In this document: in pieces, positions 1 to 64,000 of the stretch
Numbering within the stretch: the stretch's first letter is position 1
Layout of the letters: the number at the start of each line of letters is the position of its first letter
Source: Saccostrea cucullata
Taxonomy: Eukaryota
Reading direction: 5' to 3'
Assembly (NCBI RefSeq): GCF_032062105.1
Contig: NW_026929666.1
Coordinates: 248,001-312,000, forward strand
DNA: 64,000 bases
The notes under the pieces: generated by a model
Databases searched by the model: none
What the model saw: the letters and a program-made list of their open reading frames with translations, nothing else
Told to the model about the DNA's origin: nothing
Translations under genes and position numbers: made by a program

Positions 1-150
1 GAAAAGGAGCACACAGTGGGTATGACCGGTAGGCAGAGGATACTCACTCCCACCTCTGATGTTTTTGAGGTCCGTGTTTGCTCTGCTCCAATTTTGTACT
101 GTTTTATCGACTTTTGATTTTGCATACTGTTCGTTATATCCATATGTTTC
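1..150 (+). mobile_element. 3' end of Naiad-type Penelope-like retroelement (cut by window edge)
   Basis: Same 3' motif (ggagcacac..gggt.tgaccggt..cccacctctgatg..ggtccgtgtttgctctgctcc) that follows the RT remnant in the longer copies. Confidence 0.75.
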
Positions 151-359
151 ACTTAGAATCTACAGTTCTCAAGGAAGCTTTCGTAACCCTCTATACGTAA
201 ATGTAAGAAATCTGTCCAGTGGGTAGTACGAAATACCTTATTTTTGTGTGGTAAAAAGCTAAAGTTTTTTAGAAATTCAAAATATGTCTCTGATACTGCG
301 TGTTCTTTTAATGAAAAATAGAAAGAAAAAAAAATAAACAGTCCATTGAAACTATAGAA

Positions 360-790
360 ACTTGGAGCAAAACAAGCAATAAGATCTAAATACATCAGAG
401 GTGGGATTGGGTGCAATTGAGGATTAAACATTCCCTGTCATACGGTCACATGAACCATATGCTTTTTGTCATAAACAGTATCTGTGTACTGTCACCTTTG
501 AATTTGCAAATGTTGACTTTGAAAGAGACTTTTGATGGCTTGCCTCGTTTAAAAATTGTTCGTACATGGAGCTAGCTCTTATGCGTGGAAATAACATTGT
601 AGATAATACGTCGTCGATGTATCTAAATGTGTTAACTTTTTCCTTCCACGTCTTTAGAAAAACGTCTGCTTAAACGAAAACAATATGGCTGGTAACTATT
701 TGGAATTTCTGAAAGATTGTGGAAAACTTAATTGATCTTCAGAAACTGCAGATGTGTCTCAAAAGTGCAGATAATTTTTTTCCCTAAATA
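360..790 (-). mobile_element. Internally deleted Naiad-type PLE fragment
   Basis: Minus strand reads NTFRYIDDVLS (RT catalytic motif, ~600-635) fused to a YEQFL thumb remnant, then a degenerate 3' motif at 360-475. Confidence 0.65.
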
Positions 791-1469
791 TTTCATTGAA
801 AACAACATTTTTTAAATCACTGGTAAATGATTTATTTCTGTTCAATTCATTATTTATTTCAGTACTTTAACCAGAAAATGTGTAGTTATCTTTTTCTAAA
901 AGAACATTACTTATTCATTTTTTAGGAAAAAAGTAGCTTTTCATTCCATCAGTTCTAAAATTCAAGATCAATGACAATATAATTCAGTGTGCGTATGTCA
1001 CTTAAATTTTGATGTCAGACTTGAATAACAATAACTTTAAAATAACAAAACTGTTGTTTTTATCAAATAATCAACTGCTTGGAATATCAAGAAAGTTTGT
1101 GATTAAATCGGTCAAGAAATTTTGTCATGCCATTGATTTTACAAATATTCTGGCCCAGTAGTTTTTAAGAAAATAGGTGATTTCAAATTTTCTGAACGTT
1201 GCTTGGAGGGTTTTTAAAGGAAATCACAGCATATACATATACAGTGTACACTTCTTTAAACAGTGAAAAATAAGATTGCACTACCGGTAGTTCTGATTTC
1301 GAAGTACGGTACATGTCCTGCATTGCCGCTCAAGGGCCCATCCGCAAAACTGCTCACCAGCGTAACTACATGTATACTTTTTTCATAGCAGTTTCTTTTT
1401 CTTATATAATGCCAGGAAAATCTTGATTATGAATGGTAGCCCAAACCTCCGGGTTGTTATTTGAACAAA

Positions 1470-1970
1470 GAAGGATATTGAGATAACGAACAGTATTCAA
1501 TCTCGAAGTCCATAAAATAATACAAAACAAGAGCAGAGCAAACATAGACCTCCGAAACAGCAGAGGTGGGATCAAGTGCCACGGAGGAGTGAGCATCCCC
1601 TGCTGACCGGTCACACCCACCGTGTGCTCCTTGTCATGATCAGGAAATAACGGAAAAATCCGTCGTCAATTCAGTGTATAAATAATGGACTAACAATTGG
1701 TATAAAAAAACGTCAGTCAGCATTTGACTCAATGATAAATTATATTGGCTGACAAGGTCATTGTATCGACCATAGAACTTAGGAAATGGTGACTTTAAAC
1801 GAGACTGTTGATATTCTTGTTTCATCAACTTGCTTGTCAATAATTTACCTCGTTTTAGAAATTGTTCATACGTAGAGCATGCTCTTGCGTATCGAATCAA
1901 CAGAGATATATACACTCCATATGCAGGTGATAAAGGTATATTGCTGCATTAAGTAAGGGAAGTTGACAAA
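1470..1970 (-). mobile_element. Naiad-type PLE: RT C-terminal (thumb) region plus 3' motif
   Basis: ORF 1640-1915 reads YISLLIRYARACSTYEQFLKRGKLLTSKLMKQEYQQSRLKS..KFYGRYNDLV, characteristic of the RT C-terminus of N-terminal-EN PLEs; an intact 3' motif follows. Confidence 0.85.
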
Positions 1971-1989
1971 CCATCATTTAGTATACATG

Positions 1990-3090
1990 AAACATATGGA
2001 GATAACGAACAGTATTCCAGATCAATAAATTGTCCATAAAACAATACAAAATAGGAGCAGAGCAAAAACGATCTTCCAAAACATCAGAGGCAGGATCAGG
2101 TGCCATGGAGGAGTGAGCATCTTTCACTCATGATTTAAAAATCTAAATATTACATTTCGAAGCCCACATAAAAATGACTGATCATAACTTTGATGTTATT
2201 AAGGAGAGATTATTTTTAGATTTTCCTATGTATTTCCGCATAAAACTTTGATTGCCTGTTGTGGCGAAAAACCAAATCCACACAAGTCATGAGTTGCATA
2301 AACCTGAATGTACAATGCCTGTGGATGCTTACACATTGATACGTGTATATCTTATCATAATCTGAACTTACGAAATGCTGACTAAAAGGACACTGTTGAC
2401 ATTCTTGTTTCATCAACTTATTTGTCAGTAACACACTTCGTTTTGGAAAATTGTTCACACGTAAAGCATTCTTATGCGTACCGAATCAATTAAGAGATAT
2501 AAACTCTTTATGCAGGTGATACTGCTGCAAATGTAAGGTAAGTTGACTATTGAAATGTTATATCATCAGGTTTATTATAAAGGTTTGTAATTATATTTCT
2601 ATTTACGTCTTCTTAGTAAATGCCAAAAATGCAACATAAGTGTGCCAAACTCTGTAGTACCCTTATTTCAATCTTATTGGAATATATCGTGTCAAAATTT
2701 GATTTGAATAACTGTTGTTGACTGATTATAATTTATACGTCGCCGATATATCTAAATTCGAGTTGAAAGCCATAGCCTTTTTAAGATTTTGAAAAAATTC
2801 TGCTTAAAAATAGAAAAAATGCTTGCTAATTATATGTCGCAATTGGTACTCAAGGGAAATTCAATCAAATGTCAGAAGAGGCAGTCTGCAAAAAACACAT
2901 AGATATTGTCAATCAGAGACTCAGACACAATTTTAATATCAAGTTCAGAGTTCTTGTGTGTGCAATCAGAATGTTTTTTTTTTCACAGTTTGCAAATGAC
3001 CAATGAAAAGGTAGGTAAATTTACGAGTTTCATTTATATTGAATTATCTGTCGTCAATGATGTCAAAAGACAATTTTAAATCTGCACTTC
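1990..3090 (-). mobile_element. Degenerate Naiad-type PLE (RT core, thumb, 3' motif), interrupted at ~2123-2360
   Basis: Frameshifted remnants HSDCTHK.SELDIK, LIDNIYV, AFNS.FRYI.DV, LLTNKLMKQE; 3' motif at 1990-2122. Confidence 0.7.
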
Positions 3091-5019
3091 TTGGGATGCT
3101 TTCTTATAAATATGACTACCATTGCTTTTTGCTGTTCTTGAGAAAGATTTCACCTAGATTAATAACTTCTGAAAAAATAGTTTTTGATAATTTTTGTATT
3201 TTTTTTAGTATTTAAATTAGCTATTGAAATCCCATCCTACCCTCTTATAACATTATTTAAACAAATAAGAATCTCAAATACCTCAGAAGGATTTTTATAT
3301 ATATACAATATACTATATACAATGTATATTACATCTAACTTAATACAAAATTCCATATACCTTTTTACACATTGTGGCCATAAATTTAATAAATTAAATT
3401 GTCTTTTTTAACATTCTGCAATTTTACAGAAGTCGAAAATATTTGCTCAGTTAGCAGCTGTCTTTGAGGAAATAACTGGTACAACACTATAATCAACTCT
3501 GCAATAAGGTTTTCTTTTTCTATTGCATGTTAAAATCCGGGCCGTAGGCCGTAGCAACAGTTTTAAGTGGGAGAGGCAACCTTCTCTTACTGACATTACA
3601 GCACCGCCCTCCCCCCCCCAAAAAAATGCACCCAGCATCTAAATGAAAACTAATGTATACTTAAACTATAGCAAAGGGTTGTACTTAGAAAAATGTGGGT
3701 CTGGGGTACAGGGGCCAGTAACATTCTACATGTAGTATTTGATTTAACGTAATCGCAATATATCATATACAATTTCTTTTTTGTATATTAGTATATTGTA
3801 ATAATCTACAAATGTAGAATACAGTATGTTACCTGTCCCTGTGGGTGGGGGACTGTAAATGAATTATTTAATTTATAATCCTACAGCTGGAAATCAGGAT
3901 ATATTTGTATAGTTTTCAGCTTTTCCTTAAAAAGAAAAGTACTCCCAACAAAAGCAAAAGATACTTTTGGTATTTGTTTTCAAATTAGAATGCTTGTTCA
4001 GAGGGATCAAATTAAATATCATAAGAACAACTAAACAAACCATACTTTGACCATTTAAATATTTTAAGCGGGACTCCATTCATAGTTATAATCAAAGAAG
4101 ATGAAGGGTTAGTAGTTGCCTGCATTAAAAAAAAATCTTTAAAACGATTCTCAAGAAGTGTACCAAGTACAATAGACCTGTTGCAACCGAGTGGGAGTGG
4201 AGTCCACCTCGCAATAAAATAAGATAGAGAAAAAAATGACACAGCCTGTAATAGAAACCCTTTTTAATGAGGTTGTGGTGGTAAGACCTTTCCTTACTTG
4301 TTTTTTTCTTTCTTTCAAATTGCTAAGATTGGTCAGTATTTGCACTTAAAAGTAATAAGAATTTGGACAAATCAACATCTAAATGAAAACTTACATTATA
4401 TATTTACGCGAAAGATATAGTACAGAAAAAGTGGGAACGGTCATTTCAAATTCCCACTTTTTAAGGACGTGAAGAAAAACAATCGTTAATTCATTAAGAA
4501 ATATAAGCATTCAAATTTGGTCTTAACAAACGGTTGAGAAAGAACTACTTATAGTATAAGGTTGCAATTATCAATATCAATGCAAGGACAATTCATTTGA
4601 GTAATGTGTATCATTGGCATCCCGTTGCCATAGAAACAGAATAGTCTCTAGAAATGGGCATTATTCATTGATGTCTGAGAGATTAATTGAAACTTCAAAG
4701 ATTTTTCTTTCAGTCAATATATTCTACAAAGGCTATTATGAAGGTTCTTTTCATATAGAATACTTCATGTTTTGTGTAACAGCAATTACATATCAGATAA
4801 AGTAATAAGTATGCTTAGTTTGGCAACATTTATTAAATTAATACATTATCTGACAATAGATAGACATGGATTTTACATTATCACATATACAAAAGTATAC
4901 ATTTATATAAAAACGCTTATTTAAAAGAGAAAAAAAATGTTTGCAAGAGTTATATCTGCTGCATTTAAGTATTTCTACTTGAATTCTACAATAATTTTTA
5001 AAAAATATTGCATTTTAAC

Positions 5020-5790
5020 ATATGTGTAATCATAAGAGCCCCCTCTTAACTCCAGATCCCTGATCCAGGAGCGATGAAATTGACAGTTTTTGAAGAGGCA
5101 CACTAACTCATTATAAATACGCATTCAGTTTGTTTGCTCAATACCCAGGGTCAGAAAATGTTTTAAAAGATATTATGGAATTTCTCTATATACATGAACT
5201 AGTACTTAACAGAGCCCTAGAACCTTATGCCCTGATCTATGGGCCATGAATTTCACAATTCGGAAAAAGCATCTTCCTCATAATAAATATGCATCTAGTT
5301 TATTTACTAAATATCCTGGAGCAGAGATTTTTATTTAAGAAATATTGCATTATCACTATCATTTAACAAAGTTCCGCCGTAGCACCAGAACCCCTGACCC
5401 AGGGACCATGAATTACAAAATTTTCAAACCTTCAAAACTGCCCTGGAGGCCATGAATTTCGAAATTTATGTAGAAGACTCATTGCTTATTACAATCATGC
5501 CTGCAGCTGGACTGCTGATGTCATGGAGTAAAAACGATTTTTAAAGATGCATTGATAATGATGATTTAAGCCCTGACCCTTGGGCCCCAGTTGGTAGGGG
5601 ACATGAATTTCACAATTTTTACCCCCCTATATTCACAGATGCAATAGGCTAAAATTGGTGGATATGGGTTCGGTGGTTCCAGAAAAGAAGCTGGAAATCT
5701 TCAAATAATAACGCAAGACGGACGACGCACGCCCACAGACGAAAACAGATAGCAATATCTCACCTGAATAAACTCGTGTGACTTAAAAAG
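5020..5790 (+). mobile_element. Helentron-associated non-autonomous element (HINE-like) with ~165-170 bp internal tandem repeats
   Basis: Motif ccctga.cc..ggg.catgaattt.acaatt recurs at ~5057, 5230 and 5391, with further variants. Ends in gacggacgacg microsatellite plus terminal hairpin tcacctga...gtgtgacttaaaaa. Confidence 0.7.
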
Positions 5791-6011
5791 GTCAAATACC
5801 CTCAGGGTAATTTGAGTTAATCAAGCTATGGACAATGTGCGCAAAAACTAAAACTGAGAATTATCAATAATTTACGAATTTAGACATATTTGCCAAATTC
5901 TAAAATTTCAGATAATCAGCACTAACTCAATGATTACATGTACTTAAAAATGCCATACATCAATTAAACAAAAGAAATAGTGAACAGGACACAGTCGCCA
6001 ACCCCTGGTGT

Positions 6012-6084
6012 GGAAACATCAGAGGTGGGATCAGGTGCCTTGTGGAATTAAATAGCCCCTCTTGAACGGTCACATACGCCGTGA
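6012..6084 (-). mobile_element. Naiad-type PLE 3' motif fragment
   Basis: aacatcagaggtgggatcaggtgcc...cggtcaca..cgccgtg is the reverse complement of the shared motif. Confidence 0.65.
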
Positions 6085-6684
6085 AAGCGCGGTATTGATT
6101 AGGTAGAATGTGTATTTAGATCTCGTATAAAAGCAATGTCCTCATAATATAATATAATATAATATAATCAAGCTTAATTACTGTCATCTAGTTTGCTTGT
6201 TTATCATACAGGATTAAATAGTTTTCAAAGGTACATAGTGTAATAAATTTTCAATATATGAGCAATTAACTTCTACCTTTTGGCCTGAACACAGACCATA
6301 CACATGAAAAGGGTCATAATTCTGTAATTTATGGAGAGAGTAAATTATCATTCTAATCAGACAAGCAACTATCCTGGTAGTTGACCAAGAGTACAGAAGG
6401 TTATCTAAAAATAAATAAATATCTTTTCAATAAATGACCAATGAATGAGACAGATTATACATAAACCAGAAGCTACTTATTCTACAATTCTCGTTTTTGA
6501 TACAGGGTAAACAAAACCATAGAATAGTGAGTGTGCAAACAGATTCCCTGCTAGATTTTAGTTGATAAGAAAGATTTTTCTAAAGAGCAATGAATTTAAT
6601 ATTTATATTAGCCCAACCAACCACGGGGCTTGAACCTTTGAGTCTTGAGTGGGGATGGATTTTATAAGTTTGATAAGTGTTAAG

Positions 6685-7245
6685 GATACTTCCTACTGCA
6701 TGGCATCTGATCCCACGTCTGATGTTTTTTAAAGGCCCCCGTTTGTTTTTCTCTTTATTTCTTTTGTTTCAATAGACTTTAAAGCTTGATTACTTTTCCA
6801 TTGTCTCCATATTTTATAAAACTAGTGAAGATTTAAGCACTCATTCATTATAATTTTTTGGTCTGCCGTATGAACCTGAGGAAAGAAGATTTTTACAGCT
6901 AGGCGCAATGCTTTTATTTCTTTATTTCATAAGCTTGTCCCGATTCTTAGTCCGTGAATTGTGAACTACTAAATGATTGTAAATAGTTTTATACTCAAAC
7001 TCATTGTAATTATGTCCATGATTTCGTTTGCGTTTTTTTTTTCTTTTTTTATATCGATTTTCTGTTATTTCCCGATCATGACAAGGAGCAAACGACGGGT
7101 GTGACCGGTTTGCAAGGGATGCTCGCTCTTCTATGGCATCTAATCCCACCTCTGATATTTTGGAGGTCCGTGTTTGTACTGCTCCTATTTTGTATTGTTA
7201 TATGGACTTTTGAGCTTGAATACTGTTCATTATCCATAAAAATTT
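6685..7245 (+). mobile_element. Two Naiad-type PLE 3' motif copies (6685-6812 and 7055-7245)
   Basis: Both carry atggcatct.atcccac.tctgat..ttt..agg.cc; the second copy is complete from atcatgacaaggagca. Confidence 0.65.
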
Positions 7246-7399
7246 CATTTAAAAGATTTTGAAAGTAGAATTTCTTTTATTTTTCTTATTTTATATTTGA
7301 TCAACTTAGTCCCATTCTGAAAGCTGTACAAAGGACTACGAGCCAAAAATTATAATTCTGGTAAAGGTTTGAGTACTAATTCTAAACACACGAATAGTT

Positions 7400-7872
7400 T
7401 CCTGCAATATGTTCTTGGGTAAAGAAGACTTTCAAAGGAATTTTCAATATCTGACCATCCTACTTCAACTCATGGTTCTAATCCCTACCCCAGTTAAAGT
7501 GTCATGAAATTTGTATGTTATTCAAGGAGTAAAGTTCTTCATTAAATGAATGATCAAACAAACAACTTTCCTCTTAAACTTTTCCAAGTAAAGTTTTTTT
7601 TTCTTAAATAGCATGAATTTTCCTGGCTTTGGTCCCAATTCTTAAGTCTAAGGGGACCATCAATACGAAATCACAACATTGTTTTTCTTTGACCATAAAT
7701 ACTACATACATACTGAAATACTACATGTACATACTGAGTGAGACGGTCTAGTAATTTCAGAGAAAAGGCTTGAATGCGTAAAAAGTTTATACACAGTGCC
7801 TGACAGCAGAACATTTGACAATGGACGAAAACAGATAGCAAATGGTCATCAAAGTTTGTCAGGTGACCAAAG
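7400..7872 (+). mobile_element. Degenerate Helentron/HINE-like 3' part
   Basis: ggacgaaaacagatagcaa..ggtca...caggtgacc terminus is shared with the 5020-5790 element; the left boundary is approximate. Confidence 0.45.
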
Positions 7873-8109
7873 CACGAAAGTGTATTTTGGGATTGTACAT
7901 GTAGCTCTGTAATTGAATTTTTCGCACTCAAAGAAGACCTTTTGTTATAATCAGCTTTTTATCACATTTTTTATTCAAGATCTCAAAAAGTGGTAGTACT
8001 TTAAAGAATCTTTGAGATCTTTTTGCAGGTTTTCTCACGCGAAAAACTAATAAATATAATAAGATACATGTACTTCATTTGACCTACATCCTTGTGCACC
8101 ACGTTTTGT

Positions 8110-8485
8110 TTTTTAAACGAGGTACTAGTAAGTTATAGTCAAACAAGAAGCCGAAACAATATCAGCAGTCTCGTTTAAAGTCATCAATTCTTCAGTTCTT
8201 CAGTGTTTGGTCGATACAATGACCTTGTCAGCAAATACAGTTTATCATTAAGTCAAATGCTGACTGACATTTTACATACTTATAGTTAGACCATAGCATA
8301 AAAACTGAATTGTAGACGGATTTCTCCGTTATTTCCTGATCATGACAAGAAGGGTGTGACCGGTCGGCAAGGGATGCAGCACCTGATCCCACCTCTGATG
8401 TTTTGGAGGTCCGTGTTTGCTCTGTTCCTACTTTGTATTGTTTTGTAAACTTTTCTTACTTGAATGCAATGTTATCCTCATGTAT
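8110..8485 (+). mobile_element. Naiad-type PLE thumb remnant plus 3' motif
   Basis: tatcagcagtctcgtttaaagtcatca (YQQSRLKSS) and ggtcgatacaatgaccttgtcagc (GRYNDLVS), then the 3' motif. Confidence 0.75.
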
Positions 8486-11400
8486 TTCAATCCAAAAATT
8501 AAGAGGTTTTTTTTGGTGCAGGTTTTTATACATTACATTTATTTTTAGATATCTATCGAAATTGTTTTTAAATACACGGATTTTGTATTCTAATAAATGA
8601 ATACAAATGGACATTTTGAAAGAATTTTACAAAATTCTTCCTTATTTAGAAACAGAAGAAACAATACTATATATAAAAAGAAATCAAAACTTGTTTACAT
8701 AGACTGTGTTATGCAAATCATTTAGATGTTTTTAAAGACAAAAAATACATGTAATATTAAATGAGTTTTGAAGTTACAACATGTGAATATATATATATTT
8801 TCATTTCAACCTCATGATTATCACTTAGATTTTAAAATTATCCTTTTTTAAATCCTTTCAAGGAGCAGTGATAATTGAATATTCTATATAATCATGAAAA
8901 AAAGCAAACACTTGTTGAAAACTGTAAGTATTCTGTCGAAAATTCAAAATCAAACATATAACTTCAGCAATTTCTTAAATGAAAAGTCCTTCTTCAAGGA
9001 TAATATTTGGCTGATTTTGGAGTTCTTGGCAATACAAGGGCATATTATAAAATCATTTAGGATTCAATGCAGTTTGTTTATAGATTCAAAACACAGACTG
9101 AATCAAGTTCAGCTGAACCTATCAGCAAATTTGTTTTTCTTTCAAATACAAAATAGTCAACGAGAAAAAATCTGTCATTTCTGACAAAACTCGTTTCCAT
9201 TATTCAAGAAAAACATATGAAACTGCATACTTCTTTGAAGGTCATCATGAGTTGTTCAAACAGAAGGATAACAAGTTTCGTAATCACTGAAAAAAGAGAA
9301 GAGGAAGAAGACTGATCATTTTTGCAGTTAAACATTATTTAAATGCAAGTGTTTTTTCTTCTTTTTTTTTCTTTTTTTTTTATTTACACTCTGGTAGCTT
9401 TCCTGTTCTATTTTTTTATATTCAACATAAGGAAAACAGTTTGCCTCCATTGTTGTGACTAGATTGATATATTTATCCAAGTTATTGATTCTCGTCTCTG
9501 GTCTCCATGCTTTTAGTCAATCTTTGACTATATATATGAATCTTTTTCCCATCTAGTACCTTCAAATTAATGGATTTTATTTTTACTCTTATTAAGTTAT
9601 TATACATTCGAAACAAAGGCCACTTATCTTTTGTGGATATTTTCGTTTAGTTTTATCAAACATAACTTCTTTTAGTTTACATTTTTTTTTACACATTTTT
9701 ATGTACACAAAACGAAACATAATTTTAAGTAATAATTTTAAATAACACAAATCAAATGTAATATATACTGGAGACGAAAACAATTACACATTTATTTTCA
9801 TGTTTAATGATGCAAAGACACAAAAAATTATAGATTTATAAAGAATAGTACTTGTGTTATACATGTACATATGTAGCATTCTTTTTATATTCTAAGTGAG
9901 AAAAAATATTTAAGATTAATAGCAAGATAACACTACTTTTAAATACAATGATCACTGATTTTTATATCAGTAACTTTTACCTCTGAAATCGACGAATACG
10001 TAAACTTGAAATCGAGATAGAATCACATGACAAGGAAACTTACGTACTGAAAAAAATAATGATTTATATTAACATTTCTTTCATTTTGATTAATAATTAA
10101 TTTTCCTTGCGTTATCCACACCAAGAAAGTTCATATACTAATGAGCATTATTGCAAACGTTGAACCATTTTACTGGCTTTTCATTAATTTCAAAGTGTCA
10201 CAAATCGATGCAGAATTTTTCCAGAAGTTAGGATAAAATACGCTTCAATATGCTATTATTTAATAATGTAATGAAGAATTTAAACTGGCCGACAATTATA
10301 TTAAGTTTGTCCCCAATTTTCATTGTCATCTCACACATTTACATTATTTATGCATGAGTAGCATACATTACCTAAAAAATAAACTCACAAATATAAATTA
10401 TTCAAACACAAAATTACATACATGTACCATTAGTACGGTACATACCTTGGCTGTAATATTGCATAACAGATGCTGGAAAACGTTGCATTGGATGATTCCC
10501 GCCCGTGCAGCAAAGCTCTAATGTGCATAATTTGGTTTTTATATTTCCTCGCTTTTAAGGAAATGTTCCATGGGCGCTAATGCCAGAGTACAACGCAAGT
10601 CGTTCGTGGTCTTATAGGATAATAAAAATTAACTGCATTGTTCGAAGATTAAGAGACGTTGAATATTATCGTGGTGTAGCAGCAAGGTTTTCCAGACTGG
10701 ATATATTATGTAAAACAGAGTACATATGGACTGAAGGACGCTGACCGGACTCTAGTGTAACCTTTGTTGTCTAATGAAATCAATTGTAATATCTCAGACC
10801 CCAATGGTGTGCATAAATTCGAAGAAAATGAAGTTTTTAATTTTCTATGTAAAGAGTTTTTGCGCTGTTAATTATGGCTGTTTCTGCTTTCAGCTAAAGG
10901 AAGCAGACGTCAAGATCTTAGTTCCCGCCCTTGCAGCGTATTAATTTTGATTGAACTCTGGAGTAAAGATATCGAAGCAGACGATGTATCAGAGAAGGTG
11001 AAATCAGGTTCATGGAAAAACCACGTGCTCACGTGGGGGGTCAAAGTGACACAGAGTGACCGATGTTGCTTTTGTGCAAAGGCAAACACTGCAGCAAAAG
11101 TTTCAGGGGTCTGAATAATGAGGGAATAAGATGCACGACCGGGCTACTATCCGAGTTGTCCCTAGCGAAAGGTTATACATTAGAACCCGGTCAAGGGGGA
11201 AATTTAAAGAGGAAATCTAAAGCGATAATTACTGTTATTAATTTGAAAAATGCTAGCACGAAAGAAAAACTAATTGCTTGGGCATCTCAATTATAACCAA
11301 CAAATCCGAAAAGCCATTATAATGAAAAAAAGAAGAAAAACTTTTCAAAATCATTCAAAGCTATTTTTTCTCCACTCTTACAATAATGCTAACTCTAAAA

Positions 11401-13576
11401 CTTCAAAAATTTAATTTAGTTTTCTAACTTTAAACCTCCTATCCCGAATCTGTATCTTCTTCAATTAAAAAAAAACTTCAAATACATGTATCTCTGTATC
11501 TCTCTTTTTACATGTATATTCATGCTAAACAAGGAAAGAGAAAAGCAAAAAAAAAAAATTCAGAAAATATAAAATAAGATCAGCATTGGTATTAAATAAA
11601 TGTGAAAGTTTACTCGGTTGAATTATATTAAGAAATGAAAGTTGAAAAAAGTATTTTATCAAATAATTTTGTAAAAGTTGAACTCATTCAATCATTAGTT
11701 GTATCAAGAATCTTTCTGTATAGGGCATCGGATAAAATAAATGCAGAACTCGTGTAAATTATCATTAGTGCAAATAAGACTCCAGTGAAAGGTAATCATC
11801 GGTCGCCTGACCCAGCGGCCGATCTGTTTGGTTTCATTGGCTGCGGTGATATTTTCAGTCACGCGCACTTGTCAAAGATGGTGTTTTTCGGCCTTGATTG
11901 AACAGCCTACAAGACAGCCAATAATATTTTTGGAAACATGTGTCTTTAGGTGGTCCGATATTTGAACCAGCTTCTATGTTATCTCGAGCCGTTTAACATG
12001 TTTAATCTCCTACGAGAGGACATTTATGTATAGATCCTTGATATTTCCGATTCTACAAAAAAAATAATGTTTGAAACGGGAAAGTGATTTTATTCCACAA
12101 AATGCACGCACATTTTCTGGAACAAAATGATACGGCAAATTTGCTTATAAAACTTTACAGATTTGTAAATGGTCTTGGAGATGAAACAAACACTTTAAGA
12201 GCATAATTATTTACTTAAAAATTAAAATTTATATAATAATCCTCAAAAAGTTATTACTGTTAGTATTTCATCTGCACCTCCTGGCATTACGTAAATTTAA
12301 ATTGTTAAAAAAATTCTCAAACTGCACAACACACACTCAATTTTAATATTTACATGTATTTTCTCTCTCTCTTCGTGTTTCATCCTTTAAAAAATAATAT
12401 GTTTTTTCTTCATTTTTGTAACTATATTCAAAATTTCAAATATATCAAGATATTATCATTTATTTTTGCGCTTGTGTAATAAAGATATATTTGAAATAGA
12501 ATACCACAATAATTATATACATTATATCACTTTTCCAATATTTTTCACATGTTATTTATGTACTTTTACTTTGTGAGAATATTTATAGTTCTATATCCCT
12601 AAAATTCATATCGCAATATTTTTTTAATTTAATTCTAATTTCAGTGTAAAAAAAATAATGTAACAGACAATAAAATAGAGAGCTTGAAAAAAATTATACC
12701 CGACAAATTGTTTTGGATTCAATAACATTTTTTTTTCAATCATTATTTTAAAAAATACGAGGAATTCTCTTTTTGAAAATATTCACTTAAAATATTTATT
12801 TATTTTTTTTTTTGAAGTGTTGTAAAGCAAGAGTTTGAAATGAATCACTGAATTCGTTTTAAAGTAGACATTACAAATTGTTTTGAGATATATATATTTG
12901 TAATTGGATTAATTTAAGAGGGAGCACCAGAACACCCACGCCTCTCGATAATTCAAATCCGCCACCGCTTTGACGTCCAATGCTACACAGTATGAAACAG
13001 GTAAATGACCTCAATAGTCCGAGTCATTCCCATGTAAGAAATTGTCCTTCTAAATCAGGGCAGTACATTGAGACGCCTCTGTGACCCACACTCAGGCTAG
13101 ACCGCCCAGCGCGAAACAGAATGACCCCGAAACTCGCCTCCACCACCCCAAAGGAAGATCAACCACAGTCCGCGGACATTAATTATCACGTTACTACTCC
13201 AACTAAAATTTTCAATTTTTTTCTTACTTGTCACTAAGTCAATAATCTGATAAACGTCCTTTCATTATCACCTCCGCAATTGACTTCTGTGATTTGTTAT
13301 TTTTAAATTTTTAATATCCGATTAATTCCCAGCTCCACAATCTTCTTATGTGTATTTAGGATTATAAAATACTCAGTGAAGTTACCTTGCGATAGGTTGT
13401 ATCGAATTATAGAAAAGTAAACAAACACTGACTACTTGTTAAATGGTTAGGCCGATGTTAGTAAATAAATCAGATCAAAACTAATATTGTGATATATTTA
13501 GAACAAGGTAGGCTAGTTGTGTACTACTAAAAATTGTAATTTTACGTAGCGATAAAGAATTTTTAAAAATCGTTCG

Positions 13577-13578
<2 letters not shown>

Positions 13579-13636
<58 letters not shown>

Positions 13637-13638
13637 TC
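13579..13638. repeat. (CT)n microsatellite
   Basis: About 30 CT units with one interruption. Confidence 0.95.
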
Positions 13639-14312
13639 ATTTCCCCTGAGAGTAATGTTACTGGCACTTGTCCTGTTCATTACATAGTGACCCCAATCTT
13701 GTCCAGGGTCAGTTTATGGACAGCTATTGATTTTTTCTCAGCTGTCTTTATGGAAGTGTTATTTTATTACGTAACACACACACCACTCGCACCTGTAACT
13801 GTACTTCCATCTTAATGTTTACTAAGGTTTCCATGGCAAAAATATTACTTTCAGGTATTGAAAAAAATTCTTCACCTGTAAAATTTCACACACCTTATTT
13901 TAATAAATATACGATTTGCAGTTGCATTCTGTGACACACAAAAATTTGGTTTATAAATATACAAAAGGACAAAAACACAAAATACTACGCACATGACTAC
14001 CAAAAATATTTGGTGCGCAATAGCTACCCAAATGATGCAAAAAGACTATATACTCAGATATTACGTATATTACTTCCAGGAAGTAAAAAAATTCCCTACC
14101 TGACATATTTTTAAGAATTTAATCCTCCGAGTGAATAAAATAATCCATTCACAAACCTCATCTCAACTGTGATAAACAATAAACTAGCACACTATACCTC
14201 ACATGTTATAACTCCGCTCTATATCCATACACACGGCCGTACTAGAAGTGTATAATTAAAAGTTACCGGACTGGTCAAGTTATCAATTTGTAGTAATCCG
14301 CAAATAGCGCCG

Positions 14313-14357
14313 AGGTCAGATTATTGCGCAACAATGTCAGGTAAAAGGTCATGACCT
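14313..14357. promoter_or_regulatory. Candidate composite nuclear-receptor and C/EBP element
   Basis: AGGTCA 14313-14318; ATTGCGCAAC 14323-14332; AGGTAA-A-AGGTCA (DR1-like) 14339-14351 overlapping the perfect palindrome AGGTCATGACCT 14346-14357. Motif match only. Confidence 0.35.
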
Positions 14358-15994
14358 ACTTTCCGGCGAGAACTTGGAGGTTAACGATCGTCCGTCTTAA
14401 ATTTGTTTTTGTGTATTCGCTAGGCAGTAATGGTCAGTCGTGGCCGTGTTATCGGGGAAAGATCAACCCGGCGGGAGTTCTATGTAGAAAGTTTATGTAT
14501 CAAATGACGTCCACAAAACACGGAAGAGAGGACGGAATCATATTTGCAGTAATTATACGTTTCTGTAATTCCTGAAACAAGCACATTTGACATTAAAAAT
14601 CGCATTGGAAGGGTAGGTGATTACATATTTCACCATTTTAGTCTGATTTGACATGAAACTTGCAAAGAGTTGTTTTATATCGTGACTTTCGTTTTCAACA
14701 GTCAAATGATTTGGAATTTTTTTTATTACACATTGAATTTAAAACGTGCAGAAGAACATGAATTCTTATTTTTTTCTACACACGTGTAAGTATATACTTT
14801 TAAGTTAACATATTGCAAAAGGATAACCTGACCATTTTAACTTCGTGAAATGTCTGGTTTTACCATTTAGATGTCACTTATTTATTTTTTTATGGTGAAA
14901 ACGTCATACCTATAAATAGTTGAAAATAGTCTTTGACATTTTTAACATTTTTAAACAGCTAGATCTACTAATAAGAAAAATGTTCTTTGCTTCATGTTGC
15001 TTCTTTGAATATGTTTTTTGGTACGTTTACTGTATGTAGCATATCCCGGGGTATGCATTGTACAGTGTAATATCATGATGTTAATACAAAACAATATCAA
15101 TATGTTGAATTGTTACACAATAAAAATGTTGGAAGAGAACAGAGAATACGTCTGACTCTATTTGTTTGAACTTTTTATGGTCTGTGCCAAGTTTTTTTTT
15201 AACTTTGCAGCTTTAATTTTGAATGTATAGATACTAAATGTAACACCCTTCCTTACCCGCCTTAAAAATACTTTTTAACGTATTTTTGTTACTATTATGT
15301 ATATTGTACCTTAAATTTTCTAATATAAATGTTTTCTTTTTTAAAAAGAATAAATAAATATTGTATTTCAACTAATTTCTGACCTCCAAATGAGTTATCT
15401 TTCTTTTCATCATGAACTATGTATGTTTCTTTGGTCTGAATATTTTTAAAACCTGTAATGTTTTCTAGTGTGTTGAATTTCTTTTTTAAATACTTGTAAA
15501 CAGTAATAAAAATAATCATAAAACGGGACCACATTTTGTTTAAGAAAACAGATAGCACAGGCGTGCCTTTCTATCAATTTTCTATATTTTATGCTTTTTG
15601 TGCAAAGCAATCTCAGATAGGTATCCATGTGCTCTATGTTTTCCAACGAGACAAAGTAATCGCAATTTTGACAAAATAACACAGAATTAAACTGTCCAAA
15701 TTGGCATTCTATTGAAGCCTACCTGTATACTTTAAATTGAAATTTTAACTAGTTGTACACAAACAATATTTAAAGTTCTGAACTGCATATTATCACAATT
15801 TTAACTGTGTTTTGAGTTTTACAACAAATGACGGACCAAATTCGACCATTACCACACCTTGTCCATTGGAGGAACATTTGAGTTCAGGTAATCAGATCCC
15901 CAGCCAGGAAGGATAACTCTTAAATTTATTATTTTATCCAAAAAGTCTAAAAATGAAACTTTAAAATGAAATCTTTTCATGCAATAACTTTCAT

Positions 15995-17275
15995 ATTATG
16001 CATATTAAGGAGTACTGTGCAACAATATATTCAACAAGTGGTGTAGATCAGATGAAGATACTAAAAAATTCCAACTTGAAGGAACTTTTAGAAAAGTTAA
16101 AGTCACAAATTTCTACCAAAATCAACAGCATTAAGATTATTTTAAGTCCAAGCTTTTTGAGATCATTGACAGCTGCTTTTTCAATTAAAATGGAACTCGT
16201 AGATTTACTTACCTTGTCGTTGGTCATTTGCAAAATTATTTAGAAAAAAAAACATTCTTATTGTACACTCAAGTATTCTGAAGTTGATATTAAAAAGATG
16301 CTTGAGTTTCTGATTGTAAATTAGCTTTGTAGTTTTTGGAGACCATGTTTTCCAACAGTCTATTGGAATTTATTTGGGTATCAATTGCATCATGCTATTA
16401 GCAGACCTATTTTTGTAATCATATGAAGCAGAATTTGTCCAAAATCTTATACGTGGCACTCAACTCGAAATTTATACACGATCGTCGACGAATTGTCAAT
16501 TAACAATTATGATTATTTCCATTCTTATGTCGATACAATATATCCCGTTAAGCTGACACATCTGTTTCATATTTGGATATTTTACACGTTAATGTATGTT
16601 TTTACTAGGTGAAAAACTTTTCAACGTCAACTTTCCTTATTTATCTAATATCACCTGCATGTTCTTATGACAAACTAGACTGTTTAACGTTCCTCTGACA
16701 CACTTTTCACCATTGCCGGTGAAGGGCTGCAAATTTAGGCCTACTCGGCACTTACGGCCTTTATTTATGCCACACCTGCTGTAATATACCTTCATCACCA
16801 TTTAGTCGTCTTTTACGACAAGCAAGGGGGTACTGAGAACCTATTCTAACCCGGATCCCCACAGTTGATTCGATACGGAAGAACATGCTCTATGTATGAA
16901 AAAAATTTAAAATGAGGCAAGTTATTGACAAACAAGTTGATAAAACGAGAATATCAGCCGTTTTCTTTTAAGTCATCATTTGATAAGTTTTATGGTCGAA
17001 ACAATGACCTTGTCAGCAAATTCAATTTATAATTATATCCTGATTGACGATTTTCATACTTATTGTTAGGTCATTATTTACTCACTGAATTCTGTTATCT
17101 CCAAGTCCTGACAAGGAGCACACGGCAGATGTGACCAGTTGGCAGGGTTTGCGCCCCCCCCCCCCATGGCACCTGATCCAATCACTGAGGTTTTGGAGGT
17201 CTGTGTTTGCTCTGCTCCTATTTTGTATTTTTAAATGGACTTTTGAGCTTGAATACTATTGTTATCTCCATATAT
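15995..17275 (+). mobile_element. Long degenerate Naiad-type PLE (RT to 3' end), interrupted by a SINE
   Basis: YCATIYSTSGVDQMKILKNS..KELLEKLKS, FQQSIGI, LLADLFL*SYEAEFVQNL, thumb remnant and 3' motif at 17090-17275. Confidence 0.85.
16680..16863 (-). mobile_element. SINE-like non-autonomous retroelement inserted in the PLE
   Basis: Body caccattgccggtgaagggctgcaaattt is shared with the copies at 39200 and 43895. 5' head on - is gtggggatccgggttagaatagg..ttgcttgtcgtaaaagacgactaaa. Confidence 0.75.
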
Positions 17276-17834
17276 TACATTTATGGTCCTTTGTTGTAAT
17301 AAGCTATCATATCTTCTGTTTGTGTTTATTTCTTTTTTTTTCTCTCTTTTTATTTTGCCAAAAAAAAAAAGTAATATTTTTTAGATACAAAAGTGTTTTA
17401 GATTATTAAAATCTTAGGAAAACCTTGAACTGTTTATTCATTTTGATGCTTGAAAAGATTAAAAATCTTATATATATATTAGGCAATGACATATGCACAT
17501 ACGTTTTTTAGCTCTCAAATATATATATTCTTAAGATTTAGATATCTTTCTTGAACAACAAAAATATCAATATATTTTTTGCAATTGATTTTTCATAAGT
17601 TATTGCCCAAAAAATTGAGCTGCAAAAATATTTTTTAGGCAAAACATCATCTAATCATTAAAGTGAAATTTTTTTTTCTTCAAAATAATTAAAATAAATT
17701 ATGAAGCTATATAGGTCTATTATCTTTTTTAAAAAATAGAGTTTAACTGCATGGATTTTTAATTTTAACCCTTATCACAACAGTTGGATGTTAAGTAGCA
17801 AGTGAAATGAAGTTTGCATGAAGCGTCCAACCTA

Positions 17835-17988
17835 TACTTTGATGAACAAGAACCTCACAGCTCAATTGTTCTGACTGCCGAGTATACATGTAAGTCTATA
17901 TTTGAAGCCAGGCACTGGCGTATGTTAACATATCCATGTGAATAAAACATGTCGAATGGGACTTAAAACAACACCCACTCAATCATCA
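17835..17988 (+). mobile_element. Degenerate SINE 3' body
   Basis: aagaacctcacagctcaa...atccatgtgaataaaacatgtcgaatgggacttaaaacaac resembles the reverse complement of the 43895 copy. Confidence 0.4.
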
Positions 17989-18747
17989 TATTTTCCCCTA
18001 GTAAAGCAGCATTAAATGTAAGTTTTCTTAGTGAGAAAATGAGGATATTTTTTTGCTTTGTTTCTAATTAATTAAGTGATTTCATACACTTATCAACAAA
18101 AAATAATGAAATTTCTTACATTAACGCATACAGCTGTATTTGTGAAGAGCAGATCACGTAACGCGTGATACTTATAGTATATCACGTATCTTTAATTATA
18201 TTTCAAGGTTAAAAAAATGCAAAAATCATCCCTATTTTGTTTATGCAGTTAAAGTGAAAATACGTGCGAAATACATGTAGACAAATAAGATAAAATTTTA
18301 ACGTTATATTTCAGATCTAGTTTTTAAATTACCTTAACAGATTTAGTTTTTAAATAAGCTAAAAGACTTTTTAAAAAAAACATAAAATAAACGAATTGCC
18401 ATTGCTTATCATGCCACAACATTCTGAGGCTGTCTTGATTAAAGAAGTAAGCAATCCTTCGAAATATTCTGATAGATTTAAAGCACGAAAAAGTCAGATA
18501 AAGACGATGTTAATGGCTTAGTAACTCTTCCTAAACGTGTCTTTTTTGCAAAAGACATTAAGATGGCAATTTTTGTTCACTTAGCTTGATAATATGCGTT
18601 TCAACTGTATGTTTTTCTGAAAATGATCTTAACATAAAATCAATTATATTTTTCAAAGAAAAAAGAAATATTCCAATGCATAATGCACTATATCATGCAG
18701 AAACAATATTTATTTCATTACAGCAGAAGAAACATTTATTATCTTAA

Positions 18748-19061
18748 GGACAGATGATACAAAAACTTTGTCAAAGAATTTGAAAATAACAACTTGGGTC
18801 ATGTTTGAATGAATAAAATGAATAACTTTTACCGCGTAGTTTTTAATTTTTTATTCAAATTTGCACAAAAATGGAATTTGAAGTGAAAAATATTGGTATA
18901 GATTAATAAGGATGGTTTCAGAAGGGCAGACTTTTGAACATCACAACAGGTTTACAATTTCTTTATATTCTAGAAATTTATCATTTGCATCACATGCAAT
19001 GTAATTAGGCCAAAAATATATACCAATCCAGGCATCCATTTTTTGTTTGTATCATCTGTCC
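18748..19061. mobile_element. Non-autonomous TIR element with TTAA-type flanks (Kolobok-like)
   Basis: 14-bp perfect TIR ggacagatgataca / tgtatcatctgtcc, flanked by ttaa and ttca. Confidence 0.7.
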
Positions 19062-19669
19062 TTCAAGGAAAGTCATACCTGGTATGTTTGTCTCACAGAG
19101 GATATTTATGTATACAATGTACCCATCTAAAATTCTGTGTAAATTTCCTATAAATAAATTCTTTTCAACGATATGAGATGTTTTCTTGTTCTAGACACCA
19201 GATCCTATCTGAAGATTTTCCAGAGATTCGCTTTTTATGTATTATTCAAAGATTCGTATAGTTTGATTGTTTATTATAGATTGGTTACTGTTCGTTATCT
19301 TAATCTCTTCATTTTTAAAAACAAAACTACCTTTAAAACGACTTGTCAATAAGCTAGCATGCACAACCCCTTGTTTAAAAATGTGCATCTTTTTTGAAAT
19401 TTTTTGGCTATTAAAATAATTATTGTTACTTTATTTCCATTTTTACAGGCTAATCGGGGTTCAATGGATATCGACTTATAATGGTAGTGTGGAACATGCT
19501 CAAGATAATCGAATCATCTTTGCAACGTAAACGTTTGCAGGTTATAATTGTTTATTGCTACATAGATAAGAAAAGATAACTTCAGGAATTAGCTGAAATT
19601 ATTAAGTTAATCAAATGTCTAGCTAATGGTTAGTTTGGCTGTTTTTCTGTTGTAAAATATCCAAATATG

Positions 19670-20320
19670 AAATATATACGATATATTCTGATGAGCTTGA
19701 GATAAAAGACACCGCAGAGTCTGACACATCTTTTTCATTCATGGATATTTTACTTGAAAAAGACACTAATGGTAATCTAACAACCAAGCCCTATGATAAA
19801 CGTGATGACTTAAACTTTTCAATCGTCAGCTTCCCTTTCCTATACAACAATGAACCTTCATCACCTTCAAACGGAGTTTACATATCTCAGTTGATTCGAT
19901 ACGCAAGATCATGCTCTACGTATGAACAATTCCTAAAACGAGGTAAATTATTGACAAAAAGTTGAAGAAACAAGACTATCAGCAGTCTCGTTTAAAGTAA
20001 TCATTTCGTAAGTTCTATGGTCGATACCATTGACTTTGTCCACAAAAACAATTTATCATTAAATCACATGCTGACTGACGTTTCTTATACAAATTGTTAG
20101 TCCATTTTTTACGCTGAATTGTCGACGGATTTTTCCGTTATTTCTCTATCATGACAAGGAGCACAAGGCGGATGTGACTGGTCGGCAGGGGATGCTCACA
20201 TCTCCATGGTACATGATCCCAGCTCTGATGTTTTGGGAGGTCCGTGTTTGCTGTGCTCCTATTTTGTATTGTTGTATGTACTTTGATATTGAATACTGTT
20301 TGTTATTTCCATATCCTTCA
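19670..20320 (+). mobile_element. Naiad-type PLE 3' half
   Basis: ELEIKDTAESDTS..FMDILLEKDTNGNLTTKPYDKRDDLNFSIVSFPFL...GVYISQLIRYARSCSTYEQFLKRGK, then a full 3' motif at 20120-20320. Confidence 0.88.
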
Positions 20321-21204
20321 TCTATCAGACTTTATGGATTCAAAGCGATATATTGAATCAAATTAACTAAGTATAATTGACTGATAAAATATCCTCCATG
20401 TATCTTTGTAATTAGCATAACTATCAAACAAGAGGGACAAACATGCAATGAAATTTCAAGTAAAAAATCAATTGTTACTAATATTCTATAGAAGGGTTAT
20501 TTGTTGATTTATTAATAATTATATGATATACATCTGTATGTTTTTTTTATATAGAATCCAGAATCAGTACAAATATTTTGAACTTTTTTAACTTTGGTTC
20601 ATGGTCATTGCTTCTAGTTTCAAAAATTTAAAAAAAATCAATTTTCTTGATGTTCAAGAATCTCTGTATTTTTGAATCACTGTTTTAGATGTTAATGCTT
20701 TAAAATTATTAAGAAAAACTTTGAATGAAAACTGAAACTTTAAGAAGCAACAATTATTCATTTTATATATAACTTGGATATATAGCATTTTACGTGTATA
20801 GTTCTTTTGTTCTTTCCTTTTACATTTCTTTAGTTCTTCCTTTTGAACCCTCAAGCCTGCAAATTTTTTTCTCTTCTCTATTTACGTGACACAAGAATGA
20901 TAACTCATTCTATTCTTATGAGCAAAGGAAAGGGGAAAAAATTCTGTAAATTATGTTGTATATAATAAGTAGTTTTTAAATTTTAACTCAGATTATTTGA
21001 AAGGAAAACTATTATTGTTAAATTATTTAATTAAACCTAGTGAAGTTCAAAAGCTTTGATAAAGAAAATGTGGAAACAAGATGACAGAAAGGATTAGGGT
21101 TGAAAAAGATTCGTTCGTAAAGAAAAGAAAATCTTCAGAAAAGTATTCAATGTAAAGTTATACAAAGAAATACATTTTATTGAAGCTCAAGGGGTCATTC
21201 AAAA

Positions 21205-21295
21205 ATACAGATCGAGCATACACAGAGCTCTAAATTATCAGAGATGGGATCAGGTACCATGCAGGAAGTAGCATCCTCTGCCGCTGGTCACAATG
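21205..21295 (-). mobile_element. Naiad-type PLE 3' motif fragment
   Basis: atcagagatgggatcaggtaccatgcagga.gtagcatcctctgccg.tggtcaca. Confidence 0.6.
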
Positions 21296-23766
21296 TGCTA
21301 CATTCTAATTTAAAGTATATCCGTGTATAAAAGAACATGTACATGTATATCACAAAATCAACATTTATCCGTGTAGGTGTGCAGTAAACATTACACTCAT
21401 TCATTTTAAATTTCCATGAATAGATAAAGACGACAGAATTTGAAGAAAAACTTTTCCAACAAATTTCTGCCAATGGATTTAAATACATTCTATCGATCCT
21501 CAAATTTTACATTTGGGATTACATGTACCTGTTTGTTATGGTGTCGTTTTGATTGACGCAATGCATATTTTGAGTGATTTTTGCTTTAATTGTATGTATC
21601 ATTTAAGAAACATAAATGCTATGGGCAAAAGACGAGGGCGTTTTTGTTTACCAAATCGTCTTTTAAACGTGATAAATACATGGGGTGTTTTTGTTAAGCA
21701 AATAAACCGTAGTACATGCATGTAAATAAAGAATAATCATTTTTTGTACTAGGTATGGAGGTGTGTTTTTTTTTTGCATGTGGGATAAAGTACGATTGCC
21801 TTTTTTATGAAATCATCGTAATAAAGGATTTTTATACCACACGTGAAAAAAAGTTTTATTCTCACATTACATCACAACCCAGTTGTTTGGGTCCCATTTT
21901 TCTTGCCTTTTATGAGAAAAATACAAGTGAAAATGCAATTTTTTGTGAATTTGTACTGAAAATTTCAGTTCAGTTTTAGCATTATTAAAATTCAAGAGTT
22001 TTATGTGAAAAAAGAAGGCATTTGAAATCTGTTTCTTGATAGGTGCAAAGCTTTATAGTATAATTAATGTTTCGAATTCGATATGTTCTTAAAACAAAAT
22101 TGAAAAATAAATTTCCTTTAATTACTATTCAGTAGTTAATTATTTACAACAAAACATTGCATTTCTCCTTTAATATTCTTAAATGTCAAAGTTATTGGCA
22201 AAATGACAAAAAGTTAAAAGAATATGCACATACGTGTACAGAACTGCAATATAAAGTATAAATTTTTTATCGATATCTTTACATTTCTCATACACTTTAC
22301 ATACCATAAATCATCGTTATCAGGTACATTGTACATCCTTCTTTAAATTTCATAACACCCGTTATTCAATTTTTGTCCATTGCATAATTTATAGCGCTCA
22401 TTTCATTCTGAGATCAATTCTTTTATTGGTTCTGATTTATTAAGTATTAAAATGAATTTTTTCCCCTGAATTTTACAATCGATACCGTCAGTTTCAGGTG
22501 CCAATACCTTTTTTTTTTCTACACGATGAGATCAAATGAGAGAAAAAAAAATGTATGTTATATAATTTTTTTATTTTTCAAGCAAGAAAACAAAGTTTAG
22601 AAGCCACGAATTCTATTTGTCTGAACAAATAAATCTAAACAAGTAAGTAGCAACAATATCAGGTCACAATTAACAAGCTAACATCAACATTCAAAATACC
22701 AAACTAAACCAAGTTATCCCCAGGAAACAAAAGTATTTGAAAAGTAAAATGAATATAAAATACCCCCAATATCTACGAAAAATCCTTGTAGCATACACGT
22801 AGCAATATGATAAGAAGACATACGAAGAAAAGACGCATTTGTACCAAAAATACACATCACTGTGAAAACAAATACATGTATCCATATATATAAATATATA
22901 CTTGTTGTATATATACAGTTTATATAAGTTTTGATTACAGCAAATTTTCTGAAATCAAAATAATTTTGACTAACATTTTATGTATCTATTTTGAGAAAAT
23001 TGCATACATGTTCTTTAACGTATATACATATGTAAATCCATTTAACAATAAATCACATGAGCATCTATCCGCCTTTCATTTATAGTTTTAAATTTGACGT
23101 CTGTAAGTTCTTCTCTGAGAAATCCTATATTATATATATCAAAAAGGCTGAAAATGTTATTATTTCCTATCTGAATTTGAATTGACTATTTTAAGTATTC
23201 AAGGCACGGTTAATGCCCTTCAGAAAATTTATGACCATAATCTTACAGGAAGTAAGTACATATATGTACATTATGGATGGTCATACCAAAGAACTCAATG
23301 TCATTGTTTTATTTATCAATTCTAACAGAATAACAATTAATTAGAGAGATAATGAAGTCAGCATGTGTATCTCAGATCGCACTTTTACTTCAAACAATTA
23401 GCTACCTGTGTACTCTTATCGGAAACAATACAAGGTGTTTACCCTTCGGAGCCTCGCCCCTGCCGTTGCATTGAAATACAACTGATAAGACAAAATATAC
23501 CTGTATACCTCTCTTTCCGGCTGATTTGGAGGTAGCCGTGATGAATTGAGGCTTTAATAACGTTATCAGAAGGTTTATTGTACCATCAAGTAGTGAAATG
23601 TTTCATGTTTGACTCAGTGATTCCATTTAAGGTTTGGCTTAATTGTGGACGATTTTAGGAACTACATGTAGAGTTGGACGACTTTTGGTTGATTATCGAA
23701 TCCGATATGACGTTTTGACTGTTTGTGTTATTGCAGTCCTTCACATAGGATCAACCATTGCTCAAA

Positions 23767-26700
23767 ATGGGGTAATTTTTTAATTCATATCATATAAAAA
23801 AAAATAACTAAATATAAACATAATCTTACTTTAAAAAGAGATTATTAATAATTATTGAAACCAACCTCTGACTATTTTTGCAGCTGGTGGAAATGAAAAT
23901 TTATTTTCAATTTGATTGAATGTTATATTTATAGTATTTTTTAATCTTAAATTTGAAACAAATTTAATCATTATGATCCCTTAAATGTATCGATTGACAC
24001 AGCTTTGCTATCACATAACTTCCTACTGCAGATTTATGTAAGGAGCGCATGCCTTAGTTTTCTTGAGAGCCCTTTATCTTTCGTTTACCGATGTGCATTT
24101 TATCGACACTATAGGAAATCAATAAAAAGATAAATTGTTTCCTAGTACAGAAATATTTGTGTAACCATAGCTGGATGCTAACATGCCTTATTTTTTACAA
24201 CCTTATTTTTTACAACAAAGTGCCATGACTGAGTGCATACATTGTGAAATATCTAGAAACGTAAATACTCATGAACATCATATGCATATATATCATTCAA
24301 ATTAACGTTCTAAAAACAGAGAGAAAAAATATTGAGATTTTTAGAAAAACATAATGCCATTGTGCACCTCTTATTTTACTTTTGGATCGGACACATATTT
24401 TGGGTTTCCTATAGAAAAAGGTGAACACTGCCCTTCTTTCTATATTGTAGAGTACCAATCTCTTATTCAAAACTCCTCCCATACCTCTAAATAAAACTTA
24501 ATGATACTTTCTAAGATATTTTATAACATACTATATAATTATACAGTAATGTCATTGAGTACCTCCTGTTTAACATTTTAATCTGACATTTATTTCGGTT
24601 CTCTCAGAGTAAAACATGGACTTTGCCATTATAATCATATGGGAGGCGGGGGTATCATTGAGCTCAGTGTTCAAAGTACCTCTAGTTACATTTGTTTTTT
24701 CGTATATGGTTAAGGTTAGAATTGCTTTTTAATACATACTCAAACAATTGGTTAATAGGTTTGTTTATGGTCTGTTTAAATGCTTAAATATCCATAATCT
24801 GACATTATTTGTAAAATGTTAGATTATCTTCACATGAAAACAATCACACTCAATATTAACGAATCCTCGGCATACATTTCACAGAATTAATTCTGGATAT
24901 AATGATTGATAAGTTATGTCACCTTTCTCAAACACAGGGCTGGGTAAGATTTTCGCGTACGGGGAGTTGACCAGAGAAAATATTTCTTATCAGAATCGTT
25001 CCCCGGAAACAGAACATTTAAAAACTGTCTAGGAGCAATAGACTTAGATATTGACAGAATATCCTTATAAGGCGGATAGATATAACATTTAAAGCTACCT
25101 AATCTCATTCCATATTCTCATATTATTTACTATAACTTTCTTTTTTGTTGTTGTTTGGAGCATGTATTCCTAAAATGTGCACATTTAAAAGGATAAACAG
25201 TTTTCTACATATAAAAAGTGAGAAAAATATATTTTTCAATAATAACAGAATTTTTCTATTCATTTGACTGATATTGAAAATTGATATCACTGCTTTTAAT
25301 GAAGATAAAATCAAAACATAATTCAATATATGTATTATATTCATATATGGCATATTCTGGGAAGAATTATAGCAATAATTTTGTTTGTGTGAAAATATCA
25401 TTATACATGTATTTTGATCAAAAGAGGGCATGGTTATTCAATTATTATTCATAAAATAAGGACCTAGTGAGGAAAACGTGTATGTAAAGCCGTAAGACAT
25501 GAAAGAAGAGGAACTAATAATGTATGATTAATTTGACAAATGTATATTAAATACATCTTACCTTTCATGCAGAGCGAAAATCGGAGCACTACTCTTTTCT
25601 ATTTTGTCTATCATCGAATATTGTTCAGGTAAGTACAATAAAATGCTAAAAAGTAATTTTTAAATCAGTCATATTGCTGTTATATACACATAATTTTGAT
25701 TGACGGGTATCAAGGTATTTATAGAATATACCATTTTTGTAGCAAATTGTACCACATTATTGCAACATAATCGCAGAATTACTATAAACGACACAACAGG
25801 TAAGTCAAATGTTACGACATAATTGGTAAGTTAAATCTTATATATCATGTTGATATTGAGATCTTACAATCATATATCTTGTACATATTAATATTTACGT
25901 ACAGGAAGAGATGCAAAAACCCAATTGTTAAGAAATGATTTTTTCTCAATATATGATGTCCATGAAAACTCGTAAACGTATGTATTTTGAAATGACATTT
26001 TAAAATCAAGAAGAAAAAAAACTGAAGATTTCATAACATTCCAGATTCCTCTTCTTATATCCAATGTGCCAAAGTAATTCAGTTTCAAAGCTTTCTTTCA
26101 ATATATTTTACCAACCATGAAAATGGGACACCAGAGTATTCTTATCTTCCTTTTCTTTGCATAAATTAACATTATTACATATTCGACTAGCAATTAGGTC
26201 AAGACGCCCCATTGTGAGAGAAAAAAATAACTACTCGTTAAAGAAATTTTTCAAATTAATTGTTCGGCCATTACTAGAATTTAAGGCCCTGAGTTTTTAA
26301 AGATTCTTTCGTTTTTCCTTATCATTGACAAGGAGCACACGGCGGGTTCGACCAGAAGATGCATAATCCTCCATGGCACCTTATCCCACCTTTGATAATT
26401 TTAGAAGTTCGTGTTTGCTCTTCTCAGGTTTTGTTAAGTGGACTTTGAACCTGAATACAGTATGTTTTCGCCATATTGCACTGTTTATAACCTTAAAATG
26501 TTATTAAACAACAAATTTTTGACAATTGTGTGTAACTCATTACTACCTGTGGGGTAGTAAACGATATTATTATACCTCATTATAAATATTCTAAACAACA
26601 CGTTATCTGCTTGGTTCTAAGTTATCACGTGATCGGGCCGTAAAACTTCATATTTCCCGGCCGTCGGCACGCTTTTCATCATATTCCACCTCTTCGGAAC

Positions 26701-29700
26701 ACCTAGTGTATTTTCCTGCAATATAGTTCTTGTTCTGTGAACGAAAAACGAAAACTCCCAAGAGAAGTAGACGTCACAATTGCCTGGTTTACGTCACAAA
26801 ACTGATGATAATGTGTTGAACAAAGGGTTTTTAATGAAAATGAATTTGAGAGAGGTGCCGAATTTGAAAGTTTATGTTTATTTCAAAGGTTTTGCTTGTT
26901 TCGGTATAATAAACAATTCATTGCATGAATGTTCGGGAAACATGAAGACTTATTCAGCCAAGAAATATCATAATATATTATTTTTCTTCGCTGAATAAGT
27001 CTTCATATTTCCCTCACTATCATGCAATAAATGTATAATATACCCACCATGTAAAAACCTCACACTCTTTTATCACAAAGGCTGGAATTGCAACATTTTT
27101 GGGGGGGTGGGGGATCGGTAAGAGTGTCAGTCCTACTTTCATGTGTGTTTTTGTAACCAATATAATTTACTTAAAAGCACAAATAAAGGAATGTACTCGG
27201 AATAACTTGATATGTACATAAAAACTACATCTATTATTAAAATAATACAAAACAAGATGGGAATTTGCCTGATATACGTAATATTATTCCTCCAAAATGT
27301 TTCTAAAGTCTAATAAATATACTTAGTGACATAGTTACATATACATGTATATCTTTAACAAAAATACATTTTTTGACCAACCAGTCTTTTTCCATAATTT
27401 GAAAAAAATGGCATTTATCAAAAAACAATTAACCTCCAACTACATATTTAAAGGAAGCGGAAGCGTTGTTCACGATTACCAAAGTTATCTTGAACCCAAT
27501 GAGACGTTATCGATATCGTCATCGTCTACAGACAAGAAATGTCTGAGCATGTTGGAATTCAACAGGACTGAGCTCATTCTTATAGGAGATATTCTTCCTC
27601 CAGTTTGTGTATGTATGAAACTATCAAACGTTAACGCGGGACACCATCAAATTGTTATTAATGAATCAAAAAATGTATCTTAACACAATTGTATTTAATC
27701 ATTGCAATTTCCTCCTTTTTTAGGGTCCAGAAAATTTGAATTGCAAATTTGGATGCTCTTCTGTATGTATTGATACATTATTGCCTCCATCTCTCTCTCT
27801 TTATATATTAATATGTTAAAGTAAAATGCATAACTTATACTGTATATTATGTCATATATGGAACTCAATTCGGACCTTAACATAAACTAAAAGTCAGACT
27901 TTATTATAACGTAAACCATTTTATATTTTGATAATATTTCTATTATGTTTATTTAAATATATATTGTAAGCAAAGGCAGGACAATGTTATCAATCTATAT
28001 GAATACATATATATATGCTAAAACTCTAATAAAATATAAATATGACGATATTTTGGGATATTTTGGACCCTGCGAATCTTTGCTTGATAATTCCTTTATA
28101 CATTTAAAGTCTTAAACCTTATAGAGAAATTTATTTATGTTGCAGATGATATGAATCTAATAAAAACTGACTTTTTAATGATCTTTTGTTTACAAATTTA
28201 GTTTTTAAGGTACTTTAACTCCATTTTAAGAAATATCATTATTTATTTGAACAGGTCCAATATACACAATCCCTGGTGGTTATCGTAGGAAGGATATCGA
28301 GGCATAAGCTGAGATTTAAGGAATCTATGTATTCTTCTAATGTTTCCGAGGTATGTTTTAAGGGAAATTATGTGACCATTCTTTTTTTTAAATCAAAGTT
28401 TTTTTTTCCTTTCTTCTTGAACTGCTTAACCATTTGTCAGCAGGTATTTTCATTGACTTTCTTTTCAAGAGATATAATTGTATATGTAAGGGGTGTTAAG
28501 AAAGTTCGTTCCGGGATGAAATATTTACAAAAATTTCAAAGTAGTGCTTAACTAAAGAGATGAATTTTCAAGTCTGACAAAATCACAAGAGTGTGCTTTA
28601 GATTTATGGCAAATCATTTCTAGCAGGAAATTATTGGATTTTTCTTCCATATGAAAATATATATCTCTCTTTATATAGCACCCGAATGATAGGAATGCTG
28701 GTCATTTTGATGAAAATGAAGGATAAGTTACATTTGTACTTTAGTTTCTTTATAGCTTATTTACATCAGATTTAAATATATATGTAAGCGTAGGTATAAT
28801 GTTATCAACGATATATCAATATTTCAAAAGAATAGGTTTGTCATTTTGAAATATTTCACAGATTTGATAATTTTTGCATTGTATTTGAAAGAATGTTTTG
28901 ACCTGCGTGCTTAATATATGTCACAAATATGCATCATCCATATTTTTTCTGAACAGACATCATCTGTTTTAATACCTGCCCTCCCCTTATTGATTCAATA
29001 AAAGACCGTTAAACCTTATCAGTAGCAAGAATGGACTCTGTAAATATAAAATATCACAAATTGTAAATATCTTCTCATCGTATTTCTTTTTGAAATAAAA
29101 GAAAAAAATTGGAACGAACTTTCTTAACACCCTTTAGAATACATTCAAATAAACCTAAAACACACAGCATAATTCTTGACACAAGTGTAAATTTCTTGAA
29201 GTATCTGCACTACATGTTTGTGAATGAAAATAAAAAACGTAAAAATTATGGTTTAAACATTGTCCAATGCTGGTATATTAGAAAGATATTCCGATTCAAC
29301 AAGACTACAAAAATGATAAAAATAATCTTATAATGATTTAAATGGAGTCAGATCCCCAGGTTCTGAAAATTGGTAAAGTAATTCAAAATTGCCTCTAAAT
29401 TTACAATTGATTTATCTCTCATATTTCTTCGAGGTCAATCATTATAGTTATCGAATCTCATCTACATTATCAGAAAACGCAAAAATAAGTACCAGCTATG
29501 ATCAACAAATATATTCTAGGATATAATTCTAGTGAATTACATTCTTTTTATATACTAATACAGTATCTAAGGCTTTTTAAAATCAGTTTCTTCGAAAGTT
29601 ATACAATGCTAGTACTTAATTTTTCTATTAGTGCAAGATCTCATTTTGTTCCTATTTTCATGTAAAAAGAACCAAAATCTATAACTACATGGAAAAAATG

Positions 29701-32700
29701 TTTTCTCTTCTTTTTAAAAAATGTATTCATTTAATTTTTTTTAGATAAATGTTGATATTTTGAAAGTCTTTTTCTAAGACTTCAGAAAAGATCTAAGTGT
29801 CTTAAATTGCTTATAATTACAAAAATTGACCTCATGTGCATCGAGTATTTTTCGAAAGGATGCGAATGCTTTATAGCACAAGTGTACTTTTAAGGTACAT
29901 TTCGTCTTTCCCCCACGATTTTGTAAACCGAAAACTGTATATTCTTATCTAAACATTTAGAGTTAACTTTGGAATAACTTCATTAACGATGGAGAAAATA
30001 CGTACTTATATAAAAAAAAACTTAAAGTATGAAAAATGATCCCTTTTGTTCTTTGTAGTGAGTGTATTCTGTTCATAGGCAAATGCCTGTAATTTTCCCT
30101 TCATGTTTGCCACATTAGAGGTATTTCACCTTGTACATACATCTTCTTTCTTTCTTTATTTATTATTGCTACATGTATATATGTACAAGGTTATTTTTTG
30201 TCCTTTCTTCCTTGCAAAAAATTTTGTCCCGTTTTAAATTCGACCAGTCACACTTTTGTTTAAGAAATCATGATGTGCTCTTATGATTTGCCCCGTTCTA
30301 AACACACCCAGCTGTAAGTAGGGCGAAAGGGGCAAAATAAAACGGGGGCAAAATTTTCAAGTTGTTACATCTTGATAACAAAAGATGATGTATGAAAACA
30401 TGACAGCTTTCTCTTTTATTCTTCATTATTGATCTTCTTTGGGGCTTTGAAAAGTGTACAAATATTTCGTCGTTATGAAATATTCTTCTTCTTTCTTTTT
30501 TTTTTTGGAAATATGTTTATTAAGAATTGACATTGGCACATTAAAAGCGTGTTTTTTAGGCATCTTTAAGAAAAATAATTAACGCACGCATCTGATGAAA
30601 AATATTTTTTTGATTTATTCCCCAATCCTTTCAAACATCAAAATTATTTTTATATGGGTTCTTCAGCAAATTTTATAATAAAGCACTCTTTAACATATTA
30701 CCAACTTTCAACATTTTTTCTCAGTGTATCGATAATAGGAAAAAAATAATGGGTAAGAGTTCTCCGATTAGGATTTTGTCTATATGAATATGAAAACAAA
30801 TACTGAAATTCTACACAAAATACATGGAGATAACAAACAGTATTCAAAATCAAAAGTCCATATAACAATATAAAATAGGAGCAGAGCAAACACTGACCTT
30901 CAAAACATCGGATGTGGGATCAGGTGCAATAGAGGAGTAAGCATGCCCTGCTGACCGGTCACACCCGTCATGTGCTCCCTGTCATGATCGGGAAAATCTG
31001 TCGTTAATTCAGTGTTTCATTTAAAGACAGAAACATAATACAGGACAAAGACAGAAGGCTTTTGTTTTATTGTTTGTTTGTTTTTTGTTTTTTTATCTTC
31101 CTCTTTTTGTTTTTTGTTTGTTTGATTTATATTGTTTTGTTTAGACTTGGATTTTTATAGCCATTTTGATTACCATAAAGATTGATTATTTGTTAATTTT
31201 TTTTTTTCTTTTGTGATTGGCTTTTTGCATTTACCATATCCGATTCCCTGAGTAATCATTTATATACAGTGATTTTGTGTGATATGTAATTAGTATTCTG
31301 TCTTTTTCAGTGAAATATTGGAGATATGGGGGTTTAAAGAACCTTAAACATTGAAAATTGTACATCGTACTTTGTGGAGAACCCAATAGAATAATGTATA
31401 AGTCTATTTTGGGCTAAATTGACCCTGTATACATGCATCTTAGAATGAAATTTAGAATTTTTAAATACTGTTCTAAAATTAATCTTTCCAGTAAGTGAAT
31501 TCTGATTGAATATGATTGCAAGTAGTGACAACTGAAATGCAAATATGAAAAATAAGCTGTCAACTATGGTGTTGAATATACACAATATTTTTAAAGTGTT
31601 AAGTACAAATCAAACCGAAAAAAGAAACCATAAGATTATTGAACTATTTATCAAACTCGCAAAAATAGTGATTTGTATCAATATCAAAACATTGTATACC
31701 TTAACATAATCTTCACATTCGTGTAATACCGACAAGAGCAAGTAAAATAATATACTTGGATTTTTGATCTGTTTAAATCTAAAAAAAAATATACGCATTA
31801 CTTTATAGGAATGATGGTATCCTTTCTTGCTTATGGCCATTTTACTTCATAATATCTTACATTATGAGGATGGTAGTAGTTGCCTTGTATTTGTATTTAC
31901 CAGGGATGGGGTCAATGACTTTAAAAAGTAATTAATTAAATTACAATTACTTTGACTTTTTCTTCAATTAAATTACAATTAAATTACAGGCTTTCTAAGA
32001 CATGTAATTAATTAAATTACAATTACTTTACAAAAGTAATTAATTAAATTACAAATTACATCTTTAATTTTTTGAAATTTTTTATAATCATATGAATATA
32101 CAGAACAATCATTCACTTGTATATAAGCGCAGGCTCTGCACAAACAATACAAGAAACAATATGCTATTAGGCATTGTGTATCTTTGTGGTTTAAATCATA
32201 ACTTTTATTTACAAAACAGTAAAGAACTATGTAAGATCAATTTGATGCAGTTTCCTCCACACAAAACCTACATGTACACAAATTGCATGGGATATGATAT
32301 TTAATTAAAAGTGTGTATTTTAATGGAGTAAAATAAGTAGCAACTATAACCTCTCAAATTAAATATTTCTTTTAAAGGTAACCCTAACATCCTAAATTGC
32401 TATTTATGTTGAACATGTATTTTTACTTCAAAATAATACTTGTACAAAACATAACATTTTACAAAATTCATTTAAAATTCTGTTTAGATGTTAAATTAAT
32501 TATCAAATTAAAAGTTTTTTCTTTTCTCAAACTAGCGGGGCATTTTTAATTGAAATAATTATATCCATACATTGGCTTTGTCATAATCATGGAATGGATA
32601 CCTCTTTAGAGGGGTTGATTTGTTTTGATTGCAATTTACAGCTATGATCTGGAGGGCAATTATCTCTTAATACCAACAAGAGAGGGAACTTCATTAATGA

Positions 32701-35700
32701 ACACATTCCTTTTCTTGACACACACATACTTATTCTTCAATGATCAAAAAGATACTAAAATATAATAAATTATTTGCGTTTCATAGCTTGAGATGGTGAA
32801 AAATGATAAACATAAAACAAAAAATTTCAAATTTTATGCATTATTAGAAATAAAATGATTGGCTTCTGTTTAATTGAAGGACTGAGGATATGTTTTGCAA
32901 TTAAAAAAAACATTTAATGGGGAGGTGTGGTGACAATATATCATGCATGTGTATTATATAAAGTAATTGAATGTAATTAAAAAAGTAATTGAAATTACAT
33001 GGTATTTTTTCAGTGTAATTAATTAAATTACAATTACAAGTAATTGAAAAAATGTTCAATTACTTTCCAATTACTTCAAAAAATTTGTATTTACATTTAT
33101 TGCCGTTATGAAGCATAACTTTTTTTTCATTTTTGTTGTTTTAATGAATTGATTTTAGTTTTTGTTAATTAAAAGATATACATTTCTTTCAGGCAGTTAA
33201 TATTGGAACTGTTGTACATCAGTTTTCCTATAAAGATGCTATCCGAGAGGACTGCATGGACACAAAAAATACCTTTTATTCCATGGTGAGAAAACATTTT
33301 GCAAAACTTTCTGATTGAAAGCATTCGCATTTTCAACAAATATAATTCTAATCTTAACTTTCCACATCGCAAGGTAAATTAAACACCAGGCAATTTTATA
33401 TGATTGGCAACTGCTTTTTCAATAAAAACCGGAACTCGTTAAGCTTGCCATTGATCATTTGCATTTTTTTTTTCTTATTCAAAACATTCTGATTGTACAT
33501 AAGAGTACTTTAAAATTGATATTTTAAAAAAAGAAAATGTTTTTGTTTCTGATTGTGACAATGTCTATGTGGCGTTTGAATATCAACAATCTTTTGAACT
33601 TTCCATTAGTGCCAATTGTGTCCCGTAACATAAACAGACTTTTCTTATTCATATGAAGCAGGATTTATTCAAAATCTTAAGCATAAGAAGAAAAGAACAT
33701 ATTTGCTGCCGCCTTCAACTCGACATTTAGGTACACCGAAGACGTTTTATATATATAAACAATAGTTAATGCCATTCATATGTCGACACGATATATCCAA
33801 GTGACACTGAATTTAAAGATATCAAATAGTCTGACACATGTGTAGTACTTGGATGTTTACTAGAAAAAGATTTTTTTATAAGATAATGGTTATCGAACAA
33901 CAAAGCTTATGATAAACGGGATGACTTTAACTTTTTTATCCTCAGCTACCCTTTTTGTGCAGCAATATTTACATTACACATGTATTTTCAAAAAAAGTGT
34001 ACTGAAAACTATGGCATTTAAAACACCATAACAAAGAAAGGGGGTTAGAAGGTTAAAGCACGTGGAGTTTTTTTTTCACGTCACAAACGATGAACGCCCA
34101 TGAAGTGCAACGTCATTAGGGAAAATCACAAATCACGATCATATTGACTATCAACTATTACATTAGCTCTTCCATTAATGAAGGATAAAATAGGGATTTT
34201 GAAATATACATCACATTCGCAATAGAGACATAGTTTTAAAAATGTAAATTTAAGCTAACGCATGTACTCAATTTGTTTGCACGCATCATTGCATCTATGA
34301 GACAATATCTTTCAAAAAATGTTTCATTGCTTATTAAATGTACCCTTACAACTACATGTAGCACACGAGGTTAATATCTATCAACTTCAATACGCAAAAG
34401 TCTGCTTTATGTATCCTTATATATAAACAATTTCTAACAGGAGGTAAGTTATTAACAAACAAATTGATTAAAGAATATCAACAGCCTCATTTAAAGTCAT
34501 GATATTTTAAAAATTATGGTCAGTAAAATTACCTTGTCTGCAAAAACAATTTATTATTAACTTTAAAGCCGCTTACTCCGAAACAGGCACATATTATCTT
34601 ACACAATAAAAGTACGTCATTACATAGAAAATATATGAAAAATAAAAAAAATATATACGATTGATTTAATAGTTTATTTCAACAGTCCTTACAAGGAAAA
34701 CAAAGATAAAAAACCTTGTTGACAAACAGAAGTTCCTGACGGGAAGTTAAGATCTCGCTATTCGCAATGTCGTGAAGTCACCTTTGAAAAAATTATATTT
34801 ATCGGTTATATCTAATCATGAAGAAAAAACCCGAGTATTTTTTTTTTCATTAGTTGAAGCCTAAGTCATAATATATCTTTTAAAAATTAAGAAACTAATT
34901 GAATATAATCCATAGTAATTTTTATACTAATATGCACATTTAAAAGAATAAAGGAAAATCAGATATTTTTAAAGGTTCTTTTTAAAGGAAGTACATGTAT
35001 GGTAACGCATTTATAGCAATGAAGGCTAAAATATTGTCCGTGTACACGTCTAAGTATACTTTGTTGTGAAAAAGAAATGCTCGGGTTTGTTCTTCAACAT
35101 TAGATATAAGCGATAAAATAATTTTTCAAAGGTGATTTCAAGCCATTGCAAATAGCGATATCGTCATAGGATTATATTTTGTGTGACCCAACAATAATTA
35201 TTTTTTTAACTTTTAATTCTGGTATCTTTTAAAAGAAAAAGAGTTTGGGGATATAATATGACAAAAGTTGAAACAATCAATGGACAATTATTTTTCAAGA
35301 AGAAAACGAATATATTTTTTCGCGATTAGAATCGGACTAAGCGGCTTTGATGCCGACCGTCGTTTTTCATACATATTGTTAGGATATTATTTACACACTG
35401 AATAGTCGATAGATCTCTGCGTTATTTCCCAATTATGACAAGGAGCACACGGTGGATGTGACCGGTCCGCAGTGGATGCTTACTTCTCCATGACCATGCT
35501 TGGGATGCTTTTGAAGTTCGAGTTTCCTCTGCTCCTTACATATGTATTTGTTTTATTTGAATGGATTGTCGGTATTATAGGAATAAATGGAATAAGAACG
35601 TCTAGTTCTACGGAAGCCCATTTAGGATCTTTCAAAAAATATTTTTGGATTCGATATATAGAATTGTCGAAATTTTTAAAACAAATTTAATTGTTTATAA

Positions 35701-38700
35701 CAAATTCCTGGAATTCGTTGTAACGAATTAAATCTGTTATTACAGATATCGTAAATTCGTTATAACGATTTCAAAAAATGTAATAACGAATTAATTTCTA
35801 AAATTTGTTCCAACCAATTAAAATCGTTATTACAATTTTTAATTTATTATAACAAATTTGTTGAATTGGTTATTACAAATTCACAAATACTTCTGCATAA
35901 ACTCCAATAGTAGAATTTGATGAAACGATTATAAATCGTTATGACAAATTTTAGAATTTAATTAGTTATTACAAATCTAAGAATTTGTGTTAACAAATTT
36001 TTGAATTCGATATAACGAATTCAACAAATTTGTTATAACAAATTAAATTCGCTATAACGAATTCAAAAAAATTGTAATAGGGAATTAAATTCGATCTAAC
36101 AATTTCGAGAATTCGTTATATCGAATTCAAATATATTTTTTGATAGGTCCTAAAAAGGCTTCCGTATAATTCTTTATAATACACATCATTGAGATTTTCA
36201 TTTAATTTTTGGTGTAATATTAGAAAAGGTATTTGTTACCTTTTTTCAGGGAGCAAAGAATCACTTTGGCATGGAACATAAAATGGAAGATAATGCAATT
36301 ATATACAAAGTCGTTGTAAAACAGAAGCTGGATTATGATGGAGATTATAAACAATTTCACCTGAACATTTCTATGGCAGTAAGAAATACTTTATTTTATT
36401 TTATTGTGTTATATTTACAAATAAAAATTTCTTTATCTTAGATAAAACTACATAAAGCTTCAAATGGTAAAAAATTCTCGATATCAAAATAAATGTACTG
36501 GTTTATAGATAGGCGTGGTCAAAATAATCACATACAGGGCGGTACAAATATAGAAAGAGTAGAGAGGGGCGTGTAGCAAGTGAATTTTCGGAATGAAGAT
36601 TATGTAAATATATGGGTTAACTGTCATAGTTTCCTGCGTTTATGCAAATTATCACACAAGCCAACTGATTGATCACATATGAAACCTAAGAATAAATTAA
36701 ATACTGTATGTAGAATTGAAAATTATATCAATAGGTATACTTTATTTAATGTTACAGGACAACAGGGAAGATATTTCCAATTCAACAGTCCTAGTTGTTA
36801 ATGTGACAGATGTAGATGATATGGATCCTGTGTTTGACCACGATCTTTATACATTACATATTCCAGAAGGGGTAAGTTTCCAAATAAGCTGCAGAAAACT
36901 GCTAGAAAGTTTTTTATGCTAATGACATATCTCGTATGACAGTTGTCTTTACAAAGAAGAGAAAATTGGTTTTTAATGGTCCTTGATAATAATATAAACA
37001 TATAATTATGTATTGCAGAACACTTATTTTCTACACATCCAAGTCATAATTTTTGACTTTAATTGTTTTTCCTGAATTTTTATTGGTAAAAATTGTCGTC
37101 TTCAAAGATCAAATATGTTACAAACGTCCATGGAAAATATTATAAATGTCGTTTGTAAAAAGTTTGGATAAAATAATTAATTCAATCACAAAGCAAGTTA
37201 GACTGTAATTTGAATTCATTGTGTCGTCATTTTCTGGATAGTTAACAAATAGTGACAATATTATGAAAAAGTCTTTTAAAATATCAGAAAAGCGATACCA
37301 GCGATCAGAACAGAGTCGAATTATTAAAGTTTAAGTTTAAAAGATAAAGCCGATGTCATTGACAAATAACTTATTCAATTACGAGAAAATGATCAGATTG
37401 TTCTACATTAATTGAAGTTTGTACATCTAATAATACAGAATACTTCAATTCAAAATATATTCTTCAACACAACTCCTCCAATTCGAGCAACAGATAGGGA
37501 TACAGGAGAAGGAAAACAACTACTCTATTACAGATTCGGAAGTAAGATTCTTAGATAAAATTCTAATCATCTTTAGTTATATTCTCTTATCCAGAAAGTA
37601 TTGGTAGTGAAATAAAGAGTTCATTCAATAGTTTAAACGAAATAAATGTAAGACATTTTAAATTTTTGTATGACTTTGTGTATGATAATTCTTTTTTCTT
37701 TGAATCATGTCAGTCATATACTCTGCATCAAAAGATTGACAATTCAAAGTAACAGTTCGAAAGTGTCTTTAGAGTAACTCTAATAATTTTGCTTTATTAT
37801 AGACGATTCAAATGTCTACGGTTGTTTCATAATTAATAATATAACTGGAGAAATAGCGACAACGTGTCCACTTGACAGGGAGGACGAATCTAGATACACA
37901 ATGATAATCAAGGTAAACAGACGTAAGCCAATACTTTAATTACAATCAATGTATGTTTCACATGTATAGTTGTATTTTAAAAGTATGAAGCACATGTGCT
38001 TTGGGAAAAAGTAAACAATTGATCCTTTTTTATTCAGTTTACTTATTAAGTTACAATTTTAGCCAATAAAAAAAGTTACAATTTTGATTTTGATTACATA
38101 TATTGATGTGAAGATAACAAACAATGATCTATCTGAACAAATCAACAAACAGTATAGACCTGTGAACAGGCCCTAAACAAGAACCAGTTGGGCTCAGATG
38201 ATTGACGGGTAACACCCGAACCGTATGTTCCGTAGTAAAATTTGGTTAACAAAGGCCTTCCAATGATATGAAACCAGTTAGCAAAATATGATTCAGTGAT
38301 AGATTATATGATATATACTAGTTTTTCTTATTTGAAAATAGGCAGTACAGAGAAATACAGAATTAAGGAGCTGTACATCTACTCTGAAAATAATTGTCGA
38401 TGATATTAACGACAATGTTCCCGAGTTTGAACAACTGCAGTTCAACTTTACAGTAGCAGAACATTCCAGGAAAGGAACGTCTATAGCACAGGTCAAAGCC
38501 GTTGACAAAGATGAGGTAAAGGATCATAAATATAATGAAACAATGTGTGTTCGTATATATACCATGGACGATTTTGTATGCCAAATTAAAATAAAATGTG
38601 CATTTGTTAACGCTCAAGTGGAACAAAAAGTCATGGGATGTTGTTATCGATATCCATGAATGAGATGTACATTATGAGACATTGTAATATTATTGTTTAA

Positions 38701-41700
38701 TTTTGTTATTGAATAAAACAAGAATTACTTGCATATAAAAAAAAAATAGAATTTACTCAGAATCAGAATTTTATGTATATTTGCAATTTCGAAACAGCTC
38801 CTCATAAGGAGAGTAGTTAGATATATTTTATTACAGCGAAACTTCGTGTTGAGAACACAGACTGTTTTTCTACGCTCTAACACTCGCTTAAGAAACATAG
38901 TGATATGTTCTTTTAAATCAATTCCAAATTCACCTTCAAGCTGAAATTACCCATCTAAAAGCATAATATATTTCAATATTTGACAAATATAACTGTAGGG
39001 CAAGAATGCAATAGTTGTGTACAAGATTTTACCACCATTTCACGACACTTTCTCGGTTGACGGTGAAGGCATCATCAAAGTACAAAACCCCTCTATGATG
39101 GACCGTGAAAGTGGGGATGGAACAATAACGATAAAGGCAAGTCAATCTAAGTTTTTTTTTCAAAATTAGTCAATTCATTTTTTAAAAAAGTATATAAGCT
39201 TTCTAGCGTCCCCTCGGGAATGGTTCGTTCATATTGAGAAGCCCCCATTCACCAGTGGAGAGCCGCAATTTTAAACCTGTACTCAATACTTACGGTCTTT
39301 GATATTTTCTACTAGCACCTATTGTAACATTGGAGATTGGTGGTTTATACGGTCTCGTCCAAGGATCGGTCTCAAAATTCCGTAGTGGTATTCGATGAAT
39401 ATGTAAGAAGCTACCCTAAGTCCGTGATTTTAAAGGAAATGCTCTAACCACTGTACTATGGTTGCAAATTTTGATAAAAATTTTCTTTGAAACATATAAG
39501 TAGTTGTAACTTTATCATTATATTTTAACCTTTAAAGGTATCTGCATATGATAAAGAAAGTGGGAAACCTTCTACTTCAACAGCTACCGTGTTTCTAACA
39601 TTATTGGACATAAATGACATGGCCCCTGAATTTCAACCGCCTAAATATGCTTTTCCGTTGTCGATAGGTCTTACAGTGGGTGACATCATTGGACAAGTAA
39701 TGGTAAGATTATCATATTAGCTGACTACTATATACATGTTTACCCCTGAACCAAGACACATCTTCTAGATTACCTATTTTGGTTATTCATTTGGTCTTTT
39801 TTTATATAAACTGTAGGCCAAAAAAAGAATTTTATATAACTTATTTATTTATAACTTTCAGGCTAAAGATGGAGATGAAAAGAACACTCCTAACTCAGCA
39901 ATAACATACAAACTGGAGCAATCTTTGTAAGGCCAATCAATAAATATTACTTTAATTCTGTTTTTATACCGTTGGGTATTTTTTCATGTCAAGATCTTTT
40001 AAAAATTATTATTAATAGATATTGTTTAATTTTAACAGATCATCGAGCATGTTCTCGATTAATAATTCCACTGGAGTGATTACTGTTAAGAAGATACCTC
40101 CTCTGGCAATGAGCATCATTGAGTTAGCGGCTCTAGCTGCAGACCACGGAGAACCACCACTTCAGTCTTATGCACAGATACTAGTACGTCTAGGTTTTTT
40201 TCTTTTTTACTTAATCTTTAATATATAAAATTTCCGTGGCATCACATTTCTGCTGATATCAGCCAGACACAATTAAAATTACTCCCGAGTGTTCCTTTTA
40301 GTTTCTAATGTGTACAAGTCTGGCTCTAATAAATGGATATACTTGCACTAAGAATATAAGTACGATGTACTTCTTGTGCAAAAGCTATAAAATGAAATTG
40401 GCCTACATACATGTATGCTTTTAATCTTAAAGTAAAATGGAATGAACAATATTTCTCCTTAAATGAATGTATTTTGGTAACATTTGTGTAACATTTTTGA
40501 ATAATTGTTTTTCATTATTTTCAGTTGTCAAGAACACATGTAACAGGGCTTTCCGTTAAATTTACTGTTCCTGAGAGTGAGGCAGAGGTGCAGAAACGCA
40601 AGATAGACATTCAAGAGTATGACTTTAATTGTTTTTTTTTTCTTATAAATGGTTTTCTCTTTCTGGTTGTCTTTTAATGATGTATTTATATATTCTGATC
40701 TTATTCATATGACTCTTTTTGTCAGAGATATTAGTAAAATATTAGATGTGGACGTATCGTTGGACAAAATAGAAAAAGTGAACGGAAGCAAACAATCGTA
40801 AGTTTCCAAATTTTCTTCTCCATGTAACTAAATGAAATATAATCTGTCGAGAGTTGATTAATTTTTTTCTTACTTTCCAGGTGTTATTTGAGCATAACAG
40901 CAAAATTTCAAAATGACACGGATGTTAGTGGAAATGTGCTGCAAGGGTATTTAGTCTATTGATTTCATTTTCCCAAAAAGAACACACTAAATAGCTTTCT
41001 TTAACTGGAAATTGAAATTCTCCTTTAACCTTTAAAATTTTTGACGTAAATAATTTGGAAGATATTTCAAAAGAGCAGAAATCAAAGTTTTTGTGATTTT
41101 ATTTCGATTTTTTTCGTTTAAAATAAGCACAATGACAGAATATATCTGTAATTAAAAAAAAAAGCCATATTCTAATGCCATATACTTTCATCTTAGAGAT
41201 ATGCTATGAAAACAAAAGGTCGCTATTAAAAAAATATGTCTGAATTGTTAAATGTTACATGAATATTTCGGCAGATTAGTTCTACAACATATGGGTGAAA
41301 TTTTGTCACTGTTTTCGCATGGAGAAACAGCTGCTAAGCAAGTGAGCTCAGAAGATAAATTTCCGCCAGCAGTAATCGCCCTTATTGCTATATGTGGAGT
41401 TATGTTTATTGGTACGATAATACTCATAGGGGTCATCTACCAAACAACGAGAAGGTATATTCATGTATTTTTTGGCCCTTTATGAAAGATTTTTGGTCAT
41501 AATTATTTTTCTGTTTGTCTATACAGGTAGTTGTTTTTTTATTCTGGTTGGTGCTAAAATTTTCAAATTTACATCATTTCCCTCTGACAAGTCCTTCCCT
41601 TAAATATCGAGTTATTGATGACCATGAACTTAAATCTGACCTGCTTTTGTCTTATTTTTCGTAAAACCCTAACTTTGGAAAGTACCTTTGTTAGTGTATC

Positions 41701-42921
41701 ACAATTTCTCACTTGAATTTGATGTTTGACCTACTTAAGTAAAATTATATGATCTTGGTAATTTCATAAATTTTAAAAAATTGAATCTGTGGCTTTTATT
41801 TTGCACTGCATTATTTCTAGTGATAAATCCGTTTTTGTGCCATTTTTTATGACCCTGAAATTTAACCTTTTTTAGTCAGATGTGTCCTAAATGGCATCAG
41901 CGTTTTAAAAACATAGTAGAAGATTAAAACTTCGTTAAATAGTGACTAAATTTCTTCTTTTAAAATAACCAACACTATTACAAAAACATATTATAAATTG
42001 TTACATTTCTCACTTTATAGGTTTGATAGATATAAACAACTTAACGACCACCTTACGAGAAAAAGTTCCTTGTATGAATCACAAGAGATGAAGATTCAAA
42101 TGGACGACGAACAAACCTCGGATTACAACGGATCAATAAATGGATCCCATGACTTGACAAGTTTACATAATGCAAAAACAGGCGAACTTAAAGAGGGAGT
42201 TGTATCAGCATTTACAAATCCAGCTTATAACGATGCCGAAGAAACCACAGTAAAACTGGATCCTGCAGAAGAAGAGGCTCAGCAGACGTTGAATGATTTA
42301 GCAAATCACCTTGATGCAGAAGATACCAACATCATGCCTGTGGACAGTTATAATCCGTCGGAGAGTGATGTTGAGGTGGAAATTAAACCAGATTACGATG
42401 CACCAAATGATTATATTAATGCTCCTTTGAAATTTGACGACAATAGTGCACCAGGCTACGAAAATGTCACAAATTCATCAAAATCATTTGATGTTCCAGA
42501 AGATTATCCAAATGATAGGAAGGATACTGATACAATTCAAGACGATGACAATAAAAATGAACAAAATGAGGACAAAGATGAACCGAATCCGGATTATGAA
42601 GTAAAGGCCGTACGTTTCTCGACGCAAGTGTTGGACACAGATGAAAATAAATTTGAACCTCTGAAAGAAAAGGATACTACTGATGCTAAGAAAGATGAAG
42701 AGTCGGGTGAAGACATTGATGATGGAGAGGAGGAAGATGATGATGAAGAAGATGATGACTCTAGAGAAAACCTTGATCAAGGGAAAGATGATGACTTTGG
42801 GGACGGTATTGAAATTGAACGCCCCGATGAGGAAATTCTGTCTCCAAACGAAACTCTTCCTGACGATAATGAAGCAGAAGAGGATAATACTCCTCGCTTT
42901 GCTTTTGATACCAAACTGTGA
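23767..42921 (+). CDS. Cadherin-related (CDHR/PCDH15/CDH23/Cad87A-like) single-pass receptor, 21 coding exons, ~982 aa
   Basis: Hand-spliced, phase-consistent open frame: 23767-23771, 25573-25628, 25743-25799, 27454-27602 (or 27608), 27724-27762, 28255-28350, 33193-33285, 36250-36378, 36758-36871, 37439-37541, 37803-37912, 38342-38515, 38999-39136 (GC donor), 39538-39702, 39862-39926, 40039-40183, 40525-40616, 40726-40797, 40881-40946, 41275-41454, 42021-42921. Start context aaaATGG; signal peptide MGAKIGALLFSILSIIEYCSA. Cadherin motifs DVDDMDPVF, ATDRD, LDRE, DINDNVPEF, AVDKD, MDRE, DINDMAPEF, AKDGD, ADHGEPPL. TM AVIALIAICGVMFIGTIILIGVIY; tail ends FDTKL*. The first six exons are less certain than the rest. 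Confidence 0.9.
26300..26480 (+). mobile_element. Naiad-type PLE 3' motif (in cadherin intron)
   Basis: gacaaggagcacacggcggg...cctccatggcacct.atcccacct..ga...gttcgtgtttgctc. Confidence 0.7.
26568..27040. mobile_element. Non-autonomous DNA element with tattatac/gtataata termini and a subterminal hairpin (family uncertain)
   Basis: Short inverted termini; internal near-perfect inverted repeat gaagacttattcagc / gctgaataagtcttc within 26935-27013. Confidence 0.5.
28489..29134. mobile_element. Tc1/mariner-type MITE
   Basis: 24-bp TIRs aggggtgttaagaaagttcgttcc / ggaacgaactttcttaacaccctt (1 mismatch), with TA on both sides. Confidence 0.85.
30190..30360. mobile_element. Degenerate palindromic MITE remnant
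   Basis: ttt(g)ccccgtt.t motifs on the left face aaaacgggggcaaaa on the right; no clean termini. Confidence 0.35.
30820..31015 (-). mobile_element. Naiad-type PLE 3' motif (complete copy)
   Basis: ggagcagagcaaacac.gacct.caaaacatc.ga.gtgggatcaggtgc...ggagtaagcat.ccctgctgaccggtcacacccg. Confidence 0.8.
31901..33078. mobile_element. hAT-like non-autonomous element with AATTAC/GTAATT subterminal arrays; right TIR missing
   Basis: Starts cagggatggggtcaat. Dense gtaattaattaaattacaattac arrays at 31925-32060 and 32960-33078. Confidence 0.6.
33395..35555 (+). mobile_element. Degenerate Naiad-type PLE carrying two nested insertions
   Basis: KHSDCT, DNVYVAF, DFSYSYEAGFIQNL, AFNSTFRYTEDV, KAYDKRDDFNF; thumb remnant at 34361-34560; 3' motif at 35410-35555. 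Confidence 0.8.
34567..35346. mobile_element. Kolobok-like non-autonomous TIR element nested in the PLE
   Basis: TIRs agccgcttactccga / tcggactaagcggct with flanks ttaa and ttga; the PLE sequence resumes on the far side. Confidence 0.75.
35611..36164. mobile_element. MITE with long imperfect TIRs and an internal array of ~21-22 bp palindromic repeats
   Basis: ta-cggaagcc..tttagga.ct.tcaaaaaatat...ttcgatat versus atatcgaa...atattttttgataggtcctaaaaaggcttccg-ta; interior made of variants of aattcgttataacgaatt. Confidence 0.8.
39200..39466 (-). mobile_element. Degenerate tRNA-headed SINE
   Basis: Minus strand begins gcaaccatagtacagtggttagagc (A-box-like); body homologous to the 43895 copy. Confidence 0.55.
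41505..41912. mobile_element. Degenerate Helentron-like remnant in the last cadherin intron
   Basis: Repeated tgacc/tttgacctactt motifs typical of these elements; boundaries approximate. Confidence 0.3.
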
Positions 42922-43894
42922 TATGTGAATGTTGAGAGTATACATAATCAATGCTGATGACTTCATTTTTGAAGGGTTACAAATCAAAATCTTTTTGCAA
43001 TATTTTTAATATAAATTTTAAAAAAAACATTACAAAGCAAACAAATATAGAAATGGTATTGTTCTTTAATCCTCCTCTTAAAACCAACTGTGTACTGTAA
43101 AATGTGCTTTGTTTTAGAGACATTGTTTCAGAAGAATTCACCTTACCTTCTGCTGAAAAAGAAAAAAAATGTATTTGATAAAACAATATCATTTTTCACA
43201 TTTTGCCCAATGGTCAGTTACAAATAATCAATAATCACCGATTCAAGAACATTTCGTTTAAATAAGCATTGAGTTTGTAGAGGGAAACTTATCTTATTAT
43301 ATGATGTGTTAATATACTTTAACGAAGTGCTATGCATATTCTTGCCTTTGTATGTAAACTTTTTAGAAGTAATTTTGTGCGTGTGTTTTATTATTTTTTT
43401 TTGTGTGTCAAACACGTTTGAGTACATCATGCCGCCATATACTTCATTCAGTTACCGTGGTATCATTGTAGTAAGCAGAAAGTATAATTATCGAATATCA
43501 AAATATTCGAAGTATATTATAAATATGATTATAAATTACATAATTTTTGTAAGAAAGAATAAGGTTTTGAGCTGAATTTACATACTTTTTATACTTTGGA
43601 AACTTAATTTATACTGTTATGTAATTGATGATGTACCCCATAAAATTTGTTTTTATTAATAATGCATTTTCTCAAAATGGCCTTCATTTTGTATGATTAA
43701 CAAATAAAATATAAATATCAACTGTATCATTATCTTTGTAAGACAGATTATATAAATGTTTAATCTTCCTGGAAGACATCTGAAGTAAAAGTACCTATTT
43801 TACTCTTGTAGTCACCTGGTCTCACCTTTGGGAATTTCGTGTTTTATGCATTCTTCAAAGCTTTCTATTGTTTAAATTATGTTGAGATAGAATT

Positions 43895-44165
43895 CGTTTG
43901 TTTGTATGTTGTTTACCGTTTCTCTTGAGAATTTCTTTTCATTCATATGGAAACACCACCATTGCCGGTAGAGAGCTGCAAATTTTGACCGTTACTTAGC
44001 ACTTGCGGCCATTGAGCAGGACTTAACATTTTCGTGCTAGTACCAACTGTCACACCGGACTTCGATTTATACGATCTTATCCAATGGACCTGTCTCCACG
44101 TACAACAGTGGGATTCGAACACGCGACGTAAGGATCGACTCTTTACTCCGCGACACTTTTACTAT
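43895..44165 (-). mobile_element. tRNA-headed SINE with (AAAC)n-like tail
   Basis: B-box GTTCGAATCCC on - (gggattcgaac at ~44110-44120). Body caccattgccggt..agagctgcaaattttgacc; tail gtttgtttg on +. Confidence 0.75.
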
Positions 44166-45513
44166 GAATAAAATGCTGCAGATATTAAATAGCGATCACA
44201 GTGAACTTCGACATGTGTGAGGAAAGTTATTTTTAAAGAGAAATGTATTTACATTCCACACGGAGAATTTCCTCATAAGAAGTTGAATCTTCGTCACGAG
44301 TGAAAATCAACATTTATGTTCGCATCAAGTGTTCAAGGGTAGTAATTGTTGTGATATATATTTCTTCCAATAATTTTAACATACTCAAAGGAAAAAAGGG
44401 GTTAAATATATATCTTTCATTTGCAGACGGGGCAGTGAGTCTTAAATGTAAATATAAACATTGAATTAAAATACTTTCCGTATATAACTACAACGATTTG
44501 CGAAACAAATTTTCATTACTCGCTAATGCTATTGCTCATTTTGTTTGCACACACCCTTCAAATAATGAGACATCTTTTAAAAATAATAGTTCAACACTTT
44601 ATAAATTCTACTTTGAGTCATTGCATTGTGAAATCGATGACCATCATTAAAACACTGAAGAGTAACTCATCAACGGATGTTGAAACTTACCTTCACTTCC
44701 GCCTGCTAAATATGGCAAGATAAAATTTTTCTTGAGAGACGGAAGGTGTTGATCACGCATTAAAGGGTTTTCCCATGTTTTGTCTTAGTGATATTGGACT
44801 TTGTGCATCATGTACACATGTATCAAGATATATGCATTTAAATGATATAAGGGAATTATAACTTCTTTACGTATTTTGTATTGTCTTCCCTATTGTAATT
44901 AAATGCCCATCTAAAACAATTATTTTTTTTATTTTTTGGAAAAAAGTGTAAACTCATTGATAGAGATGATATTATAATTAATATAATTATAATTGATATA
45001 ATTAAATTGATTCATTCATTCAATCTTTATTTCCCCCATTCGGAGATTTCATGATCATTCAAATTAAATCTTACAATACATAAAGAACAGCAAGAAAATA
45101 ATAACATATATACATGTTATAGACGATGTTGGTAGTGTTATAATTTTCCGTTATTTGCAAGATTAGTATGCACAGACTGAAGCAACATTTGTATCATAGT
45201 ATAACAATGCCGGGATAACACTAGGGTTTACATTATTTAAAGTAACAACAAAGAAAAACAATTTAGTATACTCAGTATGTGAATTATACATTCTTTACTC
45301 TCATCGATTGTACATGATATATTTGTTCAATATCCTATTTGGAACAAAAGAGGCACATATCCATCTACATCTGATACATGTAACCTGACTCTCTGTTAAG
45401 TCTGCCAGGTGCCGACGGTTTTCAATAAAATAAGAGTTTGAAAGTCGTCTTTCGTATTTTTATATTTATGATATCAAGAGTTACATTATGTAAGTTTCAC
45501 AATGTTATAACAA

Positions 45514-46521
45514 CTATGTATTTTCTGACTGTTCTGTTTCTAATTTGGTTTTGCAAAACAGTCCAGCTTTCAGTTCTGATCTGAATTTATCATCCATGAA
45601 AGCGTATATAAAAGGGTTAGCCAAATGGTTTACTATGTAAAACAACTCAACCATCCGAACAATACCGTATTCCGCGACAGAAAGTCTCTCCCAAATTCCA
45701 ACTATTGCACTCTCCAAAATGAACGTAACAAGTCTTGTTATGAAAGATATTATAAAGATTATGGTAATGATCATAAACATCAAAGAAACATTGTTGCTCT
45801 TTTTCTTATCATTTTCTTTTGAGTTGGTCTGATAAAAAGTTGACAAAGGTTCCCTCTTCCGTCGAAATATGACTTTTGCTATTTCTGCATAAAAGAAAGT
45901 GAGAGCAATTGCTTCAGCTACCATAAACAAAGCACAAATGACACTGTGGATTAAAGACACTGTTTGGGTGGAAGAGGTGAGTCTACGACAAGCAGTCCCT
46001 GTCACATTCATTTCTTCGTTGTATACCATCTCTGATCCAAAAGTGAAGTACGACGGAATAGCAAGTCCAATAGATAAAACTAATGAAAGCAGCAAAGAAG
46101 TCCTCCTCCAAAACAATGTCATCTGTCCATCAAATGGTTTGCAGACTTTTAAGTAGCGTTGTACAGAGATTAACAAAAGAATGAATGCGGAGAGAATGGT
46201 TGTTAAAAATGCCAGTGTGAAACTCCAACTACACAGGTCATTATATTTGAATGTGACTGGGAAGAAGTTAGTCATGGCATGCAACGCCACTGATAATATT
46301 AGAGCCAGTAGATCCGCCAAAGCTAAATATGGAATGAAATAACGACCACTGTGTTTCCCTTGTAGACGAAACCCGTAGATATATAACACAATAATGTTCC
46401 CAGGAACTCCAACAGTTAAAGATACGAATAGGTATACAGTGCATGGGAGAAAGGAAACAAATCTTATATTATCCCACAACTCAAGCCTGCTTTCCTCGGA
46501 TAGATTAAGGTAAGGATTCAT
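45514..46521 (-). CDS. Intronless rhodopsin-like (class A) GPCR, orphan peptide-receptor-like, 335 aa
   Basis: Single ORF with seven hydrophobic segments. TM1 GVPGN, TM2 LALADL, Cys at the top of TM3 and in ECL2 (TACRR), ISVQRY at the DRY position followed by VCKP, TM7 NHLANPFIY, helix 8 DDKFRSEL. Confidence 0.93.
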   Translation of the reverse strand: MNPYLNLSEESRLELWDNIRFVSFLPCTVYLFVSLTVGVPGNIIVLYIYGFRLQGKHSGRYFIPYLALADLLALILSVALHAMTNFFPVTFKYNDLCSWSFTLAFLTTILSAFILLLISVQRYLKVCKPFDGQMTLFWRRTSLLLSLVLSIGLAIPSYFTFGSEMVYNEEMNVTGTACRRLTSSTQTVSLIHSVICALFMVAEAIALTFFYAEIAKVIFRRKREPLSTFYQTNSKENDKKKSNNVSLMFMIITIIFIISFITRLVTFILESAIVGIWERLSVAEYGIVRMVELFYIVNHLANPFIYAFMDDKFRSELKAGLFCKTKLETEQSENT

Positions 46522-47346
46522 CTCCTTTGAAACGTATAAAAATAGTTAAATTTCTGATGGATTTTTTTTCTTGTAATATGTGCTCGACAACAGTATTTCA
46601 GGGATGGTTTTCTTGTTTGAAAATCAATTTCCAATGAAAACTAAATAAGATGAATCACCAAAAAACATTGAATACTCCATGTGAATTGTAAATGCCTTGT
46701 AAATTCACGAAACAAAATATAATATTAACAAAATCATCCTAGTTGATGGAGAAAGCAACAGAAAAGCATCTTTGTCACTTTATATGGATCTATTTCTAAA
46801 AGGAAGTGAATTTGAAGTACTTCTACTTAGATCATGTGATCCACTATCTCTTAATTTTTTAAATGTAACTATTCGTTTCATAATTGCTAGTTGAATACAT
46901 TTGAACATTTAAGATATCAAGTTCAAAAATATGAAAAAATTACTTTGCTAAGCAATTTTGTCTATACTTTTCACAAACAAGAATTTAAATATTATATATT
47001 TGTACAGAAATGAGGCTCAGTAAGGTTTTAGACAGGACAAAAGATTGAAGCTGAAAAAGCAAAGCTTCCATACCTTTATTTTTCGACTTTTGAGTCCTGC
47101 TAACTCTAGAACTAGTACTGTTGTCAATGTCTTATCTTAACCAACTTAGGAAATAATTTGTAGGACGTCAAAAAACAATCTAATGTCAGAATTTATATTT
47201 AAAGAGCCGCTGAAGCCATGAAAATATATTGTAGAAATCGCCACCTTCAATTATAAGCCATTGAAATGTTCAAATTGTTGACTTGTTGCGGTTGATGTTA
47301 ATGTGATGGTTGATGTTCATATATGTGATGTTGAATTTGAAAATTA

Positions 47347-48422
47347 CGAGGGTCGTCCGTATAGTTCGTGGACAAGCTACAAATTAAATAAAGTGCCATT
47401 GATAATTCGTATAAGCATATTTCTAATCCTTTACTAAAGGTGATTTGAGAAATGTAAAATCTTATTCAATTTCAGATGTTTAATTACAATTATGGCTTCA
47501 TAATTAGACTTGGAATGGAGACCCGGAGCACCACAAAATTGTAATTTAAAGATTATTTATCACTTTATAAATTCCATTTGTATTTTATAACATTCCGCGG
47601 AAATCTGGATGACTTTTACATCATGAGGTTGACAGAAGTTATAACGTCAAACCAGCAAAATTTGAACCTTCAAAGTTTTAAAATGGGTGAGCAATCAACG
47701 TTAGAACATTTTAAGACAGGATCAGAATTGTTCAAAAAGGGACGTTTTCGGAAAAGATGGAGCAGTGGGCAGTGATAAAAGTCTGTGTAGACATCGGAAA
47801 AACACCTACAGAAACCCATAAATTCTGTAAACAATCGGGAAAACATACTTAAAGAAGCCGTTCATTAGCATTTAAGTGGCATGTGATATTTTTGGACGGA
47901 AGGAACAGTTAACAGGATGACATGCGTGAAGGAAAACCATCATCCGAGACTGCAGTGCTGTAAAATATGAATTTCGTAACGTGACTATGCTGTATTTCAG
48001 TAAATAAAACCGTTGTTACTCTGACAGAGGTTGGATGATTTGCAGGATATGAGAAATGCATTGTTAAATATTATTTTCCTATGAAACCTGAACATTTTTG
48101 TGCAAATTTTTATGACTGGTTAAAGCGACATAAGAAATGTATTGAGTTAAGCGGTGACTTTGTTGAGAAAAGTTACATGTACTCGTTTAAGCTTTTGACG
48201 TCGGGTAACGTCAAGAATTTTCGTTTGAGTGCTCCGGATATGAGTGTGTGTCTTTTTTGTATCTGATAAAAATATACATGTAACTATTTGTGCTTTGTTT
48301 TTGTTGAAAACTTTCATTAATAAAATGAAACATGAATTTAATGAAATTAATTGTTTCTTATATTTTATCAATGTTTGTCAGAAATTATCTATCTTGTTCA
48401 CGAATTTTACGGACAACCCTCG
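47347..48422 (+). mobile_element. Internally deleted mariner element
   Basis: ~30-bp TIRs cgagggtcgtccgtatagttcgtggacaag / cttgttcacgaattttacggacaaccctcg with TA target duplication. Transposase N-terminal HTH remnant EQWAVIKVCVDIGKTPTETHKF (~47760) and C-terminus WLKRHKKCIELSGDFVEK (~48117-48170); the DD34D core is missing. Confidence 0.92.
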
Positions 48423-49989
48423 TATATCTTATACAATATAAATCAAAGTACACAGAAGTACTGAAAGCCGGGCTCATTTACAGGGTAATGAACAAAGACC
48501 GTAGTGACAGTTTAAAATCAAGATCAGACGGTAAGAGGATATGTTACAAACAAAATATCTCAGTGGCATGTATAGTGTTAAAAAGTTTTTAAAATTAAAT
48601 AAAAAATAGCTAGAAATTAAGCACGAAAAATATTTATCATGTTTATCACATGTATCGTTTCGGGGTTTTATATACAAACACCGATGCAGCAAGATAAATT
48701 AAGGTCAAACGACTATGCACTGATGTGTCCTCAGCGGGGAGTTTTGCATCAAGTCATTAATGATGTTTCCTGCATTTGTGTTAGCCTGATAGTACAACAT
48801 TTATTTATAGAATATGACGCAGACAGGGATACCTGATGAAAATCTTTCGCACCTTTTGAACCCCTTAGTAAAATATAAGTCAAAGGAGCCAGGAAAATAT
48901 TAAACAATTTAATATTTTGGCCAAATGTCAAACAATTGTCAAAAACTATTGTCCCAATAAAATTTCAGCAATCAATATTTTGATATATTTAAATATTCGA
49001 TTTACTATTTCTTAAGGTGTTTGAATGGATTTTGTTTTCTTAACAGCGGCTGGGCGTACGTACTATATTTTTACTTGTAAACTCCACTTGGCGGTGAAGA
49101 AGCAGCATTTTCTGTTGCTCACCATCGCAATAGCCGGGCATTGCTCTACGAGCTATGATCCCGGCTAATAAAACGCAAAATCATGTTACATAATTCGTGG
49201 TATTTTGTGTTGAAATGTTTCCATAGCACGATTTAGGTCAACCTATTGTGCCTCTGTGGACAATTCCTGCCAATTCGAATTTAACATTTAAGTTAAAAAA
49301 GGTGTTCGATAATCAAGACATGTTTTGAAAATAAATGAAAAGTTATATAGCTAAGCACTTGGAGGTTTTTTTTAATAAATAAATTCCATAAGTTACTAAC
49401 GTCTTGATCGACCTACCTTCGAATTAACTTGTATATATTTTATTCTGAATTTCTGATATCAAATATTCCAAAACTCAAAACGAACATAGTTTAAGTGAAA
49501 TGCACTTTTGATATCGGCATTCCAACATCTCACCTGCCTTCTATTCTTCAGAAATATGAAGTATTTTCAGTTGGTATTTTTGCAAATCTCTTCAACTTTG
49601 GACTTAACCTTCTGAATAATTTTGAATATTTTATGTTGTGTTCGCAATGGCTTTTGAGTCACATTTTTGGCCTCAAAATCATTTAAACAATTCTCAGTTC
49701 CCTAAACACTAACAACAGCTATTATTTTATTTTAATCAAATTACATATATGAATTTTATTACACATTGATTAAAACACGTTGCTTTAATTGCATGTATAG
49801 GCATTGTGATCACCACTGATAAATAAGGTTTTTGTAATCAATTTGGTCCTGGAGGGAAATTACCAAAAATTTTATCAAAACAAAATACGATTTTGATATA
49901 CATTTTCAAAAAAGAATCTTTATTTTGTATTTGTGAAGAATTGACGTTTGTACATTAGCTTTTGCGCATTTTTCTACACACAGTTATTG

Positions 49990-51840
49990 TTAAATGATAG
50001 TGAATTTCCACATACGAGTCACAGAGACTGGATAATAATCTGCCTTCGTGAATTCGTGAATCATCATCGTGAAATTAAAGCCAGCAACTTTAACCCCATC
50101 GGCGGCCATGTTGCCCTCGTTAAAAATTGCATAAGAATTCTCCTCAGATGCAAATGTATAATCGGCGGAAGTAGAGACGTAGTTAAAATACTTTCTGCCA
50201 GCTTCAACATACAATCCAGAAACTTCCTTAGTCTTTCCATTGTTATTCATCGATATGTCAAAATATCCCGTATTAAGAACGCCAGTCTCTTGTCCGCATT
50301 CATGAACAGCAGCTGTATACCGGATGGTGTCTTGATCTGGTTTTGATTTATCTACCTCAATCTTGCAGCTGGATTCCATAAATTCGGTCTGAGTTCTATT
50401 CTGTAGACCAAATTTCTCCTCTAGTACTAATGTATGACTAGGGAATAAGAATTGTGTGTATGTTTCTGACGCCGATGCAGAATTAATGGAGAACCAACAA
50501 GTTCCGCCATAAACTTGTAATCGCAGGATTACTTCAAACTCCGAAAAGGTTCCTGAATCATACACTGAAAAAGAATCATACAGTTTTAAAATTCGGGAGG
50601 GAAATGCCTCCCTTTGATAGGCTTTTCTTATTTAGGTCTATGATTACACTGAGAAAATTTGCATCAACTGACATTAAACTGCAAAAGTATCTATTGTTAT
50701 TCATCTATTTAATTAAATTAAGATCAAAAATGTATTTTTTTCTGCAGAAAAGATCCAAATTACTACATTGTGTGTAGCACGCATCGAAATTTTTAAAGAT
50801 GAGGGGAAAATGCAATTGCCCACATTTTTCGAATATGCCTTGTAAAATTTATGCATTTTATATGGATATGCATTAAATAAAATACGGAGAAATGTACAAG
50901 CTAGTGAAGTCACACTTAACATGAAAGGTCTTACGAAATATGTACTACTAGGATTTAGAACAACAAGGAAAGCATGAATTACAATTTCCCACAGTTTGTG
51001 CTTTCACATCTTTTCTTAAAAAATAAATAGGGTTATTGAAACCGCTTCTACTTTATCGACATACTAATGTAAATTTCAAGACAAATACAAAGTATTAAAT
51101 CTAAAACAACAAAAAATATACCTAACAACGGGTGCAAAGATTATACAATACCTTTTGCAAACTTCAACAACTGTAAATCGTCTTCACACATGTCATAAAC
51201 GGGACCATACATAGAATCAGAGGGGCCACGAAATCGTCCGGAGAATGTGGAAAACTGCTGAGCCTGGTCAATTGAAACGTTCATATTTAGAGCTTGTATC
51301 TTCATCTTTCCTAGGGCTCTTAGCGTCTGGACAGTCTGAAAAGAAATACATCAAAAACAAAAACAAAAACTTTTTACATGTACTTCACTGTCTTTGATTT
51401 GCGATTTGCTTATACGACAGAAAAGTAAAGTTTACAATATATCGTGCTAGATGATTATGACAGCCAAAACAAAAGTTGATAAAATAGTTATAATGGATTA
51501 CAAATGTGCAACATGTTTTATAAAAGTTGTACAAACTGCTCATGTCATTCGAAAGCAAGTTGAAAGGTTCAGGGTGAGGAGATCGGCAGGTTTAAGGTTC
51601 TTGAAAAGAAATTTATTTCTAAAATTTAGTTTGTTGTTACGAAATCCTTGTCGTGGAGTTATTTAAATAAAAAGCTTTTTTACCAGAAATCTTACTATCA
51701 GTTTGAATTACAGCTCTTGTGGAAAAGCTCGGTTAGATTTGTAAAAGTTTTAAAAGAAAAAAAAACAATTAACTTACACCATGACTGCTTCCAAATTGTA
51801 TCACTGCAACATAAATAGCTACCATGATGGCAAGAGACAT
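49990..51840 (-). CDS. Secreted protein of unknown family, 3 exons, 273 aa
   Basis: Exons 51778-51840 (MSLAIMVAIYVAVIQFGSSHG, signal-peptide-like, GTAAGT donor), 51152-51335 (TVQTLRALGK...LLKFAK) and 49990-50564 (VYDSGTF...WKFTII*). All introns are GT-AG with matching phases; total 822 nt. TATATAA on - near 51931-51937. Confidence 0.8.
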
Positions 51841-53290
51841 GTTGGTCTTACTTAGATCCTAAAAATCTTCAGAGACAGCGCGTTGATAGAAAATGAAAGT
51901 TTCATTTGCTCCGAGCTAGTGAACTGAATGTTATATACAGGAATATACACATAATTGAGATAACACTGATAAGGTCAGACTCATCTTATAACCATCTGTT
52001 TGACAATTTGTTTTTAAAATTACTAAAATGTCATGTCATTGTGCCATATGGCAAAGCCATTAGAAGGTATTTCTAGAGTGACTGTGAGCTTGTAAAAAAA
52101 ATTACACAACACGTCTTTCTACATATTAAAATAAATGTATAGATCTATTATCCAATTTTTAAAATTGATTTCGACATCCTTTTTATATAAATTACAGTAC
52201 AGGAAAAATATGTATACATGAATATGTTATGTGTATTGAATGATCTTTTTAAAGTGTATCATTAAATTTCCAGAACAAAATGAGTTAATCATAAATTCAA
52301 TCGAACAATTCTGGCTTTCGAATTATTGCTGATTTAAAAAAGTTCATGCACATTTATCTGGAAAAATTTACTTCAACAAAATATGATTGATTAAAGTGTG
52401 TGCACTGAAAAAAGGTCTTATAATTTGAAGTACCCAGGGTCAGGTAGCACAAACATTTTTTTGCAAAATATACATAAGAACAATTTATTACTTTAGATTT
52501 TACTGATTGATGTCATTTTTTGCTTAAATTCATACTTTATTTTAAACACCGTTTCAAGTAGATAAACCTATAACTCTATCATAACCTTTTAATAAACTTT
52601 GAACTTTTCATTTTACGCATATAAAGTAATTAATGACTTATAAAACTGAAATAAAATAAACATTTTATCTGTAATTTCAGCCATATATACGGTTAATCTA
52701 TTAACCTATTGAAATCAGATGGGTCAAAAGTTCGGAGTAGAAATACGACTCATTAATTCAACTTGTTAATTAGAATTATCTGTTAAAGCTAAAATGTAAT
52801 TTTTGCTTAGAATCTCCGTATTATACTGAATAGCGAAATTACTAAATATTGAAATAATACCTTAACATTAGTGTTTTACCCGGATGAGAGAATTATTGAA
52901 GAATTCACAATTGTTGTCTAAAATACACACAACTACATGAATATACAGGTATCAAATTCATCAAATGATGCTTAAGAGATGATGTGGCAAATGAATAAAT
53001 ACATTAGTATTCTATATGATTAGTTTGCAGTCTGACTAATGCTGTAAACTTTCTATTTAAATTAAAAGGTTTTAAAAAAGAGGTTCTTTATAAAAGAAAG
53101 CAGTTTTGGATTTTCAATATACATTTGCCTACTAGCTTGAAATGAAAAAAAATTTAAGAAAATGGCCCAAAAGTGATCCCAAGGTGAAATTGAATTTCAA
53201 AACTTTGTATATCTGCACCCCATTATCAAATATTTTCCACAAGACGGTTTGCCTACCGCATACAGAGTAATATTTAACATAATGTTTAAA

Positions 53291-53303
53291 ATTGATTGAT
53301 TGC

Positions 53304-53356
<53 letters not shown>

Positions 53357-53400
53357 GTTTTACATCTCATTCGAGAAATTTTCACTTATTTAGAGATGTG
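53291..53400 (-). repeat. (TTGA)n microsatellite forming the tail of a SINE 3' fragment
   Basis: About 15 TTGA units followed by ttgttttacatctcattcgagaaattttcacttatttagaga, matching the SINE 3' end. Confidence 0.75.
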
Positions 53401-54525
53401 GGGTCATGCTAATAATTTTATATTTTCCTCATCAAACTTCTTTTGAAATATGATGGCTGGTGACTCTTTATGAATTTTCTATTTCATCCTAGGGATATTC
53501 CAGAGTCAATTCTAAGGCCAAATGCGGGACATATTTTTTTTTTCAAGACTTAACCCTTACCTTCAAAACTCTTTTTAAACAGAAATTATGCTTCAATATT
53601 TTCATTTCCATTTGTTGTCTCTGTGATAACTCTTTCAATTGAAAGTTAGAGGATTTGTTTTCTTGATCATATTTTCGGCATGTACATTTCGCCAAGCGAT
53701 ACGTCAGAAGCTAAGGAGGCCTAATGTGCATGTAAATCATACGTCTGTCTTTATGTCTGACGGTAGGGAGGTCTAATATAAGTGTTAATCTCGTGCGGCT
53801 GTCCTTGCGTTTGACGACAGTGGGCTGTGACTATTGAAACTGACATGGGGGCCTTGTATTATTTTAAATTTATTAGAATAAATTTTTAAAATCTAAATTA
53901 ACTATTTTATTTCATAATGAAATACAAATAAAAGGAATCACTGTCTAGTTAGTAGAGCAGACGAGGGACATCAACGATAGTTGGAAACGTGGGATAATTT
54001 ATGCATAACGAGTTTTGCCCGTTTTGCAAACTATTTTTATGCCCTGGCATACTCCACAAAATAGACAGGGGTTCCTTTATTATTTAAACTATCAAGCTGA
54101 ATCTGATGAAATACAAAGATAGGAGGCCTGGAAGGTCGCCCACAAGCTCACATGAAAATCAATACTCATATGCAAATTTGTGTGAATTCTGGAAACCAAC
54201 ATTACTTACTTAATATTCAGTTGTTTCAATAGAATGGACTACTTCATGTCCTTGAAAAACATTATTAGTAACTGATCATGAACTGTTTTCACAATTTTAA
54301 TCAGTCATGTTTGGGAAAAATTCAGGAAACAGGTATTTGATTTGTTCATGCGTGTTGTTGCTTTAAAAAAAATCAAAATTTAGCAGATTTAAAGAAATTT
54401 CTATAATAGAATAAAATACTAGTACAAGGATATACTGTGCTTCTTTTAGATTAGGATCGCATTTGTAATGATTTAAAAAACGTCAATGACAATAATTTAT
54501 TACAATTAATAAACAACAATATAGT

Positions 54526-56485
54526 TTAGTTATACATTCCATTTACTAAATAGTCTATACGAGAGTAATGTCGGCGCTGCCAGGATTCGAACAATTTTTT
54601 GCCAAAAATCACCACTATAGCAATAATAAAAAACATTCCAAAACACAACAATGCTATCAATCCCCCTAACACTGCAGAGGACGGTCCTGTTTGATTTGTT
54701 TTGTTCTCAAGACCACCACTGGTAGAATTTTTGTCTTCATCTGAAACATCAAGAGGTAACTCAATAGAATCCTGTTCCAGAACTTTTTTTAATTGTCTAT
54801 GGCATTTGGTTTTTAAATGTATTTATATACAATGTATACTAAAATATTAAAAAAACACATTGAAACAATAGTTTTTGATAAAATAAAATTTTAAAAAATT
54901 CTCACCCTGTGCCACCGTTTTAAGTTCCATTGTATCGTTTACATTCGGATTACTTGTTTCTAAAGAAGAATTTTTTTGATCTAATTTTCGGTTATTTGTC
55001 AACATCGGTGATATTGTCGTCATCGTCGTCGTCGTTGTTGTTGTTTTTGTGACGTTTATATTCGCTGCTTTTGTAGTGATAACAGATGATATGTGTTGTT
55101 GTGAAGTAGATACATGTACAGATTTGGAAGATGAGGAAGGTGATGATGTGGTTGTTGTTGTTGTTGATGATGATGAAGTCGACGACAACGACGATGAATT
55201 CAAAGGAACAAATGACTGTGTTGATATTGGTGGACGTTTAATTTGTGGAATTGTTGAATTTACTAAGGAATCATTGACTTGAAGTCCGGGTAGTGTTATG
55301 TTGAGAAGTTGACTTATTTCCTTGTTTGTCAATTCCTCACTCGTTACATTGTTTCTATCAAGTTCCATATTCTCGGTTACATTATTTGAGCTGCTTAAAG
55401 TGTTATTATTCATTACAGATACAGATGCTGTTGTAGATGGACCTTGCAAAATTACAGATGTTGCATTCTGATCAGCAAAAGATTTTGCCTCTGACACGGA
55501 AGCTTTGACAGTTGTTGTCTTGGGCTTTGCACTAATTGTTGTCGCGTTTGTTGTTGTCTCTAAAACTGATGCCGGCGATACTTTTGATTTTGTTGTATTT
55601 GGAGGGGGTGGAGCTGGCGTTGTAGCTGTTCGTGTTGTTGTTGTTGTTGGGGGTTTAGTTGGAGTTTTAGTTATAAACGGAGAAACATCACTTAATAATG
55701 GCGCATTTGTCGGTGTCACTGATCCCAGAGCTAACTGTGTGGTGCTTTTAACGGTTGTTGAATTCTTTGGTGTAGTCCGTGTCGTGAGAATGGATCCAGA
55801 ACTTGTTAGTTTTCCTGGTGTGCTGGTAGACGGTGTTCCCTCTTTCACTGGAGTATCATGTTTTTTATCGACTACATACGTCACCATGCCGTCTTTATTT
55901 TCAAAAATACACTCGAGATCTTGCGAACAATCGAGAAGGAAGCAGTTTTCCTTGGATTGGTTTTCTTTAGTGTCATAAATCACCACAGAACATTTTTCTG
56001 AGGGAAAATAATTCCATTTTACTTTGAATTATAATTCAATTAGACAATACTTTTATGAATTACATGTAGTAACAGTATAATTAAGATTTCTGAATTTCTG
56101 TAAGAATATAAACGATTAATGAAAAGAGTTCATTTTCTGCAATAAATAAGAATTCCTCAAAAAAATTCATTCCTGGAGAAAGTAATAAAAAAGACATTAT
56201 TTACAAGTATTTCTATTTTTACCTTTTTTAAAATAATCTCTCTATTTCGTTTTTTGTCTAATTTATCTTTTTATCTAAATCACCTGACTGACAACAAGCT
56301 TGCTGACATTCCTCTTTGTTGCTGACTTGGGCCTCTGACAAATATCTTGCATCATGGTCATTCTTCAGATTGTTAACGTTCACCCACTGATTGTCCAAAG
56401 TGTCTATGACGTCACAGTGGTCTGCAAGCACTGAATGGGCCGTGAGGAGAAGCAATGTAGCTGTTATGACACTTCTAAGTGCCAT
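54526..56485 (-). CDS. MANSC1: MANSC/MANEC-domain, mucin-stalk, single-pass membrane protein (MANSC1-like), 3 coding exons, 502 aa
   Basis: Exons 56284-56485, 54906-55997 and 54526-54740 join in frame. Signal peptide, Cys domain (HC...ECQQACCQSEKCSVVIY...NCFLLDC...EC), ~330-aa Thr/Ser/Pro stalk, TM LIALLCFGMFFIIAIVVIFG. The tail RRHYSRIDYLVNGMYN matches the YS/T-x-x-DYLING signature of vertebrate MANSC1/C11orf24 as I recall it. The symbol denotes the homologous family, not proven orthology. Confidence 0.85.
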
Positions 56486-57835
56486 ATTTGAAATGTTGTT
56501 GACATTCGAATAGTATCAATTCCTAGTCCATCGAAGTACACTATGAAATAAATAAAAAATATCAAATGCTGCGTTCACTTTTGATTTCGTTTTCTTTCAA
56601 GAACATGGCAAGCGGTAAAAATGTGCGCAAGATTTACTGCTTATTAAACAAAGGCGACAGAGAGGTAAGGACGGCACATACACAGTTTAGTATGCAGATA
56701 ATTTTTATTTTATTCAATAAAAGCATATGTGTCATGGGCAGATTTGATGGATGTTTATTTTGTCTCCCGACAAAATCAAGGGCAATAAAAGAATCTGTAT
56801 AAAGGGACTGTAGATTCGAGCCAGCTGTTGCAAGGTATGCATAGAAAATCAATTATTTGTGCAAAATACTTATGATATGAAAGACACCATTGTACGATAA
56901 AGAAAATATTGTGAAATCGGATTGCTTTGCAAGGAATTTACCTTTTATATTATTATCTTTTACTTAAGTACTAATTGCGTGCGATAGTTGAAATTATATA
57001 TATGTAAGATGTGAAAATAATATTGATTATAGAGCCAACGTAGCGATATGTAGCCCTATAGCCTTATCTATTTACATATAGATTGTAATGGTGATACTCC
57101 TCTTCCTTCGACTTAAACACCAAAAACTTTCATCTGAGTAGGATTATGCTAATTTTGCTAAGATTAAAACGATCATCTAGAGGAGCGGCGGTGCGGACTA
57201 ACAACAAAGTATTGCTGTATTACGCTGAACCCCTCTTCCCTCACTAATTCGTGAATTTCATAAAATTCATTTTTAAAAAGTCGTTTCTTTTTATCTGAAA
57301 AGAAGATTTATATTTTTAAATCGTTTTTTAGATACTAGTAATAGGAAGTTTAAAGGGGAAAAAACTGTAAAATACTTACCTTCATCATATCGTCTTTCTT
57401 CTTCCAAATATGCATGGGGTTATTGACTAAAACTTGTAACGAGACACGATCAACATATGTATCTGTAATGCACCATCGAACATCGATGCCCCAGCTGTTA
57501 CCGAGGCTAAATAAAAGGCTGGAGACAGTCATATCCCTGTACATCAAGATGTTATTTCTATTCAATGCACAAAGCTTTTTAAAGTAGTGGAAAAGGACAT
57601 AAATGAGTCACAAACGCTTATTTTTCTTTCGTAACATTCAAAATTAATAGGTGCAGTACATTTAGGCCCGTATATATTTCTGGAAGGGTAAAATAAAAAA
57701 ATCATTTTTAAAACGTTCATCATTCATGGTCGACGTTTTAAATACATGTAAGGGGGCAAACATCAAGTTTATATCAGTTGTGAATAAGCATGAAAGCATC
57801 CTCCTTTCGCAGAATAATTTTTTTTTGGCTGTTGC

Positions 57836-58015
57836 TATTTAGCTCACCTGATTTTTCAGCTTATATGTGCTTTTTTATCTCCCAATGTCCATCGTCCCTC
57901 CGTCTGTAACCTTTTCACATCTTCAACTTCCTCTCAAAAAATCAAGAACCACAGGGCAGACAATCAGTTTGAATGTGACTGTGCTGCACTGCAAGTTGAA
58001 TTCGATGAATTTGTT
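57836..58015 (-). mobile_element. Helentron/HINE terminal fragment
   Basis: tttagctcacctga is the reverse complement of the 59830-59845 terminus, followed by cgtcc.tccgtctgtaa microsatellite-like block. Confidence 0.6.
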
Positions 58016-58427
58016 TAAATGTATCCAAATATCATATTTTACGTCGAGACATTTCTAAGAAACAAAAATATCATTAAAAATAATATTTACAATAAATTAT
58101 CTCCAACGGAGTAAGAGAGGTTTCTGGGTAGCTTGGTAATTCTGTGATGCGAAACAGAAGTGACTTAACTTAATTTTCATTGTGATCAATGTTGCCCTGA
58201 TTTCTAGATAAATTTTAGTTATTCACGTTTCCTGAAAATATATTTCAGATTTCCCTAAATTGGCATAATATTATTAACTGTGGGGATGAACATTACTTTA
58301 AGGAAATGGCAAGTACATACATACACGTTACTTATAATGAAATCGGTTGCATCTTTTAAAACTTATTTGCTTTTCAAAAATAAAGGAATGGACATTTTGA
58401 AGAAGACATATTCAATTTAAAAAAAAA

Positions 58428-58842
58428 AGAGAGGTACTGTGAGCAATGAGCCCACTAAATGATAACCCTGCCTCCCATTATATGATTATAATGACAAATG
58501 GCATTATGTAATAATGGAACTGTGAATATATTATTAAATTTTATTCAGTGGTATAGGAGGAGTTGCGGATAACAGATGAGGAGCCTTCTATTAAAAAAAA
58601 TGGAAGTGTCAATGTTTTGCTTTGGAAAACCCAAAATATGTGTCCGATTAAAAAGTAAAATAGGAGGTCACACTGGCACTATATGACAAAGATTCTGTAA
58701 AAGTCTCATAAAATTTCATTCAGTTATAAAAGAGGAGTTGCGGATAAGAGATAGGCACCCAAAAGCGTAACAGAAGACAATTTTTAAACCAGATTTCCCT
58801 CTTGTTATATACCCTCCCGCTTTGCAATGGGGGGATAAAAAA
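58428..58842 (+). mobile_element. Helentron-like non-autonomous element (second family)
   Basis: Internal repeat aggagttgcggataa at ~58558 and ~58733; terminal hairpin tataccctccc..ttgcaa.ggggggata. Confidence 0.5.
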
Positions 58843-58978
58843 CACAATTAAAGTTGTATCAAAATCATATATTTACTTACTGTTTTGAGTAAAAGATTCT
58901 GCATTTATTACGAGTTCATTGTAAATATGTTGTGAAATCTATCTTGCAATTTTAGCAGCAATGTATAGCCCAGTGGAT

Positions 58979-59110
58979 NNNNNNNNNNNNNNNNNNNNNN
59001 NNNNNNNNNNNNNNNNNNNNNNNNNNNNNNNNNNNNNNNNNNNNNNNNNNNNNNNNNNNNNNNNNNNNNNNNNNNNNNNNNNNNNNNNNNNNNNNNNNNN
59101 NNNNNNNNNN
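58979..59110. other. Assembly gap (132 N)
   Basis: Run of N adjoining a tandem-repeat-bearing element. Confidence 0.99.
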
Positions 59111-59812
59111 AACAAGCCTGCCCCTGGTATATAAGTATGAACCCAGTGGTTCTTGAGAGGAAGTCTTTTAGAATTTTCCTATATGTTACTATGTAAAAGT
59201 TGGACTCCCTATTGTGGCCTTGCCCTTCCATAATTTTAAAGAATTCACATTCAAAGTCGATCAGCAAAGTCATTTAAAAGGCCATTCAGGGAAAAAAATC
59301 GTATATATTTGTAATAAAATTAGATTTTATTGTAAAATTAATACCCCAGAGGTTCATTTTTATCAGAATCTACACTACTACATTTACAGATGCTTGAGAG
59401 GAATATTTTAAATTTTTTTCTGATATATTCAAACGTAAAATGTGGATTCCCTATTGTGGGCCCGCCCTACCCCAGGGGTCATGATTTTACCAATTTCAAA
59501 TTTACCCTACCCTAGAATGCTTCCACAGAAGTTTCACCTTTCTTGGTCCACTGGTTCTTGAGAAGACTTTTGAATGACTTTACCCTATTTTTGTCTTTAC
59601 CTGATTATCTTGCCTTGTAAGGGGATTTTACCATTCATTTTAATAATTTAAAATCCCCTTCACCCAAGGATGCTTTGTACCAAGTTTCAATTGGTTAAAA
59701 TTGGCCCAGTGGTTCTTGAAAAATAAAACTGAAAAAAAATTACAGAGGATGGACGGGCATACAGACGAACAGCTATATGGACAGATGACGAACATCGGAT
59801 GATCAGAAAATA

Positions 59813-59845
<33 letters not shown>
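59111..59845 (+). mobile_element. Helentron/HINE element with satellite-like tandem repeats (Cg170-like)
   Basis: Repeated cca.tggttcttgaga and gga.tccctattgtgg; ggacggg/agacga block; terminal hairpin tcacttgagctttcagctcaggtgagctaaaaa. Confidence 0.8.
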
Positions 59846-60517
59846 TTCATAATTGCATGATGCTTTTAATTATTCACGTTTAGAAAACGAGTTTCAGAAT
59901 TGATATTTTCCCCAACATTGACATGATTTACTGCAAATTGGGCAAATACATACACTCACCTACCTAATGAAATCGATTACATTTTTTTTAACTGAATTGC
60001 TTTTCAAGAGTAAAGGGGTGGACTTTCTATGTAGATATTTTTAATTCAAGCAGGTATATAATTCAAGTTATACAAAAATTATCTATTTATTTTGTGTAGT
60101 ATACTTCTGCATTATGTGTGCATTGTAAAATATGTTATCAAAAGTACCCTGTTATATTATCAGCAATGTATACGATGTTCTGTGTACTCATTGTACTGCA
60201 CGTGCATACTTCAGTGTCAGTATTTAAAATTGATCTATCTATCACACCTGGCTTCTCGTCCTAACCTTCCAAAAGTCAGTCAGCAAAGTCATTTATAGAT
60301 CATTAAAAATACACAATCACAAATCAACTTAAACATTTTATTATTATTTTTAAGAGAAAATAATTTATTTTCATGTGCATTTGCTAAGAGAAAAAATATT
60401 TAACATACGATGAATAAAAATACATTGTACAAGTCAGCACTCTTAAAAATTACAATGTGTACAGTAACACATTTAACTTATTTTCTTTTAATGTTTAACA
60501 TAAAGTATCTTTTATAG

Positions 60518-62253
60518 ATGGCATTATCCAAAATGGACATTCCTCCTAGAGCCCAACACTTTTTAGAGTGTGACATTGAAGAATGTGAAAGAAACTGTGA
60601 GTTTTATTGCAACAATTGCCATTTAAGACTTTGCAAACAATGCAAAGGTAATCATCTGAAAAGTCCAAAAAAGAAAAACCATGAAGTGGTCCTGTACCAG
60701 CAACGCAAAAGACAACTTCCTGTGGAGAAATGTGAGATCCACCCCACTAAAGATGTGGACATGCTCTGTGAAGAATGCCAAGTTGCAGTATGTTCTAAAT
60801 GTGCCACACAGGCAGACCATCGAGGGACATGTATTTACTGATTTGGAAACTGTTTATGCAGAAAAATATAAAGTTTTTCAAGAAGATATTACCAAAATCC
60901 ATGAGTACTTTCTCCCTACATCAGAAAATTTGAAAAAAGAAATAAAAAAAGATTCATCAGAAATCAAACACCTTATGGACAACATCAGAACATCAATGAA
61001 GACTGAAGGTGAGACCCTGAAAAGTCTGGTGGACACAGTCATATCTGATAACCTGAAGCAGCTAGACCAGATAGAGCATTCACTGTTAGAAGATCTTGAA
61101 TCCCAAGACAGGACCATGGATGATTACATCACTTATCTTAATAACCTTGTTAAAGAGCTTCAAAGATGCCTGTCCCTACAGAACCAATGAAATCAATGTC
61201 TGAGAAGAAACCAAAGATCCAACCCATACCAGAGACAACAAAACCAGTCATACCAAGATTTATTTCTGCTCAATACAGCAAAAGTGATGTCGCCAAACTA
61301 CTTGGTAAAATAGACCTTCCACAAACTAAAGGAGAGAAGAGAGAAATTACATGTGAGACCATGGAAAGTGTTTACAACCCAGCAGTGAAACCTACACATA
61401 AACAGATGAAAGAAAACAGAAAGAAATCTGACGGGAATCAAACTTTGTCTCTGTCTGCCTCTGTCACCAAGGTCAGGGAGTTCAATGTACCAGGTGTTGA
61501 TCATGTATTCCATGTATCACTAGATCAATCAGACAGACTCTGGATCAGTGACATAATTGATGATCTTGTCCAAACAGATCTACAGGGGAATGTGATACAG
61601 AAGATAAAAACCAGTGGCAAAGATGAAGGTTACCACACAGTGACAGAGGAAGGAAATCTGATCTTTACAGACAAAAACAAGAAAGGCATCAATTGGATAA
61701 CACAGGATAACAATATCACTGAATTCATTAAAACTGGAGACTGGTCACCACTCAGCATACACTCCTCCCACATCAACGGGGACTTACTGGTGGGGATGGT
61801 GAAGGATAAAGAGGGTAAAGTCACCAGGTACAACAAGACAGGAAAAGAACTACAGAACATACAGAGGGATAACAAAGGACAGGAACTGTATAATGGACCA
61901 CACTATATCACAGAAAACATCAATGGAGATATCTGTTCATCAGATGTTGGTAAAAAAGCAGTAGTGGTGGTAAATAAATCAGGACAATACAGGTTCTCCT
62001 ACACAGGTCAGAAGTCAGATTTTCTACCCTTTGGAATTTGCACTGATGTCCTCGGTCACATCCTTGTGTGTGATGGATACTATGAAAATAACACAGTTCA
62101 TCTCCTTGATCAGGATGGTCAGTTCTTGTCTCTATTACTCACAAAACAACAAGGGGTAGAGTATCCCCGTAGTGTGTGTGTGTTGATGATGAGAACAATC
62201 TCTATGTGAGACAAGTCTCCGACACACTGGCAGTTTACAAGTATCTCCAGTGA
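60518..62253 (+). pseudogene. B-box/coiled-coil/NHL (TRIM-like, RING-less) gene with three frameshifts (pseudogene or consensus errors)
   Basis: Two B-boxes (CDIEEC...FYCNNCHLRLCKQCKGNH; CEIH...LCEECQVAVCSKC...H.GH), a coiled coil and an NHL-type propeller ([32 protein letters not shown]). Frame breaks near 60826 (+1 G), 61177 (-1 C) and 62178 (+GT). The repaired frame ends ...LAVYKYLQ* at 62253. Confidence 0.85.
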
Positions 62254-62614
62254 TTCTTATTTTGTCATAAACATACATCATGTGTTAAGTATTTCTGACT
62301 TCTATAAAACACATATTGGCTGTGTTAAAATAAAGAAAATTATTCTTTTTCTTTCCTGATAACACTTACTGCATGTATATTATCCCTAAAGTAATACAAA
62401 TTCTAACTATCTGTTGGATTCTGTATCTGTTTATACTTTACAGCTTTATAAATTAAAAGTAAATTTTATTGTTTTTTCTTATTTACAAATTTATTTGTAT
62501 ATGAAATTTAAAGGTACATATATGCTGTACTGTACTTTTAAAGTAAATGTAAATCATTTAGTTTTGTTATCATTTCAAAAGTAATTTTAAGACAAAAGTA
62601 ATTTAAAGTTCATG

Positions 62615-62950
62615 AACATGGCCCCTAGTTGGGTTATGTCAGATCTGATTTGATTAGATTGCAAGAACAGCAAATCCATGTTTTGACATATTGCTGCTAT
62701 GAAAGCATCCTCAGTTAGTGTAGATTCAAGTTTGAACAAATCATTGAAGTTTTAATTGGAACATATTGGAAAAAATCATTCTCTGAAGAACAGAAAAGCT
62801 ATGTTGTAAGTCATATTGATATGGAAGCATCTTCAAATGTTTGTTCAAAAGATGACCTCTAGGTTAAGGAGCTCAATGGGGATAGCCAAAAAACAAAACT
62901 AGGTCAACCCTTCTTTACATGAAAAATCTTTTCAATACTGACAAAGAACT
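62615..62950 (-). repeat. Degenerate satellite-like repeats of Helentron type
   Basis: gaaagcatcctcag.tagtgtagattcaagtttg..caaatcat and ggaagcatcttc....gtttgttcaaa resemble the reverse complement of the 59111-59845 repeat unit. Confidence 0.45.
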
Positions 62951-64000
62951 GTTATATTACTTTTGCCTAGTCATGAAATTAGCTGTCATACATTTTTTAT
63001 ATTGCCATTTTTGTACTTATTTGTGAAATCTTTCTTTAATATATTTTGAACTTATAAAAGCTCTAAATACTAAATAGAAGTCTATTTTTGACATACTTTG
63101 CAGTTCTCAAACACACTTTGTAAATAATAGCAGCATACTTTGTAACAATTTCTTTGCAACTAAAACAAATTTGACAGCTAGCTAAAAACTCCACTTGAAT
63201 ATTGCCTTAAAATGCTCAAAATTTTGAAATTCCGCTTAAGAAAAAATTTTGAAATAGAAAACCTAGCCCAGTATTTTTGCCTCTCATATTCTTTGCATCC
63301 AAAAATAATGATATAAATATATATAAATTGAAATCGGATATATTGAAATTTCGCTTATATTGAAGCCCAAGATCGGTCCCAACAGGTGATAATGAGTTGT
63401 TTTGATAACGGTTATATCAAAGTATGCCTCCCTGGCAATTTGAAAACAAACGGTTGGTGCAAAAGTAAGGTATGCCTGATTGACCAGTTAATATAAAAGG
63501 TGTGAATAATGAAGTTTTCACCTTATGTGTTTTATACATCTCATATCTGAAATAATGGGATTAAATTTTTTTGTTAAATTCTCATATGCGTCCATGTATA
63601 TAATACGGACATACTTCGAGTGAAAAGCTAAACGTTTTATAGTCAACCCCCACAGATCTAGGAAAAAACATAACTTTAAATGTAACTACGTATGTCTGAA
63701 AATAGCAATTGATATAACTAAAATTCGAAATAAGAAGGACCATTGACCTAGTTGTTTTGTGTTACATGAACTACAAGAAGCGTTTAGCATACTTCAACCA
63801 GTTGATGTCCTAAATTTTGTCAAAAAACGTTTTAAATGTAAATTTTGGAATAAAAATGAAGTGACCTTGAGATTGTCTTTTCAATGAAACAGAAATAAAA
63901 AAATTATTTAAACTTTCAAGGACATATCCTGACCCATATTGTATGTAATCTGTTTTTATAGATAAACGATACAAAATTAATTTGGTTCGGGTTTGTTCGA

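Follow-up and report, generated by a model that had tools for sequence, protein, structure and literature searches.

The 3' end of a Naiad Penelope-like element (PLE) of the oyster Saccostrea cucullata carries a motif of about 95 nt with a defined skeleton, and we consider it about an even bet (probability near 0.5) that this is a self-cleaving ribozyme of a class not yet described, which requires dimerisation and occupies the position of the hammerhead, a prediction drawn from comparative sequence analysis. The pseudoknotted, double-palindrome RNA is what is new here, while the Naiad element and its consensus were already known.

Copies in the window and identity of the host element

A preliminary description of the window, a 64,000-nt stretch of oyster DNA, had listed 14 copies of a structured motif. 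A search profile built from 29 genome copies of the 3'-end repeat matched all 14 at the places and on the strands listed (E 2e-11 to 8e-206), and a 15th, weak piece was also found (E 0.02), the best match in five block-shuffled control windows having E 0.58. Over the motif, the consensus that had been drawn by eye was the same as the majority sequence of the genome copies. RT coding sequence lay upstream in seven of the 14 listed copies, and the other seven held only UTR. It was noted that two copies lack the 5' half of the motif (1988-2121 and 6684-6812), that three contain internal deletions (1-151, 8109-8453 and 35350-35555), and that none of the 15 keeps all 20 invariant bases together with all tested helices; among 81 core-spanning copies from a 1.46-Mb genome sample, only three do. 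Each window copy is what remains, after 5' truncation and decay, of the 3' end of a Naiad PLE, and none is intact (Table 1).

The motif had been said to survive in these fragments. However, non-CpG divergence by segment inside the motif of the genome copies was 8-20% compared to 14% in the ORF, and because the motif decays as fast as the ORF, its persistence in dead copies is not due to selection. The 5' ends of 93 copies were spread continuously, with no fixed SINE-like 5' end. Motif-only copies therefore need no separate mobilisation, and of the two origins suggested for them earlier, 5' truncation holds and independent SINE-like mobilisation is not supported in the oyster genome.

Judged by eye from consensus likeness and by ORF features, the host element is a Naiad PLE with a published consensus, Naiad_Sglo, in line with the earlier assignment. 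Its 3' end is near-identical to that consensus (by-eye comparison; Craig et al. 2021, PMC8557442, File S5). One locus (L433) encodes a single 1027-aa ORF with an N-terminal GIY-YIG domain at 159-247 (E 1e-4, at the Pfam cut-off), a C-terminal RVT_1 match at 732-878 (E 0.002, weaker than the Pfam cut-off), and the Naiad hallmarks given in PMC8557442, seen as CSCSSS (CxC), VPADKA (DKA) and RRKRSHGHR (KR-rich block). The element shares with Naiad_Sglo and related Naiad consensi an N-terminal GIY-YIG, CxC, DKA and a C-terminal RT, the 3.3-kb length and partial tandems, and Naiad-type 5' truncation, partial tandems (pLTR) and inverted copies were all present among the oyster genome copies. A divergent RT query of the oyster genome gave the same family in 30 of the 30 loci fetched. 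No other motif-bearing family was found there with a different-pseudoknot-strand pattern, as all 30 loci fetched from its 507 matches were mutated copies of the same family.

In two of the three full-length elements fetched, an intact second motif was located in the upstream pLTR, 3.3 kb from the first; about 70 nt separate the pLTR motif from the 5' start of the element, which follows downstream. This placement, at the 3' end and in the pLTR, is the hammerhead position in which the motif had been thought to sit. In its available part, the paper on Naiads (PMC8557442) reports that canonical hammerheads are lacking in them, gives lists of HHR cores and of SECIS elements, and offers no structure for the motif studied here.

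Table 1. Parts of the motif, mapped on the copy at 1469-1969, and copies and fragments of the Naiad element in the window; columns in the notes refer to the search profile.
Feature	Positions	Strand	Notes
P1 closing stem, 5' strand	1620..1630	-	
P2, 5' strand	1614..1619	-	family CGGGUG; first base mutated in this copy
PAL1	1604..1613	-	10-nt palindrome; putative intermolecular helix
Conserved joining strand (R)CAG	1600..1603	-	
Pseudoknot helix, 5' strand	1595..1599	-	
Conserved joining strand GCUYACYC	1587..1594	-	candidate active-site or tertiary-contact strand
PAL2	1579..1584	-	6-nt palindrome; putative intermolecular helix; one G-U change in this copy
P2, 3' strand	1573..1578	-	family CACCYG; one change in this copy
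Pseudoknot helix, 3' strand	1568..1572	-	
P3	1548..1567	-	variable terminal hairpin
P1 closing stem, 3' strand	1536..1547	-	
Best-preserved copy	1469..1969	-	RT thumb end, 3' UTR, motif, element 3' end; columns 146-644, E 2e-173
Copy	1..151	+	columns 478-644; internal deletion of PAL2 and P2 3' strand; may continue past window start
Old UTR-only copy	340..478	-	columns 470-606
Copy truncated within motif	1988..2121	-	columns 516-644; partial tandem just upstream of the 1469-1969 copy
RT-only fragment	2364..3068	-	same Naiad family, no motif
Old UTR-only copy	5959..6098	-	columns 474-605
Copy truncated within motif	6684..6812	+	columns 515-638
UTR-only copy	7058..7238	+	columns 456-635
Copy with RT end	8109..8453	+	columns 253-608; two deletions within motif
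Longer decayed copy	16010..17276	+	RT pieces 16010-16660 and 16774-17276, the latter with motif
Weak extra 3'-end piece	19185..19307	+	absent from earlier list; E 0.02
Inverted RT piece	19489..19674		directly upstream of the 19678-20320 copy
Copy with RT end, UTR and motif	19678..20320	+	columns 1-644; sharp 3' end
Old UTR-only copy	21179..21299	-	columns 485-618
Copy	26243..26476	+	columns 400-638; half of PAL1 deleted
Copy	30823..31085	-	columns 367-637; 20/20 invariant bases, one pseudoknot and one PAL2 pair broken
One interrupted copy	33375..35555	+	RT pieces 33375-33968 and 34361-34571; motif-bearing end 35350-35555

Conserved fold and covariation

We examined 23 families from metagenomes and the oyster genome, 13 diverged singletons having been removed by eye beforehand. 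PAL1 was fully self-complementary over its 10 nt in 22 of the 23 families, with 20 different sequences, and its innermost pair, formed by adjacent bases, was complementary in 22 of 23 with four pair types. The pseudoknot was paired at all 5 bp in 21 families, and PAL2 (6-8 nt) reached at least 3 bp per half in 20. None of 5000 permutations attained the observed PAL1, PAL2 and pseudoknot values, and a full PAL1, PAL2 or pseudoknot occurred in none of seven bacterial chance matches that acted as controls. With the 13 singletons restored, PAL1 was complete in 27 of 36 sequences, the pseudoknot in 24 and PAL2 in 25. In an independent count over 25 sequences, 95% of cells were paired compared to 34-44% in slid controls, and 13 of the 19 pairs had changes on both sides. 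The excess of G-U over A-C among the 23 families (10 vs 1) points to folding of the sense strand; with singletons included it shrinks to 14 vs 10. An antisense splice-donor reading (GURAGC) was dropped because the wobble pairs favour the sense strand.

By this covariation, the pseudoknot helix and both palindromes are shown to be real, and the predicted fold is conserved in related elements from hydrozoans to fish. The earlier multi-way fold had missed these three features; its closing stem and terminal hairpin stand, while its CAGG/CCUG and UGC/GCA stems are not supported: compensatory changes were absent from both, and at four of the seven pairs they contain, 3-7 of the 25 sequences lose the pairing. 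The GGUG/CACC pairing, put forward as a competitor, is actually the conserved stem. The pseudoknot is compact, with zero-length linkers and none between pseudoknot, hairpin and closing stem; the folding of a lone copy is unremarkable (z -1.33). Pairing of the pseudoknot strand with the loop YCYUC is backed by covariation in bivalve families and turns up in nested folds, but it fails in other families and was rejected as the general fold, and may be a monomer state of the motif. GGGUG has an alternative partner in YACYC; the data cannot separate its two partners, since both vary only between C and U.

Approximately 20 joining-strand bases are fixed while the helices vary freely; they belonged to the search pattern and are conserved by construction in the metagenome set, so that evidence for their conservation comes from the 12 published Naiad consensi, of four phyla, in which the motif is present (by eye). 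RTs linked to the motif were 62-67% identical to the oyster family, with one at about 36-45%. A search of viral contigs gave no motif matches, and GTDB genomes gave six, of which five were bacterial chance matches and one was a 407-nt contig with a bivalve-type copy. For five family representatives, the 877-1200 nt of upstream DNA contained no Naiad RT, and a Pfam search of 37 ORFs near RT-less motif loci found nothing informative. The motif is missing from many Naiads, some of them mytilid families whose RTs are similar, and other structures stand in its place (by eye). Among these are palindrome-bearing structures in the slot, and in two of them a P4/L4 signature resembling that of twister was seen (by eye). 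Naiads with and without the 3' motif share a distinct motif at the 5' end (by eye).

PAL1 and PAL2 probably pair between two copies because they are too tight to fold back, the innermost PAL1 pair joining adjacent bases, as a single strand cannot. Cofolding across 16 families yielded a mean dimer gain of -10.9 kcal/mol, compared to -6.9 with shuffled palindromes, and the gain was below the control mean in 13 of the 16. PLE hammerheads in the same slot have a palindromic stem III and act as dimers in tandem (PMC4209133, PMC6765202).

Comparison with known ribozymes and RNAs

Small self-cleaving ribozymes make a site-specific cut that leaves a 2',3'-cyclic phosphate and a 5'-OH. No characterised Rfam family was found on the motif: the window (E up to 1) gave two chance miRNA matches, and 20 diverse loci (E up to 5) gave three weak matches and no ribozyme, although strand-swapped forms could escape Rfam models. 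Nor was any known catalytic motif recognised in it. A weak KCNQ1OT1_1 match (15 bits vs a cut-off of 70) overlapped the motif of one locus (L181) on the opposite strand. At these same thresholds, pistol, hatchet, twister-sister and hairpin ribozymes had no match. Pistol, hatchet and twister-sister were discovered through slots common to several ribozyme classes (PMC10085705).

The hammerhead core (CUGANGA, GAAA, UH) was absent from the 25-sequence alignment, as the preliminary description had observed for CUGANGA...GAAA. With PLE hammerheads (Cervera and de la Pena 2014, PMC4209133), the motif shares the 3'-end/pLTR slot, the tandem context and a palindrome that would let tandem copies pair and so drive a dimer, a likeness of working rather than of membership. 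It differs in that the hammerhead core is absent, that it has a second palindrome where those have a single one, and that it is pseudoknotted; its cleavage is a prediction. Minimal and palindromic-stem-III hammerheads were reportedly treated by Lunse et al.

HDV-like ribozymes possess a nested double pseudoknot, P1.1, a 3-bp P3/L3 and a catalytic C in J4/2. Those of retrotransposons resemble the motif in their compact pseudoknot, few fixed joining bases and retroelement host. The motif differs in its 3' rather than 5' location, in having no Rfam match and no HDV-order J4/2, and, by eye against the HDV consensus features, in having no P1.1 GG, no L3, and a 6-bp P1 with C at +1. The CPEB3 ribozyme dimer is said to be a nearby known case. 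Twister ribozymes have a UAA cleavage loop and an L4 with T1 and T2 pseudoknots; neither the UAA loop nor L4 was seen in the motif (by eye against the twister consensus features). Rfam detected Twister-P1 (RF03160) elsewhere in the oyster genome, in 10 of 11 loci scanned and never on the motif. It is likewise a small structured retroelement RNA, found there at the 5' end of RTE-like elements, but the motif has no twister sequence block and a different topology. Retroviral dimerisation initiation signals are sequence-variable yet self-complementary palindromes in retroelement RNA; the motif is distinguished by two palindromes in a pseudoknot, about 20 fixed bases, its 3' location and no presenting hairpin loop.

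Element junctions, RNA ends and tandem units

No sharp junction was found inside the motif among the genome copies (no 3-nt stretch held more than 4 of the 39 starts; p 0.65). Starts were scattered in a large metagenome family too, and the twister-led RTE-like elements of the oyster genome begin sharply (both by eye). No pile-up of read ends at the motif was seen in three RNA-seq runs from unstranded, oligo-dT libraries, in which about 80% of reads came from copies inside other transcripts; runs holding less than half of the words were left out, except X2. The active PAc hammerhead likewise left no such ends in the available part of its report (PMC11167929). RNA depth peaked over the motif at about 4x the ORF end, compared to about 1.6x in DNA copy number. 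Copies have about 2x as many 5' ends per base within the motif and its immediate upstream flank as within the ORF, an excess that may reflect stalling or a boundary artefact.

Non-LTR retrozymes are defined by tandem non-coding monomers of 150-400 nt, every one of which contains a complete ribozyme. A single tandem array turned up, the 272-nt array at G000:C2726; it has no P1, P2 5' strand or PAL1, and the retrozyme reading was rejected. A non-coding unit with a partial terminal repeat was also noted (L115).

Discussion

Under the ribozyme reading, a transcript through a partial tandem would contain two copies of the motif, one from the pLTR and one downstream of the ORF. PAL1 and PAL2 would each pair with their own counterpart in the second copy and hand RCAG, the pseudoknot strand and GCUYACYC to the partner, giving a strand-swapped dimer with cores drawn from both copies. 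The near-invariant joining strands would be the candidate active site, cutting only when two copies meet, and the predicted cut would free a unit-length RNA to be circularised or serve as template. The dimer would do the job of the dimeric hammerheads in other PLEs. We hold more tentatively, at a little under even odds, the fuller proposal of a new small self-cleaving class that would be the first obligate strand-swapped dimer formed through two palindromes with active sites from both copies, present in the Naiad hammerhead slot of cnidarians, molluscs, hemichordates and fish and also away from Naiad RT genes, and counting copies by cutting tandem transcripts and no others.

The most serious competitor, possible though clearly less probable than cleavage, is a non-catalytic dimerisation or template-handling element whose palindromes clamp two RNAs or tandem ends while the Naiad RT reads the fixed bases. 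All of the dimer evidence fits it equally, neither junctions nor RNA-seq gave a cleavage signal, and the template jumps it would favour would explain partial tandems and inverted copies. The denser 5' ends at the motif, which may be stalling or a boundary artefact, also count for it. Furthermore, PAc insertion in vitro did not require hammerhead cleavage, and its protein was modelled as a dimer (PMC11167929). Reading by the RT is harder to reconcile with the Naiads that have similar RTs and no motif, with the five representatives without an upstream Naiad RT, and with the shared 5' motif, which makes a stronger candidate for the RT site. A protective or regulatory knot, blocking exonucleases or controlling translation or 3'-end formation in dependence on a second copy, is unlikely. 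It would suit the compact pseudoknot, the pLTR motif just upstream of the element start and the RNA depth peak, but would not need two palindromes; no RNA end was found at the motif's 5' edge, and the peak could reflect older subfamilies matching best in the motif, with loose read ends.

Still less probable is a known small ribozyme with an HDV-like or twister-like core, so strongly permuted and strand-swapped that the Rfam models missed it. Natural non-circular permutations are known in hammerheads (PMC10085705), and a partial HDV mapping can be drawn in which RCAG after the palindromic helix resembles J4/2; against this stand the absence of every diagnostic block compared above and of any Rfam ribozyme at E up to 5. 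We give very little weight to the idea that the motif is simply left-over GC-rich UTR, or a SINE-like unit, whose structure is not under selection: the neutral decay of the window copies and the single-strand z would agree with a remnant, which is contradicted by covariation across families, and the continuous 5' truncation speaks against a SINE-like unit.

That a different fold occupies the hammerhead slot and again needs two copies suggests that the pairing of tandem copies is itself the selected function. The defined skeleton of about 95 nt, natural intact copies and palindrome swaps make the question directly testable. Should the motif cleave, animal genomes would have yielded a new class of ribozyme; otherwise it would still stand as a covarying dimerisation module, not described before, in a telomerase-like retroelement.

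Motif copies and their host element

Comparison of the window against its own sequence revealed one repeat family, and a query with its longest window copy gave a first-look set of 14,379 candidates across the 1.17-Gb genome. A profile built from 29 of these matched all 14 places listed in the preliminary description (E <= 2e-11), confirming them as real, and a 15th at E 0.02; in five shuffled windows it matched nothing with E < 0.58. The family ends sharply 67 nt past the motif, which itself starts 59 nt after the RT stop codon, and 7 of the 14 listed copies reach RT sequence. None of the 15 window copies is intact; in a 1.46-Mb genome sample, 3 of the 81 core-spanning copies are. Dead copies decay equally in motif and ORF. 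Motif-only copies had been ascribed to either 5' truncation or SINE-like mobilisation; because 93 unselected copies have continuously distributed 5' ends, without a cluster in the UTR (maximum 4 of 39 within 3 nt, p 0.65), we retain truncation and set the SINE-like route aside.

Three full-length copies contain frames of 1009-1028 aa. The ORF of one (locus L433) carries GIY-YIG on its N-terminal side, RT on its C-terminal side, and CxC and DKA motifs, a layout equal to the Naiad anatomy in the retrieved parts of Craig et al. 2021 (PMC8557442). By eye, the element's 3' end is near-identical to the Naiad_Sglo consensus there; the retroelement itself is already known. A whole second motif lies in the upstream partial-tandem copy (pLTR) ahead of two of the three full-length copies (1441 nt at 99.9%; 350 nt at 97.4%). 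The first 150 nt of L432 and L433 also hold a conserved motif, GCUGGUGGA ... CCCCGAGG, followed by a hairpin around the start codon region. Among the retrieved File S5 consensi (PMC8557442) this 5' motif occurs both in Naiads that have the 3' motif and in others that lack it, and is a candidate RT-binding or initiation site.

Coordinates of further features in the window and fetched loci
Location	Strand	Feature	Basis
Window 38342-42921	+	presumed cadherin-like exons	by eye, ORF list
Window 45514-46545	-	presumed single-exon GPCR	by eye, ORF list
Window 54526-56515	-	presumed mucin-like membrane protein	by eye, ORF list
Window 58979-59110		132 consecutive N, away from the motif finding	
Window 60518-62209	+	presumed B-box/NHL (TRIM-like) protein	by eye, ORF list
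L067:235-1252		ORF piece with C2H2 finger, presumably resembling a site-specific non-LTR element's N terminus; motif 290 nt behind; Naiad RT not seen	
L389:3063-4415 (S. cucullata contig C2726)		272-nt tandem array, five copies, from an internally deleted Naiad end; 3' half of motif only	

Distribution

Twelve of the 54 File S5 consensi (PMC8557442, as retrieved) carry the motif, identified by eye, at their 3' end: Naiad-1_Chem and Naiad-2_Chem (Cnidaria); Naiad CGi, Sglo, Olur, Tgra and Pmar (Mollusca); Naiad 1_Skow, 2_Skow, 1_Pfla and 2_Pfla (Hemichordata); and, in fish, the last record, Naiad_Cmel by metadata order. It is absent from 10 other consensus ends viewed, and the remainder were covered by a string search blind to motifs split across line ends.

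A search pattern drawn from the 12, with joining strands and the P2 stem (CGGGUG/CACCYG) fixed and other helix letters free, matched at least 122 metagenome loci and 6 in GTDB, and zero viral contigs. Among the matches listed, 127 distinct ones, including one genome copy, formed 43 clusters (7 bacterial, 36 others); 13 diverged singletons, all belonging to two large families, were removed by eye, leaving 23 families. Of the 23 family representatives, 11 have a Naiad RT end immediately upstream in the same orientation, as do, among the matches listed, 31 of 120 metagenome loci, versus 2 with one on the opposite strand; no Naiad RT was found in five representatives with 877-1200 nt of upstream sequence. 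Six motif loci (L092, L133, L161, L168, L173, L177) form a GC-richer group, where RT was not found. At L115, a non-coding unit of ~990 nt, possibly a non-autonomous element, carries a complete motif at one terminus and a repeat of the motif's 3' part at the opposite terminus.

A covarying fold

Covariation was counted in the letters left free by the pattern. In 22 of 23 families the 10 nt after CGGGUG (PAL1) form a perfect palindrome, represented by 20 different sequences; the sole exception carries a one-base deletion (27 of 36 clusters before singleton removal; bacterial 0 of 7). The 5 nt after CAG and those after CACCYG are completely complementary to each other in 21 of 23 families (24 of 36 unfiltered; bacterial 0 of 7), and this helix crosses P2, forming a pseudoknot. 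A second palindrome ahead of CACCYG (PAL2, at least 3 bp per half) occurs in 20 of 23 (25 of 36 unfiltered; bacterial 0 of 7), and the P3 hairpin and closing stem join linker-free in 16 of 23 versus 6.9 expected (bacterial 1 of 7). The observed means were reached by 0 of 5000 permutations, shuffles that take no account of relatedness among families; shared descent, however, cannot yield 20 different palindromes. The families show 10 G-U against 1 A-C (14 against 10 once decayed copies are included), which favours the sense strand. Counting pairs in a 25-sequence alignment gave a consistent result (95% of cells paired; both-side changes at 13 of 19 pairs; score 0.65 versus 0.16).

The structure first proposed did not include PAL1, PAL2 or the pseudoknot, all of which covary between families. 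Its CAGG/CCUG and UGC/GCA stems show no compensatory changes. Since P2 is near-invariant and part of the pattern, it is supported by complementarity and folding rather than covariation. We consider the motif a real selected structure (probability about 0.93). In the retrieved File S5 records (PMC8557442), Naiad-1, -2 and apparently -4_Chem have another conserved GC-rich 3' UTR structure upstream, common to Clytia families whose downstream motifs differ.

Comparison with known RNAs

The Rfam search proposed earlier matched no family, and features of hammerhead, HDV, twister and other classes are absent. No description was found in the literature searched, mostly outside subscription journals and unpublished motif collections; the retrieved parts of a 2026 retrozyme preprint (10.64898/2026.07.22.740005) and of PMC10085705 do not mention it. 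The fold, in which a pseudoknot is combined with two covarying palindromes expected to pair between molecules, appears undescribed.

Other 3' ends in the retrieved File S5 (PMC8557442) were viewed by eye. Naiad-1_Movir and Naiad-4_Chem have two short palindromes upstream of a P4/L4 signature resembling that of twister; the usual order of UAA and P1 is not evident, and the word "twister" is absent from the supplement text searched. Naiad_Mgal, Bpla and Mphi share a third conserved motif whose 8-12-nt palindrome differs among them. Within the S. cucullata genome, RTE-like non-LTR elements at ten loci (L390-L393, L396-L401) carry Twister-P1 at their 5' end (E 8e-8 to 2e-5, under the gathering score), in most with an endonuclease ORF right after it, and flank divergence begins at the ribozyme start.

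Proposed function and pairing between copies

We put dimer-dependent self-cleavage at even odds as the predicted function. About 20 joining bases are fixed while the scaffold covaries freely, as is typical of small ribozymes and riboswitches. Canonical PLEs hold hammerheads with a palindromic stem III in the same slot, cleaving as dimers (PMC4209133, PMC6765202, as retrieved), and in other Naiads it holds hammerhead cores, a twister-like signature or the third palindromic motif (by eye, retrieved PMC8557442). Against cleavage, sharp junctions were not seen in motif copies, unlike the twister-led elements with their sharp starts. RNA-seq (three runs) gave no read-end pile-up, a weak test because libraries were unstranded and mainly passenger copies were represented; according to the retrieved text of PMC11167929, the active PAc hammerhead likewise produced no such RNA ends, and was dispensable for insertion in vitro. 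A non-catalytic role in dimerisation or RT handling is a less probable, tentative alternative to self-cleavage.

Pairing between copies is suggested by geometry. The two bases of the innermost PAL1 pair are neighbours, the next pair has just two bases inside it, and a palindrome of 6 nt cannot fold back into a hairpin; both palindromes being too tight, their conserved complementarity is usable only between two copies. Cofolding, a method that cannot draw the pseudoknot, gave moderate support for a dimer in 13 of 16 families. If both palindromes pair across, the intervening segment would cross to the partner copy, so that each core would be built from both copies, and the partial tandem may supply that partner in the same transcript.
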